Positions 1 through 45,746 of a DNA stretch of 45,746 nucleotides are shown here, piece by piece. Numbering within the stretch: the stretch's first letter is position 1; every line of letters starts with the position of its first letter. A program made the position numbers and the translations under genes. The notes under the pieces were generated by a model that worked only from the letters and a program-made list of their open reading frames with translations, had not been told where the DNA came from and did no database searches. This DNA is from Escherichia phage vB_EcoS_AKS96. Location: the sequence record NC_024789.1, one strand, 5' to 3'.

Positions 1-516
1 ATGTCAGAAGAGAAAAAAATTCACCAGAAGATTGGTAACTTCAAGGAGCTTTACAATAAGAAGTATGGCGACATTGCCAATCTTAAGATTAACCACAGAT
101 ACACTCCCGAGCAGGTATTCGACATGGCTGTAAGGTATTTCAGCTGGGCTGAAGAGCAGGCAATTAAAGCTATCGAGACAGCAAGCTTTCAGGGTGTCGT
201 AACGGAAAACCTTGTTCACAAGCCGAGGGTATTTACGATAACTGGATTCCAACTTTTCTGCGGCGTTGGTCATAATGCCATCAGTAAATGGCGCTCTTCG
301 CCTGGATTTGATGAGGTGATGGAGTTTGTGGATTCGGTAATCTTTGAGCAGAAGTATCAGCTTGGCGTTAACAACATCGTCAACCCTGGACTGATTGGCA
401 AGGACTTAGGCATCGATAAGCCGCAAGAGGTTAACATCAATAACGCTTCAAATGCCGTAGTGAACGATGAAGAAGCTATGAAGGCTGCGCTTGAATCAAT
501 AGTTGATAAACTTTGA
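1..516 (+). CDS. putative terminase small subunit
   Basis: 171-aa ORF immediately upstream of TerL; position and size only, no diagnostic motif. Confidence 0.4.
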   Translation: MSEEKKIHQKIGNFKELYNKKYGDIANLKINHRYTPEQVFDMAVRYFSWAEEQAIKAIETASFQGVVTENLVHKPRVFTITGFQLFCGVGHNAISKWRSSPGFDEVMEFVDSVIFEQKYQLGVNNIVNPGLIGKDLGIDKPQEVNINNASNAVVNDEEAMKAALESIVDKL

Positions 517-561
517 TATGTTGATATAATTACCCCATTCAATAAACGAGTGGGGTTTTTT

Positions 562-1077
562 ATGTTAGATAGAGCGAAGCCTATGCCGCCTCTGGATTTT
601 CTTAGGGGAATTCTGAGTTACAATCCTGAAACGGGAAAGCTAACGTGGACATCAAAAGTAAGTAGCAAAACCATAATCGGATCCGAGGCTGGGACTTTGC
701 ACAAAGCTAGCGGTCGATATCAAGTACAGATACAAGGGAAGATATACAAGAGCTCAAGGATTGCATTTTATTTGTATTATGGCTTTGAGCCAGTTGGCGC
801 GGTTGACCACATAAATCGTGACCCATCAGACGATAGGATTTCTAATCTTAGGGATGCATCGCTTAACCAAAACGGAATGAATAAGTCTATGATGAGCAAT
901 AATACATCTGGCTACAAAGGTGTTAGCTACTCAAAGAGAAGGAATGAGTATATTGCATATGTGAAAATAAATGGAAAAATGATGTTTGGAGGTTGGTTTA
1001 AGAAAAAAGAAGAAGCAGCAAAGGTGGCGGCATCAATGAGGGAGAGTATACATGGGGAGTTCTGCAATCATGAGTGA
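562..1077 (+). CDS. HNH homing endonuclease with AP2-like C-terminal domain
   Basis: HNH signature VDHINRDPSDDRISNLRDASLNQN; C-terminal GYKGVSYSKRRNEYIAYVKINGK block; start moved from GTG 550 to ATG 562; 3' end overlaps TerL start. Confidence 0.7.
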   Translation: MLDRAKPMPPLDFLRGILSYNPETGKLTWTSKVSSKTIIGSEAGTLHKASGRYQVQIQGKIYKSSRIAFYLYYGFEPVGAVDHINRDPSDDRISNLRDASLNQNGMNKSMMSNNTSGYKGVSYSKRRNEYIAYVKINGKMMFGGWFKKKEEAAKVAASMRESIHGEFCNHE

Positions 1078-2641
1078 AATAATTGTATGGGAAGACTTAA
1101 CATACCCAGAAAAGCTAGCTATAAAGGCACTATCAACTCATAGCTTCGAGGGTTTCTTAAGGGTGTGGTTTCAAATAAGTCAATCTGAGCGTTATATTCC
1201 TAACTGGCACCATAAGTACCTCTGTAGAATCATCGATGAGGTTATTAGCGGTCAACGCAGAGATACAATCATTAACGTAGCTCCCGGGGCCGGAAAAACC
1301 GAGATTACATCCATTCACTTCCCAGTATACTCAATGCTTAAACTAAAGAAGGTTCGCAATCTTAGCCTGTCATTCTCAGATAGCCTCGTGAAGCGTAACT
1401 CTAAACGGGTTCGTGACCTTATCAAATCGACAGAATTCCAGGAGTTGTGGCCCTGCAAGTTTGGCACATGTAAGGATGATGAGATTCAGGTTCTTGATGA
1501 TTCTGGTAAGGTTAAGTTTGAATCAATATCAAAAGCAATTGGCGGTCAGATTACAGGCGCTCGCGGTGGATATATTACAGATAACTATAGCGGCTGTTTG
1601 ATGCTTGATGATGTAGACAAAGCGGATGATATGTTCAGCAAAGTCAGGCGAGAGGCCGTGCACACTCTTCTCAAAAACACCATTCGTTCACGTAGGGCTA
1701 GCAGCGTTAAAGGTAAAGCCACGCCAATTCTGTCAATTCAGCAAAGGCTTCATACTCAGGATTCAACGTGGTTCATGACTTCTGGTGGTATGGGTATCGA
1801 CTTTGATGTAGTGAAGATACCGGCGCTGGTCACTGAAGAATATGTGAATGAACTCCCTGACTGGATTCGTGAGCAGTTCGAGAAGGACGTGCTTTCATCC
1901 GAGTACGTCGAGCGAGATGGTGTTAAGTATTACAGCTACTTCCCGCAGAAGGAATCTGTGCATGACTTGATGGCAATGTGGGACTCAGATCCGTACACAT
2001 TCCTAAGCCAGTACCAACAATCTCCAGTAGCTCTGGGTGGAAACCTGATCAATGTAGATTGGTTTGTTCGCCTCGATGAGAATAACAGACCTCCAGCCAA
2101 GTATGACTACCGATTCATTACGGCTGATACTGCATTAACCACTAAGAGCTATAGTGACTATTCAGTGTTCATGTTATGGGGAGTAAGGGGCAGGAAGGCC
2201 TACGTGCTGGACATGGTTCGGGGTAAGTACGAGAGCCCGGAGCTAGAAAAGACACTTGTTGAATTTGAAGCTAAGCACCGAGCAAACAACAAGACTGACG
2301 GCATCCTTAGGAAGATTATCATAGAGAAAAAGGCTTCAGGTATAGGTTTAATCCAGTCAGCAAGTCGGACGATGAGGACACCTATTGAACCCTACATTCC
2401 TGATGTTGATAAGCTTACGAGGGTTATGAGTGCCCTGCCGCAGGTTAAAGCTGGTAACGTATTCTTACCACAAGAAGCACCATGGCTAAATTCTTTCTTG
2501 TCTGAATTTGCAGCTTTCACTGCTGATTCCACTCACAAACATGACGATATCGTGGACGCATTCACTATGGGTGTTAACCTTGAGCTCAACTTAGCGGATG
2601 ACCCGAGAGCCCGCTTAATGCGACTAGCTGGAGTTAAGTAA
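1052..2641 (+). CDS. terminase large subunit
   Basis: 529 aa; Walker A-like APGAGKTE near N-terminus; RBS agggagag before ATG; position before portal. Confidence 0.8.
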   Translation: MGSSAIMSEIIVWEDLTYPEKLAIKALSTHSFEGFLRVWFQISQSERYIPNWHHKYLCRIIDEVISGQRRDTIINVAPGAGKTEITSIHFPVYSMLKLKKVRNLSLSFSDSLVKRNSKRVRDLIKSTEFQELWPCKFGTCKDDEIQVLDDSGKVKFESISKAIGGQITGARGGYITDNYSGCLMLDDVDKADDMFSKVRREAVHTLLKNTIRSRRASSVKGKATPILSIQQRLHTQDSTWFMTSGGMGIDFDVVKIPALVTEEYVNELPDWIREQFEKDVLSSEYVERDGVKYYSYFPQKESVHDLMAMWDSDPYTFLSQYQQSPVALGGNLINVDWFVRLDENNRPPAKYDYRFITADTALTTKSYSDYSVFMLWGVRGRKAYVLDMVRGKYESPELEKTLVEFEAKHRANNKTDGILRKIIIEKKASGIGLIQSASRTMRTPIEPYIPDVDKLTRVMSALPQVKAGNVFLPQEAPWLNSFLSEFAAFTADSTHKHDDIVDAFTMGVNLELNLADDPRARLMRLAGVK

Positions 2642-2653
2642 TCATGATAAACT

Positions 2654-2676
2654 GCCCCTTACTCAGGGGCTTTTTT
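2654..2676 (+). terminator. rho-independent terminator
   Basis: hairpin gcccc-ttactca-ggggc followed by tttttt. Confidence 0.6.
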
Positions 2677-2690
2677 ATTGGAGAAATTAC

Positions 2691-3965
2691 ATGGTAAAAG
2701 CAGACAGCTACGCAAACATCTTTCTTAGCGGGAGTGATGGTAGTGAGGTTTACGGAAAGTTTGGCAGCCTTGGCCTAACAGCGCCAGCGCAGCTTGAGCA
2801 ACTTTACGTCAGCAGCGCTCTGGTTCGTCGAATTATTGATATCGTTCCAGAGGTCGCACTTGGCGCAGGCTTTAGCATTGAAGGTATCGACGACGAAGGT
2901 GCTTTCTGGTCGCGATGGGATGATTTAGGCCTTTCAGATAACGTAATCGACGCACTAGCCTGGGCGAGACTATACGGTGGCGCTGCTGTAGTGGCAATTG
3001 TGAAGGATGGAAGGGCGCTAACCAGCCCGGCTCGTGAAGGTGCGGAGCTTGAAACGGTTCGTGTGTACGACCGGCAGCAAATTAAGGTCCAGACTCGCGA
3101 GGAGAATCCACGTAACGCGCGTTTTGGTAAGCCATTAACTTACCGCATCACGCCAAACGGGTCGGCAACGTTCTACGATGTGCACTATACACGCTGTCAC
3201 ATCATTGATGGCGAGCGAGTACCTAACAACCTACGTCGTAATAACGATGGCTGGGGCGCAAGCGTACTAACTGGTGACTTAATTGACGCGATTGACGACT
3301 ATCAGAACTGTGAGCGACTGGCTACTCAGTTACTTCGTCGTAAACAGCAGGCGGTGTGGAAAGCAAAAGGCCTTGCTGACTTATGTGATGATTCAGATGG
3401 ATTTGGAGCAGCTCGTTTACGTCTGGCTCAGGTGGATAATAACAGTGGCGTTGGTCAGGCTATCGGGATTGACGCGGATAGTGAAGAGTACAACGTTCTC
3501 AACTCAGATATTGGCGGTATTGATACATTTCTGAGTCAGAAGTTCGATCGAATCGTTGCTCTGAGCGGTATTCATGAGATTATCCTTAAGGGTAAGAATG
3601 TTGGTGGTGTGTCAGCAAGCCAGAACACTGCTCTAGAGACTTTCTACGGTTATGTTGACCGTAAGCGCAAGGCTGAATTATTGCCTCTGCTTGAGTTCCT
3701 ACTGCCGTTCATCGTAACCGAGCAAGAGTGGTCAGTAGAATTTAACCCTCTATCGCAGGTTAGTGACAAGGATAAATCTGAGATTCTTGAGAAGAACGTC
3801 AATTCAGTTGCCGCATTGATTGCAGCTGGAATCATTGACGCAGACGAAGCAAGAGATACGTTGCGCGCAATTTCAACTGAGGTTAAGATTGGCGAAGGCT
3901 CAATTCAAACGGAGGTTGTAATTAATGAATCAGAAGACCCGCTGGATGTATCCGCAAATAATTGA
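2691..3965 (+). CDS. portal protein
   Basis: 424 aa directly after TerL; positional call. Confidence 0.6.
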   Translation: MVKADSYANIFLSGSDGSEVYGKFGSLGLTAPAQLEQLYVSSALVRRIIDIVPEVALGAGFSIEGIDDEGAFWSRWDDLGLSDNVIDALAWARLYGGAAVVAIVKDGRALTSPAREGAELETVRVYDRQQIKVQTREENPRNARFGKPLTYRITPNGSATFYDVHYTRCHIIDGERVPNNLRRNNDGWGASVLTGDLIDAIDDYQNCERLATQLLRRKQQAVWKAKGLADLCDDSDGFGAARLRLAQVDNNSGVGQAIGIDADSEEYNVLNSDIGGIDTFLSQKFDRIVALSGIHEIILKGKNVGGVSASQNTALETFYGYVDRKRKAELLPLLEFLLPFIVTEQEWSVEFNPLSQVSDKDKSEILEKNVNSVAALIAAGIIDADEARDTLRAISTEVKIGEGSIQTEVVINESEDPLDVSANN

Positions 3966-4689
3966 GAGCCAGATTAACCGCAGCCTTTTGGTTGCGGTAT
4001 CTGAACTTATTGAGCAAATGAAGTTATCTGCAAAGAGGCTAAAAATTGACACAGCGCAGGAGATTGAAGAGGAAGATTCAGACCTTTCAGATGTAATCTC
4101 AGCGCTGCTATCTGGTTTTGTTTCCACTCTGCCTGCGCTGGCACTAGCAATATATCGTTATAACTCGGCGCAATTCCTTAAGGTGGCCAACAACTCCGGA
4201 GGTAAGAATAATCCTGTAGTTCTTGCGCTAGGATTGTATGGTATTAACGCGGATGAACCATGGTGGCTCGACACCAGGAACTCCTGGATTGTTGGCACGC
4301 AGTTAAGTGCATCAAAGCTGCTAAACAACATCAAGGATGATTTCATAAACAACGCCATTACTGCGCAGGCTGGTAACACTGTTGACCTTGATGATAGATA
4401 CCGAATCTACAGAAAGAGAACAGCAAATATCGCTGCTGGAATTACAGGGTCTCTAAACTCAAACCTTATGCGGAGAAGGCTTGAAGATGCCGGTGTATCT
4501 CAGTATGTTTGGCGTGGTAGACTTGACGACAAAGAGCGACCATCTCACGTTTTGCGTGAGGGGGTTAGCTTTAAATCAGATGGTTCGGACGCTGGAAAAC
4601 TTGACGGCCTTGCGATATTCCCCGGTCAGCAATACGGGTGTCGTTGCTGGGCTGTTCCTAAATGGGAGAATTTAATTAATGAAGAGTAA
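3925..4689 (+). CDS. head morphogenesis / minor head protein
   Basis: 254 aa between portal and scaffold; positional call. Confidence 0.45.
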   Translation: MNQKTRWMYPQIIESQINRSLLVAVSELIEQMKLSAKRLKIDTAQEIEEEDSDLSDVISALLSGFVSTLPALALAIYRYNSAQFLKVANNSGGKNNPVVLALGLYGINADEPWWLDTRNSWIVGTQLSASKLLNNIKDDFINNAITAQAGNTVDLDDRYRIYRKRTANIAAGITGSLNSNLMRRRLEDAGVSQYVWRGRLDDKERPSHVLREGVSFKSDGSDAGKLDGLAIFPGQQYGCRCWAVPKWENLINEE

Positions 4690-5800
4690 AATGCGTTATG
4701 ATAGCGCCAAGGTAAAAGCCCGTTTCGATGAGAACGGTTTTCTCGTGGACACCCCAGTGGTTGCTCGCGTAGGTGTACAAACCTACTATATGCCAGATGG
4801 TTCAGAGCGCCGAGAGTTCCGTCCGGCTTCAGAGGTTTTTAAAGCCGATTCGCTGCAGAGTTATCAGGGTAAGCCGCTAACTCTTGGCCACGTGGTTGTC
4901 AACTCTGAAAATGCTAAAGAGGTGGTTGTTGGTTCTGTGTCTGGCTCAGCTACGCGTCAGGACTCTGCAGTGATTGTTCCTCTTACCGTTTACGACAAGG
5001 AAGCAATTGAGAAGGCCAAGTCTGGCGTTGCTGGTGAGCTCTCTGTTGGCTACAACACTGTTGACATTGAGTCTCCTGGTTGGGGTAGTAATGAAACGGG
5101 TGAGTACAAGCTTGATGGAGAGTACGCAAGCCAGGATGAGATTCCTGCTGATTGGGTACGCTTTGATGCGCTACAGACGAATATCGTTGTTAATCATATC
5201 GCACTCGTATATAAAGGTCGCGCAGGTATTGCTAAACTCAATCTGGACGCGGAACAGGAAAACCCGTATACTGATACCGTTCAATCAAATAAAGAGGATA
5301 AATTGATGATTAAGATTAAACTCGATGGCGAACAGGAGTTCGAAATCGCCCCGGAAGTTGCTAACCACATCGAAGCTGTTAAGGCAGATGCGGAGCAGGC
5401 TAAAGCCAAAGCTGACACTCTGGAAGCTGAGCGCGATGCACTGAAAGCTAAAGTTGATGGCATTCCTGCCGAAATCGAAGCTGCCGTAGCCAAAGCTAAA
5501 GCTGACGCTGATGAGCTGGCAACTCTGGTTGCAGTTGCCGCAGAAGCTGGCGTTAAATGTGACGGCCTGGATGCTAAAGCAATCAAAGTTGCTTACGTTA
5601 AAGAAGTATCTGGCCTGGATGTTTCTGAGAAATCTGACGCGTATATTGACGCAGCGTTCGACATTGCCAAAGAATCTGATAAAATGGCTGAAGTTCGTAA
5701 GGCTACCGTAGCCTCTGATAAATCTGACAGCAAAGAAGAGTTGACGCTTATTGATCCGCGCGCTCGAATTGCTAAAGCTAAATCCAATAAGGAGAAATAA
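4679..5800 (+). CDS. capsid scaffolding protein (possibly protease-scaffold fusion)
   Basis: 373 aa; C-terminal Ala/Lys/Glu-rich coiled-coil-like region (AEQAKAKADTLEAERDALKAKVDG). Confidence 0.5.
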   Translation: MKSKMRYDSAKVKARFDENGFLVDTPVVARVGVQTYYMPDGSERREFRPASEVFKADSLQSYQGKPLTLGHVVVNSENAKEVVVGSVSGSATRQDSAVIVPLTVYDKEAIEKAKSGVAGELSVGYNTVDIESPGWGSNETGEYKLDGEYASQDEIPADWVRFDALQTNIVVNHIALVYKGRAGIAKLNLDAEQENPYTDTVQSNKEDKLMIKIKLDGEQEFEIAPEVANHIEAVKADAEQAKAKADTLEAERDALKAKVDGIPAEIEAAVAKAKADADELATLVAVAAEAGVKCDGLDAKAIKVAYVKEVSGLDVSEKSDAYIDAAFDIAKESDKMAEVRKATVASDKSDSKEELTLIDPRARIAKAKSNKEK

Positions 5801-5802
5801 TA

Positions 5803-6297
5803 ATGGCATTTCGTCAAGCAGCATTAGCGGGTATGGTATCTGATACCTCTCTTTACAATATCGATGGCGCGTGCGTTCTAGGTGGCACCGCTCAGGTGCA
5901 GGTTGGTCAGGCAGTTGGTGTTAGCGAAGTTGAAGTTACTGGAACTAGCTCATCTGGTGCAGGTCATAAAACTGTAGTTGGTTCTGGCATTACGACCGCT
6001 AACGTTTATGGTGTTGCTGTTCGCTCGCATTATGAAGCTGTTGATGGCTTCTATCGACCGCAAGAGGCAATTAACGTAATGACGGCTGGTAGAATCTGGA
6101 TGAAAACCACACTGTCAGCAGCACCTGCATTCGGAACTGCAATCACTCTTGATGCGAATGGAATTGTTGTTTCTAGCGGCGCTGTTGAGCCAGCTGGTTG
6201 GACTTTCGCAGGTGGCTTCATTGCTGGCACTGCGGTGCAGGGTCAGCCAGAACCTTATGATGGCGCACTGATTGAAGTTCAGGTTAAGCAGAAATAA
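5803..6297 (+). CDS. head decoration-like / capsid accessory protein
   Basis: 164-aa Gly/Ala/Val-rich ORF between scaffold and capsid genes, followed by terminator. Confidence 0.35.
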   Translation: MAFRQAALAGMVSDTSLYNIDGACVLGGTAQVQVGQAVGVSEVEVTGTSSSGAGHKTVVGSGITTANVYGVAVRSHYEAVDGFYRPQEAINVMTAGRIWMKTTLSAAPAFGTAITLDANGIVVSSGAVEPAGWTFAGGFIAGTAVQGQPEPYDGALIEVQVKQK

Positions 6298-6314
6298 TTA
6301 ACCGTGTAAATATA

Positions 6315-6336
6315 ACCCGCTTCGGCGGGTTTTTTA
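6315..6336 (+). terminator. rho-independent terminator
   Basis: acccgc-ttcg-gcgggt hairpin plus T-tract. Confidence 0.6.
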
Positions 6337-6391
6337 TTGCCAAAATTCTGTTACAATCATTAAGACTATTAACCGATATGGAGTAAATGAA

Positions 6392-7276
6392 ATGGCTTTA
6401 GAGTTTATGGAAGTTGTAGCTAAGACTTACGGCGACCTGGAGAGGTTAGTAAAGGCAAAAATGCTGGAAGGATGGATGCCATTTGATAGCTTAATTAACA
6501 ATAGATTTACTATCGCAATTGTTATGGTTAAGGGTAGTGATGCGCAGCTTACCGACTTTAGGATTCTCGGTGATAGCACTAGAGTTAAATTAATAAGCAA
6601 GGCTAACAAATTAATTGCTGATGACCCTGAGTGGGAGGTTTTCGGTCACCCTCAAATATTTGGCGCTGACGATTACATAGTTTCATTATCAAAAGGCTTT
6701 AAGGGAACTACTGGTAGGGATGGCATGGCTGGCCCACAAGGACCGCAAGGACCGCGCGGCGAAGTTGGCCCACAAGGTCCGCAGGGTGAAAAAGGAGATA
6801 CTGGACCTCAGGGACTAAAAGGTGATAAAGGTGATAAGGGTGATCCAGGAGCGCTCGTAACATGGAAAAAATTTAACCTAGTTAACACAGTTGGTTCAGG
6901 GGTGGACACTCAATTCCCTGGTATAGCTAACACTTGGTTTAGGGTGCAAGTAACATCATCATCAAGATTTACATTCTTTGCTCTAAAGGAAGGGTCTGGA
7001 ACAACAAGCATTGATGGCGACGTTAAGTACAACGATGAGGATGATACTTATCGCAGGGTTAAGTATTCTGGAGTGTTCACATCGGCATCGAACTACACAT
7101 TTATTAACACAGGATTCGGCGTGACCTCAGCTAGATGTGTAGAGTTTTACACCTATCTAAATGATGGCTCTAGTGGTTATTTTTACAGGGTTGAGGTTTT
7201 CATTGCTGGCAGGCCTGCATTTACCACAATTACACAACCAGACTTCACCGTTAGAATAACAAGACTTGATGCCTAA
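6392..7276 (+). CDS. collagen-like repeat protein
   Basis: 294 aa; 16 uninterrupted G-X-Y triplets ([49 protein letters not shown]) between N- and C-terminal globular regions. Confidence 0.65.
6704..6850 (+). repeat. collagen G-X-Y triplet repeat region inside CDS 6392-7276
   Basis: GGN-NNN-NNN periodicity, Pro/Gln rich. Confidence 0.8.
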
Positions 7277-7292
7277 ACTTTATCACCCGCCA

Positions 7293-7320
7293 TTGCGCGG
7301 TCTTAAAACTCGTGTATAAT
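7293..7320 (+). promoter_or_regulatory. candidate sigma70-type promoter upstream of major capsid gene
   Basis: TTGCGC, 16-bp spacer, TATAAT. Confidence 0.4.
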
Positions 7321-7356
7321 GTCAACGTACACAGTTAACCAAAAGGATAAATAGGA

Positions 7357-8301
7357 ATGACTATTAAGCTAGATGCTTTCGAGCAGAACAAAATCACCGA
7401 ACACCTGCGTAACATGGGTGTTGAAAAAGCTGATGCAGCTGGCATTTGGACCATCAAACAGCTGACTCAGACGCTTAACCGTAACTACGATCGCGAATAT
7501 GCTGAAACGTCTGTAGTTAACCTGTTCCCGGTCACTAACGAAATTGGCGCTTACGCTAAATACTTCGAATACGGCGAAATGGATGGTGTTGGCTTAGCTC
7601 AGATTGTAGCTGATTATTCAGATGATTTGCCGACGGTTGATGCACTGATGCAAGAGAAGCAAGGTAAGGTGTTCCGTTTTGGTAATGCATTCCTGGTTTC
7701 CATCGATGAGATTGCGGCTGGCGCAGCTACTGGTCAATCACTATCTTCTCGCAAACAGGCTCTTGCATTCGAAGCTCATGACAACCTGCTTGATAAGCTG
7801 GTTTGGAAAGGCTCCGCACCTCACGGCATTAAGTCTGTATTCGATTACGACAACGTAAACCAGGTAGTTCCAAGCGGCGCATGGACTACAGCACAGACTG
7901 CTTACGCTGACGTTAATAGCCTGCTGGATATTATCGAAACAGCAACCCAAGGTATCCATCGAGCTAACAGGCTGCTTCTTCCGGCATCCGCTCGTCGAGT
8001 AATGCAAACTCTGGTCCCGAATACTGGTATTAGCTACTTTGAGTTCTTTGCCCGTAACAACAATGGCGTACAGGTGGAGTTCCTGCAACTCCTTGACAAC
8101 TACGATGGCGCAAACGGCAAGGCTGCAATTGCTTATGAGTACGACCCATTGAACATGAGCATTGAGATTCCAGAAGCTACTCACGTCCTTCCAGCTCAAC
8201 CGAAGGATTTGCACTTCAAGTTTCCTGTAACCTCCAAGTCTACTGGCCTGGTTATCTACCGACCTCTGACCGTTGCAGTAATGAAAGGTATCACCTTCTA
8301 A
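7357..8301 (+). CDS. major capsid protein
   Basis: 314 aa, own promoter and strong terminator, position in head module. Confidence 0.7.
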   Translation: MTIKLDAFEQNKITEHLRNMGVEKADAAGIWTIKQLTQTLNRNYDREYAETSVVNLFPVTNEIGAYAKYFEYGEMDGVGLAQIVADYSDDLPTVDALMQEKQGKVFRFGNAFLVSIDEIAAGAATGQSLSSRKQALAFEAHDNLLDKLVWKGSAPHGIKSVFDYDNVNQVVPSGAWTTAQTAYADVNSLLDIIETATQGIHRANRLLLPASARRVMQTLVPNTGISYFEFFARNNNGVQVEFLQLLDNYDGANGKAAIAYEYDPLNMSIEIPEATHVLPAQPKDLHFKFPVTSKSTGLVIYRPLTVAVMKGITF

Positions 8302-8306
8302 TAAAT

Positions 8307-8330
8307 AGCCCTCTTCGGAGGGCTTTTTTA
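8307..8330 (+). terminator. rho-independent terminator
   Basis: agccctc-ttcg-gagggct hairpin plus tttttt. Confidence 0.65.
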
Positions 8331-8391
8331 CGTCTGTACTAAATGAATCATAAAGTATATAATTCATTTATAGACTAAACAGGAGGAAAGA

Positions 8392-8640
8392 ATGATTAAG
8401 TTAGAACACGTTGGTGCTTGCCTTATTCGATTTGCTGGAAATGATTACCTGCCAGGACAAATCATTGAAGTAGAAGAGTTGAATGACGGTTTTAAGCGAT
8501 TGATTGCTGAGGGTCGACTTGAGGTAATGGAAGACCGCAAGGCAACCAAGAAAGTAATTGAAGAAATTGAAAGCAAGAAGGTTAAAAAGAAAGAACCAAA
8601 GACTGTAGACGAAGCTGAAAACGGCGGCGAGTACAAGTAA
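8392..8640 (+). CDS. hypothetical protein (head module)
   Basis: 82-aa ORF with RBS aggagg, flanked by terminators. Confidence 0.4.
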   Translation: MIKLEHVGACLIRFAGNDYLPGQIIEVEELNDGFKRLIAEGRLEVMEDRKATKKVIEEIESKKVKKKEPKTVDEAENGGEYK

Positions 8641-8647
8641 CCAACAC

Positions 8648-8671
8648 GGACGCTTTAGAGCGTCCTTTTTT
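8648..8671 (+). terminator. rho-independent terminator
   Basis: ggacgc-tttaga-gcgtcc plus tttttt. Confidence 0.6.
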
Positions 8672-8686
8672 GTATGGAGATATAAA

Positions 8687-9088
8687 ATGAATGAAGAAGT
8701 AATCGCATATATAAGGCAGCTGTACCCCCCACTTAACAATCAGCCTGATGATGTTCTTAATGCATGGATTGAGGTAGCTAAGCTGTTTATCTGCCTGGAT
8801 AAGTTTGGTGACAAGCAGGTTCAGGCATTAGCTTTCTACACTCTTCACTTGCTTAGTCAGGATATTGCGCTTAAGACTGAGAATGATTCAAGCCAGACAT
8901 CCTCTGACCGGGTTAAGTCCTACTCACTTTCAGGAGAGTACACGATTAGCTATGATACCAGCACTGCTGCCGCGAGCTCATCTAACCTTGAAGCATCCTC
9001 ATGGGGTAAGCTTTACATTGATTTGATGCGTCGCAAGGTTGGCCGCTGGGGTTTGATTACTTCTGGTGGGTCGAGGTGCTGCCGATGA
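8687..9088 (+). CDS. putative head-tail connector protein
   Basis: 133 aa; position between capsid and tail genes. Confidence 0.35.
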   Translation: MNEEVIAYIRQLYPPLNNQPDDVLNAWIEVAKLFICLDKFGDKQVQALAFYTLHLLSQDIALKTENDSSQTSSDRVKSYSLSGEYTISYDTSTAAASSSNLEASSWGKLYIDLMRRKVGRWGLITSGGSRCCR

Positions 9089-9453
9089 ATCATGCATTTT
9101 TGCAGCAGCAAATTAAGGCTGGTATTAATCTCCTGTCAGATGGCGATGGCGTTTTCGAAGCCACGACACAGCCAACCATCTCTATCGTGAATGGCTACGA
9201 AGTGCGCACGCCTGGCACTTCATATACAGTGCGAGGTGTTATACGTGAATTCAAGGCGCGAGACATTGACGGTGACATCATCAAATTCGGTGACCGTCGC
9301 GGAATTTTTACTACTGATTCAGTTGTATCGGAAGGTGACCGCATTTACATTGACCAGGAAGCATACACAGTAATAGACCCGCGACCAGTGAAGCCAACCG
9401 GTACGGTAATCGCCTACAGGCCAGTGCTACGTAGGGCTGCAACTTATGGCTAA
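9076..9453 (+). CDS. putative head closure protein
   Basis: 125 aa; overlapping start-stop with neighbours. Confidence 0.35.
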   Translation: MLPMNHAFLQQQIKAGINLLSDGDGVFEATTQPTISIVNGYEVRTPGTSYTVRGVIREFKARDIDGDIIKFGDRRGIFTTDSVVSEGDRIYIDQEAYTVIDPRPVKPTGTVIAYRPVLRRAATYG

Positions 9454-9874
9454 TGATAACCTGCTATTTAAGCTAAAGATTAATGATTGGGCCGATTCAG
9501 TAATGGAGGCGATTCCTGAGATTATTGATGATGCCCTTGATAACGCAGCTAGGGATATCGTTAAGTTGTCTCCTGTTGATACTGGAAGGTTTAGAGGTAA
9601 CTGGCAAGCTACAGGAAACAGGCCATCACTGATTGGTTTGAACAACTATGACAAGGATGGGGCTGATACAATTAAGTCACTAAGAAGGCAAATCCACGCT
9701 CTAGCTAGAGATAAGGCTACGCATACAATCTATATCACCAATGCGCTAACGTATGCGTTACCATTGGAGTTCGGTTATTCTGGTCAGGCACCAAACGGGG
9801 TACTTGGTATCGTCACTAAGAGGCTTGGTTTTTACTTTAATGACGCTATAAGGAAAAAGTCCAATGCACTATGA
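9446..9874 (+). CDS. putative tail completion protein
   Basis: 142 aa; positional. Confidence 0.3.
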   Translation: MANDNLLFKLKINDWADSVMEAIPEIIDDALDNAARDIVKLSPVDTGRFRGNWQATGNRPSLIGLNNYDKDGADTIKSLRRQIHALARDKATHTIYITNALTYALPLEFGYSGQAPNGVLGIVTKRLGFYFNDAIRKKSNAL

Positions 9875-10262
9875 AATGATGGTTTCAGCAAGAAAGCTGG
9901 TTAGCGATGCGGCAGTTGATATTGCCGGCGGAGTTCCAGTGGCTTATGAGAACTGCGGATTCACCCCACCCAAAAACGGAAGTTTATGGTTGAAGTTTGA
10001 TTACACGGAGGTTGATAGTGTGACATGGGGATTGCAGCGAACATGCAGGTATTACGTAGGCATGGTTCAGGTCTCTATATTCTTTTCACCAGGTGAGGGG
10101 ACTGATAGACCTCGCCAATTGGCTGGGCGATTGTCAGAAGCTTTCGCCGATGGTACAATGCTTGACAGCGGATACATTTATGAAGGCGGATCCGTATTTC
10201 CTCCAGTGAAATCGCAATCCGGCTGGTTCATTCCTGTCCGATTCTACGTACGTATGGATTAA
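9864..10262 (+). CDS. putative tail terminator / neck protein
   Basis: 132 aa; positional. Confidence 0.3.
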   Translation: MHYEMMVSARKLVSDAAVDIAGGVPVAYENCGFTPPKNGSLWLKFDYTEVDSVTWGLQRTCRYYVGMVQVSIFFSPGEGTDRPRQLAGRLSEAFADGTMLDSGYIYEGGSVFPPVKSQSGWFIPVRFYVRMD

Positions 10263-10276
10263 TTAAGGAGATTTAC

Positions 10277-10927
10277 ATGGCCCATCTCAGCAATGGCACA
10301 CAAATTTTTTTGCAAGGCTCTAAATCCGAATCGGTAGCCGTAACGGCTATCACTAACGCAGCTCAGCCAGTTATGACGGTAGATGACGCTTCAACTTTCG
10401 CAGCTGGTGACTTCATTGTTGTTGAGTCATCTTCATGGTCTAAACTTTCAGAGAAACAGTTGCGAGTAGTTACATCAACGGCTACAACAATTACCGTTGA
10501 AGGCATTGACACTACTGACCCGCTTCAGTTCCCAGCTGGCGGAACGGCATCGATCTACAAGGTTCTTACCTGGTATGAAATGCCTTGTGTTCAAGACGTT
10601 TCAACTGATGGCGGAGAGCAGCAGTTCGTTACTTATCAGTGCCTGGCTGATGACCGTGAGCAGCAGATTCCAACCTATAAGTCAGCGGTAAACACGACCT
10701 ATACGTTTGCTCACGAGTTCACCAACCCGATCTACCCGGTACTCCGTAACTACGACGAGTCTGGCGCGCTGATTGCGATTCGTGCATACGTTCCTAAAGC
10801 TGGCGAAGTTCGACTTTGGACTGGCACTATCGCGTTTAACGAAACTCCAAACGTTTCCGTTAACGAGATCGAAACTGTATCCGTAGCAATTACGGTACGT
10901 GGACGCTATAGCTTCCTGGCTGCATAA
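10277..10927 (+). CDS. major tail protein
   Basis: 216 aa; RBS aaggag; followed by strong terminator and chaperone pair. Confidence 0.5.
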   Translation: MAHLSNGTQIFLQGSKSESVAVTAITNAAQPVMTVDDASTFAAGDFIVVESSSWSKLSEKQLRVVTSTATTITVEGIDTTDPLQFPAGGTASIYKVLTWYEMPCVQDVSTDGGEQQFVTYQCLADDREQQIPTYKSAVNTTYTFAHEFTNPIYPVLRNYDESGALIAIRAYVPKAGEVRLWTGTIAFNETPNVSVNEIETVSVAITVRGRYSFLAA

Positions 10928-10934
10928 CAATCAA

Positions 10935-10957
10935 GCCCCTTCACAGGGGCTTTTTTT
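10935..10957 (+). terminator. rho-independent terminator
   Basis: gcccct-tcaca-ggggc plus ttttttt. Confidence 0.6.
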
Positions 10958-11000
10958 ATGTTATAATTTCAACTCAAACAAACACGAGAGGATTATTTAA

Positions 11001-11315
11001 ATGGCGAAATTCAAATTAAAATTAGGCGCGCTCCCTGATTTCAAGCTTCCGGTTAAGTTCCAGATGATCAACGGCGAGGAAGCTGAGGTTATCTTCAATG
11101 CCAAGCACCGTAAGGCTAAGGAGATTCAGGAAGTATTCCAGACCGAAGGCCTTAAGGATTTTGACTTTGTTAAAGAGATTTGCAGCGGCTGGAACCTTGA
11201 AGAAGAATTTAACGACGAGAACATCGAAGAGCTGGTATCTCTGTTCCCCGCATCCGTTCTGGCACTGACTAATGCTTACATGCAAGCTCTGGCGGGCCAG
11301 CGCGCAAAGGTCTAA
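11001..11315 (+). CDS. tail assembly chaperone (lambda G-like)
   Basis: 104-aa acidic protein immediately upstream of tape measure. Confidence 0.5.
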   Translation: MAKFKLKLGALPDFKLPVKFQMINGEEAEVIFNAKHRKAKEIQEVFQTEGLKDFDFVKEICSGWNLEEEFNDENIEELVSLFPASVLALTNAYMQALAGQRAKV

Positions 11316-11377
11316 AGCGCGCAGTATATCTACAGTATCAAAGAGAGCCAACGGACGCCGAACTTGAAGCCATTGGA

Positions 11378-11632
11378 ATGCGGCGTTCCGATTACGAAGA
11401 TGAGGAGCCAGAGGAGTTACACTTCGATGATGACATGATGCTGGCATGGACTGTTTATCAGGCAGCTTCAACTCAATGGCGTGTAGGTATGAACGGCGCT
11501 ACCGGAATAGATTATTCAGTACTCCCTTTCCTCTTTGATGTGTATAATGTCAAGGACAAAGAGATGACTTTAAATGACTTGCGAATACTGGAGTGCAAAG
11601 CACTTGAGATGATGCAAGTAAGGCAAAAATAA
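11378..11632 (+). CDS. tail assembly chaperone, -1 frame segment (lambda T-like); frame open from 11273
   Basis: -1 frame relative to 11001-11315, open 40 nt before the G stop; arrangement typical of G/GT. Confidence 0.35.
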   Translation: MRRSDYEDEEPEELHFDDDMMLAWTVYQAASTQWRVGMNGATGIDYSVLPFLFDVYNVKDKEMTLNDLRILECKALEMMQVRQK

Positions 11633-11655
11633 CCTCCCTTTGTGGAGGTTTTTTT
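11633..11655 (+). terminator. stem-loop with T-tract overlapping the tape measure RBS
   Basis: cctcc-ctttgt-ggagg plus ttttttt. Confidence 0.4.
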
Positions 11656-11666
11656 ATGGAGGTTAC

Positions 11667-14600
11667 ATGGCAGAATTTGCAGGTATCACACTTGGCGTTG
11701 ACGTTCGCCAGGTTGACCAGGGCACAAAGTCCCTGCAAGAATTTAAACGTGCCAATGAACAGGCGGCAGCTGGAGTTAGCGAGTTCGTTAATGCTGAGCT
11801 GGTTGCGAAGAATCAGGCTCGCGACACTGCAAGGTATCTTTCTGAGCAGAGAAGTGCTTTTCAGTCGCTTCAGTCTGCAATTGATCCAACAGCTTCAAAA
11901 TTGCGAAAACTTCAAGATGCAGCAAGTTCTCTTGATAAGGCCTTCTCCGCAGGGGTTGTTCCGGAGGCTGAGTTTTACAGGCTTGGTGAAGCATTAGAAA
12001 CGCAAACAAATAGGTTAATAAGGTCTAGGTCAGCATTAACTGAGGAGGGCAGGGCGGCTATAGAAGCTGCAAAAAATAAAGAGTCCGCCGAGAGGCAAGC
12101 GCAATCATTTATTAGGTCGCTTCAAGCGCAGGCTGATGCAGCGACATTAAGTAGGGATGAGTTCTTAAAGTTAAGGGCGGCACAGCTTGGAGTTAGCGAT
12201 CAGGCAGCGCCAATAATAGATAGAATAACACAGGCATCAAGTAACAATACTAACGCTATAGCAAATCAAAGTAGGGCGTTTCAGGCGGCTGGGATATCTG
12301 CAGGTCAGTACAATCAGGCTTTAAGGTTCCTTCCTGTACAGATCAATGATATCACCAGCTCAATTGCTAACGGTATGCCTTTATTTATGGTGCTTACCCA
12401 GCAAATACCGCAGATTACAGATTCATTTGGTGGGTTTTCAAATACATTATCAGCTGCGCAAGGTGCAGTTATAGATTATGTATCATCAATAGGCGAGCTG
12501 AGAAGTTCATTTGCTGATGTTAGGACTCTTGGTAATGATGCTATCTTAAGGTTTGGTCGTGCTGCAACTATATTTGGTGGCGCGATAGTTGCTTCATTAG
12601 CTGTTCTTAGTAAAGCCGCTTACGACTCATTTATTGAGGTTAGGCAACTTAATAACGCAATAATTGAAACTGGAAGGTCGTCGACTTTATCAGTTGCCGC
12701 TATCAAGGATTACGCTGATCAGCTAAATGAAACATCAAGGGCAACAAAAGGTTCTATTGGTGACATTTACCAGTCGCTAGTATCAAACGGAAGGCTTACT
12801 GTTAGTCAGATTAACTTAATCGCTAAGTCTGTTGCTAACCTTTCAGCTGTTAGTTCAAGGTCTGCGGAATCAATAATATCTGACTTTGATAAGATAGCAA
12901 AAGATCCAGTTAAGGGGCTGATAGAGTTAGATAAGCAATTTAACTTTCTTAGCGAAGGGCAGTTGACCCTAGTTAACAACCTAAAAGAAACGGAAGGGCA
13001 AACAGCAGCAGTAACAGCAGCTTTAGAAATATTTGCAGCTAGAAATGAGTCAGTTACAAAGCAGATTGAAGGCTCGCTTACACCTCTTGAATTGGCTTGG
13101 GGCGATTTCCGTAAGTTCGTTTCAGACACATGGGATGCTATAGGTGACAGGACTATAGGAGCTCTAAACCTATTTACTGACGTTATAGCTGCGACTATTG
13201 AGCAAATAAGACTGATAATTGGCACTGGCGACAAGCTAATAAATGATTTCGTAATACGCGGAATAGAGGCTTTACAAAAGATACCAGGAGCATCTGGCGT
13301 TGGTAATGGAATAGCCGAACAACTAAGGAAGGATAATGACGCAATAGAAAAGGAAAACATAAGGCTAGCTAAATCTATCGCTGATAGGGATGCAAGGGTT
13401 CGCAGGGGCGAGACTGGTTACTTGAGTGTTGGAGAGGGTTCAGAAAGTCAAACTGGAACTTCTGATAGAGATTCAGAATCAAGAAGAAAGGCTTTGGCCG
13501 ATGAGATTAAAGCAATTGAGGAGAGAAGTAAAAAGACAAAATCTGGAGCAAAAGAAGAGAGGGATTTGACTATAAGTTATGAGTCTGGCGTTCTAGCTCT
13601 GCAGGCTCAGCTTAAGGTTCTTCAGGAGCACCGCCAGATTAGTGATGTTATCAGTAACGAACGCAAGCAGCTTTTTGCGGAGGAAGCTAAGTTTGCAATC
13701 CTTAATGAAAGGCTTGCAGACGGAACCATCACAAAGCAACAGCGATCATTACTGTTGCAGCAGGATAAAATCTTAGGACTTGCTCGCGAGAAGGCTGAGA
13801 TTGGCGACCAGATTGTGCTGCAAGAAAGGGCCAATAAACTTCTTGATGACAACATCAAGAAGACTCGGCAGATTAACGCTGAAGCGGCATCAATTAGTGT
13901 TGGAGCAGGATTATCTCAGCGCGAAGCGGAAAGGCGGCGTGAGTTGGCGGCGCTAGAAGCCCGGCAAATTTCTAAAGGTGGCTCCGTAGATGACACTGAC
14001 TTCCAGGCTTTACTTCAGGCTCGTCAGAATTTCTACAATCAGGAAGATGCATTACGTGGTAACTGGCTGGCTGGCGTTAAATCTGCGTTTGCTGAGACGG
14101 CTGATGAATTGGCAAACTTTAATCAGATTGGTTCCGAGCTAGCCATGAGTGCCTTTAACGGATTGACTGACCAGATAACAAACCTGGTAACTACTGGAGA
14201 AGCTAGCTTCCGTGAGTTTACCGCATCGATTCTGAAGCAGATTGCACGCATTGCAACGCAGCTACTTTTAATTAAGGCGATTGAATCAACCATCTCCAGT
14301 TTTGGCGGTAGTGGTGGTGCAATTGGCTCTATTGGTAGCGCATTTGGTTTCGCTTCTGGCGGTTATACTGGAAACGGTGGTAAGTACGAGCCAGCTGGCA
14401 CGGTGCATAAAGGTGAATTCGTCTTTACGAAGGAGGCAACCTCAAGGATTGGCGTTGATAACCTTTATAAGTTAATGCGCGGATACGCAAATGGTGGAGT
14501 GGTTGGTGCTGGTCCTGGCTATGCGACTGGCGGGCTTGTTGGTGGAAGTAACGTTAATGTTGGTGGAGTGAATGTTACCGTTCAGACAGGTCTTGGCAGT

Positions 14601-14720
14601 GGTGGCGGTAATGACGCTAAACAGTTAGAATCTGGTATCAGGGTTATCATTGCTGAAGAGATTACACAATCCTTCCAGCAGGGCGGGACTGCTTACCAGT
14701 TCTTGCGAGGTTATAGTTAA
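11667..14720 (+). CDS. tail tape measure protein
   Basis: about 1017 aa, Ala/Gln-rich helical, Gly-rich C-terminal patch; start set at ATG 11667 (ggagg RBS). Confidence 0.8.
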   Translation: MAEFAGITLGVDVRQVDQGTKSLQEFKRANEQAAAGVSEFVNAELVAKNQARDTARYLSEQRSAFQSLQSAIDPTASKLRKLQDAASSLDKAFSAGVVPEAEFYRLGEALETQTNRLIRSRSALTEEGRAAIEAAKNKESAERQAQSFIRSLQAQADAATLSRDEFLKLRAAQLGVSDQAAPIIDRITQASSNNTNAIANQSRAFQAAGISAGQYNQALRFLPVQINDITSSIANGMPLFMVLTQQIPQITDSFGGFSNTLSAAQGAVIDYVSSIGELRSSFADVRTLGNDAILRFGRAATIFGGAIVASLAVLSKAAYDSFIEVRQLNNAIIETGRSSTLSVAAIKDYADQLNETSRATKGSIGDIYQSLVSNGRLTVSQINLIAKSVANLSAVSSRSAESIISDFDKIAKDPVKGLIELDKQFNFLSEGQLTLVNNLKETEGQTAAVTAALEIFAARNESVTKQIEGSLTPLELAWGDFRKFVSDTWDAIGDRTIGALNLFTDVIAATIEQIRLIIGTGDKLINDFVIRGIEALQKIPGASGVGNGIAEQLRKDNDAIEKENIRLAKSIADRDARVRRGETGYLSVGEGSESQTGTSDRDSESRRKALADEIKAIEERSKKTKSGAKEERDLTISYESGVLALQAQLKVLQEHRQISDVISNERKQLFAEEAKFAILNERLADGTITKQQRSLLLQQDKILGLAREKAEIGDQIVLQERANKLLDDNIKKTRQINAEAASISVGAGLSQREAERRRELAALEARQISKGGSVDDTDFQALLQARQNFYNQEDALRGNWLAGVKSAFAETADELANFNQIGSELAMSAFNGLTDQITNLVTTGEASFREFTASILKQIARIATQLLLIKAIESTISSFGGSGGAIGSIGSAFGFASGGYTGNGGKYEPAGTVHKGEFVFTKEATSRIGVDNLYKLMRGYANGGVVGAGPGYATGGLVGGSNVNVGGVNVTVQTGLGSGGGNDAKQLESGIRVIIAEEITQSFQQGGTAYQFLRGYS

Positions 14721-14751
14721 CTAATGGGGCTTCGGCCCATAAGGATTTTAA

Positions 14752-15102
14752 ATGGCATTAGATACTTTTACTTTTTGTACACATGTTCAGAATGGCGGCG
14801 GCTCATTTACCAACGCAAGCAATGTGAGGAGTGTTTCATTCGGTAATGGCTACACCCAAATTGGAACCGGCGGCTACAGAACCAACAAGCGCACTTACAA
14901 CATGACCTACACCAACACCAACTGGAAGGAAGTGTTAGACTTCTGTTTTGCACATATCATTACCCCGTTTGCCTGGACAACACCTCAGGGTGAGCTTAAG
15001 CTGTTTGTTGTTGCTCAAGACAGCATCAGCGTCACACCAAATACCAGGGAAGTGCAGACTGTATCAATGCAGTTTGTAGAAGTTTTCACCTCGATGCAGT
15101 AA
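14752..15102 (+). CDS. minor tail protein (lambda M-like)
   Basis: 116 aa directly after tape measure. Confidence 0.5.
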   Translation: MALDTFTFCTHVQNGGGSFTNASNVRSVSFGNGYTQIGTGGYRTNKRTYNMTYTNTNWKEVLDFCFAHIITPFAWTTPQGELKLFVVAQDSISVTPNTREVQTVSMQFVEVFTSMQ

Positions 15103-15107
15103 ACTAA

Positions 15108-15127
15108 GACCCTACGGGGTCTTTTTT
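15108..15127 (+). terminator. rho-independent terminator
   Basis: gaccc-tacg-gggtc plus tttttt. Confidence 0.5.
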
Positions 15128-15141
15128 ATTGGAGAAATATT

Positions 15142-15906
15142 ATGGCAACGCCATTAAGCACTAAGTTTGAGAATCAATTACAAAGCTTGTTCCCTGGTGA
15201 GGTTGTTACGCTTATTGAAGTTGACGGAGGAAAGTTCGGCGCACCAGTTTACCGCTTTCATGGGGAGAACATAAGCTACACACCTGAAGAAATTATGATG
15301 GCTCAGTCAACTGGCCAGCTACTGCCAGCAAAGACAATTACGTTCCGTGGCGAAGAGTACGGTGCAAGGCCTTTCGGTATTCAGGGAATTAACATGACTT
15401 CAGACGGTAAGGCAAACAAGGTAACACTGGTTGTATCCAACGTTGACCAAAACATCTCGGCTCTTATCCGCACTTACAACGGTCTTGTTCAGGCTAAGGT
15501 TACTATCTGGATCACCCTTCGCGAGAATATTAACGAAGATGGCACCATTGCTGATGGGGATTACCGCAAGTTGGTTTACTTCATTGAGCGACCTAAGCAG
15601 GTTGACTACAACACGGCCTCATTTGAATTAACCAGCCCAATGGACATGGATGGTATTTATATTCCGGCCAGACTTGTTCAGTCAGTTTGTTATTGGGCTC
15701 AGCGCAATCAGTACCGATCAGGGAATGGATGTAACTATATGGGTGATAGATACTTCGACAAGGACAACAATCCTGTTAGCGACCCATCCCAAGACTTCTG
15801 TGCCGGAACGGTGACGGCCTGCAAGTTAAGGTTTGGCGCTAACAATCAATTAGACTTTGGCGGTTGTGCTGCTGCAAGCCTGCAAGCTAAAGCCAACCAA
15901 AACTAA
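15142..15906 (+). CDS. minor tail protein (lambda L-like)
   Basis: 254 aa; position. Confidence 0.55.
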   Translation: MATPLSTKFENQLQSLFPGEVVTLIEVDGGKFGAPVYRFHGENISYTPEEIMMAQSTGQLLPAKTITFRGEEYGARPFGIQGINMTSDGKANKVTLVVSNVDQNISALIRTYNGLVQAKVTIWITLRENINEDGTIADGDYRKLVYFIERPKQVDYNTASFELTSPMDMDGIYIPARLVQSVCYWAQRNQYRSGNGCNYMGDRYFDKDNNPVSDPSQDFCAGTVTACKLRFGANNQLDFGGCAAASLQAKANQN

Positions 15907-15916
15907 GGAGAGGGTA

Positions 15917-16663
15917 ATGTTAACGCCTAAAGTTAAGATCGAAATATTTCGCCACGCCAACGAGGTTTACCCGCAAGAATCTTGCGGGGTTGTAACTCAG
16001 AAGGGGATGGCGCAGAAGTATCACAGGATTACCAACGTATCCAAAACACCAGAGCAATCATTCATTCTCGACCCAATTGAATTCATGGAGATTTCGGACA
16101 ATGAAAGCGTTGTTTATGTTGTACATTCACATACTGGTGATGGCGCTACTACTAGGCCAAGCGCAGCTGATATTTGCAGCTGCAATGAGTGCGAGCTGCC
16201 TTATGTTATTGTTTCTATACCTGAAGGGGACTTACGGATTATTCAGCCAGAAAAGATGCCGCTTGCTGGTCGCCCATGGGGTCTTGGCAGCTTCGACTGC
16301 TGGGGTTTGGTTATGGAATTTCACAAGCTACACGGTGTTAAGCTTAACGATTATCGCGTAGATTATCAGTGGTGGACCAATGAATACCCTGACAATATCT
16401 ACGATGATAATTGGGAGTTAGAAGGGTTCGAATTAGTCAGAAGCAATGATATTCCAATTGGCTCAATGGTTATGATGCAGATTCAGAGCGAGAAGACCAA
16501 CCACGCCGCCATATACATTGGTGAAAATAAAATCATACACCATTTATATGGTAGGATGAGTAAGGTTGATTTGTACGGCGATTACTATCGTGAGCGGACT
16601 GTACGAATCGTAAGGCATAAAGATTTACCGGAGGATGCGGGTTATGACCCAGAACGTGATTGA
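15917..16663 (+). CDS. tail assembly protein (lambda K-like), JAB/MPN plus NlpC/P60 domains
   Basis: VVHSHTGDGATTRPSAAD metalloprotease-like signature; Cys (FDCWGLV) and His (IIHH) of NlpC/P60 type; start at ATG 15917 with aaggagagg RBS. Confidence 0.7.
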   Translation: MLTPKVKIEIFRHANEVYPQESCGVVTQKGMAQKYHRITNVSKTPEQSFILDPIEFMEISDNESVVYVVHSHTGDGATTRPSAADICSCNECELPYVIVSIPEGDLRIIQPEKMPLAGRPWGLGSFDCWGLVMEFHKLHGVKLNDYRVDYQWWTNEYPDNIYDDNWELEGFELVRSNDIPIGSMVMMQIQSEKTNHAAIYIGENKIIHHLYGRMSKVDLYGDYYRERTVRIVRHKDLPEDAGYDPERD

Positions 16664-17210
16664 TGTTAAGCTGGGATTAGGCTTAGGCAGGAAGTTTGGA
16701 AAGCTACATAAACTGTGCGTTAAGACAGTTCCAGAGGCAATGCGAGCTCTCTCTGTAAACATCCCTGAATTTAAGGAATTCATGCGTAGCCATGTGGGCC
16801 AGAACACAAGGTTTGCTGTATTCGTTGACGGTAAGAATGTTAACGAGCACAAGATTAATGACCTTAAGACTGTACGTGAAATTAGGATTATGCCAATCCC
16901 GCAAGGTCGAAAATCTGGCGGCTTATTCCAGACCATCCTTGGAGGTGTACTTTTGGTGGCATCATACTTCTTTCCTGTTCTTTTGCCAGTGGCTGTAGGC
17001 CTTCTTGCTGGTGGTGTAGCTCAGTTATTGGCACCACAAGCGACAGGATTGAATGACCAGGCATCACAAACAAGCAACCGAGCATCATACGCATTCGGCT
17101 CAGCAGTAAACACCATTGCTGCTGGCAACCCTGTCTGCTTACCTTATGGATATCGAACTGTTGGTGGTGCTGTATTTAGTGCAGGCTCGTATGCAGAAGA
17201 CATTAGTTAA
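16635..17210 (+). CDS. tail assembly protein (lambda I-like)
   Basis: 191 aa, hydrophobic C-terminal half, between K-like and J-like genes. Confidence 0.5.
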   Translation: MRVMTQNVIDVKLGLGLGRKFGKLHKLCVKTVPEAMRALSVNIPEFKEFMRSHVGQNTRFAVFVDGKNVNEHKINDLKTVREIRIMPIPQGRKSGGLFQTILGGVLLVASYFFPVLLPVAVGLLAGGVAQLLAPQATGLNDQASQTSNRASYAFGSAVNTIAAGNPVCLPYGYRTVGGAVFSAGSYAEDIS

Positions 17211-17218
17211 AATCACAA

Positions 17219-17239
17219 CCCGCCTAGTGCGGGTTTTTT
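17219..17239 (+). terminator. rho-independent terminator
   Basis: cccgc-ctagt-gcggg plus tttttt. Confidence 0.6.
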
Positions 17240-17251
17240 ATTTAGTGTAGA

Positions 17252-20200
17252 ATGGCACAAATGGTTAAACAAACAACGAGGTTATATGATATGGCCGATT
17301 TGCCAAAGATTTATGGAAGCAAGGGTGGTAGCAAGAAGCCGCACACGCCTGTAGAGCAAGAAGATAACCTGATTTCACTAAACAAGATTAAGGTGCTACT
17401 GGCTGTAGCTGATGGAGAGGTTGATTCTAGTTTCTCGCTCAAGGATGTTTACCTTGCTGACGTTCCGGTGCAAAACCAGGATAACTCATTCAACTATGAA
17501 GGTGTTACGGCAGAGTTTAGGTCTGGTACTCAGTCGCAGGATTACATCGCAGGACTAGATGGCGCAGCTTCAGAGATTCAGGTTAGTCGTGAAATCAATA
17601 ATGACACACCTTATATCATCGCAGTCAACAACAGTCAGCTATCAGCAATTCGAGTCAAGCTGTTCTGGCCTCGACTCGTTAAGCAAGAAGAGAATGGAGA
17701 TTTAAATGGCACAACATGTGAATATGCAATCGATTTATCAGTTAATGGCTCAGCGTACACTGAGTATACCAGAGGCGTGGCTAACGGTAAAACTACAACA
17801 GGTTACGACCGCAGTATCAGGGTTAACTTACCAGCCGAGTTTAGCAGCGCTCTTGTTCGTATTAGGAAGTTAACGCCAGACTCAACAAGTAGCACCCTGG
17901 TTAACGGGATGCAGATCACAACCTATCAGGAAGTAATCGATGCTAAATTCCGCTACCCTCTTACGGCACTTGTTTACGTGGAGTTCAGTTCTGACCTGTT
18001 CCCTAACGGGATCCCAACGATAGCCATTAAGAAAAAGTGGAAGCTTATCCGTGTGCCGACAAACTACAATCCAGAGACAAGAACTTATAGCGGAGCATGG
18101 AATGGAACCTTTAAAATGGCATGGTCTGACAACCCGGCCTGGGTTTTATATGACCTGGTGGTTAGCCAGCGTTACGGTTTAGATCAGCGAGAACTTGGTG
18201 TTGAGATTGATAAATGGGGTCTGTATGAAGCAGCGCAATTCTGCGACCAGATGGTTCCTGATGGTAAGGGTGGAATGGAGCCGCGATATACTTGTAACGT
18301 TGTCATTCAGCAGAAAGTGGAAGCGTATCAGCTTATTCGTGACATCTGTTCTATCTTCCGCGGTTTAACCTTCTATGATGGTGAGCAAATCGGGATTGTT
18401 GTAGACAGGCCGCGCCAGCCAAGCTATGTGTTCACTAATGATAACGTTGTTGATGGATTGTTTAACAGGACATTCTCTAGCGACAAGAGCCTTTACACGA
18501 CAGCCAACGTTCAGTTTGATGACGAGCAGAACAACTACCAGCAGGACGTAGAGCCAGTATTCGACTTAGAAGCAACACGCCGATTTGGTTACAACCCTGT
18601 AGACTTGACTGCAATTGGCTGCGTAAGGCGAAGCGAGGCTAACCGCCGTGGTCGTTGGTTGCTGAAAACAAACCTTCGCAGTGAAACGGTAACGTTCACA
18701 ACTGGCCTCGAAGGCATGATTCCTATGATTGGTGATGTAATTGCTGTTAATGACCAGGCATGGTCAAGCAACTACACATTAAACCTTTCTGGTCGAATTG
18801 TTGAAGCTACAGGTTTGCAGGTCTTCGTACCATTCGCTATTGATGCTGACCCTGGTGACAGGATTTTAATCAATAAGCCAGATGGAAGCCCAGAGTACAG
18901 GACTATCGCTTCAGTATCTGCAGATAAGTTGACACTTGAACTGAATACAGCATTCAGCTTCACGCCGCAGCCAGATACAGTATTTGCAATCGATAAGCAG
19001 AATCTGGCATTACAGCAGTATGTGGTGACCGGGATTCAAAAAGCTAACACTGACGGCGAGGACTCCTTCCAGTACAGCATCACGGCAGTTCAGTATGATC
19101 CGAACAAGTACGATGAGATTGACTACGGCGTAAACATCGATGACAGGCCAACAAGTATCGTTGACCCTGACAGGATTTTGCCACCTGAAAATATAACCGT
19201 TACTAGCTACAGCAAGGTAGTTCAGGGCTTAAGCGTTGAGACGATGGTTATTGGTTACGAAAAGGTGCAGTATGCGAAAACATACAACGTACAATGGCGT
19301 AAGAACAATGGTAACTGGATTAACGTACCAGAGACGGCTAACACCGAGGTTGATATTGAAGGAATTTACGCTGGCATCTACGACGTAAGGGTTCGTGCCG
19401 TAACTGACCAGAAATCAGTATCTACCTGGTCTGATATAACGACAGTTAGCCTGACCGGCAAGATTGGTGAACCATCTGCGCCGCCTGTAATTACCGCATC
19501 TGATGATGAGGTTTTCGGGATTAGAGTTAAGTGGGGTTTTCCTAATGATTCAGCCGATACTGCGTACACCGAGCTTCAGCAGGTTCCTGATAATGGTGAC
19601 GGTACATACAATCCAGAAAACGCATCATTGCTTACACTGGTTCCGTATCCTCAATACGAATACTGGCACACAACCTTGCCAGCAGGCAACGTAAGGTGGT
19701 ACAGGGCTAGGATTATTGACAGGATAGGTAACGTATCTCCGTGGACTGATTTTGTCAGAGGTATGGCTTCTGATGACGTGAGTGCAATCATTGGTGATAT
19801 CAAGGTTGATATAGAAAACTCCGATGGGTACAGGTATCTTCTCCAGAACGCCATTGATGCAAACACTGACATCCAGAACCAGGCCGAAGCAATAATCGAG
19901 AACGCTCTGGCAAACGACACTGACGTACGCGTGATGAAGCGCGAGAATGGAGCCAGGAAAGCTGAATATCGCCAGGCAGTAAGTTTGATTGCTGATGAAA
20001 CTCAAGCGCGTGTAGATGCTCTCACAGAGCTTAAAGCGCAGATTGATGATGAAATCGTGGGCCAGATTACAACTATCGAAACAGCTTTAGCTACTGAAAC
20101 TGAAGCAAGGGCTAGTGCTGACACTCAATTGAGTTCAAGGCTTGGAGAGAATGAATCAGCCTTGAATCAGAAACTTGACTCTTACGCTACGGTCGAAGGG

Positions 20201-20677
20201 GTCGGTGTTCAGTACGGCGTAAAGCTAGGCATTAAGTACAATGGGGTTGAGTATGGCGCTGGTATGAGCATGGAGTTAACAGGTAGCGGCGGTAATGTTC
20301 GCAGTCAGTTCATTTTCGATGCTAACAGGTTCGCAATCAGCAACGGTATTAGTTCTGGATCCGGTCAGTGGTCACTGCCTTTCGTTGTGGATAATAACCA
20401 GGTGTTCATTCAGAGCGCGGTGATTCAGGATGGTTCAATTACTAACGCGAAGATTGGTAACAGGATTCAATCAAACAACTATGTTGCTGGTAGTGCTGGT
20501 TGGGCTATTGATAAGTCAGGGAGCGCAGAACTAAACAACGCGACAGTAAGGGGAAGCTTGTACGCAAGTAACGGTAACTTCGCCTTTAACGGAACCAACA
20601 ATACTGTCGTAATAAACAATAACGGCATAACTGTTAATTTACCAAATGGAGGTAGGGTAGTGGTTGGAGTATGGTAA
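17252..20677 (+). CDS. central tail fibre / host specificity protein (lambda J-like)
   Basis: 1141 aa at end of tail module. Confidence 0.8.
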   Translation: MAQMVKQTTRLYDMADLPKIYGSKGGSKKPHTPVEQEDNLISLNKIKVLLAVADGEVDSSFSLKDVYLADVPVQNQDNSFNYEGVTAEFRSGTQSQDYIAGLDGAASEIQVSREINNDTPYIIAVNNSQLSAIRVKLFWPRLVKQEENGDLNGTTCEYAIDLSVNGSAYTEYTRGVANGKTTTGYDRSIRVNLPAEFSSALVRIRKLTPDSTSSTLVNGMQITTYQEVIDAKFRYPLTALVYVEFSSDLFPNGIPTIAIKKKWKLIRVPTNYNPETRTYSGAWNGTFKMAWSDNPAWVLYDLVVSQRYGLDQRELGVEIDKWGLYEAAQFCDQMVPDGKGGMEPRYTCNVVIQQKVEAYQLIRDICSIFRGLTFYDGEQIGIVVDRPRQPSYVFTNDNVVDGLFNRTFSSDKSLYTTANVQFDDEQNNYQQDVEPVFDLEATRRFGYNPVDLTAIGCVRRSEANRRGRWLLKTNLRSETVTFTTGLEGMIPMIGDVIAVNDQAWSSNYTLNLSGRIVEATGLQVFVPFAIDADPGDRILINKPDGSPEYRTIASVSADKLTLELNTAFSFTPQPDTVFAIDKQNLALQQYVVTGIQKANTDGEDSFQYSITAVQYDPNKYDEIDYGVNIDDRPTSIVDPDRILPPENITVTSYSKVVQGLSVETMVIGYEKVQYAKTYNVQWRKNNGNWINVPETANTEVDIEGIYAGIYDVRVRAVTDQKSVSTWSDITTVSLTGKIGEPSAPPVITASDDEVFGIRVKWGFPNDSADTAYTELQQVPDNGDGTYNPENASLLTLVPYPQYEYWHTTLPAGNVRWYRARIIDRIGNVSPWTDFVRGMASDDVSAIIGDIKVDIENSDGYRYLLQNAIDANTDIQNQAEAIIENALANDTDVRVMKRENGARKAEYRQAVSLIADETQARVDALTELKAQIDDEIVGQITTIETALATETEARASADTQLSSRLGENESALNQKLDSYATVEGVGVQYGVKLGIKYNGVEYGAGMSMELTGSGGNVRSQFIFDANRFAISNGISSGSGQWSLPFVVDNNQVFIQSAVIQDGSITNAKIGNRIQSNNYVAGSAGWAIDKSGSAELNNATVRGSLYASNGNFAFNGTNNTVVINNNGITVNLPNGGRVVVGVW

Positions 20678-20684
20678 ATGATTA

Positions 20685-20704
20685 AGCCCCTTTAGGGGCT
20701 TTTT
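20685..20704. terminator. bidirectional terminator between convergent genes
   Basis: agcccc-ttta-ggggct flanked by A and T runs. Confidence 0.6.
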
Positions 20705-20707
20705 CTT

Positions 20708-21679
20708 TTAGTAGAAGTTGGGAATAAATGGAAGTGCCATTGATATGTTTGTATCAAATGGGAATTGTGCGCCAGTTTGAGTTGAGTAATTACCTATAAC
20801 AGTACCAGGGACAGCTCTAACTGAACCTCCAGACATGCAAATACCCTTGTATCGTAAGTTATTATATCCACCAGTGACTCTAGTTGTCGCTCCGCATCTA
20901 AGTATTGGGAAGAACCCACCATTCACTGACTGGTAACCATTATTAATCTGCATAAATCCACTTAGAACAAATGGCCTCCTGACACTAGAGAAAACTATCT
21001 GCCCAGCGCTGTTTGATATCGTTAAACCCGGACCAGCTACTGGAGGTGTATTATTGAAAATAACTAACTGAACGTAAGTACTTGCAGCAACATCATCAAT
21101 CCCATTGTATGTTATATCCCTACACCATATCGTACTACCATCACTTTCAAGGGATACGTTTGGGTTATCCCATTTACCAAAAGGAATGCCGCCAACTGGC
21201 AATGATGCAGAGCCATTAACCTGGATGCCACCAACCCAAGCAGCAGTCATTAATCTGGAATTGCTTGATATCGCTGTAAAGTCAGTCGAGTTCTCAACAA
21301 GGACACCGGGGCTTGATTGTGATGATGCTGGTAAAATCTCAAAGCACTGACCGCCAAACTGCAATATGCGACCATTAGCGCCGTTAAAGTTACTTAATGT
21401 AATCCTTCCAACCCCATCATTAACCTTCGAGAACCCATTCATGTAATAAACTTCTGGTATAACATCATATGCATCAACATAAACAGCCTGGGTTGGCAGG
21501 CAGAATGCTGTTGAGCCAGGGGTCATAGTCAAACCGAAATCCCATGATGATGCTGGTGAGCTTAACCCGATAGTGTTTATTGAACCAGTCACGGCTGGAA
21601 CTCTCAAGCCAGCTGTGATTTCCATTGCTGGCCTTCCGTCATTCAAATCTATCAAGATACCTTGAGGCATTATTTCCAC
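20708..21679 (-). CDS. putative tail fibre / receptor-binding protein
   Basis: 323 aa Gly/Ser/Asn-rich, convergent with J. Confidence 0.4.
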
Positions 21680-21915
21680 TCCTTTGAGCCGTGATCTGCA
21701 ACTGAGCCGCCGTAGCCTCCACCAACCTTTGGCTCAATACCAGCATAACGAATATCAACCTCTCCAGCTGGAACAACTACGCCACCCTTCCATTTAGCTA
21801 CGCATACACCAGAGGCCTGAGTTGCACACCATCCGTCAGGTCGCGGGCCAGAAGAACAACCTACTGTCATGATTACTGCTGCTGCGATGATTGCTGATTT
21901 GATGAAGTTAGTCAT
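21670..21915 (-). CDS. small lipoprotein, Cor-like superinfection exclusion candidate
   Basis: 81 aa from ATG 21915 (aagga RBS); signal peptide plus lipobox VGCSS. Confidence 0.5.
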
Positions 21916-21955
21916 TTTGTATTCCTTAGTAAGTATGTTTCGTTTCGATGGAGTA

Positions 21956-22001
21956 ACTATAGCAAAGGCTTCTGCTGGAGTCTTTAGCAAATCGTGCTAT
22001 T
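21956..22001 (-). promoter_or_regulatory. conserved box-plus-minus-10 cassette (copy n)
   Basis: minus strand AATAGCACGATTTGCTAAA, 23 bp, TATAGT. Confidence 0.5.
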
Positions 22002-22232
22002 TGATATACGCGTAACCGATGTAACTCGATGTATACAATCCCATACGCGGAAAATTGTATACGCTTTTTACGCGAAGATACGCATTATTTACACTATAGA
22101 ATCCTTATATAATAAGGGTTTAGAGTAATTATTATTATTACTATATTTGTTTGTATATAGTGTAACTACTCTCTATAGCTATGTTGGTGTGTTTTTCTAA
22201 AAGACTATGTTTGATTTCCTGTTAAGGAGGAA

Positions 22233-22379
22233 ATGCATATAGATATAGATAGGGTGCAAAAGTGGTGGATACATTGGTTACAAGAGTTACACTCAGTATC
22301 CATGCGGCGTACAGAGTCGCAAGACGTATTCAGGTGCGTTTTACGTAGATATACAGATAGCACGAATAATCAAAACTGA
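22233..22379 (+). CDS. small ORF (48 aa) upstream of Rha-like gene
   Basis: strong RBS aaggagg 4 nt before ATG; ends in a degenerate box copy (22357-22376). Confidence 0.3.
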   Translation: MHIDIDRVQKWWIHWLQELHSVSMRRTESQDVFRCVLRRYTDSTNNQN

Positions 22380-22410
22380 TGCTTCCTGATTGGTTATAGT
22401 GCACTCACCG

Positions 22411-22430
22411 GCAGCAGTGGTGCTGCTTTT
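22411..22430 (+). terminator. hairpin with short T-tract (attenuator-like)
   Basis: gcagca-gtgg-tgctgc tttt. Confidence 0.35.
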
Positions 22431-22491
22431 GATGCAAAAAAATGCACCACAAAATCCGGGAGTGAAAATAATTCAACCCCAAAAACTAGAG

Positions 22492-23211
22492 ATGATAGAT
22501 ATGAATCTGATTAATATTGATGAAAACGTAACCATGAGCAGCCTTGAGATTGCTGAATTGACCGGGAAGCGTCACGATAACGTAGTAAGGGATATTAGAG
22601 AAATGCTGAATGATAATGAGATATGCTCAGGATTTAGCCAATCTCACTCCTCAAATTTGAGGAGTGAAATTCAAAATGAATCTCGCGGCTCAAATGTGGA
22701 CCGCCAGATTAAACACCCATTTGAATCTGAGTACAAAAACTCAAGAGGCCAAACTCAGCCATGCTTCAACTTACCATATCGTGAAACCATGATTTTGATG
22801 GTTGGTTACAACAGAAAGGTAGCCGCAAAGATTGTTGACCGCTGGCTACACCTTGAGCGGGAAAACAAGCTCCTTAAAGAGCACATGAAGAAGATGGTTT
22901 CACTTGATGAGGTTAAGGTTTACAAAGTTGAGGCGGCATCAGCAAAGGCTGCACAGCACAGAGCTGAGGATAACTATTACGCAATTGAGAAGTTCATGTT
23001 TAAGAACATGGATAAGTGCGAAAATCCTGCAGAACTTGATGAGCAATACTTCGATGTTAAATTCGAGTCAAATCGTTACCATGACTCTCAAGAGTTGGTT
23101 TACAAGTACCAGGCTCAGCTTGAGGTTGCTTGCGAGAAGTTAAAGGCTAAAGATGATCTGATTGCCAATCTGGTGCATAAAGGCGAACCGCTTAAGCTTG
23201 GTAAAAAGTAA
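22492..23211 (+). CDS. Rha-family phage regulatory protein
   Basis: SSLEIAELTGKRHDNVVRDIREML and FNLPYRETMILMVGY resemble the phage Rha family; start chosen downstream of hairpin. Confidence 0.65.
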   Translation: MIDMNLINIDENVTMSSLEIAELTGKRHDNVVRDIREMLNDNEICSGFSQSHSSNLRSEIQNESRGSNVDRQIKHPFESEYKNSRGQTQPCFNLPYRETMILMVGYNRKVAAKIVDRWLHLERENKLLKEHMKKMVSLDEVKVYKVEAASAKAAQHRAEDNYYAIEKFMFKNMDKCENPAELDEQYFDVKFESNRYHDSQELVYKYQAQLEVACEKLKAKDDLIANLVHKGEPLKLGKK

Positions 23212-23363
23212 TCAGTAAACAAAAACGCTTCCAGTACAGGAAACAAAAATGTTGACTGTACGGTCAATAAAAATGTTGACCGTTAACTAATAGGCAAAAC
23301 CAATTGGATAAACTTAGCTACGGATGTCATAGTTAAACCACATAAACAGAGAGAGATAGAAAA

Positions 23364-23558
23364 ATGGCATACTTCATTATTCAAGAGCGAAATAACCCTA
23401 TTTTCGGAACATGTTACTACTGTGTAGATGGCTCAGGTTACACAAGCAATAAATCAGAGGCAGCAAGATTTGAGACAAAGCAGGAAGCTATTGAATACGC
23501 CCACGTGACAGATGAGGAGCTTGGTTCAGTAATGAAGATTATTAAGGTGAAGGAATAA
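23364..23558 (+). CDS. hypothetical protein
   Basis: 64 aa; conserved leader acagagagagatagaaaa before ATG. Confidence 0.4.
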   Translation: MAYFIIQERNNPIFGTCYYCVDGSGYTSNKSEAARFETKQEAIEYAHVTDEELGSVMKIIKVKE

Positions 23559-23561
23559 ATC

Positions 23562-24530
23562 ATGAGCTTCAAGGTTTACACTAGCGACGAGTTAACCAAC
23601 GAAGCCTACCACAAGGAGTCAGACCATGTGTCTGGCTCTGGTCTGGCTCACATCTTCTCAACTTGCCCCGCTGCTTATAAGTTTGCAGAGCATGATGATA
23701 GCAATAAGGCGTTAAAGTTCGGTACATTAGCCCACACGGTTATTCTTGAAAACTATGTATTCGATGCGACTTACTATCGCCAGCCAGCGCAAGAAGAGTT
23801 TGAGGATCTGATTACTAGCAAGACTGCTTTGGCAACTCGGTTGAAGTCGATGGGTATTGCTGGAACATCTGGTAAGGATTATCCAGAATTAATGGAGATT
23901 CTGGCGCTGAGCGGTGAATCACTTAACGTATGGTGGGATATTCAGCGCTCTAGCGAGGTTAAAGCGAACGGTCGCGAGATTGTATCAGCTAAAGACTTTG
24001 ACACAGTACATGCGATGCGAGAGGTGCTGTGCGGCATTCCTGCATACAATGCGATAGTGAACAGTAAAACCGCTCAGCGAGAGTTATCAATCTTCGGTGA
24101 GATTAACGAGTGCGGCGTTAAGGTTCGTCTTGACCATGTCGATGTCGTTGATGATGTAGTTTATATCCGTGACTACAAGACGACTAGCGACGCATCTCCA
24201 TCTGGATTTGGGAGATTGGCCTTCAAGCATGGTTACTTGCTAAAAATGGCGCTTCAGCATGATTTGTTTGTTCGCGCCTTTAATGAGAAGCGTCGAGTTG
24301 TTGTTCAGCTTCTTTGCCAGGAAAAGAAAAGCCCATTCCTTCCAATGTGCTACACGATAACAAAAGAGCACTTAAAGGTTGGTAGATTGCAATACATGAG
24401 CGCCCTATCCACATACAAGCAATGCAAGAAACTTGATATTTGGCCTGGTTACGGATTTGGCGAAACAGAGATGGAACTGCAAGTTCCTGAGTATGAGATG
24501 AAGAAGTACGAAGATAGCACGAATAGCTAA
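23562..24530 (+). CDS. recombination-associated exonuclease (PD-(D/E)XK type)
   Basis: 322 aa; D-x(n)-IRDYKT motif; sits upstream of Erf and SSB. Confidence 0.5.
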   Translation: MSFKVYTSDELTNEAYHKESDHVSGSGLAHIFSTCPAAYKFAEHDDSNKALKFGTLAHTVILENYVFDATYYRQPAQEEFEDLITSKTALATRLKSMGIAGTSGKDYPELMEILALSGESLNVWWDIQRSSEVKANGREIVSAKDFDTVHAMREVLCGIPAYNAIVNSKTAQRELSIFGEINECGVKVRLDHVDVVDDVVYIRDYKTTSDASPSGFGRLAFKHGYLLKMALQHDLFVRAFNEKRRVVVQLLCQEKKSPFLPMCYTITKEHLKVGRLQYMSALSTYKQCKKLDIWPGYGFGETEMELQVPEYEMKKYEDSTNS

Positions 24531-24557
24531 AACGGTATTAAATCGATGGGGTATAGT
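24514..24557 (+). promoter_or_regulatory. conserved box-plus-minus-10 cassette (copy a)
   Basis: ATAGCACGAATAGCTAAA, 22 bp, TATAGT; box contains stop of upstream gene. Confidence 0.5.
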
Positions 24558-24586
24558 TACCTCATCGACAACAAAGAGAGATAGAA

Positions 24587-25234
24587 ATGAAGACTTCAGA
24601 GAGTAACAAAACAGTTTTACAGGCACTATTTAAAGCTCGCACAGGATTTGCGAAGGCAGCAAGAGACAAGCAGAACAGTCACCTAAAGAATAGATACGCA
24701 ACACTTGATTCCATGCTGGAGGCTGTAATCCCAGCACTTGATGATAACGACTTAATGATTATGCAGAGCATGTTAGAAACATCAACTGCTGACAATCTTA
24801 ACGTAGAGACGACTCTCTATCACGTTTCTGGCGAGTGGGTTAGCTTCTTCATGATTATGCCAATCGTTAAGAAAGACCCGCAAGGAGTAGGATCTGCATT
24901 TACATACGCTCGGCGTTACTCACTAGCGGCGGCTTTGGGAATTAGTCAGTCTGACGATGATGCGCAGATGGCAGTTAAGAGCGTCAAGGACTGGAAGCGC
25001 GATATTGAGAAGGCAGAAACTCGAGAAGAGCTTATCGAAATCTACAAATCATGCAAATCACAAGCTGACACGGCAACGTGGGGTATAGTAGAGAAAGCGA
25101 TAATAGATAAACAAGCAGAGATCAAAATGGCTTCCGCAAGTGGCTTCAACCCAGCTAAGCCAAAGGAAGTCGCTAAAAAAGTTGCAAACGCAACTAATGA
25201 AGTAGTAGAATCACAATCAATCGAGCAGTTCTAA
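24587..25234 (+). CDS. erf: Erf-family single-strand annealing protein
   Basis: KQNSHLKNRYATLDSMLEAV block typical of ERF family. Confidence 0.75.
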   Translation: MKTSESNKTVLQALFKARTGFAKAARDKQNSHLKNRYATLDSMLEAVIPALDDNDLMIMQSMLETSTADNLNVETTLYHVSGEWVSFFMIMPIVKKDPQGVGSAFTYARRYSLAAALGISQSDDDAQMAVKSVKDWKRDIEKAETREELIEIYKSCKSQADTATWGIVEKAIIDKQAEIKMASASGFNPAKPKEVAKKVANATNEVVESQSIEQF

Positions 25235-25281
25235 ACTAAACGGGGCTTCGGCCCCAAAATCAAACGAGAAGAGAATATAAA

Positions 25282-25704
25282 ATGCATACTTTAACAGGCG
25301 TAATTCGTAAGGCTCCTTTCACTAAAGATGGTCAGAACGCCAAGGGTAACTGGAAGATGTACGCTATCGAAATGAGCGAATCTTATAAAACACGAGATGG
25401 AGAGCGTAAGTATAGTAATTATCGAGCTACCTTCTTTGCTAGCGAGGCGCAAATTAGCTGGTATGACGAAGCATTTCAGGAAGGAAAAGTTATCTCTGTG
25501 AGCGGCGATTCATTAGCGGTTAATGAGCGCGAACATAATGGCAAGACATATATTACGCTTGAGTTGCAGAATCCTCGATTGATGTTTAGTCAGCGAGGAG
25601 GTGAATCAGAAAAGCAGCAGCAGCGACAACAAGCTCAACAGCAACAGAGACAGCAGCCGCAGCAACAAAGCCGATTTAGTGATGAAGAGGATATTCCGTT
25701 TTAA
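25282..25704 (+). CDS. ssb: single-stranded DNA-binding protein
   Basis: 140 aa, Gln-rich linker and acidic C-terminal tail DEEDIPF. Confidence 0.8.
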   Translation: MHTLTGVIRKAPFTKDGQNAKGNWKMYAIEMSESYKTRDGERKYSNYRATFFASEAQISWYDEAFQEGKVISVSGDSLAVNEREHNGKTYITLELQNPRLMFSQRGGESEKQQQRQQAQQQQRQQPQQQSRFSDEEDIPF

Positions 25705-25716
25705 TGCAAAAGATAA

Positions 25717-25737
25717 AGCCCCTTTCGGGGCTTTTTT
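25717..25737. terminator. bidirectional terminator
   Basis: agcccc-tttc-ggggct with flanking A/T runs. Confidence 0.6.
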
Positions 25738-28453
25738 ATTGTGACGTTACATCACCATTCAAACTCAAAAATACTGATTGTTTTGTCAAATCAACACCAC
25801 CTTTAAGCGAATAGTATCTTGAAGCGCAATAATCAGACTCATCTGAATAGCTGCCAACGTAAACACCAAAGCCATATCCAGAGCAAGCTACATCACCAGC
25901 GCCTTGACCTGAATACATGGTTACATAGTTACCGGCTGTTGTTAGTATAGGTCTGACATCAATATCTATATACTGAGAATCAAATGACCTTCTAACTCTA
26001 AATCCAGTATTCAGGTTTAAGATGCTCCACCAAACCTTACCAGATACATCAAAACCAAGAGCAATATTGTAAGTACCACCGTTGACCATTCTTGATGAGA
26101 CTGGCAACACACCTGATAAAACTCTTGTTTCACCTGATGCTGATATTAACAATGAGACACTGTGTTCTCCTGATGCCATCACGTTATACTGCAAGTAAAG
26201 AGCATTACTATCAACTCCAAAACCAGTCCCTATAGCTATAAGGTTAAAGTCTTCAGCAACAGTTATGGTCGGCGATATATTGCATGTAGCGGTGAAACCT
26301 AGTGACGGGTCAAATCCAGTGCATATAATCTTATCTTTATTTGCCTGTGAAAGCCTTAGCCAATATTGCTGCCCAACTGATGATGCCGCTGCGGCGAATA
26401 CTGGTGTATTAGAGACCCCATCAAAAGCTGAAGTGTCGTTTGCTGGCTTAATTCTTGTCTTCCTTTTATCTATCAGTCCGTTTATCTTCAGGTTTCCTGA
26501 ATACTCAGCAACATAGTTAGTGTCCCCTGAGAAATTTGGGCCAAAGTAACCAGATTCAACAACCCCATCGATCACAACATCAGATCTTGAGTCAAGGAAT
26601 CTGAAGTTGCCAGCGGAAGTTGGCCTTCCATCGCCATTGTTAGATACATAGTTAAGCCCAACAAAACCATAGATTCTTACAGAGCTATTTGAAAACGAAA
26701 CGTTATAATCTCTGTAGTTTGAGTTTATGCTGTTCCTGTTACTATTTAATCCATTAAATACCACATTTCTAGAGTTTACAATTCTAACACCGTCACCACC
26801 GCAATCCTGCGCCTCTATAGCTGACATGGTGATGTTTTGGCAGTTATCAATCAGGATGCCATAAGCATCATCAAGCTCATTATAAGCCGACCAACCCGAC
26901 CAAATAAACTTACCGCCAACAATCCTACAGTTTCCGGCATTCCTAAGTATTAGACAATTTCTTCCACAGGTGTTTACCTGTATGTTATTCCATGTGAAGT
27001 CTGTTGTTTCGTTAATCAATCCGTCTTTTTTTATGTGCTGAATAAGAACATCATCAAGAACAGGAGAGTAGTTACCAGCAGCAACGAAAATTCCGTAAAC
27101 ATCAAACCCAGCAATGTGAGTGTTTCTTATCGTTAAGTCCCTTCTAGGGTCAGCACCAGCGTTGAATGGGTAATTGGTTGATAACCCAGTCGGCGTAGGG
27201 ATGTAAATCCCAGCAGTACCATCAGTAAACGCCGTGTCTTGCTGGGCTCCAGTGCCGTAAAGAGCAATGCCTTCAATATGAATGAGCGAGCAAGAATCAG
27301 ATACATCAATTAAAGAGCCAATTGATGAACTAAGCTGAGTTATTCTTGATTTGTGCTTGCCAAAACCAATTATAGAGCAAGATTTATTTCTCATTACCAG
27401 GTTTGATGCCATGTAGTCGCTATCAAGCTTTAATGCCAGCCCAGAGTCTAGGATTTGCTGTATCTGTGTCGTTGAGTCTGATGTCGATGACTTAATAGCT
27501 CCAAGTTCGCAAGGCGACAGCTCCCCGCCACAGATTCTTTCCCAGTAATAACCGGTACTTGATTCAAAAACCAATCCTGAAGATAATCCATATGATAACG
27601 ATGACTCCGGCTTACAAACAAAGAACCCACCACCATAACCAAGACCACCAATGTAAGAATCACAATAGACAACCTCTAAGTCATAAATTCTGGCAGAGTT
27701 TGTCATTGCTGATACTGATTCAAACCTTCTTGTGTAATCCTGTTGAATCCAAAAACCAACTCCAATACCACCTGTAGACTGTGGTGATGAGTTTTGTGGT
27801 ATGGATTTTGGAACGCTACCAGACCAGTAATAAACCGAAACATGATTGTCATTAAAGTAAATTGCAGGCTGAGTTCTTGAGTTTATTTCTCCACCATTTG
27901 AGAAATCAACTACAAGAGCAGATGACACAGAAGCCGCAGCAGAGCTTGCTATTGTAGCTGAAGAGGAAGCCGAGTTAGCGCTACTTTCAGCTAACTGCCT
28001 ATCAGAAGATACCTGATCTTTGTCAGAAGAAACTTGAGCAGCATCAACAGCAACTTGCTGAGATTGCATGTTGACATTATTTACGCTTTGCTGGAAAGAA
28101 TCAGAATCAAATTGATTAAAAGCATCAACTGCCGCTGCAACCTCTGTTTCACGGGACTGATAATAACGAAGTGTCTCAGCAACGTCCTGAGCAAGACCTT
28201 GGACAGTAATTCCGTCATGAGCAAGGATTGAGTACTGAGTCCCAGCTGGCGCAGTAAAACCTTTATCATTGAATACACGAATCTCTGTATCGCTTAAAAT
28301 CTCAGCGATAGTAACAATGCTTGTCGGGGTGGTGTTAAAAATCATTGTTGCGCCAACTCGGATTAGTGTTAGTGGTTGCCTCCACGTGGTGCCAACACCA
28401 GTTACAGTTCCGTCAGCTGCAAGCGATGCAGTTCCAGCGTCATAAATTGCCAT
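25736..28453 (-). CDS. tailspike / lateral tail fibre with beta-helix-like region
   Basis: 905 aa; Asn/Gly/Ser-rich repetitive central region; minus strand inside replication block. Confidence 0.55.
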   Translation of the reverse strand: MAIYDAGTASLAADGTVTGVGTTWRQPLTLIRVGATMIFNTTPTSIVTIAEILSDTEIRVFNDKGFTAPAGTQYSILAHDGITVQGLAQDVAETLRYYQSRETEVAAAVDAFNQFDSDSFQQSVNNVNMQSQQVAVDAAQVSSDKDQVSSDRQLAESSANSASSSATIASSAAASVSSALVVDFSNGGEINSRTQPAIYFNDNHVSVYYWSGSVPKSIPQNSSPQSTGGIGVGFWIQQDYTRRFESVSAMTNSARIYDLEVVYCDSYIGGLGYGGGFFVCKPESSLSYGLSSGLVFESSTGYYWERICGGELSPCELGAIKSSTSDSTTQIQQILDSGLALKLDSDYMASNLVMRNKSCSIIGFGKHKSRITQLSSSIGSLIDVSDSCSLIHIEGIALYGTGAQQDTAFTDGTAGIYIPTPTGLSTNYPFNAGADPRRDLTIRNTHIAGFDVYGIFVAAGNYSPVLDDVLIQHIKKDGLINETTDFTWNNIQVNTCGRNCLILRNAGNCRIVGGKFIWSGWSAYNELDDAYGILIDNCQNITMSAIEAQDCGGDGVRIVNSRNVVFNGLNSNRNSINSNYRDYNVSFSNSSVRIYGFVGLNYVSNNGDGRPTSAGNFRFLDSRSDVVIDGVVESGYFGPNFSGDTNYVAEYSGNLKINGLIDKRKTRIKPANDTSAFDGVSNTPVFAAAASSVGQQYWLRLSQANKDKIICTGFDPSLGFTATCNISPTITVAEDFNLIAIGTGFGVDSNALYLQYNVMASGEHSVSLLISASGETRVLSGVLPVSSRMVNGGTYNIALGFDVSGKVWWSILNLNTGFRVRRSFDSQYIDIDVRPILTTAGNYVTMYSGQGAGDVACSGYGFGVYVGSYSDESDYCASRYYSLKGGVDLTKQSVFLSLNGDVTSQ

Positions 28454-28504
28454 GTTATTTCTCCTATTTGATAGATGAAACCTATTGTATCAGATTAAAT
28501 GCAA

Positions 28505-28526
28505 TAAAAAACCCTCCGAAGAGGGT
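28505..28526 (-). terminator. rho-independent terminator (minus strand)
   Basis: minus strand cctc-ttcg-gagg followed by U-run. Confidence 0.5.
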
Positions 28527-28531
28527 GATTG

Positions 28532-29455
28532 CTATGAATGCTTATCTATCAGATCTTGCGGGTTATATAACCTTCTTTCAAGCCCCATCTTGAAATTGCC
28601 ACCTTTAGGTATTACGACTTTTAGACCTCTATCATCAGCAACATAAAGCGACTCCTTTTCATCAGCTAAGCAAGCTATCCTGCACTCTTTATTCCTGAGT
28701 TCATAAGCAACCATTTCTAAGTTGTGGTGAGTTAGGCAGTCGTAAGTTGTCCTTTTTGTGCATGCCGATACATGTAGTGCGTTAATCCAGCCAACAGTGA
28801 GGTAGATAGCGCCATCACTACATTTACTTACCGGAACAACCGAGCCGCGAGTGTAGTCTTTTGCGAGATATGACTCATTACCCTCTTCATCTATAAACTT
28901 TACGTTACAAGGCTCATCTGATAAACCATCCTCGTAAACCATAAAGCATTGCTCGGCTATAATTTCTTCTCCAGACCCCTTTATTCCTATTTTGTATTCC
29001 CGTTCAGTAATAATTGCTTCAAATCTCGTAAGCTGTGTCATTTCTACAGACTTGGTGCGAGAGATTACCTTCTCGATTGATTCAATGGATGCCTGAGCGC
29101 CAAAGTTATATCTCTGAACTCGGCTCGCTGCTTTGTTTGCCTTCACTATGATTTCGACGGGAGTCAAATTAAGCCAGTCGCCAAGTAAATTTATAGCTTC
29201 CGCAAATCTAAGGCCGGAACATTTCATAACCCATCCTATTCCTGAGTCACTGCCGCACTTAGAGCAAACTGCGGCCCCATTACCTTTTTCGCTTCCTATT
29301 TCGTCTGTAAACCTGAATCTGTCAGTACCAAAGCAATAAGGGCACGGCCCGTGCTTCTTGCTAAGGTGTCTATCATTCCAACCAAGCTCCTTTGCATAAA
29401 ATGATTTCCACAATCCAGCCATTTTAGGTATTACTTCATTCTTGTCGTAATTCAT
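28532..29455 (-). CDS. DNA primase (zinc-ribbon type)
   Basis: HGPCPYCFGTDRFRF...CSKCG resembles the zinc-ribbon of phage primases. Confidence 0.6.
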   Translation of the reverse strand: MNYDKNEVIPKMAGLWKSFYAKELGWNDRHLSKKHGPCPYCFGTDRFRFTDEIGSEKGNGAAVCSKCGSDSGIGWVMKCSGLRFAEAINLLGDWLNLTPVEIIVKANKAASRVQRYNFGAQASIESIEKVISRTKSVEMTQLTRFEAIITEREYKIGIKGSGEEIIAEQCFMVYEDGLSDEPCNVKFIDEEGNESYLAKDYTRGSVVPVSKCSDGAIYLTVGWINALHVSACTKRTTYDCLTHHNLEMVAYELRNKECRIACLADEKESLYVADDRGLKVVIPKGGNFKMGLERRLYNPQDLIDKHS

Positions 29456-29507
29456 TTTTATTTAATCCAATAAAAAGGTTGTACCGATTATGGCACAACC
29501 TTAATTT

Positions 29508-29981
29508 TTACTCTTTAGCTTTTCGTGCTTCTTCTCTTTCTTTCTTAACCTTTCGCCATGATTTACGCTGCGGCTTGGTTGCTAACTCAGCTTCTGTAAC
29601 AACTCGAAGCATCTGACGCTTCTTGCATCGCAGTGTTAGAGGCTTGCCGTTACCGTCGAACTGTAAATCAGGTCGGCAGAATGTAGCCCTGAACCCCTCG
29701 CCAGTTCGCTTATATCGATTATGCGCAAGCTGTGCGCCGCGAGCTGAAATCATTCCCCGCTTACACCATTCTTCTACAGCCTGGCGCGTAACCTTTAGCT
29801 GCTTAGCTAGATTGGCCTTGCTGCCGTAGAAGTCCAATACAATCTCAAGGCGCGCCCTTAATCCTGCTCTCACTTCATCCTTTAGTACATAGTAACCTGA
29901 TGGACGCTTACGCGGCTTCTTGTCTTCTGTGCGAATTGTTCCGTTGTTACCATTAAGAGTACGCTTGTCAATTGAATCCAT
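29508..29981 (-). CDS. basic DNA-binding protein with HTH-like segment
   Basis: 157 aa, Lys/Arg-rich; LAKQLKVTRQAVEEWCKRG helix-turn-helix-like. Confidence 0.35.
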   Translation of the reverse strand: MDSIDKRTLNGNNGTIRTEDKKPRKRPSGYYVLKDEVRAGLRARLEIVLDFYGSKANLAKQLKVTRQAVEEWCKRGMISARGAQLAHNRYKRTGEGFRATFCRPDLQFDGNGKPLTLRCKKRQMLRVVTEAELATKPQRKSWRKVKKEREEARKAKE

Positions 29982-29992
29982 TTTCTCACCTC

Positions 29993-30036
29993 AATAGCAC
30001 TTTTTGTTAAACATTGGTTTAGATGGCTGTTATTAT
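29993..30036 (+). promoter_or_regulatory. conserved box-plus-minus-10 cassette (copy b)
   Basis: AATAGCACTTTTTGTTAAA, 21 bp, TATTAT. Confidence 0.5.
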
Positions 30037-30073
30037 ATCGTCAATCGAACGAACATTAAAGGCATTTGATATT

Positions 30074-32017
30074 ATGGAAAACCGATTGAAAACAATACAA
30101 AAACAGATTGAAGAATTGGGCGAAGATAAGATTAAAGAGATTCAAACTAAATTCACCTCTTCTAACGGTATGGTTCCGTATAGCTATCAGTGTGTTATGT
30201 ACAATGAGATTGCAAAGCGCATTAGTCGCTATGAGCATCCATTTATCGCAATGGCTTCAGTTTCTGCTGGTAAGACTCTGGTTTTTGGTATGGTTGCTAA
30301 GCGTTGCTCTGAGCTTGGCTTGCCTATGCTTGTTCTTGCTCGTCAGGCAGAGCTGGTTAGCCAGAATGCTTCTGAGATTTCTGATTACGGGGTTCCTAAC
30401 TCCATTTATTGCTCTGGGCTTGGAATAAAATCATCTTATTTCCCTGTGGTGGTTGGCTCTGAGGGCACAGTAGTTGGCGGGCTTAAGAAGTCACTTGGCG
30501 ATTTCTGTCCTGCGGTAGTTGCTATTGATGAGTGTCACCATATTGATGACCAGGACATAGCGGAGGCAATTGATAACAATGAGACTGCGCAACAGGCATC
30601 AGATAAGGGGCGTAGCCAGTATACGGTCATCATCCTGACTTTAATGGAGCGCTGCCGTGCTAAGTATGGCAAGAATCTTCGTATCTTTGGACTGACTGGT
30701 TCTCCTTTCCGTGGAACTACGCCAATAGTTGTTGAAAACAAAAAGGAGTTGGGATTTTGGCGTGAGACGGTCACAAATATCGATACAAACTACCTGGTCG
30801 AGTTCGGTTCCGTGGTTCCGACAAACTTTGGTGCTACTGATGGCGTTGGTTACGACCTGTCAGAGTTTGATGCATCATCTGAAGATGGTGTTCAGGATTA
30901 CACTAAAGCCCAGCTTGAAGCCATGGATAAAAAGATCCAGGCATCTGGAACAATGACAGCGGAGATAATGAAGAAAGTATGGCTTGCCGCGAAAAACAGG
31001 AATGGAGTTCTGGTAACATGCGCAGGTGAGCGCCATTGCCACGAAGCCGCAAGTTACCTTCCTGAAGGTGAAAAGTTCTGCATTATAACTGGAAAGACTG
31101 GCGAGAAGCAGCGCAAGGAGTTGCTTGATAAGTGCTTTAGCGGGGAGATTAAATATTGCTTTCAGGTTCAGGCGCTAACCACTGGCGTAAATGTGCCTAC
31201 ATGGGATACAAGCGTTATTCTGCGTAAGATTGGTAGCCTTACGCTCCTGGTTCAGCTACTTGGTCGAGGAATGCGTAAGCTTAAGAAGCTCCATGAAGAT
31301 AAAGGAATGGTCAAGAATGACCATTTGGTACTGGACTTCGCAGGAACGATGGACTCTATGGCATCATTGTACTTCAATCCAATTCTTGAGCAGGCTCAAT
31401 ATCAGCTACGAAAGAGTAATGGCAAGGAGACTAAGCAGTGTCCAGTATGCGGAACAGAGAACAGCTTCTTTGCTCGACGTTGCATGAATATTGATGAGAA
31501 TAATAATCGCTGCGAATATTTCTGGGTTAGTCGCACATGTGAAGACCAGAAAGACCCACGAACCGGAAAGGTTATCGTTAAAGGCTGCGGAGTTCAGAAT
31601 GACGTTGCAGCTAAGATTTGTAGGGGTTGCGATTGCACTTTGCTTGATCCAAATCTCAACTTAAGCGGCAAACATTACCGCAAGAACGACTGGTTTGATG
31701 TTGTTGACTTTAAGGTTGGGCTAACAAAGAACCAATCAGGAATCATCTACAACTACATCCTTGATGATGGCATGGGTGGGACATTCAAAGCTCATGAGGT
31801 TTTCTTTGTAGAGTCTGACCATCGAGTATGTAAAACGCTCTGGTTGAACAATGGAATTAAAGGTCACGTAGTCGACATGAACGCTAAGCGATATATGGCT
31901 GCATATCGCAATGCTCGCAAGATTATGGAGTATGCGCAGTACATCCATGCTCCTAAGAGGGTAACTCACCGCAAGACCGCTAAAGGTGGCGATAATATTG
32001 CTAATAAGGAGTTCTAA
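30074..32017 (+). CDS. SF2 DEAD/DEAH-type helicase with C-terminal zinc ribbon
   Basis: Walker A SAGKT, Walker B DECHH, motif VI QLLGRGMR, CPVCG...C zinc ribbon; start set at ATG 30074 downstream of cassette. Confidence 0.8.
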   Translation: MENRLKTIQKQIEELGEDKIKEIQTKFTSSNGMVPYSYQCVMYNEIAKRISRYEHPFIAMASVSAGKTLVFGMVAKRCSELGLPMLVLARQAELVSQNASEISDYGVPNSIYCSGLGIKSSYFPVVVGSEGTVVGGLKKSLGDFCPAVVAIDECHHIDDQDIAEAIDNNETAQQASDKGRSQYTVIILTLMERCRAKYGKNLRIFGLTGSPFRGTTPIVVENKKELGFWRETVTNIDTNYLVEFGSVVPTNFGATDGVGYDLSEFDASSEDGVQDYTKAQLEAMDKKIQASGTMTAEIMKKVWLAAKNRNGVLVTCAGERHCHEAASYLPEGEKFCIITGKTGEKQRKELLDKCFSGEIKYCFQVQALTTGVNVPTWDTSVILRKIGSLTLLVQLLGRGMRKLKKLHEDKGMVKNDHLVLDFAGTMDSMASLYFNPILEQAQYQLRKSNGKETKQCPVCGTENSFFARRCMNIDENNNRCEYFWVSRTCEDQKDPRTGKVIVKGCGVQNDVAAKICRGCDCTLLDPNLNLSGKHYRKNDWFDVVDFKVGLTKNQSGIIYNYILDDGMGGTFKAHEVFFVESDHRVCKTLWLNNGIKGHVVDMNAKRYMAAYRNARKIMEYAQYIHAPKRVTHRKTAKGGDNIANKEF

Positions 32018-32406
32018 TGGTTAAGGTTTTTCACGACAAAACAAGCACGGACAAGGCTAAGGAGGTTGTTCACCAAATAAATTCAATAGCTTGGGTTCGC
32101 CACAACCATCCAGAGATATTTGCTTTTCACGTGAAGAATGAAGGTCTCAAGTCTATCGGCACAGCAATGAAGGACAAGCAGGAGGGAGTAATTAAGGGTG
32201 TATCAGATATTCTACTGATTGGACCAAATGGCTTTGCCGCAATAGAGCTTAAGCGAGCAATAAAATCAGATAGCAAGGTTTCAAAGGAGCAAAAGGAGTT
32301 CCTGGAAAAGGTATCAGAAACAGGAGGTTACGCGGCAATCTGTTATGGGTTTGAAATGTTTAAGTTGGCAATTACAGATTATCTATCAAATAGCACGAAT
32401 TGCTAA
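32017..32406 (+). CDS. VRR-NUC domain nuclease
   Basis: GVSDILLIGPNGFAAIELKRA...EQKEFLEKVSETGGYAAICYG. Confidence 0.55.
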   Translation: MVKVFHDKTSTDKAKEVVHQINSIAWVRHNHPEIFAFHVKNEGLKSIGTAMKDKQEGVIKGVSDILLIGPNGFAAIELKRAIKSDSKVSKEQKEFLEKVSETGGYAAICYGFEMFKLAITDYLSNSTNC

Positions 32407-32433
32407 AGAGATTTCGCAAGGATGCGATATAGT
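32389..32433 (+). promoter_or_regulatory. conserved box-plus-minus-10 cassette (copy c)
   Basis: AATAGCACGAATTGCTAAA, 22 bp, TATAGT; contains stop TAA of 32017-32406. Confidence 0.55.
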
Positions 32434-32464
32434 TACTTCATCGAAACGAAGAGAGAGAAACAAA

Positions 32465-32659
32465 ATGACTACTATCTACACTGAAAAGCTGTACAAGTCA
32501 CGCAAAACTGGTTATGAATATGAATTAGCAATCACCCCTGAGGGTTATATTCTTGATGATGGAGACGGTTACTCATTCGAAGTTAGCCCAACATACAAAG
32601 ATGATTTAGAGACTGTTAAAAACGCATTCGGCGAAAAATTTGATGAGGTGTCAGAATAA
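32465..32659 (+). CDS. hypothetical protein
   Basis: 64 aa after cassette leader gagagagaaacaaa. Confidence 0.4.
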   Translation: MTTIYTEKLYKSRKTGYEYELAITPEGYILDDGDGYSFEVSPTYKDDLETVKNAFGEKFDEVSE

Positions 32660-32877
32660 TGAAATTAACCTTTGATAAGCAATGGGAACTCTTTCAGGCA
32701 ATGGTGGCGCAGGAGTTGAGTAAAGCTGGATATAAAAATGATGTTTGGGATTTAGCTTGGTGTCTTGATTATAGTTTCGAAGAGGATTATCTGAACACTG
32801 ATATCGAAACATGGCGCGACCGAATGATTGCTGATATCGAAGAAATGAAGAAAGATTGCCCGGAGGATTTTTCATGA
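32659..32877 (+). CDS. hypothetical protein
   Basis: 72 aa, start overlaps upstream stop. Confidence 0.4.
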   Translation: MKLTFDKQWELFQAMVAQELSKAGYKNDVWDLAWCLDYSFEEDYLNTDIETWRDRMIADIEEMKKDCPEDFS

Positions 32878-33074
32878 TTACTGCGACTTGCGTAATGACG
32901 AACGGCTCATTCACCCTGCTCAATGAGTATGAATTCAAACTTGACCCGATTAATGACCAGGTTGAAATAGTTAGCGATGACGGATTTGCATGGAAGTTAC
33001 ATAATGAATTTGATGGGTACTACGGGTGTAATGATGCGAAAGGTAAGCATGTAAGTTTTCTTGTTTATGAGTAA
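32874..33074 (+). CDS. hypothetical protein
   Basis: 66 aa from ATG 32874 (ggagg RBS, ATGA overlap). Confidence 0.4.
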   Translation: MITATCVMTNGSFTLLNEYEFKLDPINDQVEIVSDDGFAWKLHNEFDGYYGCNDAKGKHVSFLVYE

Positions 33075-33118
33075 ATAGCACTTTTTGTTAAAACTAAAAT
33101 ACAAGGATGGATTATATT
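33074..33118 (+). promoter_or_regulatory. conserved box-plus-minus-10 cassette (copy d)
   Basis: AATAGCACTTTTTGTTAAA, 22 bp, TATATT. Confidence 0.5.
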
Positions 33119-33270
33119 AATTACATCAGCAAATGAGAGGGTTAAGAGATGAAAATTGTAGACAAAGAGATGTTCGAGATTGCGCAGTCTTTCGCAAATG
33201 ACGCAGTTAAGACTGGATCTGAATATTGCTGGATGTGCGCTCGAGAATATTTAAAAATGGCTTACGGCCT

Positions 33271-33510
33271 ATGATAGTTGAAAGCGGACGCGCCGCTGTA
33301 TGGGCGCATTGTGGAGAGGCGGGATTGCAGGATGACATCAAGATGATAGGTAAATACTTTGATATTGATGACATATCTGTAGTTTTCAATGGGAAGTTTA
33401 GTTATATGAACCAGCGGCCACGCAAGTATGTAAGAGTTCCAGCAACGCCTAGCCTCGCAATGTATCGCGAGGAAGGTAAGAAGATATTTAAGAAAGGTGC
33501 GAAGAAATGA
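33271..33510 (+). CDS. hypothetical protein
   Basis: 79 aa; alternative upstream starts possible; a 41-aa ORF 33149-33274 precedes it. Confidence 0.35.
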   Translation: MIVESGRAAVWAHCGEAGLQDDIKMIGKYFDIDDISVVFNGKFSYMNQRPRKYVRVPATPSLAMYREEGKKIFKKGAKK

Positions 33511-33764
33511 ATTTACCTGGTCTAGATTTTGCTGAGAGTAAGTATCAGGTTGTGTTTTTTGGTGAGAAGCCTTATCGGAAGATTCCTTTCTCTGAGTGGA
33601 TTCCTCCGGACTACCTCGATGTACTGGTGCAAATTGAGATTGGTAAAGCTGAGTTGATGTACTATTCGCCAGGTTGCAATATGATGATGCCTAGTGAGTA
33701 TTCACCAGCAATTTCTGCTCTAGAAACTGAGTTTCTTGATTACTGGCTAAAAGAAGTAAAATAG
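33507..33764 (+). CDS. hypothetical protein
   Basis: 85 aa, ATGA overlap, stop is the TAG of the next box. Confidence 0.4.
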   Translation: MNLPGLDFAESKYQVVFFGEKPYRKIPFSEWIPPDYLDVLVQIEIGKAELMYYSPGCNMMMPSEYSPAISALETEFLDYWLKEVK

Positions 33765-33803
33765 CACTTTTTGTTAAAAACATCGCCACGGATGGCGTAT
33801 AGT
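33760..33803 (+). promoter_or_regulatory. conserved box-plus-minus-10 cassette (copy e)
   Basis: AATAGCACTTTTTGTTAAA, 21 bp, TATAGT. Confidence 0.5.
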
Positions 33804-33831
33804 GTGTTCATCGAAACGAGAGACGCTTCAG

Positions 33832-33900
33832 ATGAAAACATTACTACCGTTGCTGGCGGTACCAGTAACCTTTATAATCATGTACTTCATAATCTGCTAA
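33832..33900 (+). CDS. possible 22-aa hydrophobic micro-ORF
   Basis: MKTLLPLLAVPVTFIIMYFIIC after cassette leader; very short, speculative. Confidence 0.2.
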   Translation: MKTLLPLLAVPVTFIIMYFIIC

Positions 33901-33914
33901 TAGGAAATTAAATA

Positions 33915-35051
33915 ATGGCTATCGCTAAAATCACCAACGAAGAGTTAAAGCAAGAACTGGCTAACGGTATGACTAACAAGGCAATCGCAGAGAAGTACGG
34001 TATGAATATTCGTAACGTAGAGCTGCGTCGCAGCAAGTTGGCTAAGGCTGGGGATGGTCACGGTCGCGATGTGAGTAACCTAATTCCTCAGGGCTACATG
34101 GTTAAAGGTGTATCTAGCCTTGTTGATAATGATGGCAATGTGAAGTTGCAATGGGTTAAGTCCTCTATTGATGCAGAGAAGCTTGAGGAGATGATGAATC
34201 AAGCGCGAGAGGCATTCTCTAGCGAGCTACCAAAAGAAAAAGCAGTTAAATCTGAAGGTCTGAATTTTGATGAAGATACTTTAGCTATGTATCCAGTATT
34301 TGACCTTCACATTGGCGCAATGGCCCACAAGCATGAGTGCGGAGAAAACTACGACACAGCAACGGCAGAGAAAGTAATGAACGATTATTTTGACTACGCC
34401 GTACAGAAATCTCCAAATTCAAAGAATGCTGTACTAGTGCTAGGAGGTGATCTGCTTCATTATGATTCCTTGGAAGCCAAAACTCCAGCCAGTGGTCACA
34501 TCCTGGACAGTGACAGTCGCTACGCCAAGATTGTTTATGTTTGCATTCGAGCGGTTCGCCGCGCAATTCGAAACATGCTTAGCAAACATGAAAACGTAGA
34601 TGTTAAAGTTATATCTGGTAATCATGATGAAAGTGGTATGGTTTGGTTGCGGGCTGCGCTTGCTGCATTTTATGAGGAAGAGCCACGCGTTAGTATTGAT
34701 GTTAGTCCCGCGGCAATGATGGTAACTAAGTTTGGTTCTACAATGCTTGGTTTCACTCACGGGCATCAAATGCGTAAAGCTGATACTCGCCTTTCGGTTA
34801 TGGCTACTGACTGGCGACGTGACTTTGGTTTAAGTGATTATGTATACACCCACTCAGGCCACTGGCATTCACAGAAGATTACAGAGACAAATCTTGGTAT
34901 TGATGAGGTTCATGGTCAGCTTGGTTCACCAGATGCATATAGTGCGAATGGCGGGTGGCGCTCACAAAGGCAGGCTGCGGTAATCATATATCATAAAGAG
35001 TTTGGTGAGGTTGGTCGTTTTATCTGTCGCCCAGAAATGTTTAATAAATAG
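33915..35051 (+). CDS. calcineurin-like metallophosphoesterase with N-terminal HTH-like segment
   Basis: motifs DLHIG, GGDLLHYD, GNHDE, THGH, GHWH; N-terminal MTNKAIAEKYGMNIRNVELRRSKL. Confidence 0.7.
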   Translation: MAIAKITNEELKQELANGMTNKAIAEKYGMNIRNVELRRSKLAKAGDGHGRDVSNLIPQGYMVKGVSSLVDNDGNVKLQWVKSSIDAEKLEEMMNQAREAFSSELPKEKAVKSEGLNFDEDTLAMYPVFDLHIGAMAHKHECGENYDTATAEKVMNDYFDYAVQKSPNSKNAVLVLGGDLLHYDSLEAKTPASGHILDSDSRYAKIVYVCIRAVRRAIRNMLSKHENVDVKVISGNHDESGMVWLRAALAAFYEEEPRVSIDVSPAAMMVTKFGSTMLGFTHGHQMRKADTRLSVMATDWRRDFGLSDYVYTHSGHWHSQKITETNLGIDEVHGQLGSPDAYSANGGWRSQRQAAVIIYHKEFGEVGRFICRPEMFNK

Positions 35052-35065
35052 CACAAATAGTCAAG
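35047..35065 (+). promoter_or_regulatory. degenerate box copy (f)
   Basis: AATAGCACAAATAGTCAAG, followed by terminator rather than minus-10. Confidence 0.3.
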
Positions 35066-35070
35066 AAACT

Positions 35071-35092
35071 ACCCGCGAAAGCGGGTATTTTT
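35071..35092 (+). terminator. rho-independent terminator
   Basis: acccgc-gaaa-gcgggt plus T-run. Confidence 0.6.
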
Positions 35093-35116
35093 GTTTCACA
35101 CAACTGAGGAGGTAAT

Positions 35117-35608
35117 ATGAATTGGAATGATTTTCTCGAATATAGAGATGGAAAGCTTTACTGGACAGATCCACACTCAACAAAATTTAAGCCAGGGGAT
35201 GAGGCTGGATGTAGGCATCATAGGGGTTATCATTATATAAGGAGATATAACACCACGATGTCAAGGCATAGGATAGTATGGACAATGTTTAATGGAGAGA
35301 TACCGGAAGGCATGGAGATTGATCACATAGACCATGACGTTGAGAATGATCGGATTGAAAACCTAAGAATGGTTACAAGGAGGCAGAACAATCAAAACAA
35401 AAAGCTAGATGAAAGAAATACTAGCGGACATGTTGGGGTTAGTTGGAACAAGAAGACAAAAAAATGGAGAGCAATGATAGGTATAAAGGGTAATGACGGG
35501 AAGCGGAAAACGGTATATGTTTATTATGGTGACTCTTTCGACGACGCGGTATTGGCAAGGAAGAAAGCTGAAGCTGAATACTCATTTCATGAAAATCACG
35601 GAAAATAG
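35117..35608 (+). CDS. HNH homing endonuclease with AP2-like domain (paralog of 562-1077)
   Basis: EIDHIDHDVENDRIENLRMVTRRQNNQN; GHVGVSWNKKTKKWRAMIGIKG. Confidence 0.75.
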   Translation: MNWNDFLEYRDGKLYWTDPHSTKFKPGDEAGCRHHRGYHYIRRYNTTMSRHRIVWTMFNGEIPEGMEIDHIDHDVENDRIENLRMVTRRQNNQNKKLDERNTSGHVGVSWNKKTKKWRAMIGIKGNDGKRKTVYVYYGDSFDDAVLARKKAEAEYSFHENHGK

Positions 35609-35648
35609 CACTAATTGCTAAAACACAAATCAAAAGATGGGGTATATT
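35604..35648 (+). promoter_or_regulatory. conserved box-plus-minus-10 cassette (copy g)
   Basis: AATAGCACTAATTGCTAAA, 22 bp, TATATT. Confidence 0.5.
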
Positions 35649-35681
35649 TACTCCATCAAAACAAAACGAGAGGATACAAAG

Positions 35682-35867
35682 ATGGCTAAGTTCACACAAT
35701 CAGATGCACAGATTGAAGTTAAAGATGTTGGTTTTGGTAAGACATTTCGGATTGCACAGGCTTACGGATCAAGCGAAGAAGATATCAAGGTTGATGTTAT
35801 TAACCTTACGGAGAAAAATGCAAGTGAAATCGCTTATGCAATCCTTGCGGCACTTGGAGAGCGTTAA
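35682..35867 (+). CDS. hypothetical protein
   Basis: 61 aa from ATG 35682 after leader aacgagagga. Confidence 0.4.
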   Translation: MAKFTQSDAQIEVKDVGFGKTFRIAQAYGSSEEDIKVDVINLTEKNASEIAYAILAALGER

Positions 35868-36055
35868 TGTTGCAAACAATCAAAGCTGAGATGGTAAAGG
35901 TTGGTGATGAAGTTTTGTTCTCAAACTGCCCACCGCAGGTAGTTAAGGCTACAAGCCTTGAGTATTACCCTGGCTGTATTTTCGTAATGATTAAGACCAT
36001 GGGTGGTAACTGCTTCCCAATTAATGTAAACACACTTATTTGCGTAAACCGTTAA
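35867..36055 (+). CDS. hypothetical protein
   Basis: 62 aa, TAATG overlap. Confidence 0.35.
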   Translation: MLQTIKAEMVKVGDEVLFSNCPPQVVKATSLEYYPGCIFVMIKTMGGNCFPINVNTLICVNR

Positions 36056-36067
36056 GAGATTATCAAA

Positions 36068-36241
36068 ATGACTAAATTATTCTGCGTTAGCAACAAATCA
36101 AAATCACTGCCTTTCACTGTAAACAACCCTTACAGTGGTGAGTACCAGGGGGATGGTAATTATAAGATTTATGGCGATGACATGACTTGGATCTTAGCCC
36201 CGATTGATGGAGAATTGGTGGAATTCATTATCGCAGACTAA
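36068..36241 (+). CDS. hypothetical small protein
   Basis: 57-aa ORF below track threshold, RBS aagag, followed by terminator. Confidence 0.3.
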   Translation: MTKLFCVSNKSKSLPFTVNNPYSGEYQGDGNYKIYGDDMTWILAPIDGELVEFIIAD

Positions 36242-36267
36242 CTTATAAGAAACATCAACTTGAAAAC

Positions 36268-36294
36268 AGGCGGCCTTTAAGGCTGCCTTTTTTT
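36268..36294 (+). terminator. rho-independent terminator
   Basis: aggcggcc-tttaa-ggctgcct plus ttttttt. Confidence 0.6.
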
Positions 36295-36356
36295 CGTTTA
36301 TGTCAAAGTGTAATGTCTGGTATTATTTAACCAAATCAACTTAAAGAGGCCGCAAC

Positions 36357-36572
36357 ATGAAGCATTTCTATGACGCAGCCGCCTTGTCCGGTAGCGGAGT
36401 AGCTATGGGCGGCGGCTTATCTGACAATACAATCATCGGCATTATTGGCTTAATCGTAGCCGTGTGCTTTGGTATCTTTGGGGCATGGCTGCGCTGGAGG
36501 GACAGTAAGGCGCTACACAAAGCACTTGAGGATGGAGATATCCGTGAGGCAATGAGAATCAGGAGTAAGTGA
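36357..36572 (+). CDS. holin (pinholin-like)
   Basis: 71 aa; Gly/Ala-rich first hydrophobic segment, second TMD IIGIIGLIVAVCFGIFGAWL, charged C-terminus. Confidence 0.55.
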   Translation: MKHFYDAAALSGSGVAMGGGLSDNTIIGIIGLIVAVCFGIFGAWLRWRDSKALHKALEDGDIREAMRIRSK

Positions 36573-37054
36573 TGAGTATAAAGAATAAAGTTATTGGCGG
36601 GGTCTTAGGCTCCGCTATTGCTATAGCTGTACCATTCCTGAACAAGCATGAGGGCGTTGAGTATAGTCCATACAAAGATGTAGCTGGGGTGTGGACTATT
36701 TGCGCAGGGATTACTGGCCCTGACGTTATTCGTGGCAAGGTTTACACTCAGCGAGATTGCGATGCACTCCTTATGAAGCACCTGTCAATTCATCGCTCCG
36801 CTGTTGATAAAGCCCTGAAGGTTGATGTTCCAGTTAGCACCAGGGCGGCGCTGTACAGTTTTTCATTTAATGTTGGGACCAATGCAATGCGCAACTCAAC
36901 TGTTATCAGACTCATGAATCGCGGCGATATTCGTGGTGGATGTGAGGCGCTATCAATGTGGAATAAAATTAGCGTTGGTGGCAAGAAGGTTGTGAGCAAA
37001 GGCCTGGTTAACAGGCGAAACGCGGAGATTAGGTTATGCGTGTCGGAATTATAA
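36569..37054 (+). CDS. SAR-type endolysin (phage lysozyme family)
   Basis: N-terminal Gly/Ala-rich signal-anchor VIGGVLGSAIAIAV; E-x8-D-x5-T arrangement in HEGVEYSPYKDVAGVWT. Confidence 0.7.
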   Translation: MMSIKNKVIGGVLGSAIAIAVPFLNKHEGVEYSPYKDVAGVWTICAGITGPDVIRGKVYTQRDCDALLMKHLSIHRSAVDKALKVDVPVSTRAALYSFSFNVGTNAMRNSTVIRLMNRGDIRGGCEALSMWNKISVGGKKVVSKGLVNRRNAEIRLCVSEL

Positions 37055-37440
37055 TTATTGCAATCACATTGCTGACCGGCTGCTCTGTTATGTCAGCTAT
37101 TTCTGATTTATTACCGAGCAAGGATGGCATTGAAGCAACAGCGCAGGTTGGTGAGTCTAACCAGAAAACTGGCGTTGGATTATCCAACCAGACAGACAAA
37201 TCTAGCTCAACAGAGAGCGATATGCGCAACTCAACTAACAGAGATGTAGATTCATCAAGCCAGAAAAAGACTGCTGCTACGGGTCTCTCAGCTAACACAA
37301 TAACAGCTGAAAAGATTGAAATTCATAGCACTGAAAACTCTGGGGTTGACTCATTAGTCTGGGGTGTTTTGGCTGGATTGGTTTCGGGCATGATAACTTA
37401 CTTCGCTTTAAGATTTGCAGGAAATAAAAAAGGAGCCTAA
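37036..37440 (+). CDS. unimolecular spanin (u-spanin)
   Basis: N-terminal lipobox LLTGC plus C-terminal TMD LVWGVLAGLVSGMITYFAL. Confidence 0.6.
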   Translation: MRVGIIIIAITLLTGCSVMSAISDLLPSKDGIEATAQVGESNQKTGVGLSNQTDKSSSTESDMRNSTNRDVDSSSQKKTAATGLSANTITAEKIEIHSTENSGVDSLVWGVLAGLVSGMITYFALRFAGNKKGA

Positions 37441-37456
37441 TGGCTCCTTTCTTTTA
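37425..37456. terminator. bidirectional terminator between convergent operons
   Basis: aggagcc-taat-ggctcct flanked by A-run and T-run. Confidence 0.55.
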
Positions 37457-37789
37457 TGCGAACAATTGGTCGTCCGTCATTTCTTTTATGGTCATCATCT
37501 CATTAGTGTACTTATCGCTCTCACCCCCAAGGCATCTGAAGCTAAATTCGAAAGGTCGCTTCGTGCTTCCTTTGCTCCAGTAACTGCCATTAACTCCATC
37601 GATGTAACCTTCAGTCATGCATCTTGCCAGAAACTCCTTTGACGCAGATGATGCAAAGTAACGCGCATTAACTCCAGCTGCCTTAGCCATTCTTTCACAT
37701 TCTTTGTGGCGGTAAATGAATACCGCCAGGTGCTGCCTGTTAAACTTTTCGTAGCTCTCGCAGAACTTGAACACATCAAGGATGAACAT
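37454..37789 (-). CDS. hypothetical protein
   Basis: 111-aa ORF adjacent to the 527-aa gene. Confidence 0.4.
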   Translation of the reverse strand: MFILDVFKFCESYEKFNRQHLAVFIYRHKECERMAKAAGVNARYFASSASKEFLARCMTEGYIDGVNGSYWSKGSTKRPFEFSFRCLGGESDKYTNEMMTIKEMTDDQLFA

Positions 37790-37793
37790 TTAA

Positions 37794-39377
37794 TTACCCC
37801 AACAGCCGTGGATTGATATATACCTTGTCACCAATCAGGCAGGTATAGTTTTTATCATCAAGCATCGGCAGTAAGTGGTCTTTAATTTTAGCCATAACAC
37901 CAGCCTGTGACTCGAAAGGTCGAACCTTACGCGCAGCTTCATAAAGTGAACGCAAACCCACAACTCCTTTACTGTTCTTGCCTTGCTTGATAAGGATATC
38001 AATTAACTTGTTCATCTCAGCGTTATCGCCAGCATGACCAGCTGCGTTAGCTGAGGATAAGTAAGTCTTACTAAGTTCTCCAAACATCAACAAAGCCTCT
38101 TGCATGGTTTCCAGTTCAATCTCCCTGGACTTCTGCGGACTACCGCCATTTGGGTTAAACCAGTTACGGATAGTGTGAAGAACTGCAGCAATGCGAATTA
38201 CCTGTTTATCCATTTTACCTAACGCGCCGCGCAGCATTGTGTGTGAATACTTACCGCCATCTGCAAGGTGTGGCTCCATTTCCTGTCGAGCACGGTTAAG
38301 GTGCTTCATTGCTGAGTTACTAATAGTCAACTTCACATCTTGCTCACTCATAATTTCATGAACAAGACGGAAGTAATCAGCCTTCAACGCTCCGTCAATC
38401 GGCTCATATGTTGACTCGCCATTATCATCGACGAAAACACGCTCACCAAGGAATGACTTTTCACGCACAAGCAAGAAACGTTCGGATACACCAATACCGC
38501 GAGCACCAGCATTCATGATTGCGACTATTGTTTCATCCTGCGCAATTACAGAAATACACCCCATAGCAATAAAGCTCATGTTGTTCTCTGCGTTCGCACG
38601 CGCGATAGATACGTTACCAGCATCCCAGGCCTTAAGTACCAGTTCGCTGTTTGTTTTCTTTGTTCCATCACCATAGGTCATGCCCAGCAGTGAGTTGACG
38701 CTCGTCGCCTCATCCGAGATGACAGCGAAGCTACCCTGACGATGGTTAATGCGTGCCAGACCTTCAGGAGTAGTATCAGATACAGGGAATACGATGTCGC
38801 AAAGTTTCTCGAGCTTATCTTCCAGCTCCTCCTTCTCCTCAAACAAACCAGCCATCTCAGAAGGCGACTTCTCCTGCTTCATTTCTTTAGCCAGAGCCGA
38901 CAGCTTGGCCATAATCTTTTTACGGTCACGCTTACGCAGATCGTTTAGTCGCTCAGTCTCTGCAATCATTGGAGCCAGAGACAGCGAGTTAATGGCAGAT
39001 TTACCAGTTGATGGAGGCTGGCTGGTCACTACATACAGTGATGTTGGTTGTTGAGTTCCGTGATACTCAACCGTAAAGCGACCTAACATAGCTGCCGAGA
39101 TGCAACCAAGGAAGTGCATATAAGCAGATGATTCAGGAAACTGAACAGAACGAGCAATGTTGCTTGATAGTTTGCCAACTACATCATAGTCGTTACCAAG
39201 CGAGATAACAGGATACTTGTCGCCAGTAGAATCAATCTCAACCGGAGCTTTCCAGAATGATGCGCTCTGGCGATAACCGTTCGCATTAATAGCAACACGT
39301 AAAGGAGGTAACCCATCCTGAGCGGCAACAGCCATTACTTGTTCAACAGTCAATTTGTCATCATTAAAATCAAACAT
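37794..39377 (-). CDS. large hypothetical protein with possible deviant P-loop; paralog of 42634-43176
   Basis: 527 aa from MFDFNDDKL; termini match the 180-aa paralog; candidate Walker A SQPPSTGKS and Walker B FAVISDE. Confidence 0.5.
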   Translation of the reverse strand: MFDFNDDKLTVEQVMAVAAQDGLPPLRVAINANGYRQSASFWKAPVEIDSTGDKYPVISLGNDYDVVGKLSSNIARSVQFPESSAYMHFLGCISAAMLGRFTVEYHGTQQPTSLYVVTSQPPSTGKSAINSLSLAPMIAETERLNDLRKRDRKKIMAKLSALAKEMKQEKSPSEMAGLFEEKEELEDKLEKLCDIVFPVSDTTPEGLARINHRQGSFAVISDEATSVNSLLGMTYGDGTKKTNSELVLKAWDAGNVSIARANAENNMSFIAMGCISVIAQDETIVAIMNAGARGIGVSERFLLVREKSFLGERVFVDDNGESTYEPIDGALKADYFRLVHEIMSEQDVKLTISNSAMKHLNRARQEMEPHLADGGKYSHTMLRGALGKMDKQVIRIAAVLHTIRNWFNPNGGSPQKSREIELETMQEALLMFGELSKTYLSSANAAGHAGDNAEMNKLIDILIKQGKNSKGVVGLRSLYEAARKVRPFESQAGVMAKIKDHLLPMLDDKNYTCLIGDKVYINPRLLG

Positions 39378-39417
39378 TATCATCTCTCTCTAAATGCCCC
39401 CGAAGGGGCTTGACTAT

Positions 39418-39597
39418 TTACTTGATACGAACTTCAATCATCTGACCTTTATGAGGAAGATACAGCTTTGCGCGACCTCTAATCATTACGGTGATGATAT
39501 TCTCCTTAAGGTCAACGTGAAGTACTTTGCGGAACAGCGGCCCCATTTTTACCATCATGCCAGGTTTGATGTTTTCGATAGTAGTCATGATATCCAT
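39418..39597 (-). CDS. hypothetical small protein
   Basis: 59-aa ORF after cassette copy j. Confidence 0.3.
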   Translation of the reverse strand: MDIMTTIENIKPGMMVKMGPLFRKVLHVDLKENIITVMIRGRAKLYLPHKGQMIEVRIK

Positions 39598-39635
39598 TTT
39601 TTAGCCCTTTTAATGTATTTCGTTTCGATGAAGAG

Positions 39636-39681
39636 AATATATCAATTTTTGTTGTTAAGTTCTTTAGCAAAAAGTGCTATT
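39636..39681 (-). promoter_or_regulatory. conserved box-plus-minus-10 cassette (copy j)
   Basis: minus strand AATAGCACTTTTTGCTAAA, 23 bp, TATATT. Confidence 0.5.
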
Positions 39682-39796
39682 AAAGACCAACCAGACATTT
39701 GCCAACTACAACAGCGATTGCGCCCATGAAGCCAAAGAAACCAAACTTAATTACTTGTTCCATTACCGCATCAACTGCTTTAGAGATGTTTTTCAT
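39680..39796 (-). CDS. hypothetical small hydrophobic protein
   Basis: 38 aa from ATG 39796 (aaggtg RBS), hydrophobic C-terminus FGFFGFMGAIAVVV. Confidence 0.3.
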   Translation of the reverse strand: MKNISKAVDAVMEQVIKFGFFGFMGAIAVVVGKCLVGL

Positions 39797-39833
39797 TTTG
39801 TTCACCTTAGTTTTTGTCTTCTTGATGGAAACA

Positions 39834-39879
39834 AATATACCCGCCGAAGCGGGTACTGTCATTAGCAAAAAGTGCTATT
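39834..39879 (-). promoter_or_regulatory. conserved box-plus-minus-10 cassette (copy k)
   Basis: minus strand AATAGCACTTTTTGCTAA, 23 bp, TATATT. Confidence 0.45.
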
Positions 39880-40084
39880 TTTTTAAGTGCCCTGGCGCAT
39901 AGCATTTTCCATCCTTCTTATGCAAAACCCACCCAGCATATTTAAGTTGCCTTGCACAATCAGAAAAGTTCTCGCCCGCAGCGTCCGTATAGTGTGGCAT
40001 AAAATAAGAACCATCATCATTTGACTCAGTTGAGCACTTCTTACAGTCGCAATAAACAGCGATGGAATAACCTGAAACAATCAT
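39875..40084 (-). CDS. Cys-rich hypothetical protein
   Basis: 69 aa with CDCKKC and further Cys; ggagg RBS; ATGA coupling to upstream gene. Confidence 0.4.
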   Translation of the reverse strand: MIVSGYSIAVYCDCKKCSTESNDDGSYFMPHYTDAAGENFSDCARQLKYAGWVLHKKDGKCYAPGHLKK

Positions 40085-40434
40085 TTGTAAGCCTCCTCAA
40101 ACTTATACATCCCATAACCCACATCAAAGCCAACTTCTTCATCACGCGTCAACTGCCAGCCCTCGCCGTCTTCATCATAAATATACCCAGCGTTACGACC
40201 AAGTGATGCAGTCATTGATACCTGGTAACGCTTACCCTTACTGAAACTCTTCTTGAGTGGTGACTTGTGGTTCACGAAAGTGCAAAGCAAAGTCTTGGTC
40301 TTGACGTAACGACCCCGGCCGGTGAGATTTTGCCATTTACCATGAATCTTGATTTGCTCAATACCATCTTTAACGCGAGCTTTAAACAGATTGTTATCTG
40401 AGCTGATCCAGTTTTTAGTGATAGTGGTAGCCAT
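40081..40434 (-). CDS. hypothetical protein
   Basis: 117 aa, aaagga RBS. Confidence 0.4.
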   Translation of the reverse strand: MATTITKNWISSDNNLFKARVKDGIEQIKIHGKWQNLTGRGRYVKTKTLLCTFVNHKSPLKKSFSKGKRYQVSMTASLGRNAGYIYDEDGEGWQLTRDEEVGFDVGYGMYKFEEAYK

Positions 40435-40459
40435 TACTATTTTCCTTTTTGGTTTTTTA

Positions 40460-40762
40460 TTAGTTAGCGTTATGACGTTCGATATAGTCGCGGATTGTTT
40501 CGCCTACGCTTTTAGCGGCACCAAAAGTGCCCTTTGCGTGGCGTGAATCGCGGTACGTCTGGAAGAATTTACGAGCGATGTTTGCGAACATTGAACCAGT
40601 CACGCGAGCATCACCGAAATTTGTTTCGATAGCGTTGCTAATGCCATCCTTGAACTCATTTTCAGTCATGAACATCTCTGCCATGCCAGCAGTCTCGAAA
40701 AGGTTAGCTAATTCATTCATGTTGTTATGGTCTTCGGCTGTAAACAGGTTCATGTTAATCAT
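40460..40762 (-). CDS. hypothetical protein
   Basis: 100 aa downstream of cassette copy l. Confidence 0.4.
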   Translation of the reverse strand: MINMNLFTAEDHNNMNELANLFETAGMAEMFMTENEFKDGISNAIETNFGDARVTGSMFANIARKFFQTYRDSRHAKGTFGAAKSVGETIRDYIERHNAN

Positions 40763-40796
40763 CTTCGTGATTCCTTAGTTTCGTTTCGATGAGATG

Positions 40797-40841
40797 AATA
40801 TACAATAAAAGCCCCGAAGGGCTTTAGCAATTCGTGCTATT
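40797..40841 (-). promoter_or_regulatory. conserved box-plus-minus-10 cassette (copy l)
   Basis: minus strand AATAGCACGAATTGCTAAA, 22 bp, TATATT. Confidence 0.5.
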
Positions 40842-40989
40842 TCTTTGCTGCTTTTGCAATTGCCTTCTGGACGATGTTGAAGCTCTCAATCAAATCTTCT
40901 TTGAAGTAGTCACCAACAGGCCAACCCTTACCGCTGTACTTGGCTATGGTTTCTAGATCGTAATAGTTCAAGTCAGATGGCTTTAGCAT
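40837..40989 (-). CDS. hypothetical small protein
   Basis: 50-aa ORF, start adjacent to upstream stop, own stop is the TAG of box l. Confidence 0.3.
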   Translation of the reverse strand: MLKPSDLNYYDLETIAKYSGKGWPVGDYFKEDLIESFNIVQKAIAKAAKK

Positions 40990-41229
40990 TTACTTAACCT
41001 CATCAAAAGTTGCAACACCAGGGATAAACATTCCAACCTTCCAGCCAGAGATAGCAATCCAGCCGGAATCGTGCTTGTGAGGTCGCTCAGCGCCATTAAT
41101 AACCCACTCGTTAGGGATTGTTTTACCATTAATGATTAGAGGCTCAGCGTCGTATACGGAGCCTTTTATGAATGGTGTTAATACATTCTTATCCGCGCTT
41201 TGGATAACGTTGGTGCAGCGAATCTTCAT
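40990..41229 (-). CDS. hypothetical protein
   Basis: 79 aa. Confidence 0.4.
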   Translation of the reverse strand: MKIRCTNVIQSADKNVLTPFIKGSVYDAEPLIINGKTIPNEWVINGAERPHKHDSGWIAISGWKVGMFIPGVATFDEVK

Positions 41230-41444
41230 GCTACCACCTCAATTTCTTCATTACTAACAACAAACTGTTCACCTTGAAAGATTGCAAGAGTACCATCAAC
41301 ATATACATGATCCTTTAAACTCATCATGTAGAAGCCTTCAATCTCGTAAACTTCCACCTCCTCACCAATCTGATAGCCAAGTTCGGCAAGGCTCATTGAA
41401 TCTTCGTCGTACCTAATTTCGTTGTTGATAATAATCGCTTTCAT
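41226..41444 (-). CDS. hypothetical acidic protein
   Basis: 72 aa, first gene after cassette copy m. Confidence 0.4.
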   Translation of the reverse strand: MKAIIINNEIRYDEDSMSLAELGYQIGEEVEVYEIEGFYMMSLKDHVYVDGTLAIFQGEQFVVSNEEIEVVA

Positions 41445-41472
41445 GTTTCTTCTCCTCTCTGTTGATTAGCAA

Positions 41473-41518
41473 ACTATAGCCAGTCATGGTGGATTTGTCT
41501 TTAGCAAAAAGTGCTATT
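41473..41518 (-). promoter_or_regulatory. conserved box-plus-minus-10 cassette (copy m)
   Basis: minus strand AATAGCACTTTTTGCTAAA, 23 bp, TATAGT. Confidence 0.5.
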
Positions 41519-41529
41519 CGTCAGATTTA

Positions 41530-41650
41530 TGGATTGTTGCAGGCATTGCAATGATTCGCAGTACTATTGCATCTATAGAAATATTGCATCTGTCGCAATG
41601 ATTTTCTGGACTGTTGCGAATTTAGCAATGATTGATGGATTGATGGAATG
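41530..41650. repeat. iteron-like short direct repeats
   Basis: GCAATGATT x3 (41548, 41595, 41625), ATTGCATCT x2 (41567, 41583), TGGAYTGTTGC x2, tandem ATTGATGG x2. Confidence 0.6.
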
Positions 41651-41820
41651 AAAGGAAGGGCGTATCAACTAGTTGGTTGGTTTTAGCTTTCACAAGGAGC
41701 TTTCCTTTATGTACGCGTTATGGCTTGTTCAACCGTGTAGAGAAATTGCCATATTTACGCCATCCACGCCAGTTTACGCGCTGGTTACAAAATAAATCCC
41801 TTATATAACAACCCTTTAGA

Positions 41821-41843
41821 TTTATTATTATTATTATTATTAT
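41821..41843. repeat. (TTA)n microsatellite in AT-rich intergenic region
   Basis: about 7 TTA units; shorter counterpart at 22129-22140. Confidence 0.7.
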
Positions 41844-42060
41844 ATATGTTATTCCGTAACCATGATTATCTGAGATATTGGTGATATTTTTTTGATATTG
41901 CGCGGCGCATAAAGATTTAGATAAAGAGATAGGGATGCAAGCGGGGTGGCGAAAATGGCTTAACAGACCATAACGGCAATAACAGCCTTGATACGACTAG
42001 CGTCAGCATGTAACAATTTAGCATAACGTGCGATTACCGAGTTGAACGTGTAAATAACGC

Positions 42061-42088
42061 TTGCGACATTCACCAATCATGGTAAGAT
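42061..42088 (+). promoter_or_regulatory. candidate sigma70-type promoter for plus operon 42119 onward
   Basis: TTGCGA, 16 bp, TAAGAT, then leader aaacgagagga. Confidence 0.4.
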
Positions 42089-42118
42089 GCTCTCACACCA
42101 AACGAGAGGAGTAGTAAA

Positions 42119-42634
42119 ATGAGTAATACAATTCGTGAAGCAAACCCGACACTTGGCGACCTGGTGCGGCACCTTGTTAAGATGGCTCTTAATTCAGAGG
42201 ATGGAAGCGTAACAGTTCCCGTTAAGTTGCTTTACAAGAATCTTTACGGAGAAATTGATAACGACTATGTAGCAGCTGACTTTAGACCTGGCGGCAAATA
42301 TTCACTTCCAAAGCTTAAGGCTTCCTATGTTTCAAATACAGCCAGCAGAATGCAGGAAGTTAAAGACGCAGATAAGCGCGCAAGGTTCTCTTGTGGAGAG
42401 ATGGAGTATAATGGTGATGAGCATTATTGCGTAAAAATCACAATGGTCAACGGTGCTGTTAAGAATGGAACCCGAGCTAAGACAAACAGTCAATTAGAGG
42501 AGAAAGCGGTAAGCGAGTTTAAAGCTAGGCTACTTAAGCTTTCCCCCAGCGTAGCAGGAATGAGTGGAGATGAACTGAAGGGTGCGGTAGCTATGATTAA
42601 CGCATATCAGGAAATGATTAAGGAGACTAAATAA
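42119..42634 (+). CDS. hypothetical protein
   Basis: 171 aa, first gene of operon, gagagga RBS. Confidence 0.45.
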   Translation: MSNTIREANPTLGDLVRHLVKMALNSEDGSVTVPVKLLYKNLYGEIDNDYVAADFRPGGKYSLPKLKASYVSNTASRMQEVKDADKRARFSCGEMEYNGDEHYCVKITMVNGAVKNGTRAKTNSQLEEKAVSEFKARLLKLSPSVAGMSGDELKGAVAMINAYQEMIKETK

Positions 42635-43176
42635 TGTTTGATTTCAACGAGGATAAACTTACTCATGAGCAGGTGTTAGCGGTAGCAGCGGCAGACGATC
42701 TGCCCCCATTACGAGTATCAATAATTGCAAATGGTTATCGACAATCTGCAAATATATGGCCTGAGCTGGATAAGGTCAAAGATTTTGAACTAGACAGTGG
42801 AACTTTAAAGATTACTGAAATACTCATCAAGCAAGGGATGAACTCCAAAGGCGTTGTTGGTCTCAGGTCACTATATGAGGCGGCACGCAAAGTTAAGCCA
42901 TTCGATGGGCGAAATGGAGTAATGGAGGAGATTAAGGAAGTCATCATTCCAAATCTGGATAAGCTTGGCTATGCATGCCTAATTGGCGATAAGATTTATA
43001 TCAACCCTAGATTGCTGGATGGCAAGCAGGACTGGACTTACAAGGTCAAGCCACTGGAAGATGATTTCAACATCGAGGATTGTGAGAAGGTTGTCGACGA
43101 GATTATTGTCAAGGCTATCGATGAGCAGATCGAGAAGCTCAAGCGAAAGAAGAAATATCTCCTGACCGGTAAATAG
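42634..43176 (+). CDS. hypothetical protein, short paralog of 37794-39377
   Basis: 180 aa; N-terminus MFDFNEDKLTHEQVLAVAAADDLPPLRV and internal KGVVGLRSLYEAARKV...CLIGDKIYINPRLL match the large protein. Confidence 0.5.
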   Translation: MFDFNEDKLTHEQVLAVAAADDLPPLRVSIIANGYRQSANIWPELDKVKDFELDSGTLKITEILIKQGMNSKGVVGLRSLYEAARKVKPFDGRNGVMEEIKEVIIPNLDKLGYACLIGDKIYINPRLLDGKQDWTYKVKPLEDDFNIEDCEKVVDEIIVKAIDEQIEKLKRKKKYLLTGK

Positions 43177-43216
43177 CACGAATTGCTAAACAATAAATCG
43201 GGTAGTCAGCTATGAT
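43172..43216 (+). promoter_or_regulatory. conserved box-plus-minus-10 cassette (copy h)
   Basis: AATAGCACGAATTGCTAAA, 22 bp, TATGAT; contains stop TAG of 42634-43176. Confidence 0.5.
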
Positions 43217-43247
43217 TACCCCATCAACCAAACGAGAGGAATAAAAG

Positions 43248-43481
43248 ATGATCGTAATTAACCTATCTGAAAGGCAAGCCAAAGAGATTAAAGCAGTACT
43301 AATGCATTGCCTTAGCCGCAAGATGTTTAGCGCGTCAGAATCGCTTACAGAGGTTGTAAATCAGATTCGAAATCAGGAGTTTGAAGATATACTGCCGTGG
43401 GAAGAGGACTTGGCCTGGCTTGAGTACGAGCAGATTTGCACGGCACTATCAGGCTGCCAACTGGATAGCCAATACAAGTGA
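43248..43481 (+). CDS. hypothetical protein
   Basis: 77 aa after leader aaacgagagga. Confidence 0.4.
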   Translation: MIVINLSERQAKEIKAVLMHCLSRKMFSASESLTEVVNQIRNQEFEDILPWEEDLAWLEYEQICTALSGCQLDSQYK

Positions 43482-43599
43482 CAATCTACGAACACACATT
43501 CAGCAGCAGGGGTATCGATATGCTCCTGCATTACGTAGACGAGAGATACGCCATGTTAATGCAGAAGACGCATGGCGGCACTATAACGAGGGTTGAGAT

Positions 43600-43722
43600 A
43601 TGTACTACTATATGATTCCTGTTGAAGATTTGATTCGTGATTACAGTCACGGCTACATTGCTGTATGCGACGCTGATACAATGACTGCATATGTTGACTT
43701 TGACTTTGAATTTGAGGATTGA
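43600..43722 (+). CDS. hypothetical small protein
   Basis: 40-aa ORF; start context gagggttgagatATG mirrors that of 43726. Confidence 0.25.
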   Translation: MYYYMIPVEDLIRDYSHGYIAVCDADTMTAYVDFDFEFED

Positions 43723-43725
43723 GAT

Positions 43726-44025
43726 ATGAGTAAGTACGAAAAAGAGATTATTGGCCTGGACGGCACCAAGACTACGGTTGATGTATATCGCGTCATCGCA
43801 GCATTTGGCGTAACGGACCCGGCACTACAGCATGCCATCAAAAAGGTACTGTGCAGCGGCATTCGAACACGACATAAGGATTACCCTACCGACATCAATG
43901 AGGCCATTGTATCGCTTCAGAAGGCCATAGAATTCCATGATCAAAGGGGTGCGCATGTCCAGGAACTTATAGACAAGTATCGCAACGGACCTAAACATTA
44001 TCTTGATAGCTGGAGCAACAAATAG
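43726..44025 (+). CDS. hypothetical protein
   Basis: 99 aa, stop is the TAG of box i. Confidence 0.4.
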   Translation: MSKYEKEIIGLDGTKTTVDVYRVIAAFGVTDPALQHAIKKVLCSGIRTRHKDYPTDINEAIVSLQKAIEFHDQRGAHVQELIDKYRNGPKHYLDSWSNK

Positions 44026-44065
44026 CACAAATTGCTAAACATCCATCGCAAGGATGCGTTACCAT
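44021..44065 (+). promoter_or_regulatory. conserved box-plus-minus-10 cassette (copy i)
   Basis: AATAGCACAAATTGCTAAA, 22 bp, TACCAT. Confidence 0.45.
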
Positions 44066-44097
44066 TACTTTATCGAAATGAGACGAGGAAAGATTAA

Positions 44098-44226
44098 ATG
44101 TGTGGATATGATGAGTTGCCAAGTGAATGGTGTAAAAAGATGATGGATGAGGCTAAAGATGGGGATGAAGTAATGGCGTACTTTGAGTTGATGAACATGT
44201 GGCATGAGCGCGAGGAGAAGAAATGA
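44098..44226 (+). CDS. hypothetical small protein
   Basis: 42-aa ORF after cassette leader, ATGA coupled to next gene. Confidence 0.3.
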   Translation: MCGYDELPSEWCKKMMDEAKDGDEVMAYFELMNMWHEREEKK

Positions 44227-44516
44227 AGATTAACGTATTCAATGGCAACTTATTGGCAGCCAACGATTCTGAAGGTGGTGACGGCAAGCGAGCAATTCAC
44301 ATGGGGAGTAAGAAACAAACAATGAGGCGCATATCTATTGATGAAGCAATTAAAATTGGTAGCTTCGTTTGCTTGCGGGTATGTGATGGTGAGCTTCAAG
44401 CGGAACAGGTTAGGAATGGTTACGTATATACTGGATATGATGAATATGACGATGAGAGAGAATTGTTTCAGCCTGCATTTTATCTCGACGCTGAATTTTA
44501 CATCGCTGGAGAATAA
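44223..44516 (+). CDS. hypothetical protein
   Basis: 97 aa. Confidence 0.4.
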   Translation: MKINVFNGNLLAANDSEGGDGKRAIHMGSKKQTMRRISIDEAIKIGSFVCLRVCDGELQAEQVRNGYVYTGYDEYDDERELFQPAFYLDAEFYIAGE

Positions 44517-44519
44517 CCC

Positions 44520-44654
44520 ATGATATGGATTCACACGTACTACACTGGCAAGTTCAATAGCGTAATGCACAAACGAATGTATGACAGCTATGAAGCGGCA
44601 AAGGCACAGCAGGCAGTCCTAGGTGGCGATATTCAATCTTACAAGAAGGCTTAA
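44520..44654 (+). CDS. hypothetical small protein
   Basis: 44-aa ORF with ggag RBS filling gap between neighbours. Confidence 0.3.
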   Translation: MIWIHTYYTGKFNSVMHKRMYDSYEAAKAQQAVLGGDIQSYKKA

Positions 44655-44656
44655 TC

Positions 44657-44896
44657 ATGTTCGGACTTACTCAACCACAATTTAATGCAGTTCGCGCCCA
44701 AGCTAAGAAACTTAACGAGGCGGTGGATAAGCTGACAAGCAAGCAGAAGCAGGATAATGACATCATGAAGGCGATTATCTGTGAGTTTCATAGCCCAGTC
44801 AGTACAATCATCGAGAAGATGAAGTTTGTTTGGGTTGCAGGCTATCTTGCTGGTCGCGTAGGTAAGCGTGAAGATGGGGAGCAGATTTATGACTAA
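44657..44896 (+). CDS. hypothetical protein
   Basis: 79 aa. Confidence 0.4.
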   Translation: MFGLTQPQFNAVRAQAKKLNEAVDKLTSKQKQDNDIMKAIICEFHSPVSTIIEKMKFVWVAGYLAGRVGKREDGEQIYD

Positions 44897-45083
44897 ATCA
44901 ATAGGGAAAGTCAGATGTATTGGGTCTTACAATGATAAGAAGTTCAAAACTGGTAAATCTTACAGCATTTTGTCATCACCCGCATATGGTTGGGTTAAAT
45001 GTGAGTCAGAAGATGGGTGTATAGAGATGGTTAAAGATGGCAATGACATTGAGTTTGGTTACTTTGAGGTATTTTATGACTGA
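44889..45083 (+). CDS. hypothetical protein
   Basis: 64 aa from ATG 44889 (ggggag RBS), overlaps upstream stop. Confidence 0.35.
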   Translation: MTKSIGKVRCIGSYNDKKFKTGKSYSILSSPAYGWVKCESEDGCIEMVKDGNDIEFGYFEVFYD

Positions 45084-45140
45084 GATATCAATCTGGTTCC
45101 TGGCTGGCATGTTGACGTGGATTTATTTCGTCGTCATGGC

Positions 45141-45169
45141 TTGACGAAAATGTTAAAAGTGGTTAGTAT
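45141..45169 (+). promoter_or_regulatory. candidate sigma70-type promoter upstream of tRNA region
   Basis: TTGACG, 17 bp, TAGTAT. Confidence 0.4.
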
Positions 45170-45369
45170 TAACCACGTAGACGGCAATGACCGTAACGCG
45201 CATCGCGGAGATGCAAGCCGATAGCCGGGCTGTATAAAGATACGAGGCAAATAAAACCGCAGTTAGACATTGAGTGCTTAGCATAGCGCACGCCTTAATG
45301 CAGTAAGTCGGACTTGACCTTCCGAGGATTGTGAAACCTCCCCGCATTCGGTAAGCGGGACTCATTCTA

Positions 45370-45445
45370 GTTCTGCTGGCGTAACAGGATAACGCAGAGA
45401 CCTCCTAAGTCTCAGTTACTGGTTCGAGTCCAGTGCGGAACACCA
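45370..45445 (+). tRNA. tRNA-Arg (anticodon CCU), CCA encoded
   Basis: hand-folded cloverleaf: 7-bp acceptor stem with one G-U, 4-bp D stem, 5-bp anticodon stem with loop CTCCTAA, T-loop TTCGAGT, 3' ACCA. Confidence 0.7.
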
Positions 45446-45461
45446 AACATGGAGCATCCTA

Positions 45462-45647
45462 GTGAATAACTACGAAGTCCGTTTAACTTCCCGCCTAATG
45501 GGTCGGCAATGCAAATCTTGCCAGCAATCCTACGAAGGTAGGTTCATTGCTAAAAGCCCTGAAGAAGCAGTTGCAGCCGCAAAGGCAGCATTTAAGATTG
45601 ACCTGACAGTCCACAAAGTCAGCGTTGATAAAGTATCCCTCGTTTGA
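45462..45647 (+). CDS. hypothetical protein
   Basis: 61-aa ORF followed by terminator; weak RBS. Confidence 0.3.
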   Translation: MNNYEVRLTSRLMGRQCKSCQQSYEGRFIAKSPEEAVAAAKAAFKIDLTVHKVSVDKVSLV

Positions 45648-45675
45648 GATTGGTCATCTCGCAATGCAGTACCTT

Positions 45676-45699
45676 GCCCTCCTTGTGAGGGCTTTTTTT
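45676..45699 (+). terminator. rho-independent terminator
   Basis: gccctc-cttgt-gagggc plus ttttttt; downstream aggagg at 45733 likely serves the ATG at position 1 if the genome is circularly permuted. Confidence 0.6.
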
Positions 45700-45746
45700 C
45701 GTCCATAGTCATGGTACAATGACTTTTAAAACAGGAGGAATATCAA

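Follow-up and report, generated by a model that had tools for sequence, protein, structure and literature searches.

Does the HNH endonuclease gene that lies between the genes for the small (TerS) and large (TerL) terminase subunits of Escherichia phage vB_EcoS_AKS96 (NC_024789.1) belong to the packaging machinery, or is it, together with a second gene of the same kind located after a phosphoesterase-like gene, a selfish element that has entered an intergenic junction? The two genes are called gene 1 and gene 2 below. The window analysed is the whole 45,746-nt genome, and all positions refer to it. AKS96, a T1-like coliphage of the genus Rogunavirus in the Drexlerviridae, finds its closest DNA records in AHP24, AHS24, AHP42, BECP10, C119 and Rogue1 in DNA searches. 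AKS96, AHP24, AHS24 and AHP42 were described together (Niu et al. 2014, PMC4070988); according to that description the genomes of all four are circularly permuted, and hence packaged by the headful, and it makes no mention of endonucleases or homing.

Two HNH-AP2 genes in the AKS96 genome

The features discussed in this study are collected in Table 1. A protein search finds the product of gene 1 to be 100% identical to the 171-aa 'HNH endonuclease [Escherichia phage vB_EcoS_AKS96]' in GenBank, and gene 2 matches genes annotated as HNH endonuclease in AHP42 and C119. A tblastn search within the 45,746-nt genome returns no further HNH-like gene beyond these two.

Table 1. Features of the two HNH-AP2 loci of AKS96 and their surroundings
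Feature	Coordinates	Strand	Basis
TerS (small terminase subunit gene)	1..516	+	Pfam GP3_package, 34.3 bits (cut-off 29.4); annotated TerS in AHP24
Predicted sigma-70-like promoter, TTGATA, 16 nt, TATAAT	503..530	+	Consensus prediction; 11/12 matches, TG before the -10 hexamer
Inserted cassette relative to HNH-free genomes (-10, hairpin, HNH-AP2 ORF)	517..1069	+	Comparison with relatives
Hairpin (9 pairs, 532-556) followed by T6, intrinsic-terminator-like	532..561	+	RNA fold
HNH-AP2 endonuclease gene 1, 171 aa	562..1077	+	Pfam, phrog_99, GenBank protein, structure model
Gene 1, N-terminal beta module	~592-750	+	
Gene 1, HNH core	~754-876	+	
Gene 1, AP2 module	~907-1056	+	
TerL (large terminase subunit gene)	1070..2641	+	Terminase_6C, 35.9 bits; conserved start ATG 1070
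Degenerate 19-nt box TAGCACAAATAGTCAAGAAAC, directly after the upstream phosphoesterase-like stop; left border of variable cassette	35049..35069	+	Box search
Terminator-like hairpin TACCCGCGAAAGCGGGTA (35070-35087) and T-run	35070..35093	+	Annotated terminator in AHP42
HNH-AP2 endonuclease gene 2, 163 aa	35117..35608	+	Pfam, phrog_99, relatives
Gene 2, HNH core	~35267-35395	+	
Gene 2, AP2 module	~35426-35569	+	
Perfect 19-nt box TAGCACTAATTGCTAAAAC, overlapping the gene 2 stop; right border	35606..35624	+	Common to all relatives whatever the filling

Protein architecture and active site

An earlier reading of this DNA from the sequence only had assigned the same three modules to both proteins, and these are now recognised in sequence and in a confident structure model as an N-terminal sheet resembling that of I-HmuI, an HNH core and an AP2 fold at the C-terminus. 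The Pfam model HNH_3 (cut-off 24.8 bits) matches the gene 1 protein with 37.9 bits and the gene 2 protein with 72.9 bits, and both match phrog_99, 'HNH endonuclease', over their full length (E = 1e-62 and 1e-57, respectively). The scores against the Pfam AP2 model, PF00847, are 19.7 bits for gene 1 and 21.4 bits for gene 2, both below the cut-off of 33.3, while the HNH-AP2 relative in UDF157lw reaches 30.8 bits; PF00847 and PF13392 are precomputed on most homologues of the gene 1 protein. The C-terminal fold is predicted to be a three-stranded antiparallel sheet packed on a single C-terminal helix, and it can be superposed on AP2 domains of known structure. The AP2 assignment of both proteins is thereby supported, through the predicted fold and the many homologues that bear PF00847. 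The AlphaFold2 model of the gene 1 protein, built on a 59-sequence alignment, has a mean pLDDT of 95.7 and is confident throughout, including the beta-beta-alpha core. The GKL.W motif, by which the N-terminal module had originally been noticed, falls within the first beta hairpin of the DNA-binding sheet that resembles that of I-HmuI; its G25 is invariant, and W29 is invariant within the gene-1 lineage.

A family profile made from seven members matches I-HmuI (1U3E) with an E-value of 4.8e-5, and residues D82, H83, N95 and N104 of the gene 1 protein (numbered from M562) align with D74, H75, N87 and N96 of I-HmuI, so that the catalytic His, which acts as general base, the Asp before it, the structural Asn and the metal-binding Asn are all in place. 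The DH, NLR and QN residues of both AKS96 proteins fall on these same I-HmuI positions (D74/H75, N87 and N96). In the 59-sequence alignment D82, H83, N95, R97 and N107 are invariant and N104 nearly so; N104 is invariant across the seven family members, and the two lineages share D82, H83, N95, N104 and N107 without exception. The two proteins are 37% identical over an alignment of 115 aa (E = 5e-21). The term 'paralog', which had been applied to gene 2, fits only loosely, in that both belong to one large family; they represent different lineages, with no recent duplication.

The same data bear on the idea that decay or loss of nuclease activity has left one or both genes as remnants, persisting at most as AP2-type DNA-binding proteins, for example repressors. 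Gene 1, with the lower HNH_3 score, would be the likelier candidate, decayed copies do exist in phiKP26 and e4/1c, and DNA-binding domains of homing endonuclease genes have been co-opted as regulators, as in the case of I-TevI, which represses its own promoter (PMC10448857, PMC2988022). We nevertheless give this idea hardly any weight: every catalytic and metal-binding position is kept in both AKS96 proteins, both ORFs are of full length, the structure model is confident down to the catalytic core, and the gene 1 lineage has evolved under purifying selection over the whole ORF, as described below.

Limits of gene 1 and the start of TerL

Gene 1 likely starts at ATG 562. A start at 550 had been proposed, but this codon, a GTG, falls inside the 3' arm of the hairpin that precedes the gene. 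ATG 562 directly follows the T-run, is the start of the GenBank protein, and yields an N-terminus, MLDRAKPMPPL, that is conserved as MINAKQLPDL in ETEP102 and as MSKAKPLPDL in Webervirus.

The overlap between gene 1 and TerL, given earlier as 26 nt, also has to be revised. The larger figure arises because the longest-ORF rule sets the TerL start at ATG 1052, which is also the GenBank-style start, whereas the conserved start, ATG 1070, gives an overlap of 8 nt, ATGAGTGA. In the HNH-free phages Rogue1 and JK06 the junction reads ...GATAAACTATGAAGACATTAGTTTGGGAAGAA, with the TerL ATG overlapping the TerS stop directly as ATGA (CTATGAAG), and the TerL product, MKTLVWEE..., aligns with AKS96 MSEIIVWED... 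as read from ATG 1070. ETEP102 (ATGGCTAA), NJS1 (ATGGATAA) and KFS-SE2 (ATGGCTAG) have this TerL ATG too, with the stop of the HNH gene 5 nt behind it; no counterpart of the upstream ATG 1052 occurs in ETEP102 or KFS-SE2. Because the start at ATG 1070 is kept in the HNH-free alleles as well as in ETEP102, NJS1 and KFS-SE2, the conserved overlap is 8 nt. ATG 1052 may still serve as a TerL start in AKS96 itself, and several database records probably place the start of TerL wrongly. The conserved C-terminal codons of gene 1, HGEF.NH, supply a Shine-Dalgarno-like GGGGAG (1054-1059) together with the context of the TerL start, and both this run and the TerL start codon lie within the 3' end of gene 1.

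Sporadic distribution of gene 1

The cassette at 517-1069 recurs at ~99% identity in four other Rogunavirus phages (AHP24, AHS24, AHP42 and BECP10) and is precisely absent from Rogue1, JK06, C119, phiKP26, phiJLA23 and Sf12, where the record span is ~560 bp shorter. Uninterrupted TerS-TerL junctions, for which a comparison of related genomes had been suggested, therefore exist: TerS and TerL meet in an ATGA overlap in Rogue1, JK06, C119, phiKP26 and Sf12. Universal presence at identical positions, which would speak against mobility, is seen for neither gene, both being sporadic among relatives. In some phages other material fills the junction: an ORF of 37 aa in Sd1-like phages, a spacer of 95 nt in e4/1c, and in UDF157lw a different HNH-AP2 gene that shares 32% identity with gene 1 and 45% with gene 2. 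JK_39 of JK06, considered as a further TerS-TerL insert, proved to be a frameshifted N-terminal piece of TerL. Conserved beside the empty junction are GATAA(A/G)CT in TerS and TTTGGGAAGA in TerL; to assign them a role as target site would be a guess.

Outside the genus, the nearest relatives of gene 1 (57% amino acid identity) lie between TerS and TerL in Klebsiella phages of the genus Webervirus and in the ETEP102/p111 phages. With the NJS1 junction as probe and at least 80% coverage required, the gene-1 lineage is found at the junction in at least 23 of 347 Webervirus records, to which a few records opened at that point can be added, for a share of ~7-10%; the remaining records match as two pieces lying ~560 bp closer together. 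In Skatevirus-like phages of Salmonella, Klebsiella and E. coli, a 43% relative stands ahead of TerL in at least 17 of 148 (at least 80% coverage), and TerL in these phages belongs to the unrelated Terminase_3 family. Linkage to TerL does not extend across the wider HNH clade, where relatives below ~40% identity adjoin genes for DUF551, SNF2 helicase, portal and DUF4055 proteins.

Among Webervirus alleles of the gene-1 lineage, dN/dS is 0.05-0.22 over the whole ORF, with dS reaching and exceeding 1. This implies that the protein has long been kept functional, even though it is absent from most genomes. The alleles are also mosaic with respect to their flanks. To illustrate, the HNH gene and the 3' end of TerS in K64PH164C4 are 97.6% and 96.3% identical to those of Jem_ER55, whereas the 5' end of its TerL is 98.6% identical to that of NJS1 and 85.5% to that of Jem_ER55. 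It has been stated that 'nuclease genes occupy boundaries of genetic exchange' (PMC10448857), and the K64PH164C4 mosaic shows that pattern. AKS96 and AHP24 differ at 4 positions in 472-2040, at 26 positions in 1-471, and at ~26% of positions in 2040-2620. This profile was considered as proof of recent homing and set aside, since it marks exchange boundaries near gene 1 and gives no direction of homing. Because the flanks of the Rogunavirus carriers of gene 1 are nearly identical, vertical inheritance within one Rogunavirus clade could suffice to explain their distribution. Similarly, the divergence among AKS96, NJS1 and ETEP102 is much the same for the HNH protein (57%) as for TerL (49-51%), so that long co-descent with losses fits as well as repeated homing.

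This parallel divergence is also a point in favour of a rival reading, in which gene 1 would be a domesticated packaging factor comparable to gp74 of HK97, assisting the terminase in cutting and kept for the benefit of the phage. Like gene 1, gp74 and the related HNH proteins of cos phages are encoded beside the terminase genes. Across three phage groups, including one whose TerL family is unrelated, gene 1 holds a constant place ahead of TerL with the 8-nt overlap, which could be read in this way, as could the strong purifying selection on its lineage; moreover, homing and packaging roles are not exclusive (PMC10448857), and a side activity in packaging is conceivable. We judge such a factor very unlikely all the same, given that gene 1 is missing from most close relatives whose terminase genes are 84-88% identical, that ~90% of Webervirus records are without it, and that HNH and TerL alleles occur in reshuffled combinations, which speaks against the two proteins being specific partners. 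Genes of the gp74 type are a constant part of their module and act in cos cleavage (PMC10448857), whereas gene 1 is sporadic, combines HNH_3 with AP2, and resides in a genome described as circularly permuted, and hence headful-packaged (PMC4070988), so that no cos-cutting HNH protein is needed. In Pfam, HNH_3 is matched and the classic HNH family is not, at E-values up to 0.1, and distant relatives of the gene 1 protein adjoin helicase, portal and DUF551 genes.

Locus 2 and the 19-nt box

Both the degenerate box and the terminator that had been reported ahead of gene 2 are present (Table 1), and the 60-nt stretch 35066-35125, which contains the terminator hairpin, folds with a z-score of -2.01. 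The placement of gene 2 between a phosphoesterase gene and the lysis genes holds as far as the neighbourhood is concerned, except that three small ORFs (35637-36241) precede the holin gene; the gene upstream has a weak Metallophos match and is annotated as DNA repair exonuclease in RefSeq. The strong run GAGGAGG (35106-35112) lies ahead of gene 2, and no promoter-like site was found upstream of it in its cassette; judging from this layout, its expression is probably low and by read-through.

The variable segment of locus 2 corresponds to AKS96 35052-35603. AHP42 and C119 carry an intact gene 2 (97% amino acid identity), and counterparts of 84-86% occur in ACG-M12-like phages. In phiKP26 the gene is decayed, with the start and a mutated 3' part remaining and ~290 bp deleted. 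Rogue1 carries in its place an unrelated 65-aa ORF (phrog_19819), which AHP24, AHS24, BECP10 and UDF157lw also have at this locus, as judged by their shorter record span, and Sf12 carries a different HNH gene. These intact, decayed, replaced and absent states between fixed borders match the known cycle of invasion, decay and loss.

Further sites are occupied in other genomes. A third HNH-AP2 gene lies between two minor tail genes of AHP42, at a site that is empty in AKS96 (15900-15915), and e4/1c has a frameshifted HNH-AP2 copy between TerL and the portal gene. The 19-nt box, of which the AKS96 genome holds 7 copies against 0.02 expected, opens several of these cassettes: in UDF157lw (TerS-TerL), e4/1c (TerL-portal) and AHP42 (minor tail genes), it stands right after the upstream stop. 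This pattern, along with the two boxes that flank the cassette of locus 2, could suggest that the cassettes spread chiefly by homologous or illegitimate recombination at these promoter-like boxes and at operon junctions, with the nuclease playing a minor part. As the chief route, this appears very improbable to us. Neither border of the gene 1 cassette carries a box, and recombination at boxes, though a plausible way for such cassettes to arrive at new sites, leaves unexplained both why it is nuclease genes that vary at these sites and why they are under purifying selection. It is, furthermore, compatible with homing, in that ectopic entry at boxes could be followed by spread through homing, and it offers no substitute as an explanation of persistence.

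Genes 1 and 2 as probable homing endonuclease genes

Both genes are probably free-standing homing endonuclease genes of the HNH_3/I-HmuI type with a C-terminal AP2 domain, carried as selfish cassettes in intergenic junctions. The mobility that had been proposed for them is supported by comparison: empty sites are precise, occurrence is sporadic across three phage groups, flanks are mosaic, and some copies have decayed. Presence/absence polymorphism with a precise empty site is observed for gene 1, for gene 2 and for the third site, and the phiKP26 remnant, the e4/1c frameshift and the mixed HNH/TerL alleles of Webervirus are signs of invasion followed by decay and of exchange at the flanks. 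Sequence alone does not distinguish an active homing endonuclease gene from a domesticated nuclease, a caveat made in PMC10448857.

As a homing endonuclease, each enzyme would act in mixed infections, where it would bind an extended site in a related phage's HNH-free allele, close to the TerS-TerL junction in the case of gene 1 and downstream of the phosphoesterase-like gene in the case of gene 2. It would nick or cut that site, and recombinational repair from the HNH-bearing genome would copy the cassette, with some of its flank, into the recipient. The carrier genome would be protected, either by the insertion splitting the site or by its differing flanks. The cleavage site, the choice between nicking and double-strand cutting, and the biased inheritance are drawn by analogy with I-HmuI and with MobA and MobE of T4.

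Predicted promoter and hairpin of the gene 1 cassette

The -35 hexamer of the predicted promoter, TTGATA (503-508), is supplied by the last codons of TerS, and the -10 hexamer, TATAAT, occupies 525-530. The region is annotated as a promoter in AHP24 and AHP42, and equivalent hexamers with 17-nt spacers can be recognised by eye in ETEP102 and NJS1. The hairpin begins 1 nt past TATAAT, and its T6 run leads into ATG 562. It folds with -14.1 kcal/mol (z = -3.56), and none of 200 shuffled sequences is equally stable, whereas a transcript from 537, the start predicted from the -10 box, folds with only -0.4 kcal/mol. The only Shine-Dalgarno-like run before ATG 562 is GGGG at 552-555, in the 3' arm of the hairpin.

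The same order of elements is found in the ETEP102/p111 phages and in Webervirus, where the hairpins are of unrelated sequence and fold with -11.6 to -17.2 kcal/mol. These values come from separate folds; the RNAalifold pair counts for the hairpin, taken from three sequence-unrelated versions that MAFFT could not align, carry no weight. No promoter-hairpin elements occur at the HNH-free TerS-TerL junctions compared, which implies that the design is part of the cassette.

By analogy with phage T4, a mode of regulation of gene 1 may be envisaged. On transcripts arriving from TerS the hairpin would fold, leading to termination or to a hidden ribosome site, while transcripts from the cassette promoter, starting at about 537, would be without the 5' arm of the hairpin and would allow the HNH protein to be translated. 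TerL, whose ribosome site and start codon fall within the final 24 nt of gene 1, would be read from the same message. A bolder proposal, which we consider rather unlikely, is that the cassette has taken over the expression of TerL, by placing a terminator between TerS and TerL and providing a new promoter as well as the ribosome site and start context of TerL, and that the 8-nt overlap reflects a tropism for terminase starts. The exact 8-nt overlap before two unrelated TerL families is suggestive of a tropism for terminase start regions as opposed to one DNA sequence. Were the proposal true, TerL output would depend on a selfish element, which would amount to a retention device.

Comparison with known systems

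As judged from their sequences, genes 1 and 2 are members of a well-described class, already annotated as such in public records, and homing endonuclease genes of the HNH-AP2 type near phage terminase genes thus add little that is new for the field; in the literature searched, we found no experimental tests of Drexlerviridae HNH-AP2 members. Some of the differences in size and sequence between near-identical O157 phages come down to these two genes and to the third site, empty in AKS96; they should be masked in phylogenies. The conserved promoter-hairpin-ORF design offers a simple, testable case of a selfish nuclease in a late operon outside the T4 model.

I-HmuI of Bacillus phage SPO1 (PDB 1U3E) is an HNH homing endonuclease that nicks one strand. 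It is encoded by a group I intron and has a helical C-terminal half with a helix-turn-helix, whereas the AKS96 proteins are free-standing and end in an AP2 fold. Closer in layout is the HNH-AP2 family of phages, cyanobacteria and protists, among them the 'IPA-HNH' genes of ICP1, a vibriophage (Barth et al. 2023, PMC10448857, and reference 45 therein). Like those of AKS96, the ICP1 genes are free-standing and encode an N-terminal HNH followed by a C-terminal AP2 domain; they cluster close to essential genes, terminase among them, and mark where genetic exchange has its boundaries (PMC10448857). Their sequences have diverged too far to be recognised by the HNH_3 Pfam profile, whereas the AKS96 genes match it directly.

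In T4, mobA and mobE resemble the AKS96 genes in their intergenic position beside essential genes (Edgell, Gibb and Belfort 2010, PMC2988022); they encode nicking HNH enzymes, and their frequency of inheritance is high (PMC2988022). The layout of I-TevI and segB of T4 and of mobE of Aeh1, with a promoter placed within the 3' end of the gene upstream, matches that of gene 1 (PMC2988022). In these three cases long transcripts form a hairpin that conceals the ribosome site, and a promoter in or beside the hairpin gives translatable messages that are unable to form it (PMC2988022). The systems differ in phage family and in DNA-binding domain, and the AKS96 promoter is of the host sigma-70 type, not a T4 late promoter; unlike the T4 hairpins, that of gene 1 also resembles an intrinsic terminator, and the regulation outlined for it is a prediction. 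Finally, there are cases in T4 where a homing endonuclease gene embeds signals for the essential gene downstream, which favours its retention (PMC2988022), an arrangement comparable to the TerL signals that lie within gene 1.

Sequence exchange around the HNH-AP2 genes

The first nine-tenths of TerS (window 1-471) differs from AHP24 at 26 positions (5.5%), whereas only four differences fall in the stretch that begins 45 nt before the end of TerS, runs through the HNH gene and takes in the first 970 nt of TerL, which places an apparent exchange boundary approximately 45 nt upstream of the gene 1 cassette. TerL has a conserved ATG start, either overlapping the TerS stop or lying 5 nt ahead of the HNH stop; public records disagree on the annotated start codon (see table).

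The 3' end of TerL (window 2040-2640) shares 89.7% identity with phage e4/1c and just ~74% with AHP24, AHP42, Rogue1 and all other relatives. Elsewhere in the region, identity to AHP24 is ~99%. Since e4/1c carries a frameshifted HNH-AP2 gene directly 3' of TerL, this patch may record co-conversion by an endonuclease gene that has since been lost.

A third HNH-AP2 gene, AHP42_22, is missing from the window, where comparison with AHP42 identifies 15900-15915 as its empty site. At the counterpart of this position, between two minor tail protein genes, AHP42 has a 567-bp insertion, and the flanks on either side are 97.5-98% identical between the two phages. A box-like promoter stands ahead of the insertion, as in other box-led cassettes, and the downstream gene takes its ribosome site from the insertion's last codons. 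Elsewhere, blastn of window 41718-43225 against the corresponding AHP42 region (L101:42273-44127) returned no match; in genomes otherwise 97-98% identical, this stretch is evidently a replaced segment.

Box-led cassettes

The 19-nt box TAGCACGAATTGCTAAA(AC) occurs seven times in the window, against 0.02 copies expected by chance. Each copy is followed by an ATG ~55-60 nt downstream, and the copies are accompanied by a TATAGT/TATATT-like hexamer ~20 nt to the 3' side and a conserved TAC..CATC motif. Together these elements resemble promoter units belonging to small gene cassettes. The HNH cassettes of the relatives UDF157lw, e4/1c and AHP42 have the box at their start, directly after the upstream stop codon.

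Coordinates of the boxes (window), the third HNH-AP2 gene and annotated TerL starts (L001, Rogue1; L101, AHP42; L095-L098, Webervirus)
Feature	Position	Strand	Remark
19-nt box copies	24515, 32391, 33076, 35606, 43174, 44023	+	sequence count
19-nt box copy	40821	-	sequence count
Third HNH-AP2 gene, AHP42_22	L101:15979-16467		in AHP42
Rogue1 TerL start	L001:2013-2039		annotated at internal ATG, 24 nt downstream of ATGA overlap
AHP42 TerL start	L101:1334		position from which the record annotates TerL
Webervirus TerL start	L095-L098:791		several records use the ATG giving a 26-nt overlap

Follow-up and report, generated by a model that had tools for sequence, protein, structure and literature searches.

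In the genome of Escherichia phage vB_EcoS_AKS96 (NC_024789.1; the whole stretch of 45,746 nt analyzed here is called the window), we closely examined a gene for a collagen-like protein that is located in the head block. On balance, the evidence favors the view that its product is a non-essential, capsid-anchored adhesin fiber with a collagen stalk, the gene having been inserted between junction signals that were already in place. Phage SPP1 already provides, in principle, an example of a collagen-like accessory of the capsid (gp12) whose gene adjoins that of the capsid protein, so the rarity of such an arrangement implied by the first-pass annotation does not hold. The fiber protein is most likely a little-studied variant of this known kind of capsid accessory, and its anchor-stalk-tip design and its exchange with T4-like phages merit structural follow-up.

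The fiber gene and its three-module product

The window was assigned to the genus Rogunavirus in the family Drexlerviridae and is T1-like. Over about 4 kb around the fiber gene, it shares 99.8% identity with AHP24, AHS24, and AHP42, which are phages of E. coli O157:H7, and 99.7% with BECP10. The open reading frame (ORF) is real, and the identity of both neighbors, described in the first pass as a decoration-like gene and the major capsid gene, was confirmed by profile matches (Table 1). The cement gene is homologous to rtp26 of phage Rtp, and the major capsid protein was identified by mass spectrometry (MS) in virions of the AHP24 group (Niu et al. 2014). The assignment to the head block was likewise borne out, with the J-like and the 904-aa tail-fiber genes lying 10 to 19 kb away. 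At 43.3% GC versus 43.9% for the window, the composition of the fiber gene is ordinary.

Table 1. Positions of the head-block features, the fiber gene and its modules, and the tail-fiber genes in the window
Feature	Position	Strand	Description	Basis
Small terminase gene	1-516			
HNH endonuclease gene	550-1077			
Large terminase gene	1052-2641			
Portal gene	2691-3965			
MuF-like protein gene	3925-4689			
Prohead protease gene	4679-5800			
Cement/decoration-type capsid protein gene	5803..6297	+	164 aa	Phage_cement PF22758, E = 3.5e-21; XM1_gp53 minor capsid, E = 4e-12
Intrinsic terminator after cement gene	6314..6338	+	Stem 6314-6331, 7-bp GC-rich, UUCG loop, then T-run	Terminator scan
Fiber-gene leader	6339..6391	+	Shine-Dalgarno GGAG 6380-6383, 8 nt ahead of ATG	Sequence
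Fiber gene	6392-7276	+	ORF of 294 aa between cement and capsid genes	ORF list and sequence
N-terminal domain	6392..6694	+	aa 1-101; alpha/beta, two beta-alpha-beta-beta units; proposed virion (capsid) anchor	
Collagen-like stalk	6695..6856	+	aa 102-155; 18 unbroken G-X-Y triplets	Triplet count; Pfam Collagen
C-terminal domain	6857..7276	+	aa 156-294 plus stop codon; all-beta sandwich; proposed distal ligand-binding knob; exchangeable	
Promoter-like element ahead of capsid gene	7293..7320	+	TTGCGC (7293-7298), 16-nt spacer, TATAAT (7315-7320)	Sequence
Major capsid protein gene	7357..8301	+	314 aa	Pfam PF09950, E = 3.5e-40; PHROG 264
J-like tail fiber gene	17252-20677		Tail fiber, outside head block	
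904-aa fiber gene	25736-28453		Tail fiber, outside head block	

The protein consists of a globular N-domain of about 100 aa, a collagen-like stalk, and a C-domain of about 139 aa. Glycine occupies each third residue throughout the stalk, which is the sole run of at least six G-X-Y triplets in all six frames of the window. Its match to Pfam Collagen (PF01391; 38 bits versus a cutoff of 27.2) places the protein in the collagen-repeat class, and it is also a member of an uncharacterized phage family. While the run itself was correctly recognized in the first pass, the 16 perfect triplets counted there became 18 in our analysis, a number that depends on including GFK, GTT, and GAL. The segment is charge-rich, with KGD and KGE triplets, and contains seven prolines. 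The rise of a collagen triple helix is 0.286 nm per residue, and the stalk would thus be about 15 nm long if all 18 triplets are triple-helical. Direct DNA repeats within the stalk (6730-6750 and 6766-6786), spaced by 36 nt, match a 12-aa deletion found in BECP10, and such repeats generate in-frame length variants.

Monomeric AF2 models of both the N-domain and the C-domain were confident and compact, with shallow alignments of six to seven sequences behind them. The N-domain resembles the small beta-alpha-beta-beta domain DUF1737 (PF08410) without being a member: the N-domain of Rogue1 scored 22.2 bits versus a cutoff of 24, a metagenomic homologue gave a faint match, and half-domain matches in BFVD had E values above 1. 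The only PDB profile match of the N-domain was to Lockin, an anti-Thoeris sponge (PDB 9p8l), at E = 0.59; significant sequence or fold similarity to this structure was not found, and the match was judged to be due to chance after fold comparison. For the C-domain, fold comparison revealed an Ig/CBM-like sandwich, which differs from the C1q/TNF fold of C-terminal jelly-roll trimerization heads of the C1q/TNF/BclA type.

Junction signals and expression of the fiber gene

The terminator downstream of the cement gene, already noted in the first pass, has a folding energy of -13.2 kcal/mol (z = -3.1) and also appears as an annotated feature in the records of AHP24 (99.8% identical) and AHS24. The same type of hairpin followed by a T-run is present in all relatives compared, including Rtp, which has no fiber gene. 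Downstream of the fiber gene, the sequence TTGCGC-16-TATAAT was found exactly where it had been described, with a weak -35 hexamer that shares 3/6 positions with the consensus and is therefore absent from the list of our promoter scan, which needs 4/6 matches. A corresponding TTG-N19-TATAAT upstream of the capsid gene is kept in all relatives compared, again including Rtp, and the element carries a weak-promoter annotation in AHS24. It is overlapped by a small hairpin at 7285-7303 (-7.9 kcal/mol).

In Rtp, no gene separates the cement and capsid genes, and the 113-nt spacer between them consists of a terminator of the same kind with attgcgtgggctaaaaactcgtgtataatg immediately behind it. In e4/1c, AugustePiccard, and RobRod40, and likewise in the window, the fiber gene and a leader of about 50 nt lie exactly between the terminator and the promoter-like element. 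The fiber gene can thus be regarded as an accessory insertion relative to fiber-less relatives, as had been supposed. Since the two signals are contiguous in Rtp, they are ancestral to the cement/capsid junction rather than gene-borne boundaries or parts of an imported cassette.

The leader motifs CTGTTA...ATTAACC...GGAG recur among relatives, and no stable fold was detected in the leader (z = 0.18). As the promoter scan detected no sigma-70-like promoter between positions 6297 and 6392, expression of the fiber gene probably depends on read-through of the terminator, and the dose would then be lower than that of the cement protein.

The description of the gene as a self-contained unit therefore had to be abandoned: Rtp has both signals side by side without any fiber gene, and no sigma-70-like promoter was detected that would serve the fiber gene alone. 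This also bears on the related suggestion of a moron-like acquisition, in which an independent transcription unit would have brought in a non-structural protein acting in the infected cell or after release. Such an origin would agree with the presence of the gene in a minority of T1-like phages, with the two signals flanking it, and with the weak N-domain match to Lockin, but the ordinary GC content, the dependence on read-through, and the presence of a family member in virions (see below) render it very improbable.

Distribution and modular architecture of the family

Searches with tblastn and HMMER identified the N-domain in about 27 different phages of the T1-like group, versus 831 phage records for the capsid-protein family. 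A full HMMER scan against 1.84 billion representative proteins yielded only 8 clusters, and word-indexed homologue searches returned 1, 2, and 8 proteins. Judged by these counts, the fiber gene is a narrowly distributed accessory gene. It is located directly upstream of the capsid gene, with the cement gene and any accessory genes ahead of it, at all 12 fiber-bearing T1-like loci inspected (window, AHP24, AHS24, UDF157lw, Rogue1, JK06, phiKP26, e4/1c, AugustePiccard, RobRod40, Sd1, and phiEB49), none of which is a tail-fiber locus. The same cement-fiber-capsid order was found on a metagenomic contig. Additional accessory genes, encoding SGNH/GDSL esterases, precede the fiber gene in AugustePiccard and Sd1; these SGNH esterases of the same slot were rejected as family members because they lack the N-domain. 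A search of loci with a five-sequence N-domain profile retrieved only e4/1c itself and remote single-unit relatives elsewhere (between lysis and terminase genes; on a 637-aa esterase, PHROG 143; contigs of 67 and 108 kb), which say nothing about attachment.

The common architecture comprises the N-domain, a first collagen run, an insert of about 48 aa, a second collagen run, and a C-domain of about 130 to 156 aa. Long forms of 477 to 514 aa with both collagen runs and the insert, which shows a sub-threshold CBM5/12 match, predominate in the family. Short forms with a single collagen run occur in the window (18 triplets), BECP10 (14), and JK06 (10). The JK06 protein corresponds to the Rogue1 protein minus an internal block, and the BECP10 protein lacks a further 12 aa in frame. 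UDF157lw carries an N-domain 99% identical to that of the window and the same first triplets; beyond these, it has the long architecture and a C-domain of another kind. In phiEB49 gp53, the N-domain is followed by a Gly/Ala-rich stalk that is not collagen.

The N-domain is the only part common to all members, as the stalks comprise 10 to 76 triplets (or are of the non-collagen kind of phiEB49) and the C-domains, although similar in length, fall into at least four very divergent types. The C-domain type of the window aligns collinearly, at about 26% identity, with its counterpart in a collagen protein of the T4-like Dhakavirus, in which the homologue of the collagen-insert-collagen-C-domain cassette is preceded by a different N terminus of 33 aa. 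The pattern is one of a constant anchor combined with interchangeable stalks and tips.

Comparison of linked genes revealed that Sd1 and Rogue1 are 97% identical in the N-domain, 98% in the capsid protein, and 79% in the cement protein and have unrelated C-domains. For e4/1c and RobRod40, the values are 97% for the cement protein, 96% for the C-domain, 84% for the capsid protein, and 41% for the N-domain. Within these few linked genes, N-domain groups coincide with capsid-protein groups and not with the modules adjoining the N-domain, which weakly favors docking on the capsid protein over docking on the cement protein.

The capsid protein of Rtp is 93 to 94% identical to those of the fiber-bearing phages AugustePiccard and RobRod40. 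In AHS24, one additional G inside a G-run of the collagen region causes a frameshift, which could be genuine or could stem from a sequencing error in the homopolymer. The absence of the gene from Rtp despite the similar capsid protein, together with the AHS24 frameshift, suggests that the fiber gene is dispensable.

Virion evidence and proposed role

CsCl-purified virions of Rogue1 display about six bands, and the three identified by MS are the products of gene 21, the major capsid gene, and the major tail gene (Kropinski et al. 2012, PMC3496638). The 52.7-kDa band is the gene 21 product with 59.5% coverage, and the peptides stem from the N-domain (residues 2-19 included), both collagen runs, and the C-domain (PMC3496638 and its supplement). 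The supplementary gp21 sequence is identical to the Rogue1 collagen protein translated from the same locus. This family member is hence incorporated full length, unprocessed, and prominently, and the prominence of its band would fit about 180 copies better than a few tail fibers. The authors noted the GPVGP repeats, did not recognize them as collagen, and considered an intein (PMC3496638). We rejected the intein, as the extra block compared to JK06 consists of collagen and the insert of about 48 aa and is explained by recombination of G-X-Y repeats.

In the AHP24 group, the seven bands that were cut out and identified included neither gp08, which is 100% identical to the window protein, nor gp07, the cement protein (Niu et al. 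2014). Because the cement protein is missing as well, the absence of gp08 is uninformative rather than negative, and the survey was incomplete. Taken at face value, it would agree with the 294-aa short form being a decaying remnant of a long fiber gene, present at a low level or unincorporated and without current function. The predominance of long forms points in the same direction, as do the appearance of the window, BECP10, and JK06 forms as products of collagen-repeat recombination, the AHS24 frameshift, and the position of the gene behind a terminator without its own promoter. Decay seems improbable, however, given that neither the frame nor either of the globular domains is disrupted in the window, AHP24 (100% identity), and AHP42 (99.7%, in one unbroken alignment), that BECP10 differs solely by an in-frame deletion, that both domains yield confident and compact models, and that the extra G of AHS24 lies in a G-run. 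In addition, the Rogue1 gene follows the same terminator, yet its protein is abundant. The window protein has a single collagen run and lacks the CBM5/12-like insert, and it may have arisen by deletion with some loss of function.

The Rogue1 data speak for presence in the virion and not for a location, and the protein could instead reside on the neck or tail as a whisker, collar, side fiber, or auxiliary receptor-binding protein aiding O157 recognition, its gene simply happening to lie among the head genes. Of the phage collagen-like proteins that the stalk matched, most carry a tail-fiber annotation, and the exchange of C-domains between phages resembles that of receptor-binding modules. The weak CBM5/12-like insert of the long forms would also fit, and trimeric fibers would suit necks and tails, which have 3-fold or 6-fold symmetry. 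We nevertheless consider a neck or tail site rather unlikely. The gene never occurs in a tail module and is far from the J-like and 904-aa fiber genes, its slot directly upstream of the capsid gene is invariant over three subfamily-level groups, and related modules in T4-like and Jersey-like phages also adjoin hoc or the capsid gene. That its product was one of three analyzed Rogue1 bands argues for a high copy number. Moreover, the C-domain type does not follow the host: the O157-specific phages AHP24, UDF157lw, and Rogue1 carry three types, and AugustePiccard, isolated on K-12, shares its C-domain (96%) with e4/1c. The authors of the BECP10 study ascribe recognition of the O157 O-antigen to the tail spike. 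Since C-domain types do not track serotype and this recognition is assigned to the tail spike, an auxiliary adhesin like Hoc or gp12 is more plausible than a primary receptor-binding protein.

A fiber displayed on the capsid, one of the options raised in the first-pass annotation, is thus the best-supported function, based on the prominence of the Rogue1 homologue in virions and the precedent of SPP1 gp12. From this evidence we infer a location on the head and not on the neck or tail, the site of docking, the type of ligand, and the incorporation of the short form into virions; the protein is probably trimeric. For such a capsid-anchored fiber, read-through of the leaky terminator behind the cement gene would provide the transcript and result in sub-capsid stoichiometry. 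Three chains would zip into a triple helix of 18 triplets and about 15 nm, and the conserved N-terminal alpha/beta domain would dock the trimer onto the mature head, with the capsid protein (e.g., at hexon centers, as for SPP1 gp12) being a more likely site than the cement protein. The exchangeable C-terminal beta-sandwich would be held off the shell, where it might make weak, reversible contacts with surface glycans of the cell envelope or of mucus-type polymers and thereby raise the encounter rate, a role modeled on proposals for Hoc, pb10, and gp12. The fold of the C-domain and the CBM-like insert of the long forms suggest carbohydrate binding. With regard to genomic context, the Dhakavirus cassette homologue adjoins hoc and a Hoc-like gene, and the distal half of phiEB49 gp53 is about 49% identical to the product of a Jerseyvirus gene that lies between the capsid gene and a hoc-like gene and is annotated as putative head fiber. 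Our literature search found no cryo-EM or functional study of the fiber protein or of head decoration in Drexlerviridae.

A wider scenario, which we regard as speculative and unlikely, would have the N-domain act as a transferable adapter that docks on the capsid lattice of T1-like phages and lets them display, on collagen "springs," exchangeable heads that bind or modify glycans. The distal cassette of collagen, CBM-like insert, collagen, and beta-sandwich would pass between unrelated phage families (Drexlerviridae and the T4-like Dhakavirus), with a separate anchor provided by each. The capsid and not the tail would then bear a rapidly evolving layer of first-contact adhesins that affects persistence in gut mucus or on O-antigen-bearing cells, or the effective host range.

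The closest known system is SPP1 gp12, a non-essential, collagen-like trimer present in 180 copies (60 trimers) on hexon centers. Both proteins have a collagen-like G-X-Y stalk, and both genes directly precede the major capsid gene within a module of portal, MuF-like, scaffold or protease, and capsid genes; in SPP1, the order is gene 11 (scaffold), gene 12, and gene 13 (capsid). In contrast to the 294-aa window protein with its large globular N-domain and beta-sandwich C-domain, gp12 has 64 aa, 8 triplets, and short helical ends. BLASTP aligned the triplets only (aa 115-154 versus 15-38), and no homology was found outside the G-X-Y repeat. Capsid binding was demonstrated for gp12, whereas we infer it for the window protein.

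T4 Hoc, T5 pb10, and phi29 gp8.5 are dispensable accessory proteins that, according to a review, are thought to project a binding module from the shell. The Ig/CBM-like sandwich of the window C-domain is reminiscent of this group, as is the proximity of the Dhakavirus distal cassette to hoc. However, Hoc and pb10 are monomers built of Ig domains in series, gp8.5 forms a coiled fiber of helices, and all three lack a collagen stalk and the N-domain of the window protein; a sequence or fold match of the window protein to any of them was not found. By analogy, the window protein would work like SPP1 gp12, Hoc, or the phi29 head fibers while belonging to none of those families.

Rogue1 gp21, JK06 JK_26, the BECP10 "collagen-like protein," and the BASEL "collagen repeat protein" bas01_0010 share N-domain, locus, and architecture with the window protein, although most are long forms with two collagen runs and the CBM5/12-like insert or have other C-domain types. 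The collagen-like tail fibers and prophage proteins of O157 strains (the class described in PMC3368898) have a similar bacterial-type, hydroxyproline-free, charge-rich stalk and non-collagen flanks for trimerization or binding. Their homology to the window protein is confined to the repeat, and their genes lie in tail modules, whereas the window gene belongs to the head block.

If the fiber does reside on the head, it would be a second, structurally distinct collagen-based capsid decoration after SPP1 gp12, here in T1-like coliphages that include the O157 biocontrol candidates AHP24, BECP10, and Rogue1, and in a version with a defined anchor domain and swappable distal domains. In that case, it would bear on the adherence of phages to surfaces or mucus and on the movement of accessory adhesins between phage families, and the N-domain would offer a ready-made capsid tag for phage display. 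On the neck or tail, it would be one more collagen-like fiber with an unusual gene position.

The analysis also corrects labels that have spread through RefSeq and PHROGs. Members of the family are listed as "collagen-like protein," "tail fiber protein," "hypothetical," and, wrongly, "DNA polymerase." The "tail fiber protein" label given to relatives by PHROG and RefSeq has no experimental basis, and the label of PHROG 5073, phage tail fiber, is at odds with the gene position between the cement and capsid genes rather than in a tail module. The "DNA polymerase" label (PHROG 22681) was traced to a misannotation in JK06, which had been flagged by the Rogue1 authors, and to the split of the gene in AHS24.

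Relatives of the fibre domains in other phages

The T4-like Dhakavirus phages encode a collagen-type protein arranged as collagen, a CBM-like insert, collagen and a beta-sandwich. Its C-domain is ~26% identical to that of the vB_EcoS_AKS96 fibre protein, and its 33-aa N-terminus is unrelated. The gene is flanked by gp24 vertex genes and by hoc or Hoc-like genes. The fibre N-domain is found in phiEB49-type phages, where it is fused to a Gly/Ala-rich, non-collagen stalk. The distal half of this stalk is ~49% identical to the product of a small Jerseyvirus gene, annotated as a putative head fibre and placed between the capsid and hoc-like genes.

On IMG/VR contigs, other phage proteins are headed by a single beta-alpha-beta-beta unit (PHROG 2036, DUF1737-like) that resembles the first half of the fibre N-domain. 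They include an esterase-like protein of 637 aa and proteins of 148 aa that weakly match PHROG 5711 ("head fiber protein") as well as PHROG 1954 ("virion structural protein").

Coordinates of the features in the compared loci and in the window
Feature	Phage or source	Locus	Position	Description
gp229	VR5	L010	3392-4693	Dhakavirus collagen-type protein
ESCO10_00117		L009	3302-4666	Dhakavirus collagen-type protein
gp53	phiEB49	L014	2492-3181	N-domain and Gly/Ala-rich stalk
gp24	Jerseyvirus dunkel	L033	3426-3797	Small gene, annotated putative head fibre
Esterase-like protein	IMG/VR contigs of 67 and 108 kb	L030/L031	5022-6935	637 aa, PHROG 143, unit-headed
Unit-bearing locus	IMG/VR contig	L016	4989-5435	Single beta-alpha-beta-beta unit
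bas01_0009	AugustePiccard	L011	298-1587	SGNH/GDSL esterase, ~430 aa
gp46	Sd1	L013	1115-2407	SGNH/GDSL esterase, ~430 aa
Fibre-gene leader	vB_EcoS_AKS96	Window	6339-6391	~50 nt
Hairpin	vB_EcoS_AKS96	Window	7285-7303	Before the capsid gene
HNH ORF	vB_EcoS_AKS96	Window	550-1077	HNH-family endonuclease, PHROG 99

The cement-to-capsid interval

In AugustePiccard and Sd1, the interval from the cement gene to the capsid gene, where the fibre gene lies, also contains SGNH/GDSL esterase genes, which are labelled "head outer capsid" or "head decoration" and whose products do not contain the fibre N-domain. This shared position points to a hot spot for capsid accessories that act on glycans.

The leader of the fibre gene and its equivalents in six compared loci (L003, L004, L007 and L011 to L013) keep the motifs CTGTTA...ATTAACC...GGAG, which persist among phages with N-domains only 25 to 40% identical; neither a stable predicted fold nor a sigma-70 match was found in the leader. 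Downstream of the fibre gene, the -35 region of the capsid gene's promoter-like element is overlapped by a small hairpin (-7.9 kcal/mol, z = -2.7), and in e4/1c-type phages the 3'-terminal bases of the fibre gene lengthen the stem of this hairpin (GCCCAC...GTGGGC). The hairpin may mark the end of a transcript or have a regulatory role.

Annotation of the fibre gene and extent of the genome

In AHS24 (NC_024784), the fibre gene carries one extra G in a G-run of the collagen region (equivalent to window 6837-6840), which splits it into two annotated ORFs ("DNA polymerase" and "hypothetical"). Either AHS24 is a viable phage with a genuine frameshift, or the extra G is a sequencing error in the homopolymer. 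The families PHROG 22681 ("DNA polymerase") and PHROG 31616 are fossils of this split and of the old "DNA polymerase I" label in JK06.

The window (45,746 bp) begins at the ATG of the small terminase gene and appears to be an entire genome from the AHP24 group of phages, whose four genomes measure 45.7 to 46.8 kb (Niu et al. 2014). The HNH ORF, which may be an inserted homing endonuclease gene, separates the genes for the small and the large terminase, and its end overlaps the beginning of the large terminase ORF (1052).

Follow-up and report, generated by a model that had tools for sequence, protein, structure and literature searches.

MarA, SoxS and Rob of Escherichia coli, like RamA of Klebsiella and Salmonella, are AraC/XylS-family activators that bind as monomers to a 20-bp asymmetric site, the marbox. 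The consensus given for this site by Martin et al. in 1999 is reportedly AYnGCACnnWnnRYYAAAY. In the E. coli class II promoters micF, fumC and ybjC, the marbox consists of a GCAC "A site" and a YAAA "B site", points forward and overlaps or replaces the -35 element of a sigma-70 promoter, with its centre near -41. In the class I promoters mar and fpr, a reverse-oriented marbox lies upstream of a recognisable -35 element. The forward orientation is needed at class II marbox promoters, and the Grainger laboratory defines the marbox as gcannwwntgnnaaa (PMC12052159). A consensus of gcactaattgctaaa was published from MarA ChIP-seq (PMC5684230). In the cryo-EM complex of Rob with micF, the G of GCAC is found at -47 (PMC9178005), and the centre of the soxbox has been given as -41.5 (PMC9638938).

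A 21-nt "direct repeat", aaATAGCACnnnTTGnTAAAA, was described in phage TLS and also occurs in T1, Rtp and Rogue1; its function was left open (Phage 2024, PMC11447400). [quoted passage not shown]

We analysed the whole 45,746-nt sequence of Escherichia phage vB_EcoS_AKS96 (NC_024789.1), a T1-like coliphage (Rogunavirus), referred to here as the window. Its repeated box is the same element as the TLS direct repeat, with the same consensus, intergenic position, co-orientation, GAA, TTT and AAA spacer subgroups and distance of about 76 nt ahead of the start codon.

The cassettes built on this box share with the E. coli class II promoters the features listed above. Unlike them, they are phage-borne, at 13–22 copies per genome of 46–50 kb, and merge with upstream stop codons and terminator hairpins. 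Host marboxes are degenerate, whereas the phage boxes score 17.2–20.1 bits with a position weight matrix (PWM) made from host sites, on a par with the best of these sites or above them. The cassettes are predicted to serve early and middle genes of a virulent phage, and the host class II marboxes serve stress genes.

Two phage systems were also compared. At T4 middle promoters, the MotA box acts together with AsiA ("sigma appropriation") and is centred near -30, 11–13 nt from the -10 element. As in the cassettes, an upstream box replaces the -35 element, and the T4 activator works with region 4 of sigma-70; the sequence tTGCTaaA is also superficially like a MotA box. However, the MotA box lies about 12 nt from the -10, while the phage box is centred near -41 and ends 20 nt from it, so that a MotA/AsiA-type promoter was rejected. 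T4 encodes both MotA and AsiA, and Pfam and PHROG scans of the early ORFs assigned a transcription function only to a Cro-type regulator and Rha. The stoperators of mycobacteriophage L5 are likewise numerous, asymmetric, oriented with transcription and placed in short intergenic gaps. They bind the prophage repressor of a temperate phage, which blocks elongation, and have no fixed relation to a -10; the fixed distance of 20 ± 1 nt to the -10 and the virulent family, with no integrase or repressor annotated, did not fit this type.

Occurrence and Architecture of the Cassettes

The original prediction listed 13 copies of a box of the form AATAGCAC-N3-TTGYTAAA. All 13 were found, with at most two mismatches each (two in the copy at 24514 and one in that at 39861), against 0.10 expected in shuffled sequence, and a scan of the window also recovered the degenerate copies reported at 22357 and 35047. 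One box-only copy, at 29514–29531 on the minus strand, was absent from that list. Two further weak matches were seen, one at 42017 on the minus strand and one at 17251, inside the coding sequence at the start of the tail-fibre gene; the latter is probably due to chance. All coordinates are given in Table 1.

Table 1. Box-containing features of the window; transcription starts (+1) are predicted.
Feature (strand)	Type	Box	-10	+1	Start codon	Context
21915..22000 (-)	full	22000-21983	TATAGT 21961-21956	21949	ATG 21915	Cor-like lipoprotein
22357..22428 (+)	degenerate	ATAGCACGAATAATCAAA 22357-22374	TATAGT 22395-22400			hairpin and T-run past -10 (attenuator or terminator-like), then Rha-like gene; terminator annotated at equivalent position in AHP42
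24514..24589 (+)	full	24514-24531	TATAGT 24552-24557	24564	ATG 24587	Erf recombinase downstream; exonuclease gene stop codon within box
29514..29531 (-)	box only	GCACGAAAAGCTAAA (17.3 bits)	none at 20 nt			3' end of Cro-like regulator gene; terminator hairpin next
29994..30076 (+)	full	29994-30011	TATTAT 30031-30036	30043	ATG 30074	helicase; divergent from Cro-like regulator gene 29508-29981
32390..32467 (+)	full	32390-32407	TATAGT 32428-32433	32440	ATG 32465	upstream stop within box
33075..33151 (+)	full	33075-33092	TATATT 33113-33118	33125	33149	
33761..33834 (+)	full	33761-33778	TATAGT 33798-33803	33810	ATG 33832	22-aa hydrophobic ORF (unannotated); 378-aa phosphoesterase gene follows at 33915
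35048..35119 (+)	degenerate	ATAGCACAAATAGTCAAG 35048-35065	TATTTT 35086-35091 (weak)		ATG 35117	HNH endonuclease; spacer hairpin CCCGCGAAAGCGGG and T-run = terminator, annotated in AHP42
35605..35684 (+)	full	35605-35622	TATATT 35643-35648	35655	ATG 35682	
39595..39680 (-)	full	39680-39663	TATATT 39641-39636	39629	ATG 39597	operon with DUF3987 primase/helicase
39794..39878 (-)	full	39878-39861	TATATT 39839-39834	~39827	ATG 39796	spacer hairpin CCCGCTTCGGCGGG adjoins -10
40760..40840 (-)	full	40840-40823	TATATT 40802-40797	40790	ATG 40762	terminator hairpin GCCCTTCGGGGCTTTT within spacer
41442..41517 (-)	full	41517-41500	TATAGT 41478-41473	41466	ATG 41444	first leftward early promoter
42017..42121 (+)	reverse-oriented box, possible class I	42017-42034, minus-strand sequence ATCGCACGTTATGCTAAA	TAAGAT 42083-42088		ATG 42119	box, 26 nt, TTGCGA 42061-42066, N16, TAAGAT, leader ACACCAAACGAGAGG, DUF7174 gene
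43173..43250 (+)	full	43173-43190	TATGAT 43211-43216	43223	ATG 43248	-10 flanked by inverted repeat
44022..44100 (+)	full	44022-44039	TACCAT 44060-44065	44072	ATG 44098	

Every full copy has the same layout: the box, a gap of 19–21 nt, a TATAnT hexamer, a predicted start about 7 nt farther on, a short leader and ATG. Counted from TTGCTA instead of the end of TAAA, the gap is the 21–23 nt that had been claimed. Statistics were taken from 52 box-anchored cassettes of three genera. In 47 of them, a hexamer whose second base is A and whose sixth base is T stood at the expected distance (chance about 6% per cassette), with a gap of 20, 21 and 19 nt in 38, 6 and 3 cassettes, respectively. The leader said to be shared was borne out, as A lies exactly 7 nt past the hexamer in 41/47 cassettes, preceded by C in 33/47 and followed by TCGAAACGA-like sequence. 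In the 13 full window cassettes, the predicted start is C-A in 10, the 5'UTRs measure 22–34 nt to the ATGs annotated in AHP42, and the box begins 69–86 nt ahead of the ATG.

The units appear tightly packed, with the stop codon of the upstream gene placed in the box and, in some copies, the terminator hairpin of the upstream unit placed in the promoter spacer. From the ORF ends, the box contains or overlaps a stop codon in 10 full copies out of 13 and in the degenerate copy at 35047, which gives the 11 cases originally counted. The TTGCGC-N16-TATAAT promoter noted ahead of the capsid gene is present as well.

Similarity of the Box to the Marbox

In sequence, the repeated box reproduces the E. 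coli MarA/SoxS/Rob site almost perfectly, an identity that appears to be new. Full copies differ from AYnGCACnnWnnRYYAAAY by at most one mismatch, always at the last Y; this pattern has 16 matches in the window, against 1.17 expected. Twelve window copies fit gcannwwntgnnaaa exactly. The core of the box in cassette 35605..35684 (copy 35608), GCACTAATTGCTAAA, equals the MarA ChIP-seq consensus at 15/15 positions. The triplet written as variable is in fact constrained, with A or T at positions 9 and 10 in 51/52 and 52/52 copies, respectively, in agreement with the "ww" that the marbox requires. When the window was scanned with an independent PWM, for which only 28 host MarA ChIP-seq sites were used as input, the top 14 matches were the phage boxes. 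Random sequence gave 0.05 matches at 17 bits or above, and the leave-one-out scores of the host MarA sites themselves reached 19.6 at most, with a median of about 12.5.

The box had been described as a palindrome, and this description did not hold. Symmetry is confined to positions 2–6 and 12–16, whereas A1, C7, T11, A17 and A18 are equally conserved and only 0–12% complementary. G4, C5 and A6 are invariant, G13 is nearly so and C7 is kept in 49/52 copies; at the mirror position of G4, 35 copies have C and 17 have T. The box is thus asymmetric, as expected for a monomer with two HTH motifs, and always co-oriented with transcription, like the marbox.

Conservation in Other Phages

The motif was expected to recur in related phages and did so: T1 has 22 copies, RAD2 15, 2019SD1 6 and Vc1 at least 10. 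The box hardly changes between genera whose proteins are only 45–60% identical. One complete cassette was found in Pantoea phage Vid5. IME_EC2 (Murrayvirus), which has a podovirus-type virion, carries seven boxes where 0.13 are expected; their spacing is 20 nt, as in the T1-like cassettes, and their leader is different.

Predicted Mechanism of Activation

The cassettes look like sigma-70 promoters with an activator site near -42, in line with the suggestion of activator-dependent promoters lacking a -35 element. When a -35 was sought at spacers of 16–18 nt, the best match to TTGACA was 2–3/6 in 37 of 47 cassettes, the same as at random window positions, and a weak or absent -35 is expected of a promoter that depends on an activator. 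G at -14 is kept in 40/47 cassettes, the -10 has the form TATAnT, and most starts are C-A. In E. coli MG1655, AAA and the -10 are 20 nt apart in micF, and 19 and 21 nt apart in fumC and ybjC, respectively, for -10 hexamers picked from the sequence in the latter two. A gap of 20 nt puts the G of GCAC at -47 relative to the predicted start, the position it holds in the Rob–micF complex. In every full copy, on both strands, GCAC to AAA runs towards the -10 and the ATG. Marbox sequence, forward orientation, overlap of the -35 position centred at about -41 from the predicted starts and a weak or absent -35 were thus found together, as at class II marbox promoters.

We consider it reasonably probable that the cassettes are sigma-70 class II activator-dependent promoters, with a consensus marbox as the activator site and host MarA, SoxS and Rob as the activators. 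Since the box copies the marbox and stands where host stress-response promoters carry theirs, the phage probably uses the host activators of antibiotic and oxidative stress. The box would span about -50 to -31, facing forward, in place of the -35 element. The solved complexes of Rob and SoxS on micF suggest, by analogy, that an activator on the box would touch both sigma region 4 and the alpha C-terminal domain. G(-14) and TATAnT would serve RNA polymerase, and transcription would start at the conserved A 7 nt past the hexamer. Activator binding, activation, the start sites and the acting host protein are all things that we infer from sequence.

E. coli encodes MarA, SoxS and Rob, and no homologue of them was found in the phage (best E-values 0.84 with tblastn and 0.39 with profile HMMs). 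With no such activator of its own, the phage would have its early and middle operons driven by host proteins. Rob, being present constitutively, is the likely default, and under stress MarA, SoxS or RamA would add to it.

Several points count against host activators. T1-like phages grow fast in ordinary broth. Rob is mostly sequestered and inactive unless inducers are present, and unstressed cells contain little MarA or SoxS (PMC5684230). The box also occurs in Vc1, labelled by its depositor as a Vibrio phage, where V. cholerae would have to supply a marbox-binding protein. Finally, host sites vary more than the phage boxes do: A-T-A at positions 1–3, T-T at 11–12 and T at 15 are near-invariant in the phage and variable in host marboxes. 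This uniformity could reflect a reader more exacting than MarA, SoxS or Rob, and may partly be an effect of the embedded TAG and TAA stop codons.

Alternative Explanations

The promoters may also depend on an activator encoded by the phage, the resemblance to the marbox being mimicry or coincidence, which we regard as unlikely. Candidate readers are the conserved Cro-type regulator at 29508–29981, the DUF7174 protein encoded by the first rightward early gene and an unrecognised small early protein. IME_EC2 has a T1-like replication module, so a small protein common to both may read the box. However, it keeps box and spacing with no homologue of the Cro-type regulator or DUF7174 detected among the 20 ORFs tested, and no PHROG family is common to these ORFs and 10 early proteins of the window. 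The box agrees with the host marbox system at fifteen base positions, in orientation and in the 20-nt spacing, and the regulators diverge between genera with no matching change in the box. Of the activators originally put forward, the HTH protein at 29508–29981 fits poorly, having a single Cro-type domain, since a dimeric single-HTH protein should read a symmetric site and the conserved box positions are asymmetric. The Rha-like protein also fits poorly, as Rha is not annotated in T1 or RAD2.

A negative role, in which the box is a stoperator or operator of a phage repressor or a termination-linked marker and the nearby -10 belongs to an independent promoter, is very improbable. Besides the stoperator proposed for TLS (PMC11447400), it would account for the terminator hairpins after several boxes and for a reverse-oriented box in T1 that overlaps the spacer and -10 of a late sigma-70 promoter, a repression geometry. 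Against it, 47/52 cassettes keep a distance of 20 ± 1 nt to the -10, which a stoperator would not require; an independent promoter has no alternative -35 there, these virulent phages have no annotated integrase or repressor, and most window cassettes lack a spacer hairpin.

Equally little weight can be given to the box as a protein-independent element that host RNA polymerase itself recognises, either UP-like or an unusual -35. A UP element was among the proposals for TLS (PMC11447400). TTGCTA agrees with TTGACA at 4/6 positions, and G at -14 lends partial extended -10 character. Sigma-70 tolerates 16–19 nt between -35 and -10, so that TTGCTA, 21–23 nt from the -10, is out of range for a -35 element. 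UP elements are A/T-rich tracts at -40 to -60 upstream of a functional -35, whereas the box has its conserved G and C bases (G4, C5, C7 and G13) and no -35, and a UP element was rejected. From the predicted starts, the conserved core occupies -47 to -33 and its GCAC half-site precedes the -35 position, which also argues against reading by polymerase. A sigma-54 promoter is practically negligible: TAGCAC-N3-TTGC superficially resembles the -24/-12 consensus TGGCAC-N5-TTGC, but the spacing of that consensus is invariant and the box elements are 2 nt too close, the critical GG is AG, and the conserved -10, G(-14) and C-A start would be left unexplained.

Reverse-Oriented Copies

The window and T1 each have an orphan reverse-oriented box that precedes a sigma-70-like -35 hexamer by 26 and 15 nt, respectively. 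The arrangement at 42017..42121 is a possible class I marbox promoter, the downstream promoter being predicted. Unlike E. coli with mar and fpr, each phage genome has one such copy, and the downstream phage promoters are predictions. The 15-nt gap in T1 is the same as that in E. coli mar, and the copy in the window lies one helical turn farther away.

Genome Layout and Anatomy of the Cassette

The window is the genome of a complete T1-like virulent coliphage. Over a 7-kb stretch, identity was 99.3% with Escherichia phage vB_EcoS_AHP42 and 92–99% with C119, phiKP26, Rogue1 and JK06 (Rogunavirus, Drexlerviridae). Structural genes filled 1–21 kb, and 21.9–45.7 kb held the genes for recombination, replication and lysis along with numerous small early genes. 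T1-like phages are classic in laboratories and notorious as contaminants, and their Klebsiella relatives (Webervirus) are frequent phage-therapy candidates. The promoters annotated in records of the AHP42 group were generic TTGACA/TATAAT look-alikes only.

The box, AATAGCAC-N3-TTGYTAAA, had been reported at 13 positions, and all 13 copies were present with at most two mismatches each, compared with 0.10 expected. Two degenerate copies were confirmed as real, and an additional box-only copy was found (see table). Aligned on the box, 52 cassettes from the window, T1 and Klebsiella phage RAD2 showed a uniform order: box, approximately 20 nt, −10 hexamer, C-rich discriminator, leader, Shine–Dalgarno sequence and ATG. 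In 47 of the 52 cassettes, the hexamer had A as its second and T as its sixth base (chance, about 6% per cassette), and the gap between box and hexamer in these 47 was 20, 21 and 19 nt in 38, 6 and 3 cassettes, respectively. Anchored on the hexamer, 40 of the 47 carried G at −14, the key base of an extended −10, 41 carried A exactly 7 nt past the hexamer, and 33 carried C before that A. Since C-A is the canonical −1/+1 pair, the leader AUCGAAACGA... begins at the predicted +1. The predicted 5′ UTRs of the 13 full cassettes of the window measured 22–34 nt up to the start codons annotated in AHP42; the exception was cassette 33075, whose ORF starts at 33149, the script having chosen an internal ATG.

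The cassettes would split the early region into short units, with the box overlapping the stop codon of the preceding gene. Upstream stop codons inside the box had been noted originally; in 10 full copies and the degenerate 35047 copy, this codon was within the box or overlapped it. The original claim that no −35 is recognisable was borne out, as the match to TTGACA at the −35 position was no better than in random sequence. In some window cassettes, a GC-rich hairpin in the spacer adjoined the T-rich −10.

Several smaller features were associated with the cassettes. An inverted repeat around the −10 was observed in about one third of them, the 5′ arm lying in the spacer and the 3′ arm being formed by the end of the −10 and the discriminator. 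The arm sequences varied by cassette while complementarity was kept (−5.7 kcal/mol for cognate versus −3.2 kcal/mol for non-cognate duplexes, p = 8e-4). This repeat was found in 7 of 18, 7 of 15 and 1 of 14 cassettes of T1, RAD2 and the window, respectively, being common in the first two and rare in the window. Within its leader, the degenerate cassette preceding the Rha-like gene has a hairpin that resembles an attenuator or terminator. A short hydrophobic ORF was also present next to the 33761 cassette.

Coordinates of boxes, cassettes and other features in the window and in related phages
Feature	Genome	Position (strand)	Remarks
Degenerate box copies	Window	22357; 35047	
Box-only copy	Window	29514–29531(−)	
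GC-rich spacer hairpins	Window	39861−; 40823−; 35047+	Adjoin T-rich −10
Degenerate cassette before Rha-like gene	Window	22395–22430(+)	Hairpin and T-run AGCAGCAGTGGTGCTGCTTTT just past predicted +1
−10-flanking inverted repeat, examples	T1	2269+; 3535+; 4344+; 47616−	
−10-flanking inverted repeat, examples	RAD2	8092−; 27242+; 31170+	
−10-flanking inverted repeat, example	Window	43173–43230	
Unannotated hydrophobic ORF	Window	33832–33900(+)	22 codons, MKTLLPLLAVPVTFIIMYFIIC; between the 33761 cassette and the 378-aa phosphoesterase gene
Stem-loop leaders	IME_EC2	62+; 28250−; 36213−; 37521−	e.g., ACGGCGGGAAATGGTCCCGCCAC
Reverse orphan box	Window	42017–42034(−)	26 nt upstream of TTGCGA-N16-TAAGAT
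Reverse orphan box	T1	103–120	15 nt upstream of TTGATT-N17-TATGAT
Reverse boxes upstream of late genes	T1	15062–15092; 18833–18850	
Reverse box upstream of late gene	Vc1	5713–5727	
Reverse box upstream of late gene	2019SD1	9014–9028	
Capsid promoter	Window	7293–7320	TTGCGC-N16-TATAAT; without reverse box
Cro-type regulator gene	Window	29508–29981(−)	
DUF7174 gene	Window	42119–42634	
Marbox-like sites	Window	5222; 5438; 5762(+)	14.2–16.0 bits, same orientation
Divergent intergenic region	Window	41520–41850	
Iteron-like direct repeats	Window	41548; 41594; 41625	GCAATGATT x3; also ATTGCATCT x2 in the same region
(TTA)n run	Window	~41822–41845	Within 41520–41850

Similarity of the Box to the Host Marbox

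The box had been described as a palindrome, a description that did not stand. Inverted-repeat pairing was limited to positions 2–6 and 12–16, the equally conserved A1, C7, T11, A17 and A18 were unpaired (0–12% complementary), and the mirror position of the invariant G4 was C in 35 copies and T in 17. A true palindrome or dimer operator was ruled out by this symmetry test. The same partial symmetry is seen in the consensus of the marbox, the 20-bp asymmetric site of the host activators MarA, SoxS and Rob (RamA in Klebsiella and Salmonella).

The marbox consensus of Martin et al. from 1999 is reportedly AYnGCACnnWnnRYYAAAYn. No full copy deviated from this consensus at more than one position, which was in every case the last Y, with 16 matches found and 1.17 expected. 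Twelve window copies fitted the gcannwwntgnnaaa definition perfectly (PMC12052159), and copy 35608 was identical at 15 of 15 positions to the MarA ChIP-seq consensus 5′-gcactaattgctaaa-3′ (PMC5684230). The mar operon marbox, read forward, is ATGCCACGTTTTGCTAAATC, and its right-hand 13 nt were exactly those of phage copies. Even the "free" triplet of the box followed the marbox "ww", with A or T at positions 9 and 10 in 51 and 52 of the 52 copies, respectively.

A weight matrix was built from 28 of the 33 host MarA ChIP-seq sites (Table 1 of the ChIP-seq source). With this matrix, the phage boxes were the top 14 matches of the window at 17.2–20.1 bits, while random sequence gave 0.05 matches at ≥17 bits. 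The host sites themselves had leave-one-out scores with a median of about 12.5 and a maximum of 19.6. By matrix score, the phage boxes equal or exceed the best host sites.

Geometry Relative to Host Class II and Class I Promoters

In class II marbox promoters, a forward box overlaps the −35 (PMC12052159). Cryo-EM of Rob and SoxS on micF places the G of the GCAC "A site" at −47, the "B site" over the −35 and the centre at −41.5, with the activator displacing or contacting sigma region 4 and the alpha C-terminal domain (PMC9178005, PMC9638938). The phage gap of 20 ± 1 nt puts G4 at −47 and the "palindrome centre" of the original description at −42. In MG1655, the distance is 20 nt from AAA to TAGAAT at micF (ACAGCACTGAATGTCAAAAC), 19 nt to AATAAT at fumC and 21 nt to TACAGT at ybjC, the last two hexamers being our own picks from sequence. 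Judged from these spacings, the geometry of the phage cassettes is the host class II rule.

In class I promoters, the box is reverse-oriented and lies upstream of a recognisable −35. The reverse orphan copy of the window had no downstream −10 and lay upstream of a predicted promoter whose transcript would carry a cassette-like leader first and then the first rightward early gene. A reverse orphan copy of T1 also preceded a predicted promoter, with the same 15-nt gap as in the mar class I promoter, whereas the window copy was about one helical turn more distant. The phage orphan copies may therefore reproduce the host class I rule too.

In T1, Vc1 and 2019SD1, late genes (major head, tape-measure chaperone) were also closely preceded by reverse boxes. 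One T1 box lies across the spacer and into the −10 of a good sigma-70 promoter, TTGACG-N16-TATTAT. Such a position would suit repression by a marbox-binding protein and could make the box part of an early-to-late switch.

Distribution of the Box in Other Phages

When sought in related phages, the motif was found in T1, RAD2, 2019SD1 and Vc1. In Drexlerviridae, the box was essentially invariant, with 22 copies in T1, 15 strict cores in RAD2, 6 copies in 2019SD1 and at least 10 in Vc1, while the Cro-type regulator had diverged to 36–60% identity. An invariant box with a diverged regulator is the pattern expected if a conserved host protein imposes the constraint. Vibrio phage Vc1 carried both box and Cro-type regulator, so this host-range contrast does not discriminate; its host label, V. 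cholerae, should be taken with caution. About 20 records labelled "Campylobacter phage" (e.g., A118 and A15a) encode typical T1-like proteins, and the label looks doubtful.

In a scan of IMG/VR with the exact box, almost every multi-copy contig had the size of a Drexlerviridae genome, except for Enterobacteria phage IME_EC2 and relatives (Murrayvirus) at approximately 41.5 kb; IME_EC2 combines a podovirus-type virion module with a T1-like replication module. It contained seven strict marbox cores (0.13 expected), all co-oriented with genes, and its cassettes had the identical 20-nt gap to TATAGT, TATATT or TAATAT. In contrast, the Murrayvirus leader was wholly different, a conserved GC-rich stem-loop from near +1 standing in place of the ATCGAAACGA leader of the T1-likes, which places the leader outside the function of the box. 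The primase and helicase genes of IME_EC2 abut with no intervening regulator gene. Among 20 IME_EC2 ORFs (77–319 aa), no PHROG family of the T1-like regulator or of DUF7174 was found, and none was common to these ORFs and 10 scanned window early proteins. This evidence points to box, spacing and −10 as the conserved unit, which is separable from the T1-like leader and, as far as tested, from the T1-like DNA-binding proteins. A known RNA family was rejected for the leader, the Rfam gathering scan matching tRNA only.

One complete cassette each was found in Pantoea phage Vid5 (61 kb) and a 178-kb contig. IMG/VR contigs of 178,768 and 176,227 bp each had just one cassette, which included the whole T1-type leader ATCGAAACGAAAC, and in one contig of about 177 kb a terminator hairpin stretched the box-to-(−10) gap to 31 nt. 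The cassettes of the ~177-kb contigs could reflect horizontal transfer or an assembly chimera.

Candidate Readers of the Box

The box is probably read by the host activators MarA, SoxS and Rob. Weaknesses of this reading are that phage boxes vary less than host sites and that, in unstressed cells, Rob is reported to be mostly sequestered and MarA and SoxS to be scarce (PMC5684230). IME_EC2 is also not wholly unrelated, having replication genes in common with the T1-likes, the stated host of the box-bearing Vc1 is V. cholerae, and the phage has two proteins with possible DNA-binding folds. We regard a phage-encoded reader as unlikely. The activators proposed originally, the HTH (Cro-type) regulator and the Rha-like protein, were a poor fit; Rha was rejected because the box-bearing T1, RAD2, Vc1 and IME_EC2 have no annotated Rha gene. 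A phage-encoded MarA-like reader was rejected, since neither tblastn with MarA, SoxS and Rob of E. coli nor a profile of these three sequences matched any of the 569 stop-to-stop ORFs (best E = 0.39). That the box is a negative element, acts independently of protein or has some other role is improbable even for these readings jointly. A sigma-54 site was rejected for its wrong spacing and AG where GG is required, and an UP element or odd −35 for the invariant G/C positions and the 21–23 nt distance.

Residues 1–30 of the Cro-type regulator were the most conserved part of its family (D5, R7, N10–G14, R17, D20 and R24 invariant) and were predicted to be disordered (pLDDT 54–62); they may form a docking motif for a partner protein. 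The DUF7174 gene, adjacent to the large divergent intergenic region, gave weak winged-helix (RepE/CtsR-like) structural matches.

Proposed Mechanism and Relation to Earlier Work

With host activators as readers, host RNA polymerase and a marbox-binding activator would initiate at each cassette on phage entry. Rob is the only one of the three abundant without stress, and MarA, SoxS or RamA would act once induced. The activator at −50 to −31 would provide contacts otherwise given by a −35, and the spacer hairpin would terminate the upstream unit. More tentatively, Drexlerviridae and at least Murrayvirus might have almost no autonomous early promoters and run their early/middle programme on consensus sites for Rob, MarA, SoxS and RamA, the activators of the host response to antibiotics and oxidative stress, under class II and class I rules, with infection wired to host stress, regulators titrated and a timer possible in T1.

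If so, infection would be tied to the host stress state (bile salts, salicylate, superoxide, efflux-upregulated MDR mutants). Replicating phage DNA, with 13–22 top-affinity sites per copy, would titrate host regulators and possibly dampen the host stress response, and the T1 reverse boxes over late promoters could make titration an early-to-late timer. For a repeat that is a marbox promoter, phage gene expression would be linked directly to regulators of multidrug efflux and porins, and one would predict poor growth on rob marA soxS mutants, an influence of salicylate, paraquat, bile salts or dipyridyl on infection, and changed susceptibility of marR, ramR or soxR clinical mutants. Such dependence of a virulent phage on a host stress activator instead of its own factor would be unusual, and the cassettes would be a source of very strong, compact MarA/SoxS/Rob-responsive promoters.

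The 2024 re-annotation of phage TLS described aaATAGCACnnnTTGnTAAAA, a direct repeat of 21 nt with 21 copies; these follow the direction of transcription, precede start codons by about 76 nt and fall into A, T and G subgroups according to the central triplet (PMC11447400). Its authors noted the repeat in T1, Rtp and Rogue1 ("unpublished observations"), offered stoperators, enhancer-binding sites or UP elements as functions, and found only three sigma-70-like promoters in TLS (PMC11447400). The box itself is therefore not new; the fixed −10 partnership, the start site and the marbox identity are absent from that paper. Literature searches combining phage, Drexlerviridae or T1-like with marbox or MarA/SoxS/Rob found no paper linking box and marbox, the 2004 T1 (Virology) and 2006 Rtp (J Bacteriol) genome papers being outside their scope. 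If the repeat is a marbox promoter, a gap in T1-like transcription initiation would be filled. The promoter class is known, and the early programme of a virulent phage family on host stress activators would be an unusual setting for it.

Other Sites in the Window

Marbox-like sites in the 3′ part of the prohead protease/scaffold gene had no −10 at 20 nt and are possibly chance or decayed copies. The divergent intergenic region with iteron-like direct repeats and a (TTA)n run may be an origin, a pac site or an operator region.

Follow-up and report, generated by a model that had tools for sequence, protein, structure and literature searches.

Two paralogous, easily melted repeat elements at the heads of plus-strand operons in T1-like phages: candidate sites of transcription control or replication

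T1 belongs to the classical T phages, and to our knowledge neither its origin of replication nor its early transcription signals have ever been mapped. The systems most like the locus described here come from other phages. In T5 and T7 the early sigma-70 promoters stand in tandem, and the DNA upstream of them is AT-rich. P4 has two cis regions, ori and crr, with short iterons in common, which its primase-helicase binds through a C-terminal winged-helix domain. [quoted passage not shown] Among T1-like phages, the 2024 re-annotation of TLS describes 21-nt direct repeats (aaATAGCACnnnTTGnTAAAA) only, with no origin-like repeats and no origin; it lists just three sigma-70 promoters in the TLS genome (Table S1) and reports no RNA polymerase or sigma gene (PMC11447400). 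Our literature search found no transcriptome or origin mapping for any T1-like (Drexlerviridae) phage.

We analysed the 45,746-nucleotide genome of Escherichia phage vB_EcoS_AKS96 (NC_024789.1), hereafter the window, and describe a pair of elements, copies A and B, that lie ~19.7 kb apart. BLAST of the two surrounding regions against phage records identifies a T1-like siphophage of the Drexlerviridae, genus Rogunavirus; region A is 99.8% identical to vB_EcoS_AHP42 and region B 94.5% identical to C119, phiKP26 and AHP24. Both regions are large intergenic gaps with divergently oriented gene blocks on either side. Structural genes run on the plus strand up to 20677 and are followed by two minus-strand genes ending at 21914, one of which (21670-21915) matches the Pfam Phage_lipoprotein family; 3' of region A begins a plus-strand operon encoding Rha-like, exoVIII, Erf and SSB proteins. 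Region B is preceded by a minus-strand block, reaching from 41444 back to 37454, that contains a DUF3987 helicase, and is followed by the plus-strand left operon, which starts with a DUF7174 protein and continues into the terminase genes. The sequence-only reading from which we started held that each region heads a plus-strand early operon: gene maps bear out the position 5' of a plus-strand operon, while "early" is an assumption from T1 biology.

The two regions are true paralogues. An ungapped comparison of 22060-22144 with 41756-41840 matches at 61 of 85 positions; the runner-up for either segment, in a scan of both strands of the whole window, reaches 42 of 85. Gapped local alignment of 22060-22196 with 41756-41891 scored 41, and 300 dinucleotide shuffles gave a mean of 12.4 (sd 1.6) and a maximum of 21. 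The paralogy had been proposed from the letters alone, with a similarity no greater than that of shuffled AT-rich sequence named as its refutation; the genome-wide scan and the shuffles rule out such chance likeness. All features on which that proposal was built were found, with coordinates right to 1-2 nt. The motif CCTTATATAA-N3-(GGG/CCC)-TTTAGA lies at 22103-22124 and 41799-41820, and the window has just these two sites even at <=3 mismatches. In the genome (TTA)>=4 is confined to two runs, 22129-22140 and 41822-41842. TACGC clusters in five copies at A (22007, 22044, 22060, 22069 and 22079), where the chance of at least five per 80 nt is ~2e-8 for any one such stretch and ~1e-5 genome-wide; it recurs at B (41712, 41756 and 41775) along with CACGC at 41765. 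The phased pattern ACGC-N5/6-ACGC-N5/7-ACGC occurs at the two element sites only, with 0.01 expected per shuffled genome. Paralogy also extends further than first seen, into a second colinear block at 22237-22285 and 41915-41967 that 0 of 300 shuffles equalled. The two intergenic regions correspond colinearly in three blocks: a leftward 21-nt repeat promoter element, the element itself and this downstream block.

Each copy spans ~140 bp and reads, on the plus strand, as a pentamer array, TATATAA, TTTAGA, (TTA)n and TATAT. The array consists of four pentamers, TACGC, (T/C)ACGC, TACGC and TACA(C/A), spaced at periods of 9, 10 and 11 bp, which places them all on one face of the helix. TATATAA follows after 12 nt, and then N2-AA-N3-TTTAGA, (TTA)4-7 and TATAT. 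In copy A the array occupies 22060..22094 (TACGC, TACGC, TACGC, TACAC, starting at 22060, 22069, 22079 and 22090), the core motif CCTTATATAATAAGGGTTTAGA 22103..22124, and the AT-rich core, with (TTA)4, 22105..22164. Its right border, TGTATATAGTGTAAC at 22151..22166 on the plus strand, represents the TGTATAT-N2-TGTAAC that is kept in A-type copies including that of T1 (TTGTATATCGTGTAAC). Its upstream part (22007..22061, plus strand) holds the TACGC copies at 22007 and 22044, GTAAC at 22012 and 22021, an 8-bp inverted repeat, TATACAAT/ATTGTATA, at 22032-22039 and 22054-22061, and ACGCGGAAAA, for which relatives have CCGCGGAAA. In copy B the array occupies 41756..41790 (TACGC, CACGC, TACGC, TACAA, starting at 41756, 41765, 41775 and 41786, with the extra TACGC at 41712), the core motif CCTTATATAACAACCCTTTAGA 41799..41820, and the AT-rich core, with (TTA)7, 41792..41851. 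The second block of copy B begins with ATTTAGATAAAGAGATAGGGATGCAAGCGGGGTGG, and that of copy A falls within a doubtful 48-codon open reading frame (ORF, 22233-22379); both are on the plus strand. GTTACA begins inside the block of copy A at 22277 and again just past it at 22286, with a 10-bp period.

The element is distinct from the 21-nt repeats already known in these genomes. Like them it is a repeated, presumably regulatory element of T1-like phages, and one 21-nt repeat flanks the left side of each region on the minus strand, at 21955..22002 beside copy A, with a TATAGT box and outside the element proper, and at 41472..41519 beside copy B. Unlike the element, which has two copies and another sequence, the 21-nt repeats number ~15-20 per genome and stand before most operons (PMC11447400). 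The consensus is absent inside the element; copies lie alongside it at 21982-22002, 22355-22376 and 41499-41519.

Both copies are exceptionally prone to melting. We calculated nearest-neighbour duplex stability over the whole genome at window sizes of 40, 60 and 100 bp, and copies A and B proved to be its two least stable sites (z ~5, against z <=3.8 for the third). The core of copy B is the genome's lowest at 40 and 60 bp; that of copy A is second lowest at 60 bp and lowest at 100 bp. The same two gene-order positions, one 5' of exoVIII and one 5' of the left operon ~215 bp from record position 1, are the stability minima in T1, TLS, Rtp, 12397V, Msk and the Webervirus phage mtp24, the last with a 51% GC genome. 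AT-rich DNA of the exceptionally low stability that marks an unwinding element is found both here and in these six other Drexlerviridae genomes, and in the window it adjoins the four phased pentamers, whose phased triplet is unique to the two sites; at only 5 nt these repeats are shorter than typical iterons.

This anatomy suggests that the elements may be two replication origins, or one origin and a cis replication or fork-arrest site, a possible though somewhat doubtful reading. The phased repeats would bind a phage initiator and the adjoining AT-rich core would serve as the DNA unwinding element, either as an iteron-plus-unwinding-element origin of the SPP1 oriL/oriR type or as a promoter with a downstream unwinding element of the T4 oriF/oriG type. 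It accounts for the melting minima, which hold their positions in six relatives despite sequence turnover, and for repeats that directly adjoin the AT core. The SPP1 precedent is close in several respects. SPP1, a lytic Bacillus siphophage with pac-type headful packaging and a ~44-kb genome, has two similarly organised regions kilobases apart, with repeats beside an AT-rich unwinding element, and there too no compositional feature is stronger than the AT-rich islands (PMC6316719). Like the phage studied here, it is lytic and depends on the host polymerase while encoding its own helicase, exonuclease, annealase and SSB. The systems differ in that SPP1 repeats are bound by gp38, that oriL lies within a gene whereas the present elements are intergenic, that there is no sequence similarity, and that origin activity was demonstrated for SPP1 and is a proposal for the elements here. 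Two origins are less common in a 46-kb phage, which counts against the reading. In its favour, there is no other origin candidate, and none was found in TLS by its authors (PMC11447400).

The pair is ancient and maintained across the family. An alignment of eighteen A and B copies, taken from ten phages of the Rogunavirinae and Braunvirinae, runs over ~150 nt almost without gaps, with the invariant columns ACG./ACGC/TACgC/gtTACA, atC-N2-TATATA-N2-AA-N3-TTTA and ATTATTATTATTA, and a 111-nt core query matched 258 places in 147 phage records, two per record in most; it is the near-gapless alignment and the 147 records that imply age and maintenance. Aligning homologous regions from related phages had been proposed as a check on the original observation, and it found both copies kept across the family, which argues for function. 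Across the 147 records covered by sequence and the seven genomes (four subfamilies plus the genus Webervirus) covered by the physical criterion, position, copy number, melting behaviour and internal spacing are kept in every Drexlerviridae genome examined. IMG/VR scans returned few T1-like contigs and many chance matches to the pattern.

Lineages have rewritten the element without losing it. The island sequence has diverged in T1, which has (TA)n, and in TLS and mtp24, which have other variants, but the two islands of any one of these genomes are paralogous to one another; in TLS both read ACAAAAAGAACAAA-N9-TATATAAT. Each lineage also has motifs confined to its two regions: TGTAACA in T1 and CCGCGGA in Rtp each occur six times inside the regions and never outside, TLS has GTGAACA/GTTCAC, and mtp24 has GTAAGAT. 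These motifs flank the AT core in both orientations and point to a dedicated binding protein. In the genomes examined both copies always lie 5' of a plus-strand operon and are co-oriented with it. Klebsiella phage mtp24 has its left and structural block inverted relative to exoVIII, and each island is still oriented to its own operon. Such strict orientation is expected of promoters and not required of origins. The AT-core sequence, invariant across two subfamilies, likewise suggests sequence-specific recognition more than mere meltability, again a point against origins. A distant relative favours them: Vibrio phage pYD38-A has one island of similar style, carrying CCTTATATA, (ATT)n and phased TAACCC, directly 5' of the operon for its DUF3987 helicase, which is 36% identical.

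The element contains promoter-like sequence, though of modest strength. Independent annotators placed promoters at it in the AHP42 and CEB_EC3a records. The AHP42 annotation, 'TTGACA(N14)TATAAT', covers 22088-22113, where the plus strand reads TTTACA-N14-TATAAT. We rejected this site: the 14-bp spacer falls outside what sigma-70 accepts, and the -10 varies, TATAAT of copy A being TATAAC in copy B and TATATC in Braunvirinae, with loss of the -7 T. The sole canonically spaced plus-strand pair is TTTAGA-17-TATATT in copy A (22119..22147) and TTTAGA-17-TATTAT in copy B (41815..41843), each with 9/12 matches. TTTA(G/C)N-17/18-TAT(A/T)(T/A)T is present in 18/18 aligned copies and sits at about the 99.99th percentile of a sigma-70 weight matrix that is rough, so that its scores are indicative only. 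Against this, promoter-like sites are no commoner in the region than in shuffles, and we found no positional equivalent of the pair in T1 or TLS.

Stronger promoters lie downstream. By the rough matrix, the top-scoring promoter of each intergenic region adjoins the first gene, 70-270 bp 3' of the AT core: at 30319 and 449 in T1, 29110 and 523 in TLS, 28200 and 477 in Rtp, and 42061 in region B of the window. The TLS sites at 29110 and 523 coincide exactly with P51 and P01 of the TLS re-annotation (PMC11447400). The window site, TTGCGA-16-TAAGAT with a TG extension (42061..42088, plus strand), lies ~240 bp 3' of core B, in the same position as TLS P01 and T1 TTGACA-17-AACACT. The operons consequently need no promoter from the element, and the element is not simply their canonical early promoter. 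The distance, which varies from 70 to 270 bp, also argues against an activator site of fixed geometry upstream of these promoters, and we rejected that role.

We favour the reading that a promoter or control module for early transcription has been duplicated and is bound by a protein of the phage itself, and we give it a little less than an even chance. Each copy would be a cis-acting ~140-bp site for protein assembly and DNA opening. The four TTAC(G/A)C-like pentamers on one helix face would probably bind a phage-encoded, lineage-specific DNA-binding protein, and the adjoining TATATAA-TTTAG-(TTA)n-TATAT, the genome's most easily melted DNA, would supply a modest sigma-70-like promoter (TTTAGA-17-TATATT or TATTAT) within the melting segment. 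Its targets would be early transcription of the recombination operon at A and of the left operon at B, where it may form, in tandem with the canonical promoter beside the gene, an auxiliary upstream promoter or control platform governed by a factor. That a protein binds the element, that RNA polymerase uses it and in which direction it acts are what we infer from paralogy with fixed internal spacing, the invariant specific core, the strict link of orientation to plus-strand operons, the hexamer pair in every aligned copy, the annotated promoters and the region-confined motifs; the prior for an element of this kind is also high. Weighing against the reading are the weakness of the candidate promoter, the rejected annotation, the far stronger sites downstream and the fact that the sole ORF directly 3' of copy A is probably not a gene.

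Comparison with early promoters of T5 and T7 cuts both ways. Those too head early operons, as ours presumably do, and combine AT-rich DNA with a weak upstream and a canonical downstream promoter. They lack phased upstream repeats and region-exclusive motifs, and the invariance of the (ATT)4 that would here be the spacer between 9/12 hexamers is something promoters do not need. A canonical promoter that exists elsewhere, as a separate site, in turn leaves room for an origin at the element.

T4-type origins show that control of transcription and an origin need not exclude one another, because such origins are promoters. In T4 oriF and oriG, a -10 of sigma-70 type is preceded by an activator box at about -30 and directly followed by an AT-rich unwinding element (PMC3016281). 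Copy A partly resembles them: TTACA stands 13-14 bp 5' of TATAAT, a geometry reminiscent of the -30 MotA box, and the (TTA)n core comes next. Copy B and the Braunvirinae copies have an imperfect -10, and oriF and oriG share little sequence whereas the present copies are clear paralogues. Judged by anatomy, an origin role and a regulatory one fit about equally well. Host initiation signals do not add to it: although DnaA was among the host factors suggested from the letters alone, in six genomes the stretch from -350 to +400 nt around each core has no TTWTNCACA box, and there are no GATC (Dam) clusters near the cores.

The phage itself offers a candidate for the protein that would read the repeats. 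The phased, region-exclusive repeats lead us to infer that a factor binds the element, and the candidate initiator would be the DUF3987 helicase (529 aa, 37794-39383, minus strand). Its C-terminal domain (residues ~440-529) is predicted to be a winged helix resembling those of Orc/Cdc6, an initiator-like feature. The second gene of the B operon (42634-43176) encodes a 180-aa protein that joins the first ~53 residues of the helicase (68% identity) to its last ~70 residues (70% identity) and is missing the ATPase core; its AlphaFold model has a pLDDT of 81.8. The predicted winged helix would thus be common to the helicase and a presumably early protein. Rogunavirinae and Braunvirinae, which have TACGC/GTTACA motifs in common, also have one and the same putative recognition stretch in it; that stretch differs in T1, TLS and mtp24, whose motifs differ too. 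The pattern is compatible with co-variation but also with plain phylogeny, and we treat it as a lead only. P4 offers a parallel in its two cis regions with short repeats, and T1-like phages separately encode a P4-alpha-like primase. But the origin-binding domain of P4 alpha is not among the top 60 structural matches, and the likeness of TLS GTTCAC to the P4 iteron may be coincidence. Sequence searches of the helicase and the 180-aa protein against the PDB returned nothing useful. Taken together, the pair may be the replication origins of T1-like phages (or an origin and a second cis replication site), kept across Drexlerviridae in an SPP1/T4-like architecture, with TTAC(G/A)C-type repeats read by the DUF3987 winged helix and the 180-aa protein as a competitor or regulator; we put this forward by analogy, as conceivable yet rather unlikely.

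Host nucleoid proteins would explain part of the element. IHF had been suggested alongside DnaA, and its consensus is exact in Braunvirinae copies only. The cores of both copies in 12397V and Msk, and that of copy A in Rtp, contain an exact IHF consensus (TATCAACCTTTTA or TATCAACCATTTA), of which a genome has just 3-4 matches. In the window the corresponding stretches are degraded, with 1 mismatch in copy B (TAACAACCCTTTA) and 2 mismatches to WATCAANNNNTTR in copy A (TAATAAGGGTTTA), the latter including the conserved C, and the consensus is absent from the TLS and T1 cores. We rejected IHF as a general explanation because the consensus is exact in Braunvirinae alone. The window also has an exact match at 41663, unrelated to the core. 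A wider version would make the elements architectural sites for IHF, Fis or H-NS, neither promoters nor origins, where bent or looped DNA aids neighbouring processes, for instance the looping of promoters or, at copy B, packaging from pac. It would suit this that copy B of T1, TLS and Rtp lies ~215 bp from record position 1, where the terminal repeat starts, as would the exact consensus matches in cores. But copy A is far from pac, and host proteins leave the phased, lineage-specific repeats unexplained, so that we consider architectural sites of this kind quite improbable.

A transcript or peptide is the least probable product of these regions. If the elements encoded two small RNAs or two leader peptides, what is conserved would be RNA or peptide sequence; this would fit the 48-codon ORF that follows copy A and corresponds to phrog_30596, the short and partly similar ORF after copy B, and a GC hairpin with a T run after copy B of Rtp. 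The 48-codon ORF is unlikely to be a real gene behind the conservation. It has a premature stop in AHS24, variable ends (34-58 codons) and mostly non-synonymous changes, from which conservation at 22233-22379 appears to be at the level of DNA. An Rfam scan of the window matched only a tRNA at 45370, and RNA folds 3' of ten cores are no stabler than shuffles (z -0.15 to +2.1), for which reason we rejected a structured small RNA or terminator there. These results largely refute the RNA or peptide reading, and we regard it as highly improbable. The hairpin at 22406-22425 is conserved without its T run.

Control of transcription by a phage-encoded protein therefore stays our preferred reading, at the strength given above, beside the less probable origins. 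Single promoter annotations in GenBank records were already known. New against the literature searched are the paralogous pair, its family-wide conservation, the two melting minima and the phased repeat array. The function of the element, whichever it is, belongs to a known class, that of promoter/operator modules or that of repeat-plus-unwinding-element origins. The pair is compact and easily recognised, and it provides two precise ~140-bp targets for experiment together with a candidate binding protein. If the elements are promoters, they would define the immediate-early control regions of these phages. If they are origins, they would fill a gap in what is known of a large phage family, one of therapeutic phages and industrial contaminants.

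About 15 copies of the 21-nt repeat of T1-like phages, aaATAGCACnnnTTGnTAAAA, lie on the two strands of the window. The TLS paper reports this repeat without an assigned function (PMC11447400). Plus-strand copies occupy 22355-22410, 24512-24573, 29993-30011, 32388-32449, 33073-33128, 33760-33819, 35603-35664, 43167-43199 and 44020-44081, and minus-strand copies occupy 21955-22002, 39659-39682, 39857-39880, 40822-40842 and 41472-41519. The copies contain an inverted repeat, TAGCA-N5-TGCTA, and are followed about 20 nt later by GATGG-N2-TATAGTTAC and CATCGAAAC. TTGCTA, at 22 nt from the TATAGT box, is too distant for a -35 element. This spacing suggests that the repeats mark putative promoters needing a dimeric phage activator or repressor.

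Directly after the -10 of one such rightward promoter lies a hairpin, GGCAGCA-NTGGT-GCTGC (22406-22431), downstream of the control element in region A, which precedes the Rha-like/exoVIII operon. The AHP42 record labels it a terminator. Relatives keep the stem but do not conserve the T run, so a 5'-UTR structure is the more likely reading. Just upstream, a 48-codon ORF annotated in AHP42 (22233-22379; phrog_30596) is probably not a gene, because it has a premature stop in AHS24, its length in relatives ranges from 34 to 58 codons, and the differences are mostly non-synonymous.

The plus strand is G+T-rich directly 3' of the easily melted AT core in region A and in its paralogue, region B, which precedes the DUF7174-led left operon (TTGGTGTGTTTTT and TTGGTGATATTTTTTT; 22183-22196 and 41876-41891). 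The TLS equivalent is GGTTTGTGGTGGTTGTGTGTTTTG (28905-28945 and 290-320 of that genome). These stretches are partly Chi-like (xxTGGTGx).

Region B alone has a further repeat stretch at 41520-41650, with no counterpart at region A. Here GCAATGATT occurs three times, exactly, at 41548, 41595 and 41625, surrounded by TTGCA/TTGCG motifs. The Rtp record has its position 1 within the equivalent stretch, and similar repeat sequence at position 1 of T1, the annotated start of its terminal repeat, falls there too. The interval 41520-41650 is likely a pac or terminal-repeat boundary region.

Among the presumed early genes beyond region B is one for a "mini" version of the DUF3987 helicase (37794-39383, minus strand). 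This 180-aa paralogue (42634-43176, plus strand) keeps the N-terminal 53 and C-terminal 70 residues of the helicase at 68-70% identity and lacks its ATPase core; at the DNA level, the two genes share an inverted repeat (37912-38009 and 42808-42905). The common C-terminal domain is a predicted winged helix, nearest to Orc/Cdc6 winged-helix domains. The paralogue appears as a second tblastn match in Rogunavirinae and two of three Braunvirinae genomes, with no such second match in Rtp, T1, TLS or Webervirus. Vibrio phage pYD38-A, a distant helicase-bearing relative, has a single AT-rich island (24540-24880) in the divergent gap immediately upstream of the helicase operon; this island combines CCTTATATA with (ATT)n and a phased set of four TAACCC copies.

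A tRNA-Arg with anticodon CCT lies at 45370-45445, as likewise reported for AHP/AKS phages. Region A (21900-22420) and AHP42 share 99.8% identity, whereas region B (41440-42120) matches that phage over no more than its first 41%, at 84% identity, and its remainder is nearest to C119, phiKP26 and AHP24 (94.5%). Judged by these sequence matches, the AKS96 genome is a mosaic.

Follow-up and report, generated by a model that had tools for sequence, protein, structure and literature searches.

A helix-turn-helix metallophosphoesterase of T1-like phages as a candidate DNA-tethered nuclease

Escherichia phage vB_EcoS_AKS96 (NC_024789.1; the window, 45,746 nucleotides, is the whole stretch of DNA analysed here) encodes a 378-amino-acid protein in which a helix-turn-helix (HTH) and a hairpin-helix module precede a metallophosphoesterase core with intact active-site motifs. 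We propose that this protein is a stand-alone, DNA-tethered two-metal (Mn2+-type) phosphodiesterase, that is, a nuclease of phage DNA metabolism, a reading to which we would give about an even chance. The proposal is based on the joining of an HTH to a two-metal phosphoesterase that is most like DNA nucleases, and the cutting or degradation of DNA during infection is therefore its probable function.

The family to which the protein belongs is very large and supplies a core gene of the Drexlerviridae, yet it is named by a homology-derived label alone. T1-like phages are common laboratory contaminants and are common, too, in collections for phage therapy. We regard the present result as a sound, if unsurprising, refinement of annotation.

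Catalytic core and N-terminal modules

The AF2 model of the protein has a mean pLDDT of 93.3, and in this model the metallophosphoesterase fold is unambiguous. The core shows the four-layer alpha/beta sandwich of the calcineurin-like superfamily, and a Foldseek comparison with the PDB returned 131 matches at E <= 0.001, of which those listed are metallophosphoesterases. The first-pass annotation, which had the coordinates of the reading frame exactly right, claimed that all calcineurin-type phosphoesterase motifs are present, and all five were indeed found (DxH, GD, GNH(D/E), H and GHxH; Table 1), invariant or nearly so in a conservation set of 148 diverse relatives with 28-61% identity to the query. 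Specifically, D130, H132, D179, N236, H237, H282 and H318 are invariant in 148 of 148, and G178, H182, G235, D238, G283, G315 and H316 are kept in at least 90%. Motif residues that are invariant family-wide imply that enzyme activity is under selection.

At the level of Pfam the protein scores 19.4 bits against PF00149 and so misses the gathering score of 21.5, and 30 of 120 relatives match this profile at E <= 0.01; on this sequence evidence the family is a divergent branch of the calcineurin-like metallophosphoesterase superfamily. The combination of GDxVDRG/GNHE motifs and closest structural similarity that marks a PPP-type Ser/Thr phosphatase (lambda phosphatase-like) was not found, and the grouping with ordinary Ser/Thr phosphatases that had been named as evidence against a nucleic-acid-directed enzyme does not apply.

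The N-terminal segment, noted earlier as HTH-like, is ordered rather than disordered in the AF2 model (pLDDT about 95), with helices at residues 8-16, 21-27 and 32-45, and this tri-helical fold is accompanied by an HTH sequence signature. It is basic, having a pI of 9.9 against about 6.2 for the remainder of the protein. The domain search that the first-pass annotation had proposed gave a divided answer, in that the protein matches a phage family, PHROG 704, over its full length, but its own matches to PF00149 and to HTH families in Pfam are sub-threshold (GerE, Sigma70_r4 and HTH_24 at residues 13-46, with GerE at 14-17.8 bits where 23.5 are needed). The HTH matches of its relatives are significant: the homologue in Dinoroseobacter phage R4C scores 31.3 bits for HTH_30 at the same position (threshold 27), and among 120 members the HTH position is matched by Sigma70_r4_2 (1.5e-9) and GerE (2.4e-8). 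Within T1-like phages conservation of the HTH matches that of the core (0.78 versus 0.80). The HTH probably binds DNA.

Confidence falls in the linker that follows, where residues 47-51 have a pLDDT under 50 and the means of the blocks are 63-71. Beyond it the AF2 model places the hairpin module, with strands at 61-70 and 76-85 and a helix at 87-102. Its G74 and W80 are kept in at least 90% of the 148 relatives, and the module is near-invariant across 20 lineages and present in a Campylobacter protein that has no HTH; because it is conserved, it probably aids substrate handling or oligomerisation. The HTH itself is absent in the Campylobacter lineage, is replaced in another lineage (L008) by two winged HTHs and in a third (L056) by a zinc-ribbon-like CxxC..CxxC. 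The DNA-binding module is exchangeable across the PHROG 704 family, and its exchange for other nucleic-acid-binding modules favours generic DNA tethering.

Table 1. Positions of the gene, its encoded modules and its flanking signals in the window.
Feature	Position	Strand	Basis or detail
Promoter-like region	33841..33878	+	Upstream of gene; perfect -10 TATAAT at 33873-33878
Complete ORF, HTH-hairpin-metallophosphoesterase	33915..35051	+	ATG start, 378 aa plus stop
Three-helix HTH, residues 8-45, basic, predicted DNA-binding	33936..34049	+	AF2
Flexible linker, residues 46-58, HTH to enzyme body	34050..34088	+	AF2 pLDDT
Family-specific beta-hairpin, residues 61-85, 'KGVSSLVDNDGNVKLQWVK', plus helix 87-102	34089..34220	+	
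Metallophosphoesterase catalytic core, residues 119-378	34269..35048	+	
Motif I, D130-L-H132, metal ligands	34302..34310	+	Invariant, 148 relatives; aligns to Thermotoga Mre11 'SDWHLG'
Motif II, G178-D179-L-L-H182	34446..34460	+	D179 invariant; aligns to Thermotoga Mre11 'GDLLH'
Motif III, G235-N236-H237-D238	34617..34628	+	N236 and H237 invariant, 148 relatives
Motif IV, H282-G283-H284	34758..34766	+	H282 invariant; G283 in at least 90% of 148 relatives
Motif V, G315-H316-W-H318	34857..34868	+	H318 invariant; G315 and H316 in at least 90%, 148 relatives
Intrinsic terminator	35070..35097	+	7-bp G+C-rich stem then T-run; terminator scan

Family, transcription unit and genomic setting

PHROG 704 ("DNA repair exonuclease") matches the protein at E = 3.6e-155, with residues 4-376, N-terminal region included, aligned to profile positions 2-389 of 390; because the match is full length the resemblance is not due to chance, and the gene is already catalogued rather than new. 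The HTH-metallophosphoesterase architecture is standard and family-wide, and the earlier implication that the fusion is unusual must be withdrawn, as it is the normal arrangement in a very large, catalogued phage family. Homologues are found in Jerseyvirus, Dhillonvirus and Webervirus and in Vibrio, Roseobacter-group and Campylobacter phages, and the family comprises more than 5,000 clusters at 50% identity and about 2,000 sequenced phage genomes. In the Drexlerviridae the gene counts as a persistent core gene and is carried by 508 of 522 members (PMC13164509). Matches in a plasmid database were limited to 5 records, which are phage-sized. Our literature search on the T1 gp16/PHROG 704 family found no functional, biochemical or genetic study; the name 'DNA repair exonuclease' is a homology-based label, and the R4C homologue, gp20, is annotated 'transcriptional regulator'.

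The window is assigned to Rogunavirus and vB_EcoS_AHP42 is 98.5% identical to it. The product is orthologous to T1 gp16 (ST16) and to AHP42 gp45, with 99.7% identity to the latter, and shows no material difference from T1 gp16 or PHROG 704. The AHP42 annotation carries a promoter corresponding to the promoter-like region in Table 1, which our consensus scan did not list because its -35 is weak. The terminator, 19 nt from the stop codon and found at the matching position in both the AHP42 and T1 annotations, closes the transcription unit. No operator-like palindrome upstream of the gene is conserved across lineages, or between T1 and AKS96, and an autoregulatory operator was rejected on this cross-lineage comparison.

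In the window the gene lies downstream of an SF2 helicase and a VRR-NUC nuclease, and the order exonuclease-(HNH)-holin-endolysin-spanin is identical in T1. Elsewhere the neighbours include MazG-like dNTP pyrophosphohydrolases, a PNKP-type HAD phosphatase, DNA polymerase A, SF1/PIF1 helicases, thymidylate synthase, UvsX, DNA ligase, a Holliday-junction resolvase and a 5'-3' exonuclease; the Campylobacter homologue adjoins a ligase gene, and in Drexlerviridae a dNMP kinase or polynucleotide kinase gene often follows (PMC13164509). The neighbours thus serve replication and nucleotide metabolism rather than anti-defence, and the enzyme would belong to the DNA and nucleotide-metabolism programme of the phage. 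Nothing in the analysis favours the counter-defence role that the first-pass annotation had suggested. When six genes on each side were clustered by BLAST, no conserved partner gene was found among 20 lineages, the only recurring neighbour being a mobile HNH endonuclease, and the functions that a Pfam scan assigned among 142 neighbours were diffuse, falling in DNA and nucleotide metabolism. Guilt by association is thus diffuse, as no neighbour is conserved across the 20 lineages. A Rad50/SbcC SMC-like ATPase is absent from the neighbours in these lineages, from the whole T1 annotation and from the AHP42 annotation where it covers the window.

Proposed mechanism and competing roles

In the mechanism that we propose, the basic HTH (residues 8-45) would bind duplex DNA and tether the enzyme to its substrate, while the linker of roughly 13 residues would give the catalytic body reach to nearby phosphodiesters or DNA ends. 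The hairpin-helix module (59-102) would form part of the enzyme body, and the core (119-378) would hold two metal ions via D130, H132, D179, N236, H282, H316 and H318. The DNA backbone would be hydrolysed exo- and/or endonucleolytically, as by Mre11/SbcD, PolD DP1 and PdeM, and a Rad50/SbcC-type ATPase would not be required.

As the most likely specific role, though one less likely than not, we tentatively advance degradation of the host chromosome as a source for nucleotide salvage, in which the protein would act as an analogue of T5 A1 and A2. The first-pass suggestion of host takeover would be plausible in this form, that is, through degradation of host DNA as in the T5 case. In its broadest version, which we think unlikely, the T1 gp16 family would be the host-chromosome-destroying enzyme of T1-like and many other virulent siphophages, an independently evolved, fused counterpart of A1-A2. 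The classical T1 locus for host-DNA degradation, which is not known to have been assigned to a sequence, may possibly encode this enzyme. If the enzyme degrades host DNA, it would be the nuclease behind host shutoff and nucleotide salvage in T1-like phages, and would predict their interplay with defence systems that sense DNA-breakdown products. Moreover, if the host chromosome is destroyed in this way, the enzyme would yield the mononucleotides sensed by the newly described Metis and PUA-Cal-HAD defence systems, and loss of the gene should permit phage escape from them.

The second most likely role, somewhat unlikely in our estimation, is that of a replication or recombination nuclease which, like Bxb1 gp47, would trim or open ends, flaps and hairpins in phage intermediates, with phage helicases, VRR-NUC, a RecE-like exonuclease and Erf as partners, and would serve phage DNA synthesis or concatemer formation rather than host DNA destruction. 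Such a role is consistent with the neighbouring DNA polymerase A, SF1/PIF1 helicases, UvsX, ligase, resolvase and 5'-3' exonuclease of other phages, with the SF2 helicase and VRR-NUC upstream in the window, and with the persistence of the gene in 508 of the 522 Drexlerviridae. However, gp47, which has no HTH, falls in another family (PHROG 221; hhalign probability 12%), and a RecE-type exonuclease and VRR-NUC are already present in T1-like phages, which encode no DNA polymerase for it to proofread.

A role in nucleic-acid end-healing seems improbable. Here the enzyme, as a 2',3'-cyclic phosphodiesterase or 3'-phosphatase, would assist a phage polynucleotide kinase in repairing the tRNA or DNA ends left by defence nucleases of the host, in the manner of the Clostridium thermocellum Pnkp metallophosphoesterase domain. 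The frequent polynucleotide kinase or PNKP-type HAD phosphatase in the next gene and the ligase adjoining the Campylobacter homologue would fit, and 2',3'-cyclic phosphodiesterase activity occurs in metallophosphoesterases such as CthPnkp and lambda phosphatase (PMC2190708). Against this, the T1 and AHP42 annotations contain no RNA ligase, 3'-phosphatase activity is already supplied by the PNKP HAD domain, and the HTH suggests duplex DNA rather than tRNA.

It is very unlikely that the protein is primarily a transcription regulator, with its HTH on specific promoters and the phosphoesterase as an accessory or sensor module: regulators typically carry the HTH types that were matched (LuxR/GerE, sigma-70 region 4, LysR, Fis) and some homologue records say as much, for example that of R4C gp20, but the catalytic residues are invariant family-wide, the Campylobacter lineage dispenses with the HTH and others replace it, and no operator-like palindrome upstream is conserved even between T1 and AKS96. 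Phages do encode signal-degrading enzymes; that this one is a counter-defence phosphodiesterase destroying immune signals (cyclic oligonucleotides, NAD-derived messengers) or other small molecules is highly improbable, as an HTH and its swaps for other DNA-binding modules would be useless in small-molecule hydrolysis, the gene persists in the core set and has a replication context, unlike an accessory in a variable anti-defence region, and signal-degrading phosphodiesterases rank below nucleases in the structural comparison.

Comparison with known metallophosphoesterases

A profile of the core only, compared with 177,635 PDB sequences, matched only Thermotoga Mre11/SbcD (E = 0.014) and Nuclease MPE, or PdeM (E = 0.39), both at borderline significance. 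In the alignment with Thermotoga Mre11 'DxHLG..W' and 'GDxLH' match, with motifs III and V coming after them in order. Relative to Mre11/SbcD (Thermotoga 3qg5/4o43, S. aureus SbcD 7dog), the AKS96 protein lacks both the capping domain and the C-terminal Rad50-binding region, and possesses an N-terminal HTH and hairpin where Mre11/SbcD has neither. The capping domain of Mre11/SbcD shapes DNA specificity. Homology to E. coli SbcD, for which the annotated K-12 sequence served as query, was rejected (hhalign probability 4%; SbcD falls in PHROG 100, not 704 or 284). PHROG 284 is itself matched by the AKS96 protein at 1e-19, and was rejected as a bridge to the classical nucleases because SbcD leads to PHROG 100 and gp47 to PHROG 221.

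The small subunit of PolD, DP1 (a 3'-5' proofreading exonuclease; 5ihe), is only 11% identical to the AKS96 protein, has an OB fold and acts within the DP1-DP2 polymerase, whereas T1-like phages encode no DNA polymerase. The mycobacteriophage recombination directionality factor Bxb1 gp47 is a 255-amino-acid protein with neither HTH nor hairpin module, and its directionality role needs a serine integrase, of which there is none in the AKS96 case; homology to Bxb1 gp47/L5 gp54 was rejected at the hhalign probability given above, with gp47 matching PHROG 221 and not 704. PdeM, the Pseudomonas putida 'Nuclease MPE' (6nvo), is a ligase-associated DNA-damage-response endonuclease, which shows weak sequence matches around motif III (NCBIfam TIGR04123, E = 0.01) and is alike in being a stand-alone Mn-dependent DNA nuclease without an ATPase partner.

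In T5, host DNA degradation requires A1, a predicted metallophosphatase that works with the DNA-binding protein A2, and A1 is sufficient for it (bioRxiv 10.64898/2026.04.02.716235). T5 A1 with A2 (PHROG 1745 and 1725) and the AKS96 protein are alike in pairing a phage metallophosphoesterase with a DNA-binding function, and in relatives of A1 an HTH is fused N-terminally, above Pfam thresholds (HTH_23 27.2 bits, HTH_7 27.5 bits). Motif order is equal in the two proteins and both have 'NHDxxxSxWL' at motif III. However, A1 has an additional domain of about 230 amino acids ahead of its core that the AKS96 protein does not, is not within the top 50 viral structural neighbours of the latter, and governs a second-step DNA transfer that T1-like phages do not have. 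Membership of the A1 family was rejected, as hhalign, run with a single sequence, with a 20-sequence A1 profile and in local greedy mode with alternative alignments, gave probabilities of 15-18% with only motif III aligned, and the PHROGs differ. We therefore treat T5 A1 as a functional analogy for the AKS96 protein and not as a specific homologue. If the AKS96 protein is a self-sufficient DNA-tethered nuclease, its family would join gp47/Mre11-Rad50, T5 A1 and Bxb1 gp47 as a third or fourth independent lineage of metallophosphoesterase nucleases in phages, and a DNA-binding module fused to or paired with a metallophosphoesterase would be a recurrent phage solution.

Catalytic core and domain layout

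The open reading frame lies exactly where the first-pass annotation had placed it, and its product carries every one of the calcineurin-type motifs claimed for it, specifically D130-x-H132, G178-D179-x-x-H182, G235-N236-H237-D238, H282-G-H284 and G315-H316-x-H318. When 148 representatives with 28–61% identity to the query protein were aligned, D130, H132, D179, N236, H237, H282 and H318 were invariant and G178, H182, G235, D238, G283, G315 and H316 were kept in at least 90%, and thus the motifs are no chance pattern. Other conserved core residues in this alignment are specific to the family, namely T190, D198, D200 and R202 in a loop that follows motif II, with R258 and D340 further along. The Pfam PF00149 score is slightly below threshold (19.4 vs 21.5 bits), which places the protein on a divergent branch within the superfamily. 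The fold predicted by AlphaFold2 from the 148-sequence alignment (mean pLDDT 93.3, pTM 0.78) is clearly that of a metallophosphoesterase.

Features of the query protein (residues) and of its gene region (nucleotides of the window)
Feature	Position	Strand	Remarks
SF2 helicase (ResIII/Helicase_C)	30023-32017	+	upstream of query gene
VRR-NUC nuclease	32017-32406	+	upstream of query gene
8-bp inverted repeat	33849-33869	+	GTTGCTGG-CGGTA-CCAGTAAC
Promoter-like region	33841-33878	+	perfect TATAAT at 33873-33878
Query ORF	33915..35051	+	ATG start, 378 aa
HTH	residues 8-45		basic, three helices
Flexible linker	residues 46-58		low model confidence
Beta-hairpin and helix	residues 59-102		hairpin sequence KGVSSLVDNDGNVKLQWVK
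Second linker	residues 103-118		
Catalytic core	residues 119-378		C-terminal, nothing after
Intrinsic terminator	35070-35087	+	strong; terminator scan
HNH_3 and AP2-domain homing endonuclease	35117-35608	+	directly downstream, past terminator
62-aa ORF	35867-36055	+	between HNH gene and holin

The exchangeable DNA-binding module and the hairpin

That the N-terminus resembles a helix-turn-helix (HTH), as had been suggested for about 40 residues, is borne out both by the AlphaFold2 model, with helices at residues 8–16, 21–27 and 32–45 (pLDDT about 95) and a low-confidence stretch directly after them (residues 47–51), and by significant Pfam HTH matches in relatives. The HTH has a pI of 9.9 vs about 6.2 for the remainder of the protein. 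Its own Pfam matches (GerE, Sigma70_r4_2 and HTH_24) are sub-threshold, the Dinoroseobacter phage R4C homologue matches HTH_30 at the same position with 31.3 bits (gathering score 27), and in a search of PDB sequences the full-length family profile matches GerE through its N-terminus (E = 0.011). Among 120 members, this position is matched by HTH_1 in 27 and by HTH_8 in 19, the best E values there being 1.5e-9 for Sigma70_r4_2 and 2.4e-8 for GerE. A 482-aa member from viral locus L008 (6001-6642) has two winged-HTH modules (HTH_11, 30.3 bits vs 25; HTH_9, 23.4), and at another locus, L056 (3484-3759), the HTH is replaced by a CxxC...CxxC zinc-ribbon-like segment with weak A2L_zn_ribbon and Zn_Tnp_IS91 matches. 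Judging by these matches, the DNA-binding module is exchangeable within the family and its sequence type varies by lineage. Within the T1-like phages, HTH and core are equally conserved (0.78 vs 0.80).

The best-conserved N-terminal element is the hairpin, which is near-invariant in 20 lineages with a core identity of only 27–44% and is retained by a Campylobacter protein of 317 aa that has no HTH at all; it is therefore part of the enzyme body.

Relatives of the protein and of its core

Among the T1-like coliphages the phage belongs to the genus Rogunavirus, and in the 3.5 kb compared it shares 98.5% identity with vB_EcoS_AHP42. The query protein, 99.7% identical to AHP42 gp45, is the orthologue of T1 gp16 (ST16), described in the T1 genome annotation only as ‘similar to hypothetical protein’. 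PHROG 704 (‘DNA repair exonuclease’) matches it end to end, N-terminus included (E = 3.6e-155), and a sister-family relationship can be demonstrated for PHROG 284 (‘exonuclease’; E = 1.3e-19). By tblastn, 2,015 phage records have a homologue, which is nearly full length in 1,946; the phages include Drexlerviridae, Jerseyvirus, Dhillonvirus, T1-like Klebsiella, Vibrio and Roseobacter-group phages and Campylobacter Eucampyvirinae. When 1.84 billion cluster representatives were searched with a profile, 5,355 matched at E <= 0.001 and 1,353 at E <= 1e-30; the median length among the top 150 is 392 aa. Our literature search found no experimental study of any family member.

Only five plasmid records hold the gene, and most are of phage-genome size. 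One of these, CP124687.1, was deposited as a plasmid of the Gram-positive anaerobe Paraclostridium bifermentans, although its 49,647 bp match a T1-like genome in size. It encodes a protein sharing 68.6% identity with the query, and contamination by a T1-like phage or misassignment of a phage genome may explain the record. PHROGs 20703 and 20762, both of ‘unknown function’, match only residues 1–195 and only residues 259–375, respectively, and the annotation of phage Jk06 shows the gene in two pieces, each called ‘DNA repair exonuclease’ (JK_64P and its neighbour); in some genomes the gene is therefore split, frameshifted or wrongly sequenced.

In structural comparison the model scored highest with the PolD DP1 proofreading exonuclease (16.3), followed by S. 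aureus SbcD and Thermotoga Mre11 (both 14.7), the generic phosphodiesterase MJ0936 (14.0), LpxH (13.5), further Mre11 entries (13.4–12.3) and the generic phosphodiesterase YfcE (13.0), a shallow ranking in which the top Ser/Thr phosphatase, PP5, reached only 9.0. The top Foldseek match in the PDB is Mre11 (1.2e-8), and a BFVD search returned numerous structurally similar proteins of some 400 aa from phages whose hosts are Gram-positive or marine, a number of them bearing the label ‘DNA polymerase II small subunit’. Against 177,635 PDB sequences, a core-only profile matched just two kinds of metallophosphoesterase, both borderline: Thermotoga Mre11/SbcD (E = 0.014), where ‘sDwHLGvtsW...GDlLHs’ aligns to the family's ‘gDlHlGmlaW...GDflHad’ with motifs III and V also in order, and Pseudomonas putida Nuclease MPE (E = 0.39). 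All independent lines nevertheless point to nucleic-acid-directed enzymes and not protein phosphatases. The first-pass interpretation is supported in part: its reading of a nucleic-acid-directed enzyme holds.

Membership of better-known families was rejected. E. coli SbcD belongs to PHROG 100 (hhalign probability 4%) and the query has no capping domain, T5 A1 belongs to PHROG 1745 (15–18%, with motif III alone aligning) and Bxb1 gp47 to PHROG 221 (12%). A Rad50/SbcC ATPase was sought among the gene's neighbours in 20 lineages and throughout the T1 genome, and none was found.

Gene surroundings, possible role and the T5 parallel

In the window the SF2 helicase, which has Cys-rich zinc-finger-like segments near its C-terminus, ends where the VRR-NUC gene, merely hypothetical in the AHP42 annotation, begins; five small unknown ORFs, the query gene, the homing endonuclease gene and the lysis cassette follow. 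The inverted repeat stands just before the perfect -10 TATAAT upstream of the query gene, is not conserved in T1, and could be the terminator of the upstream genes or an operator. A homologous HNH gene lies at +1 in three unrelated lineages (the window phage, Jersey-like Salmonella phages and a Vibrio phage) and in T1 (ST15). Rogue1-type relatives lack it, and their coverage of the 3.5-kb query is only 84%. The HNH gene has the look of a mobile endonuclease gene with repeated homing beside the conserved gene. The 62-aa ORF has no Pfam match at E <= 0.01, and it occupies the place that a stand-alone SH3 (DUF7244) protein takes in the lysis modules of Drexlerviridae (PMC13164509).

Across 20 lineages (60% identity), represented by 80 related viral loci, the mobile HNH gene was the only conserved neighbour. 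Among 142 neighbour proteins, Pfam identified a MazG/MazZ-like dATP/dGTP diphosphohydrolase in three lineages, a PNKP-type HAD phosphatase, DNA polymerase A and SF1 helicases in two each, and single cases of thymidylate synthase, UvsX and a PDDEXK nuclease. Genes for MazG, a PIF1-type helicase, a 5'-3' exonuclease and a MazG-like PRA-PH protein are present at two further metagenomic loci. The Campylobacter copy is flanked by DNA ligase and Holliday-junction resolvase genes on one side and by a tail sheath gene on the other, and in Drexlerviridae a polynucleotide kinase or dNMP kinase is often directly downstream (PMC13164509). The family gene therefore keeps company with DNA replication, repair and nucleotide metabolism and not with anti-defence loci, and the counter-defence role raised at first pass is not favoured by this context. 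In a Jersey-like locus (L027:8128-8613) the HAD phosphatase, stand-alone and of 162 aa with the motif DLDGTL, is directly downstream of the homologue; it is found downstream in 12 of 43 Jersey-like loci and also in lineage L051.

We propose, as the best-supported mechanism and with about an even chance of being right, that the enzyme would be a stand-alone two-metal DNA nuclease, held on DNA by its HTH via the flexible linker. T1 degrades host DNA, and we know of no sequence to which the locus for this has been assigned. Host-DNA breakdown feeding nucleotide salvage is a tentative role for such a nuclease, rated slightly above the alternative because the HTH has a parallel in T5 A1/A2, neighbouring genes serve nucleotide metabolism and T1 breaks down host DNA. 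Processing of replication or recombination intermediates comes second and is itself rather unlikely. End healing and signal degradation are minor alternatives, as is pure transcription regulation, against which stands the lack of any conserved palindrome upstream of the gene for autoregulation by the HTH.

The query protein itself is already catalogued. What appears to be undescribed is the family-wide combination of an exchangeable DNA-binding module, a conserved hairpin and an Mre11/DP1-like core, with no ATPase partner, and the parallel with T5 A1/A2; this usefully refines the annotation and opens a clear route to experiments, and is no surprise to a specialist. The layout of HTH, linker and nuclease resembles that of HTH-tethered homing endonucleases and transposases. 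In T5, the predicted metallophosphatase A1 is both required and sufficient to degrade the host chromosome, working with the DNA-binding protein A2 (bioRxiv 10.64898/2026.04.02.716235), and the Jersey-like HAD phosphatase recalls the dmp phosphatase encoded near A1. Whereas T5 encodes A2 separately, A1 relatives of about 530 aa outside the T5 group (P0342, P0344, P0345, P0372 and P0384; about 46–48% identity to A1) carry a fused HTH that scores over the Pfam thresholds (HTH_23, 27.2 vs 24.6; HTH_7, 27.5 vs 23.8) in place of A1's own N-terminus, and the combination of an HTH with a phage metallophosphoesterase therefore arose at least twice.

Follow-up and report, generated by a model that had tools for sequence, protein, structure and literature searches.

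The DUF3987 family (PF13148) consists of SF6/MCM-related replicative helicases that are encoded by phages and mobile elements (Kazlauskas et al. 2016, PMC4889955). ATP-dependent DNA unwinding and formation of an oligomeric ring have been shown for AgaPH, a distant member of this family (PMC11724360). Helicases of this family are associated with a primase that is fused to them or encoded adjacent to them. Truncated proteins that lack the activity of the full-length form, keep its docking or DNA-binding modules and compete with it are exemplified by papillomavirus E8^E2, the phiX174 A* protein and the Tn5 inhibitor protein. We know of no free-standing, winged-helix-only MCM paralogue that has been described as a regulator.

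Escherichia phage vB_EcoS_AKS96 is a T1-like phage belonging to Rogunavirus. Its complete genome (NC_024789.1; the window, 45,746 nucleotides) encodes a 527-aa protein and, in a separate, divergently oriented gene block, a 180-aa protein that resembles its two ends. By analogy, the small protein would share with E8^E2, A* and the Tn5 inhibitor protein the concept of a short form that keeps modules and loses activity. However, those short forms come from the same gene via internal starts or splicing, whereas the AKS96 short form is a separate, diverged and exchangeable gene on the opposite strand, in which two parental ends are fused. The features considered here are listed in Table 1; both ORFs were found at the positions given by the earlier sequence-only reading.

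Table 1. Positions of the helicase gene, the small gene and associated features in the AKS96 genome
Feature	Coordinates	Strand	Remarks
Zn-ribbon DnaG-type primase gene	28532-29455		~8 kb from helicase gene
111-aa protein, PHROG 2794	37454-37789	minus	directly downstream of helicase gene
Large ORF, DUF3987 / MCM-like AAA+ replicative helicase	37794-39377	minus	527 aa; stop codon 37794-37796
Helicase C-terminal winged helix, residues 457-527	37797-38009	minus	common to small protein
AAA+ motor core, residues 83-432	38082-39131	minus	extent of Pfam match; missing from small protein
SERF, residues 298-301	38475-38486	minus	E299 and R300 invariant
Walker B FAVISDE, residues 217-223	38709-38729	minus	F217, S221 and E223 invariant
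Walker A QPPSTGKS, residues 120-127	38997-39020	minus	G125, K126 and S127 invariant
Helicase N-terminal module, residues 1-42	39252-39377	minus	common to small protein
TTGC-N7-GCAAT box array and AT-rich tract	41536-41845		conserved; divergent intergenic region adjoining small-protein operon
Candidate sigma-70 promoter, DUF7174 and small-gene operon	42061-42088	plus	TTGCGA, 16 nt, TGgTAAGAT; read from sequence
DUF7174 protein, rtp1-like	42119-42634	plus	171 aa; Pfam PF23796, E 1.5e-49; directly upstream of small gene
Small ORF, motor-less helicase paralogue	42634-43176	plus	180 aa; PHROG 7327
Small gene, N module	42634-42759	plus	
Small gene, linker	42760-42807	plus	
Small gene, winged helix	42808-43017	plus	
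Small gene, tail	43018-43173	plus	
Small gene, stop codon	43174-43176	plus	

The large protein is an MCM-like replicative helicase

The large protein matched DUF3987 over residues 83-432 with a score of 146.6 bits (cut-off 27). [quoted passage not shown] We infer from its likeness to the SRF motif of MCM proteins that SERF is the arginine-finger motif. The structure model of the large protein matched the MCM-type AAA+ fold, and it also resembled SaPI Rep and Cch, which are self-loading initiator helicases. The mechanical ORF list opens this ORF two codons earlier (MIMFDF, 529 aa, ATG at 39383); we took MFDF as the start because all homologues are about 527 aa long and begin in this way.

In the model, the N-terminal module consists of three short helices (residues 11-21, 25-33 and 36-41); it carries a net charge of -2 with a pI of 4.4, and its first and last residues, M1 and W42, are invariant in the 36 helicases. 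The C-terminal module is a basic winged helix (pI 9.7) of H-E-H-H-E-E topology, its elements being H451-468, E472-474, H475-482, H494-508, E512-515 and E518-521. The AKS96 protein thus shares with DUF3987 helicases the Pfam match, both Walker motifs, the SRF-like motif, the MCM-like AAA+ fold and the C-terminal winged helix. Its genome also encodes a primase, but the primase gene is neither fused nor adjacent to the helicase gene. Wherever the 3′ flank of the helicase gene was recovered (19 loci in addition to AKS96), it is adjoined by the PHROG 2794 gene. No DNA polymerase gene was found in the AKS96 genome. We conclude that the large protein is the phage's MCM-like (DUF3987, AAA+) replicative helicase and a member of a known family, and family membership predicts that it unwinds DNA and assembles into a ring.

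The small protein retains both ends of the helicase

The claim that the small protein corresponds to both termini of the large one was upheld by BLASTP. Residues 1-50 aligned with helicase residues 1-53 (36 of 53 identical, 68%, E 3e-20), and residues 59-128 aligned with helicase residues 457-526 (49 of 70 identical, 70%, E 3e-31). Helicase residues 54-456 were left without a counterpart, and this stretch of about 403 residues agrees with the earlier estimate of roughly 400. In contrast, the unique tail, previously given as 60 aa, measured 52 aa (residues 129-180); its sequence had no match in the DNA downstream of the helicase gene or elsewhere in the AKS96 genome. The DNA of the two genes could be aligned in only three short stretches, with 67-79% identity, and the flanks were unalignable, which argues for the old duplication that had been proposed rather than an assembly repeat. 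The DNA identity and the E values also rule out chance similarity.

The small protein matched PHROG 7327 from end to end (E 2.7e-85, residues 1-180 against profile positions 1-179), a family that carries no annotation. It contained no Pfam match at E <= 0.1 and no Walker motif in its 180 residues, and sequence searches with it against Pfam, NCBIfam, PADLOC and PDB returned no matches. Homology searches therefore placed the large protein in a known family and the small one in a family of unknown function. Since the small protein keeps only parts that lie outside the DUF3987 domain, we consider it, from sequence comparison, to be a derivative of the DUF3987 helicase family and not a helicase. 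In phage JK06, two features that RefSeq names 'DNA helicase' fall within the match, and one of them is probably the small gene. Papers that relate PHROG 7327 to the helicase family were not found.

Whether the termini of the two proteins fold alike had been named as a test, and they do: the two models agree in having three N-terminal helices and a winged helix, whose secondary-structure elements occur in the same order and at the same positions. The predicted fold of the small protein is compact and confident. Its C module is a basic (pI 9.4) winged helix that is closest to the ORC/Cdc6 winged helices in a fold search, although sequence identity to the winged-helix domains of MCM, ORC and Cdc6 is only 6-20%. 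However, the third, or recognition, helix is acidic/hydrophobic rather than basic (VMEEIKEVIIPNLDK), which is unusual in a domain that reads specific DNA sequences. The ligand of many winged helices is a protein instead of DNA. An independent BFVD model of a 140-aa homologue from phage DTL, which consists of the N module and the winged helix only, superposed on the small-protein model with a TM score of 0.85 over 131 columns, indicating that the two modules are held in a fixed mutual arrangement. In these models, the two peripheral modules appear to pack as one compact unit.

Origin and distribution of the small gene

In an NJ tree the small proteins formed one clade that was nested among the Rogunavirus-type helicases, with bootstrap values of 81% for small-protein monophyly and 72.5% for the group of small proteins and Rogunavirus-type helicases. 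Several independent origins are therefore unsupported. The sequence-only reading had left open whether the central domain was gained or lost; the nested position of a single clade speaks for loss and against gain, that is, for one duplication and a later internal deletion. When 1.84 billion representative proteins were searched by profile for further architectures with either the N or the C module, just the PHROG 7327 family, fragments and T1-like helicases were recovered; eukaryote-like AP2-repeat proteins that matched the N module were judged to be a weak, repeat-inflated resemblance.

Intact small ORFs fall into 131 protein clusters at 90% identity. Coverage of the query reaches 80% or more in 48 records and 71% or more in no fewer than 60; these figures give the number of carriers of the small gene only approximately, because N and C matches to the helicase are listed as separate places. 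Both the small gene and the DUF7174 gene upstream of it are confined to the same lineage of E. coli T1-like phages. In phiKP26 a further small-like copy lies at the start of the record and is full of ambiguous bases; it probably stems from an artefact at the record end. Some alleles are shortened to 140 aa, and in DTL sequence homologous to the tail still runs in frame past the stop codon. RTP retains a 19-codon remnant of the small gene, followed by a lipoprotein gene and adjoining Pnk and Stp-like genes, and in L015 the small gene is missing or replaced; both phages keep the helicase gene and have the DUF7174 gene. The small gene is therefore dispensable in some relatives, and we regard it as functional but non-essential.

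Genetic context of the small gene

The operon of the DUF7174 and small genes is located among small accessory genes, upstream of the genes for terminase. In AKS96 the DUF7174 stop codon overlaps the small-gene start codon (TAATG), and an AAGGAG Shine-Dalgarno sequence for the small gene is situated within the 3′ end of the DUF7174 gene. In each of the 14 loci with a small gene, the DUF7174 gene directly precedes it, and translational coupling with a good Shine-Dalgarno sequence is kept among the loci. This arrangement predicts that the small gene is co-translated with DUF7174 from an operon separate from the helicase gene. Confidence in the candidate promoter of this operon is low because it scored below the scan threshold; a similar TTGACT...TATGAT element occurs near the same aligned point in some relatives, such as DTL. 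Early expression is assumed from gene position.

An (ATT)n tract accompanies the box array that adjoins the operon, and the array is kept among phages with very different small-protein alleles. Neither iterons nor multi-copy direct repeats were found in or beside the small gene in three allele classes, which does not fit a lambda O-type initiator with iterons inside the gene that co-vary with the allele. Searches with the DUF7174 protein against NCBIfam, PADLOC and PDB gave no matches, and the PADLOC defence profiles matched neither the small protein, DUF7174 nor their neighbours. A literature search on DUF7174, Drexlerviridae early transcription and T1-like origins found nothing relevant.

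The small gene is under purifying selection and behaves as an exchangeable cassette

The dN/dS ratio of the small gene was 0.13-0.30 in most pairs and 0.48 in one, mostly at high dS, and that of its N module was 0.11 between AKS96 and AHS24 at saturated dS. By this sequence-based estimate, both modules are under purifying selection. The helicase gave values of 0.02-0.04, and the small gene evolves 5-10 times faster. Across 44 small proteins 21 residues are invariant, most of them within the shared modules, and in some alleles identity of the winged helix to that of the helicase falls to 46-50%.

Between AKS96 and AHS24 the DNA around the small ORF is 93-100% identical, whereas the small ORF itself is 28-68% identical, with sharp breakpoints; about six non-homologous segments distinguish these genomes, the small ORF among them. 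The DUF7174 proteins of the two phages are 100% identical and their small proteins 42-50%. At least three allele classes occupy the slot. The small ORF thus acts as a cassette that close relatives exchange. Because alleles swap without matching change in the helicase, primase or DUF7174, no co-variation points to a phage partner. The regulator/effector pair put forward in the sequence-only reading is a speculative idea, in view of these swaps, of the separate and divergently oriented gene blocks and of the dispensability of the small gene in relatives. As the helicases are 90-93% identical to one another, each small protein is about equally similar to every helicase and to its own, and gene conversion or co-evolution with the helicase of the same genome could be ruled out.

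Possible roles of the small protein

We tentatively propose, as our best explanation but with slightly less than even confidence, that the small protein serves as a mimic or adaptor, non-essential to the phage, and presents the docking modules of the helicase. Its gene descends from one duplication of a Rogunavirus-type helicase gene; an internal deletion then took out the entire motor, about 400 residues, and the gain of a short tail at the C terminus completed a stand-alone copy of the two peripheral modules. Because this protein could neither hydrolyse ATP nor unwind DNA, it would act by occupying the docking targets of the N module and the winged helix. Candidate targets are DNA at the origin or fork, the DnaG-type primase of the phage and, as no DNA polymerase is encoded by the phage, a factor of the host replisome. 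By competing as a mimic or serving as an adaptor, the small protein would modulate helicase recruitment or loading. The proposal builds on the findings above on homology and fold, on the origin of the gene and the selection acting on it, and on its linkage and cassette behaviour; partner sharing and an effect on replication are extrapolated from these. Against it, copying the phage's own highly conserved helicase would hamper its own replication unless timing or dosage were controlled, and the non-basic recognition helix and the absence of co-variation with a phage partner also count against it. That the alleles vary between strains hints at a part in conflict, either with co-infecting relatives or with the host. 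A bolder version, which we think improbable, is that the small protein is the first phage 'replisome mimic', whose exchanged docking modules decoy a host sensor or factor that recognises the helicase or block helicase loading on rival genomes, with the allele classes acting as compatibility groups among co-circulating T1-like phages.

The box array bears on an origin-binding initiator or helicase-loading helper, a role that we regard as unlikely. The winged helices of both proteins would read the phage origin, for example at this array, and the small protein would nucleate or gate helicase assembly, much like papillomavirus E2 and E8^E2 or the C-terminal domain of SaPI Rep, truncated or accessory origin binders that control initiator helicases. 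The basic C modules (pI 9.4-9.7) with their ORC/Cdc6-like fold, the resemblance of the helicase model to the self-loading SaPI Rep and Cch, and a conserved repeat array with an (ATT)n tract beside the operon would fit this role, and T1-like phages lack a defined origin so far (PMC11447400). However, the small protein cannot be an essential initiator because it is absent or replaced in helicase-bearing relatives; the constancy of the box array among different alleles means that there is no co-variation of allele and site, iterons are lacking, and the recognition helix is acidic/hydrophobic. It is more doubtful still that the small protein is mainly a subunit of a DUF7174 complex with a merely historical likeness to the helicase. 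Adjacency in 14 of 14 loci with stop/start overlap, and confinement of both genes to the same lineage, are in keeping with such a partnership, but DUF7174 persists without the small gene in RTP and L015, and its 100% identity in AKS96 and AHS24, beside small proteins of 42-50%, makes a specific co-evolving interface unlikely unless it lies on conserved residues. Conservation of the helicase-like residues would also be left unexplained.

The exchange of alleles could instead reflect an anti-defence decoy that absorbs a helicase-sensing immune sensor, or a weapon that poisons the helicase or replisome of rival T1-like phages, in either case with no part in controlling the phage's own replication. 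Its hypervariable, recombining accessory slot, its rapid evolution relative to the helicase, its non-essentiality and the classic host-conflict genes in and around the RTP slot (lipoprotein, polynucleotide kinase and Stp-like PrrC activator) are consistent with this reading, to which we nevertheless assign a low probability. We know of no defence system that senses DUF3987 helicases, which counts against a decoy. Retron Eco11 is triggered by UvsW/D10-type helicases, not DUF3987 (PMC12746101). PADLOC gave no matches; a decoy would have to keep resembling a near-invariant helicase, yet some winged helices have drifted to 46-50% identity, and a poison would not spare the helicase of the phage that makes it. 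Least credible of all is a functionless relic, a decaying deletion derivative of the duplicated helicase gene that persists by hitch-hiking. Although the gene is dispensable in some relatives, and the 140-aa alleles and the in-frame remnant in DTL might look like decay, the intact ORFs in 131 clusters, the low dN/dS (mostly at high dS), the 21 invariant residues, the conserved translational coupling with its good Shine-Dalgarno sequence and the compact, confidently predicted fold all argue against it.

Implications

T1-like phages have their own helicase and primase and use the host polymerase. The stand-alone copy isolates surfaces that likely mediate helicase recruitment and is a possible bait for partners and the origin. 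Genetics should be straightforward because homologues of the small protein occur in the BASEL-collection phages AugustePiccard, JeanPiccard and JulesPiccard, which infect E. coli K-12. Even if its fitness role proved minor, an annotation correction would remain: the small protein is no helicase, and the large one is not a protein of unknown function. Should the small protein prove to be a competitive mimic, the known means by which viruses control or sabotage replication would gain a swappable 'motor-less helicase' with a gene of its own.

The large protein is the replicative helicase of AKS96

AKS96 is a complete T1-like siphovirus genome (family Drexlerviridae, subfamily Rogunavirinae) with a published size of 45,746 bp, and the genome paper does not discuss the two genes considered here (PMC4070988). 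Nucleotides 37400-43400 were about 96% identical to the close relative Escherichia phage vB_EcoS_AHS24 over the 89% that aligned, and the remainder of the genome was collinear with AHS24 at 93-97% identity. Two features lay outside this region. AHS24 shares a tRNA-Arg gene (anticodon CCT) close to the right end. It lacks the segment around an HNH + AP2 homing-endonuclease ORF and carries its HNH genes at other sites, and thus this segment is a mobile insertion polymorphism.

Coordinates of features in AKS96 and related phages
Phage	Feature	Coordinates	Strand
AKS96	Segment without AHS24 counterpart	35054-35603	
AKS96	HNH + AP2 homing-endonuclease ORF	35117-35608	
AKS96	Helicase gene (527 aa)	37794-39377	minus
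AKS96	Intergenic region	41445-42118	
AKS96	Candidate element	41536-41845	
AKS96	Four TTGC-N7-GCAAT(GATT) boxes	41537, 41567, 41584, 41614	
AKS96	TTACGC-type repeats	~41752-41790	
AKS96	(ATT)n tract	41823-41845	
AKS96	DUF7174 gene	42119-42634	plus
AKS96	Small gene (180 aa)	42634-43176	plus
AKS96	99-aa ORF	43726-44025	
AKS96	tRNA-Arg (anticodon CCT)	45370-45445	
DTL	Small-gene region	8671-9192	
RTP	Slot of the small gene	1064-1383	
phiKP26	Second small-protein-like ORF	30-473	

Both the large and the small ORF were present as the sequence-only reading had described them. That reading assigned no function to the large protein, a position that the searches overturned: the protein matched Pfam DUF3987 over residues 83-432 (146.6 bits) and PHROG 2373 'DNA helicase', and its AlphaFold2 model, built with 36 homologues, was confident (pLDDT 89.5, pTM 0.87). 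The proposed deviant Walker motifs were correct; Walker A (QPPSTGKS), Walker B (FAVISDE) and a SERF motif resembling the MCM 'SRF' arginine finger are invariant in helicase homologues down to 35% identity. DUF3987 proteins are replicative helicases of the SF6, MCM-related type; they carry a winged helix at the C-terminus and are usually linked to a primase (PMC4889955), and one member, AgaPH, is an ATP-dependent 5'-3' helicase that binds its own primase (PMC11724360). AKS96 encodes a Zn-ribbon DnaG-type primase at 28532-29455, a Cro-like regulator, an SF2 helicase, a VRR-NUC nuclease, Erf and SSB, and no DNA polymerase gene was found in the genome. From the family matches, the model, the invariant motifs and the DUF3987 literature we conclude that the large protein is the replicative helicase of the phage, an ordinary member of a known family.

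The small protein is an ends-only paralogue of the helicase

By BLASTP, residues 1-50 of the small protein aligned with residues 1-53 of the helicase (68% identity, E 3e-20) and residues 59-128 with residues 457-526 (70% identity, E 3e-31). Helicase residues 54-456 have no corresponding part in the small protein, which cannot be an NTPase or a helicase. The DNA of the two genes aligned in only three short stretches of 67-79% identity, with unaligned flanks, bearing out an old duplication and ruling out a repeat artefact as the source of the similarity. The tail unique to the small protein, put at 60 residues from the sequence alone, is 52 residues long.

The small protein had no sequence match in Pfam, NCBIfam, PADLOC or the PDB. 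Over its full length it belongs to PHROG 7327, which has no assigned function, and its best structural match in BFVD was a 100%-identical AKS96 entry labelled 'uncharacterized protein'. Its model (pLDDT 82, 44 homologues) contained three short helices at residues 11-21, 25-33 and 36-41, positions identical to those in the helicase model, followed by a linker and a winged helix at residues 55-123 with the order H-E-H-H-E-E. In the models this winged helix matched helicase residues 451-521 element for element, such that the shared ends of the two proteins are predicted to have the same elements in the same order. The independent BFVD model of the 140-aa homologue from phage DTL, a protein with only the N module and winged helix, superposed on the small-protein model with a TM of 0.85 over 131 columns; from this, the two modules appear to pack in a fixed arrangement. 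Both proteins combine an acidic N module (pI about 4.5) with a basic winged helix (pI 9.4-9.7).

Neighbor-joining trees were computed from 36 helicases and 44 small proteins, for the N and the C module separately and for the two joined. In the concatenated tree and the C-module tree the small proteins grouped as a single clade, and in the concatenated tree this clade was sister to Rogunavirus-type helicases within the wider Drexlerviridae helicase tree. Bootstrap support was moderate because the concatenated alignment has only 125 columns (81% for monophyly of the small proteins, 72.5% for their grouping with Rogunavirus-type helicases). The simplest history is that a helicase gene was duplicated once among the T1-like phages of E. 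coli, after which an internal deletion removed the motor and the tail was gained. The tail had no homologue elsewhere in the AKS96 genome, and at least two lineages have 140-aa alleles that lack it; it is either dispensable or undergoing repeated loss. In DTL the small ORF ends at codon 141 and tail-homologous sequence runs on in frame; other lineages with 140-aa forms include the 12469I group, P0061 and P0118.

The small gene is an exchangeable cassette

Within the shared modules, the helicases of these phages have 90-93% identity to one another. Among the small proteins identity is only 57-68%, and between small proteins and helicases it is 59-71%, with the helicase of the same genome not favoured over the others. 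Values of dN/dS were 0.13-0.30 in most pairs of small genes (0.48 for AHS24/e4-1c) and 0.02-0.04 for the helicase gene, such that the small gene is under purifying selection with much weaker constraint than the helicase.

Between AKS96 and AHS24, helicase dS was 0.12 and small-gene dS was saturated. A sliding comparison of the two genomes showed 100% DNA identity up to about position 42650, six codons into the small ORF, then 28-68% identity through position 43183 and a direct return to 96-100%; the small ORF is one of about six non-homologous segments genome-wide. In phage RTP the slot holds an annotated 19-aa gene, rtp2 (MFDFTEEKLTDEQVMRIVE*), which is a remnant of the N-terminus of the small protein, followed by the lipoprotein gene rtp3. 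A polynucleotide kinase gene and an Stp-like PrrC-activator gene lie nearby, downstream of rtp3, which makes the slot a hot spot where accessory genes are exchanged by recombination. In another relative, L015, it holds an unrelated 67-aa ORF that still starts MFDLDE. The AKS96/AHS24 breakpoints, the RTP remnant and the L015 replacement thus indicate that the small ORF is a dispensable, exchangeable cassette of the accessory region, anchored by a conserved 5' end.

The 99-aa ORF in the same region matched several PHROG families, with profiles of 181-253 positions, in their C-terminal third alone (phrog_2452, positions 151-233 of 235; phrog_17613 'ATPase', 172-243 of 246), and may be a further case of a single domain derived from a larger protein.

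Distribution and annotation of the small family

A search of 1.84 billion representative proteins with a small-family profile found 58 proteins, almost all of them family members, fragments or T1-like helicases. In at least 60 GenBank phage records there is a protein that spans 71% or more of the small protein; apart from a few odd cases, these records are labelled as phages of E. coli, Shigella or related enterobacteria. The helicase C-terminus matched 769 records, most of which, such as those of Klebsiella phages, lack the small gene. Two matches to the profile, P0271 and P0291, are eukaryote-like proteins with tandem AP2-type repeats. The segment ahead of each AP2 domain (MTAEEALAAAEAEGLPLIRS...SGYKHV) matches the N-module profile (LT.EQV..A...LPPLRV....NGYRQS), with an E-value inflated by the repeats. 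At the start of the phiKP26 record, an ORF with many ambiguous bases repeats the small gene found at the other end, probably through terminal redundancy or an assembly artefact rather than as a real extra copy.

Both proteins were already in public databases, and we found no account of how the small family relates to the helicase. In RefSeq, two 'DNA helicase' features of phage JK06 lie beneath the match and one is probably the small gene, for which this label would be wrong since the protein lacks the motor.

Possible role of the small protein

What the small protein retains under selection are the two peripheral modules of the helicase, and it is hardly credible that it is a functionless relic. 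The most economical hypothesis is that it would bind the same partner as these modules and would thereby compete with, or bridge to, the docking partner of the helicase. By analogy with the winged helices of MCM, ORC and Cdc6 and with the primase-binding N-terminal regions of other DUF3987 helicases, candidate partners would be DNA at the origin or fork, the primase of the phage or a component of the host replisome. A competitive mimic or adaptor, with the partner left unspecified, is our tentative preference, with somewhat less than an even chance of being right; the readings weighed here overlap in part.

A specific role as an origin-binding helper is unlikely. The intergenic region separates the divergent gene blocks of the helicase side and the small-protein side. 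It contains four palindromic boxes followed by TTACGC-type repeats and an (ATT)n tract, an element that is a candidate for an operator array or a replication origin; the boxes and ATT tract are kept in AHS24, e4/1c, DTL, IME253 and 12469I between diverged flanks. No replication origin of T1-like phages has been defined (PMC11447400). An essential initiator role is disfavoured because the small gene is accessory, hypervariable and swappable. This character is more typical of host or inter-phage conflict genes. A specific function as a decoy or weapon is doubtful in our estimate. It is improbable that the small protein is a subunit of the DUF7174 protein. The DUF7174 gene lies immediately upstream in 14 of the 14 loci with a small gene, and in AKS96 its stop codon overlaps the small-gene start (TAATG) and its 3' end contains an AAGGAG Shine-Dalgarno sequence. 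The 134 phage records with DUF7174 come almost entirely from E. coli T1-like phages. The DUF7174 protein is present without the small gene in RTP and L015, and is identical in AKS96 and AHS24, which carry different small-protein alleles.

Truncated replication proteins that act on their full-length relatives are a known theme. The competitive mimic or adaptor that we favour would be a new version of it, in that the small protein has a gene of its own, has diverged from the replicative helicase of which it is an 'ends-only' paralogue, and is exchanged horizontally. It is a clean, testable lead, and a tool, toward the partners of the helicase.
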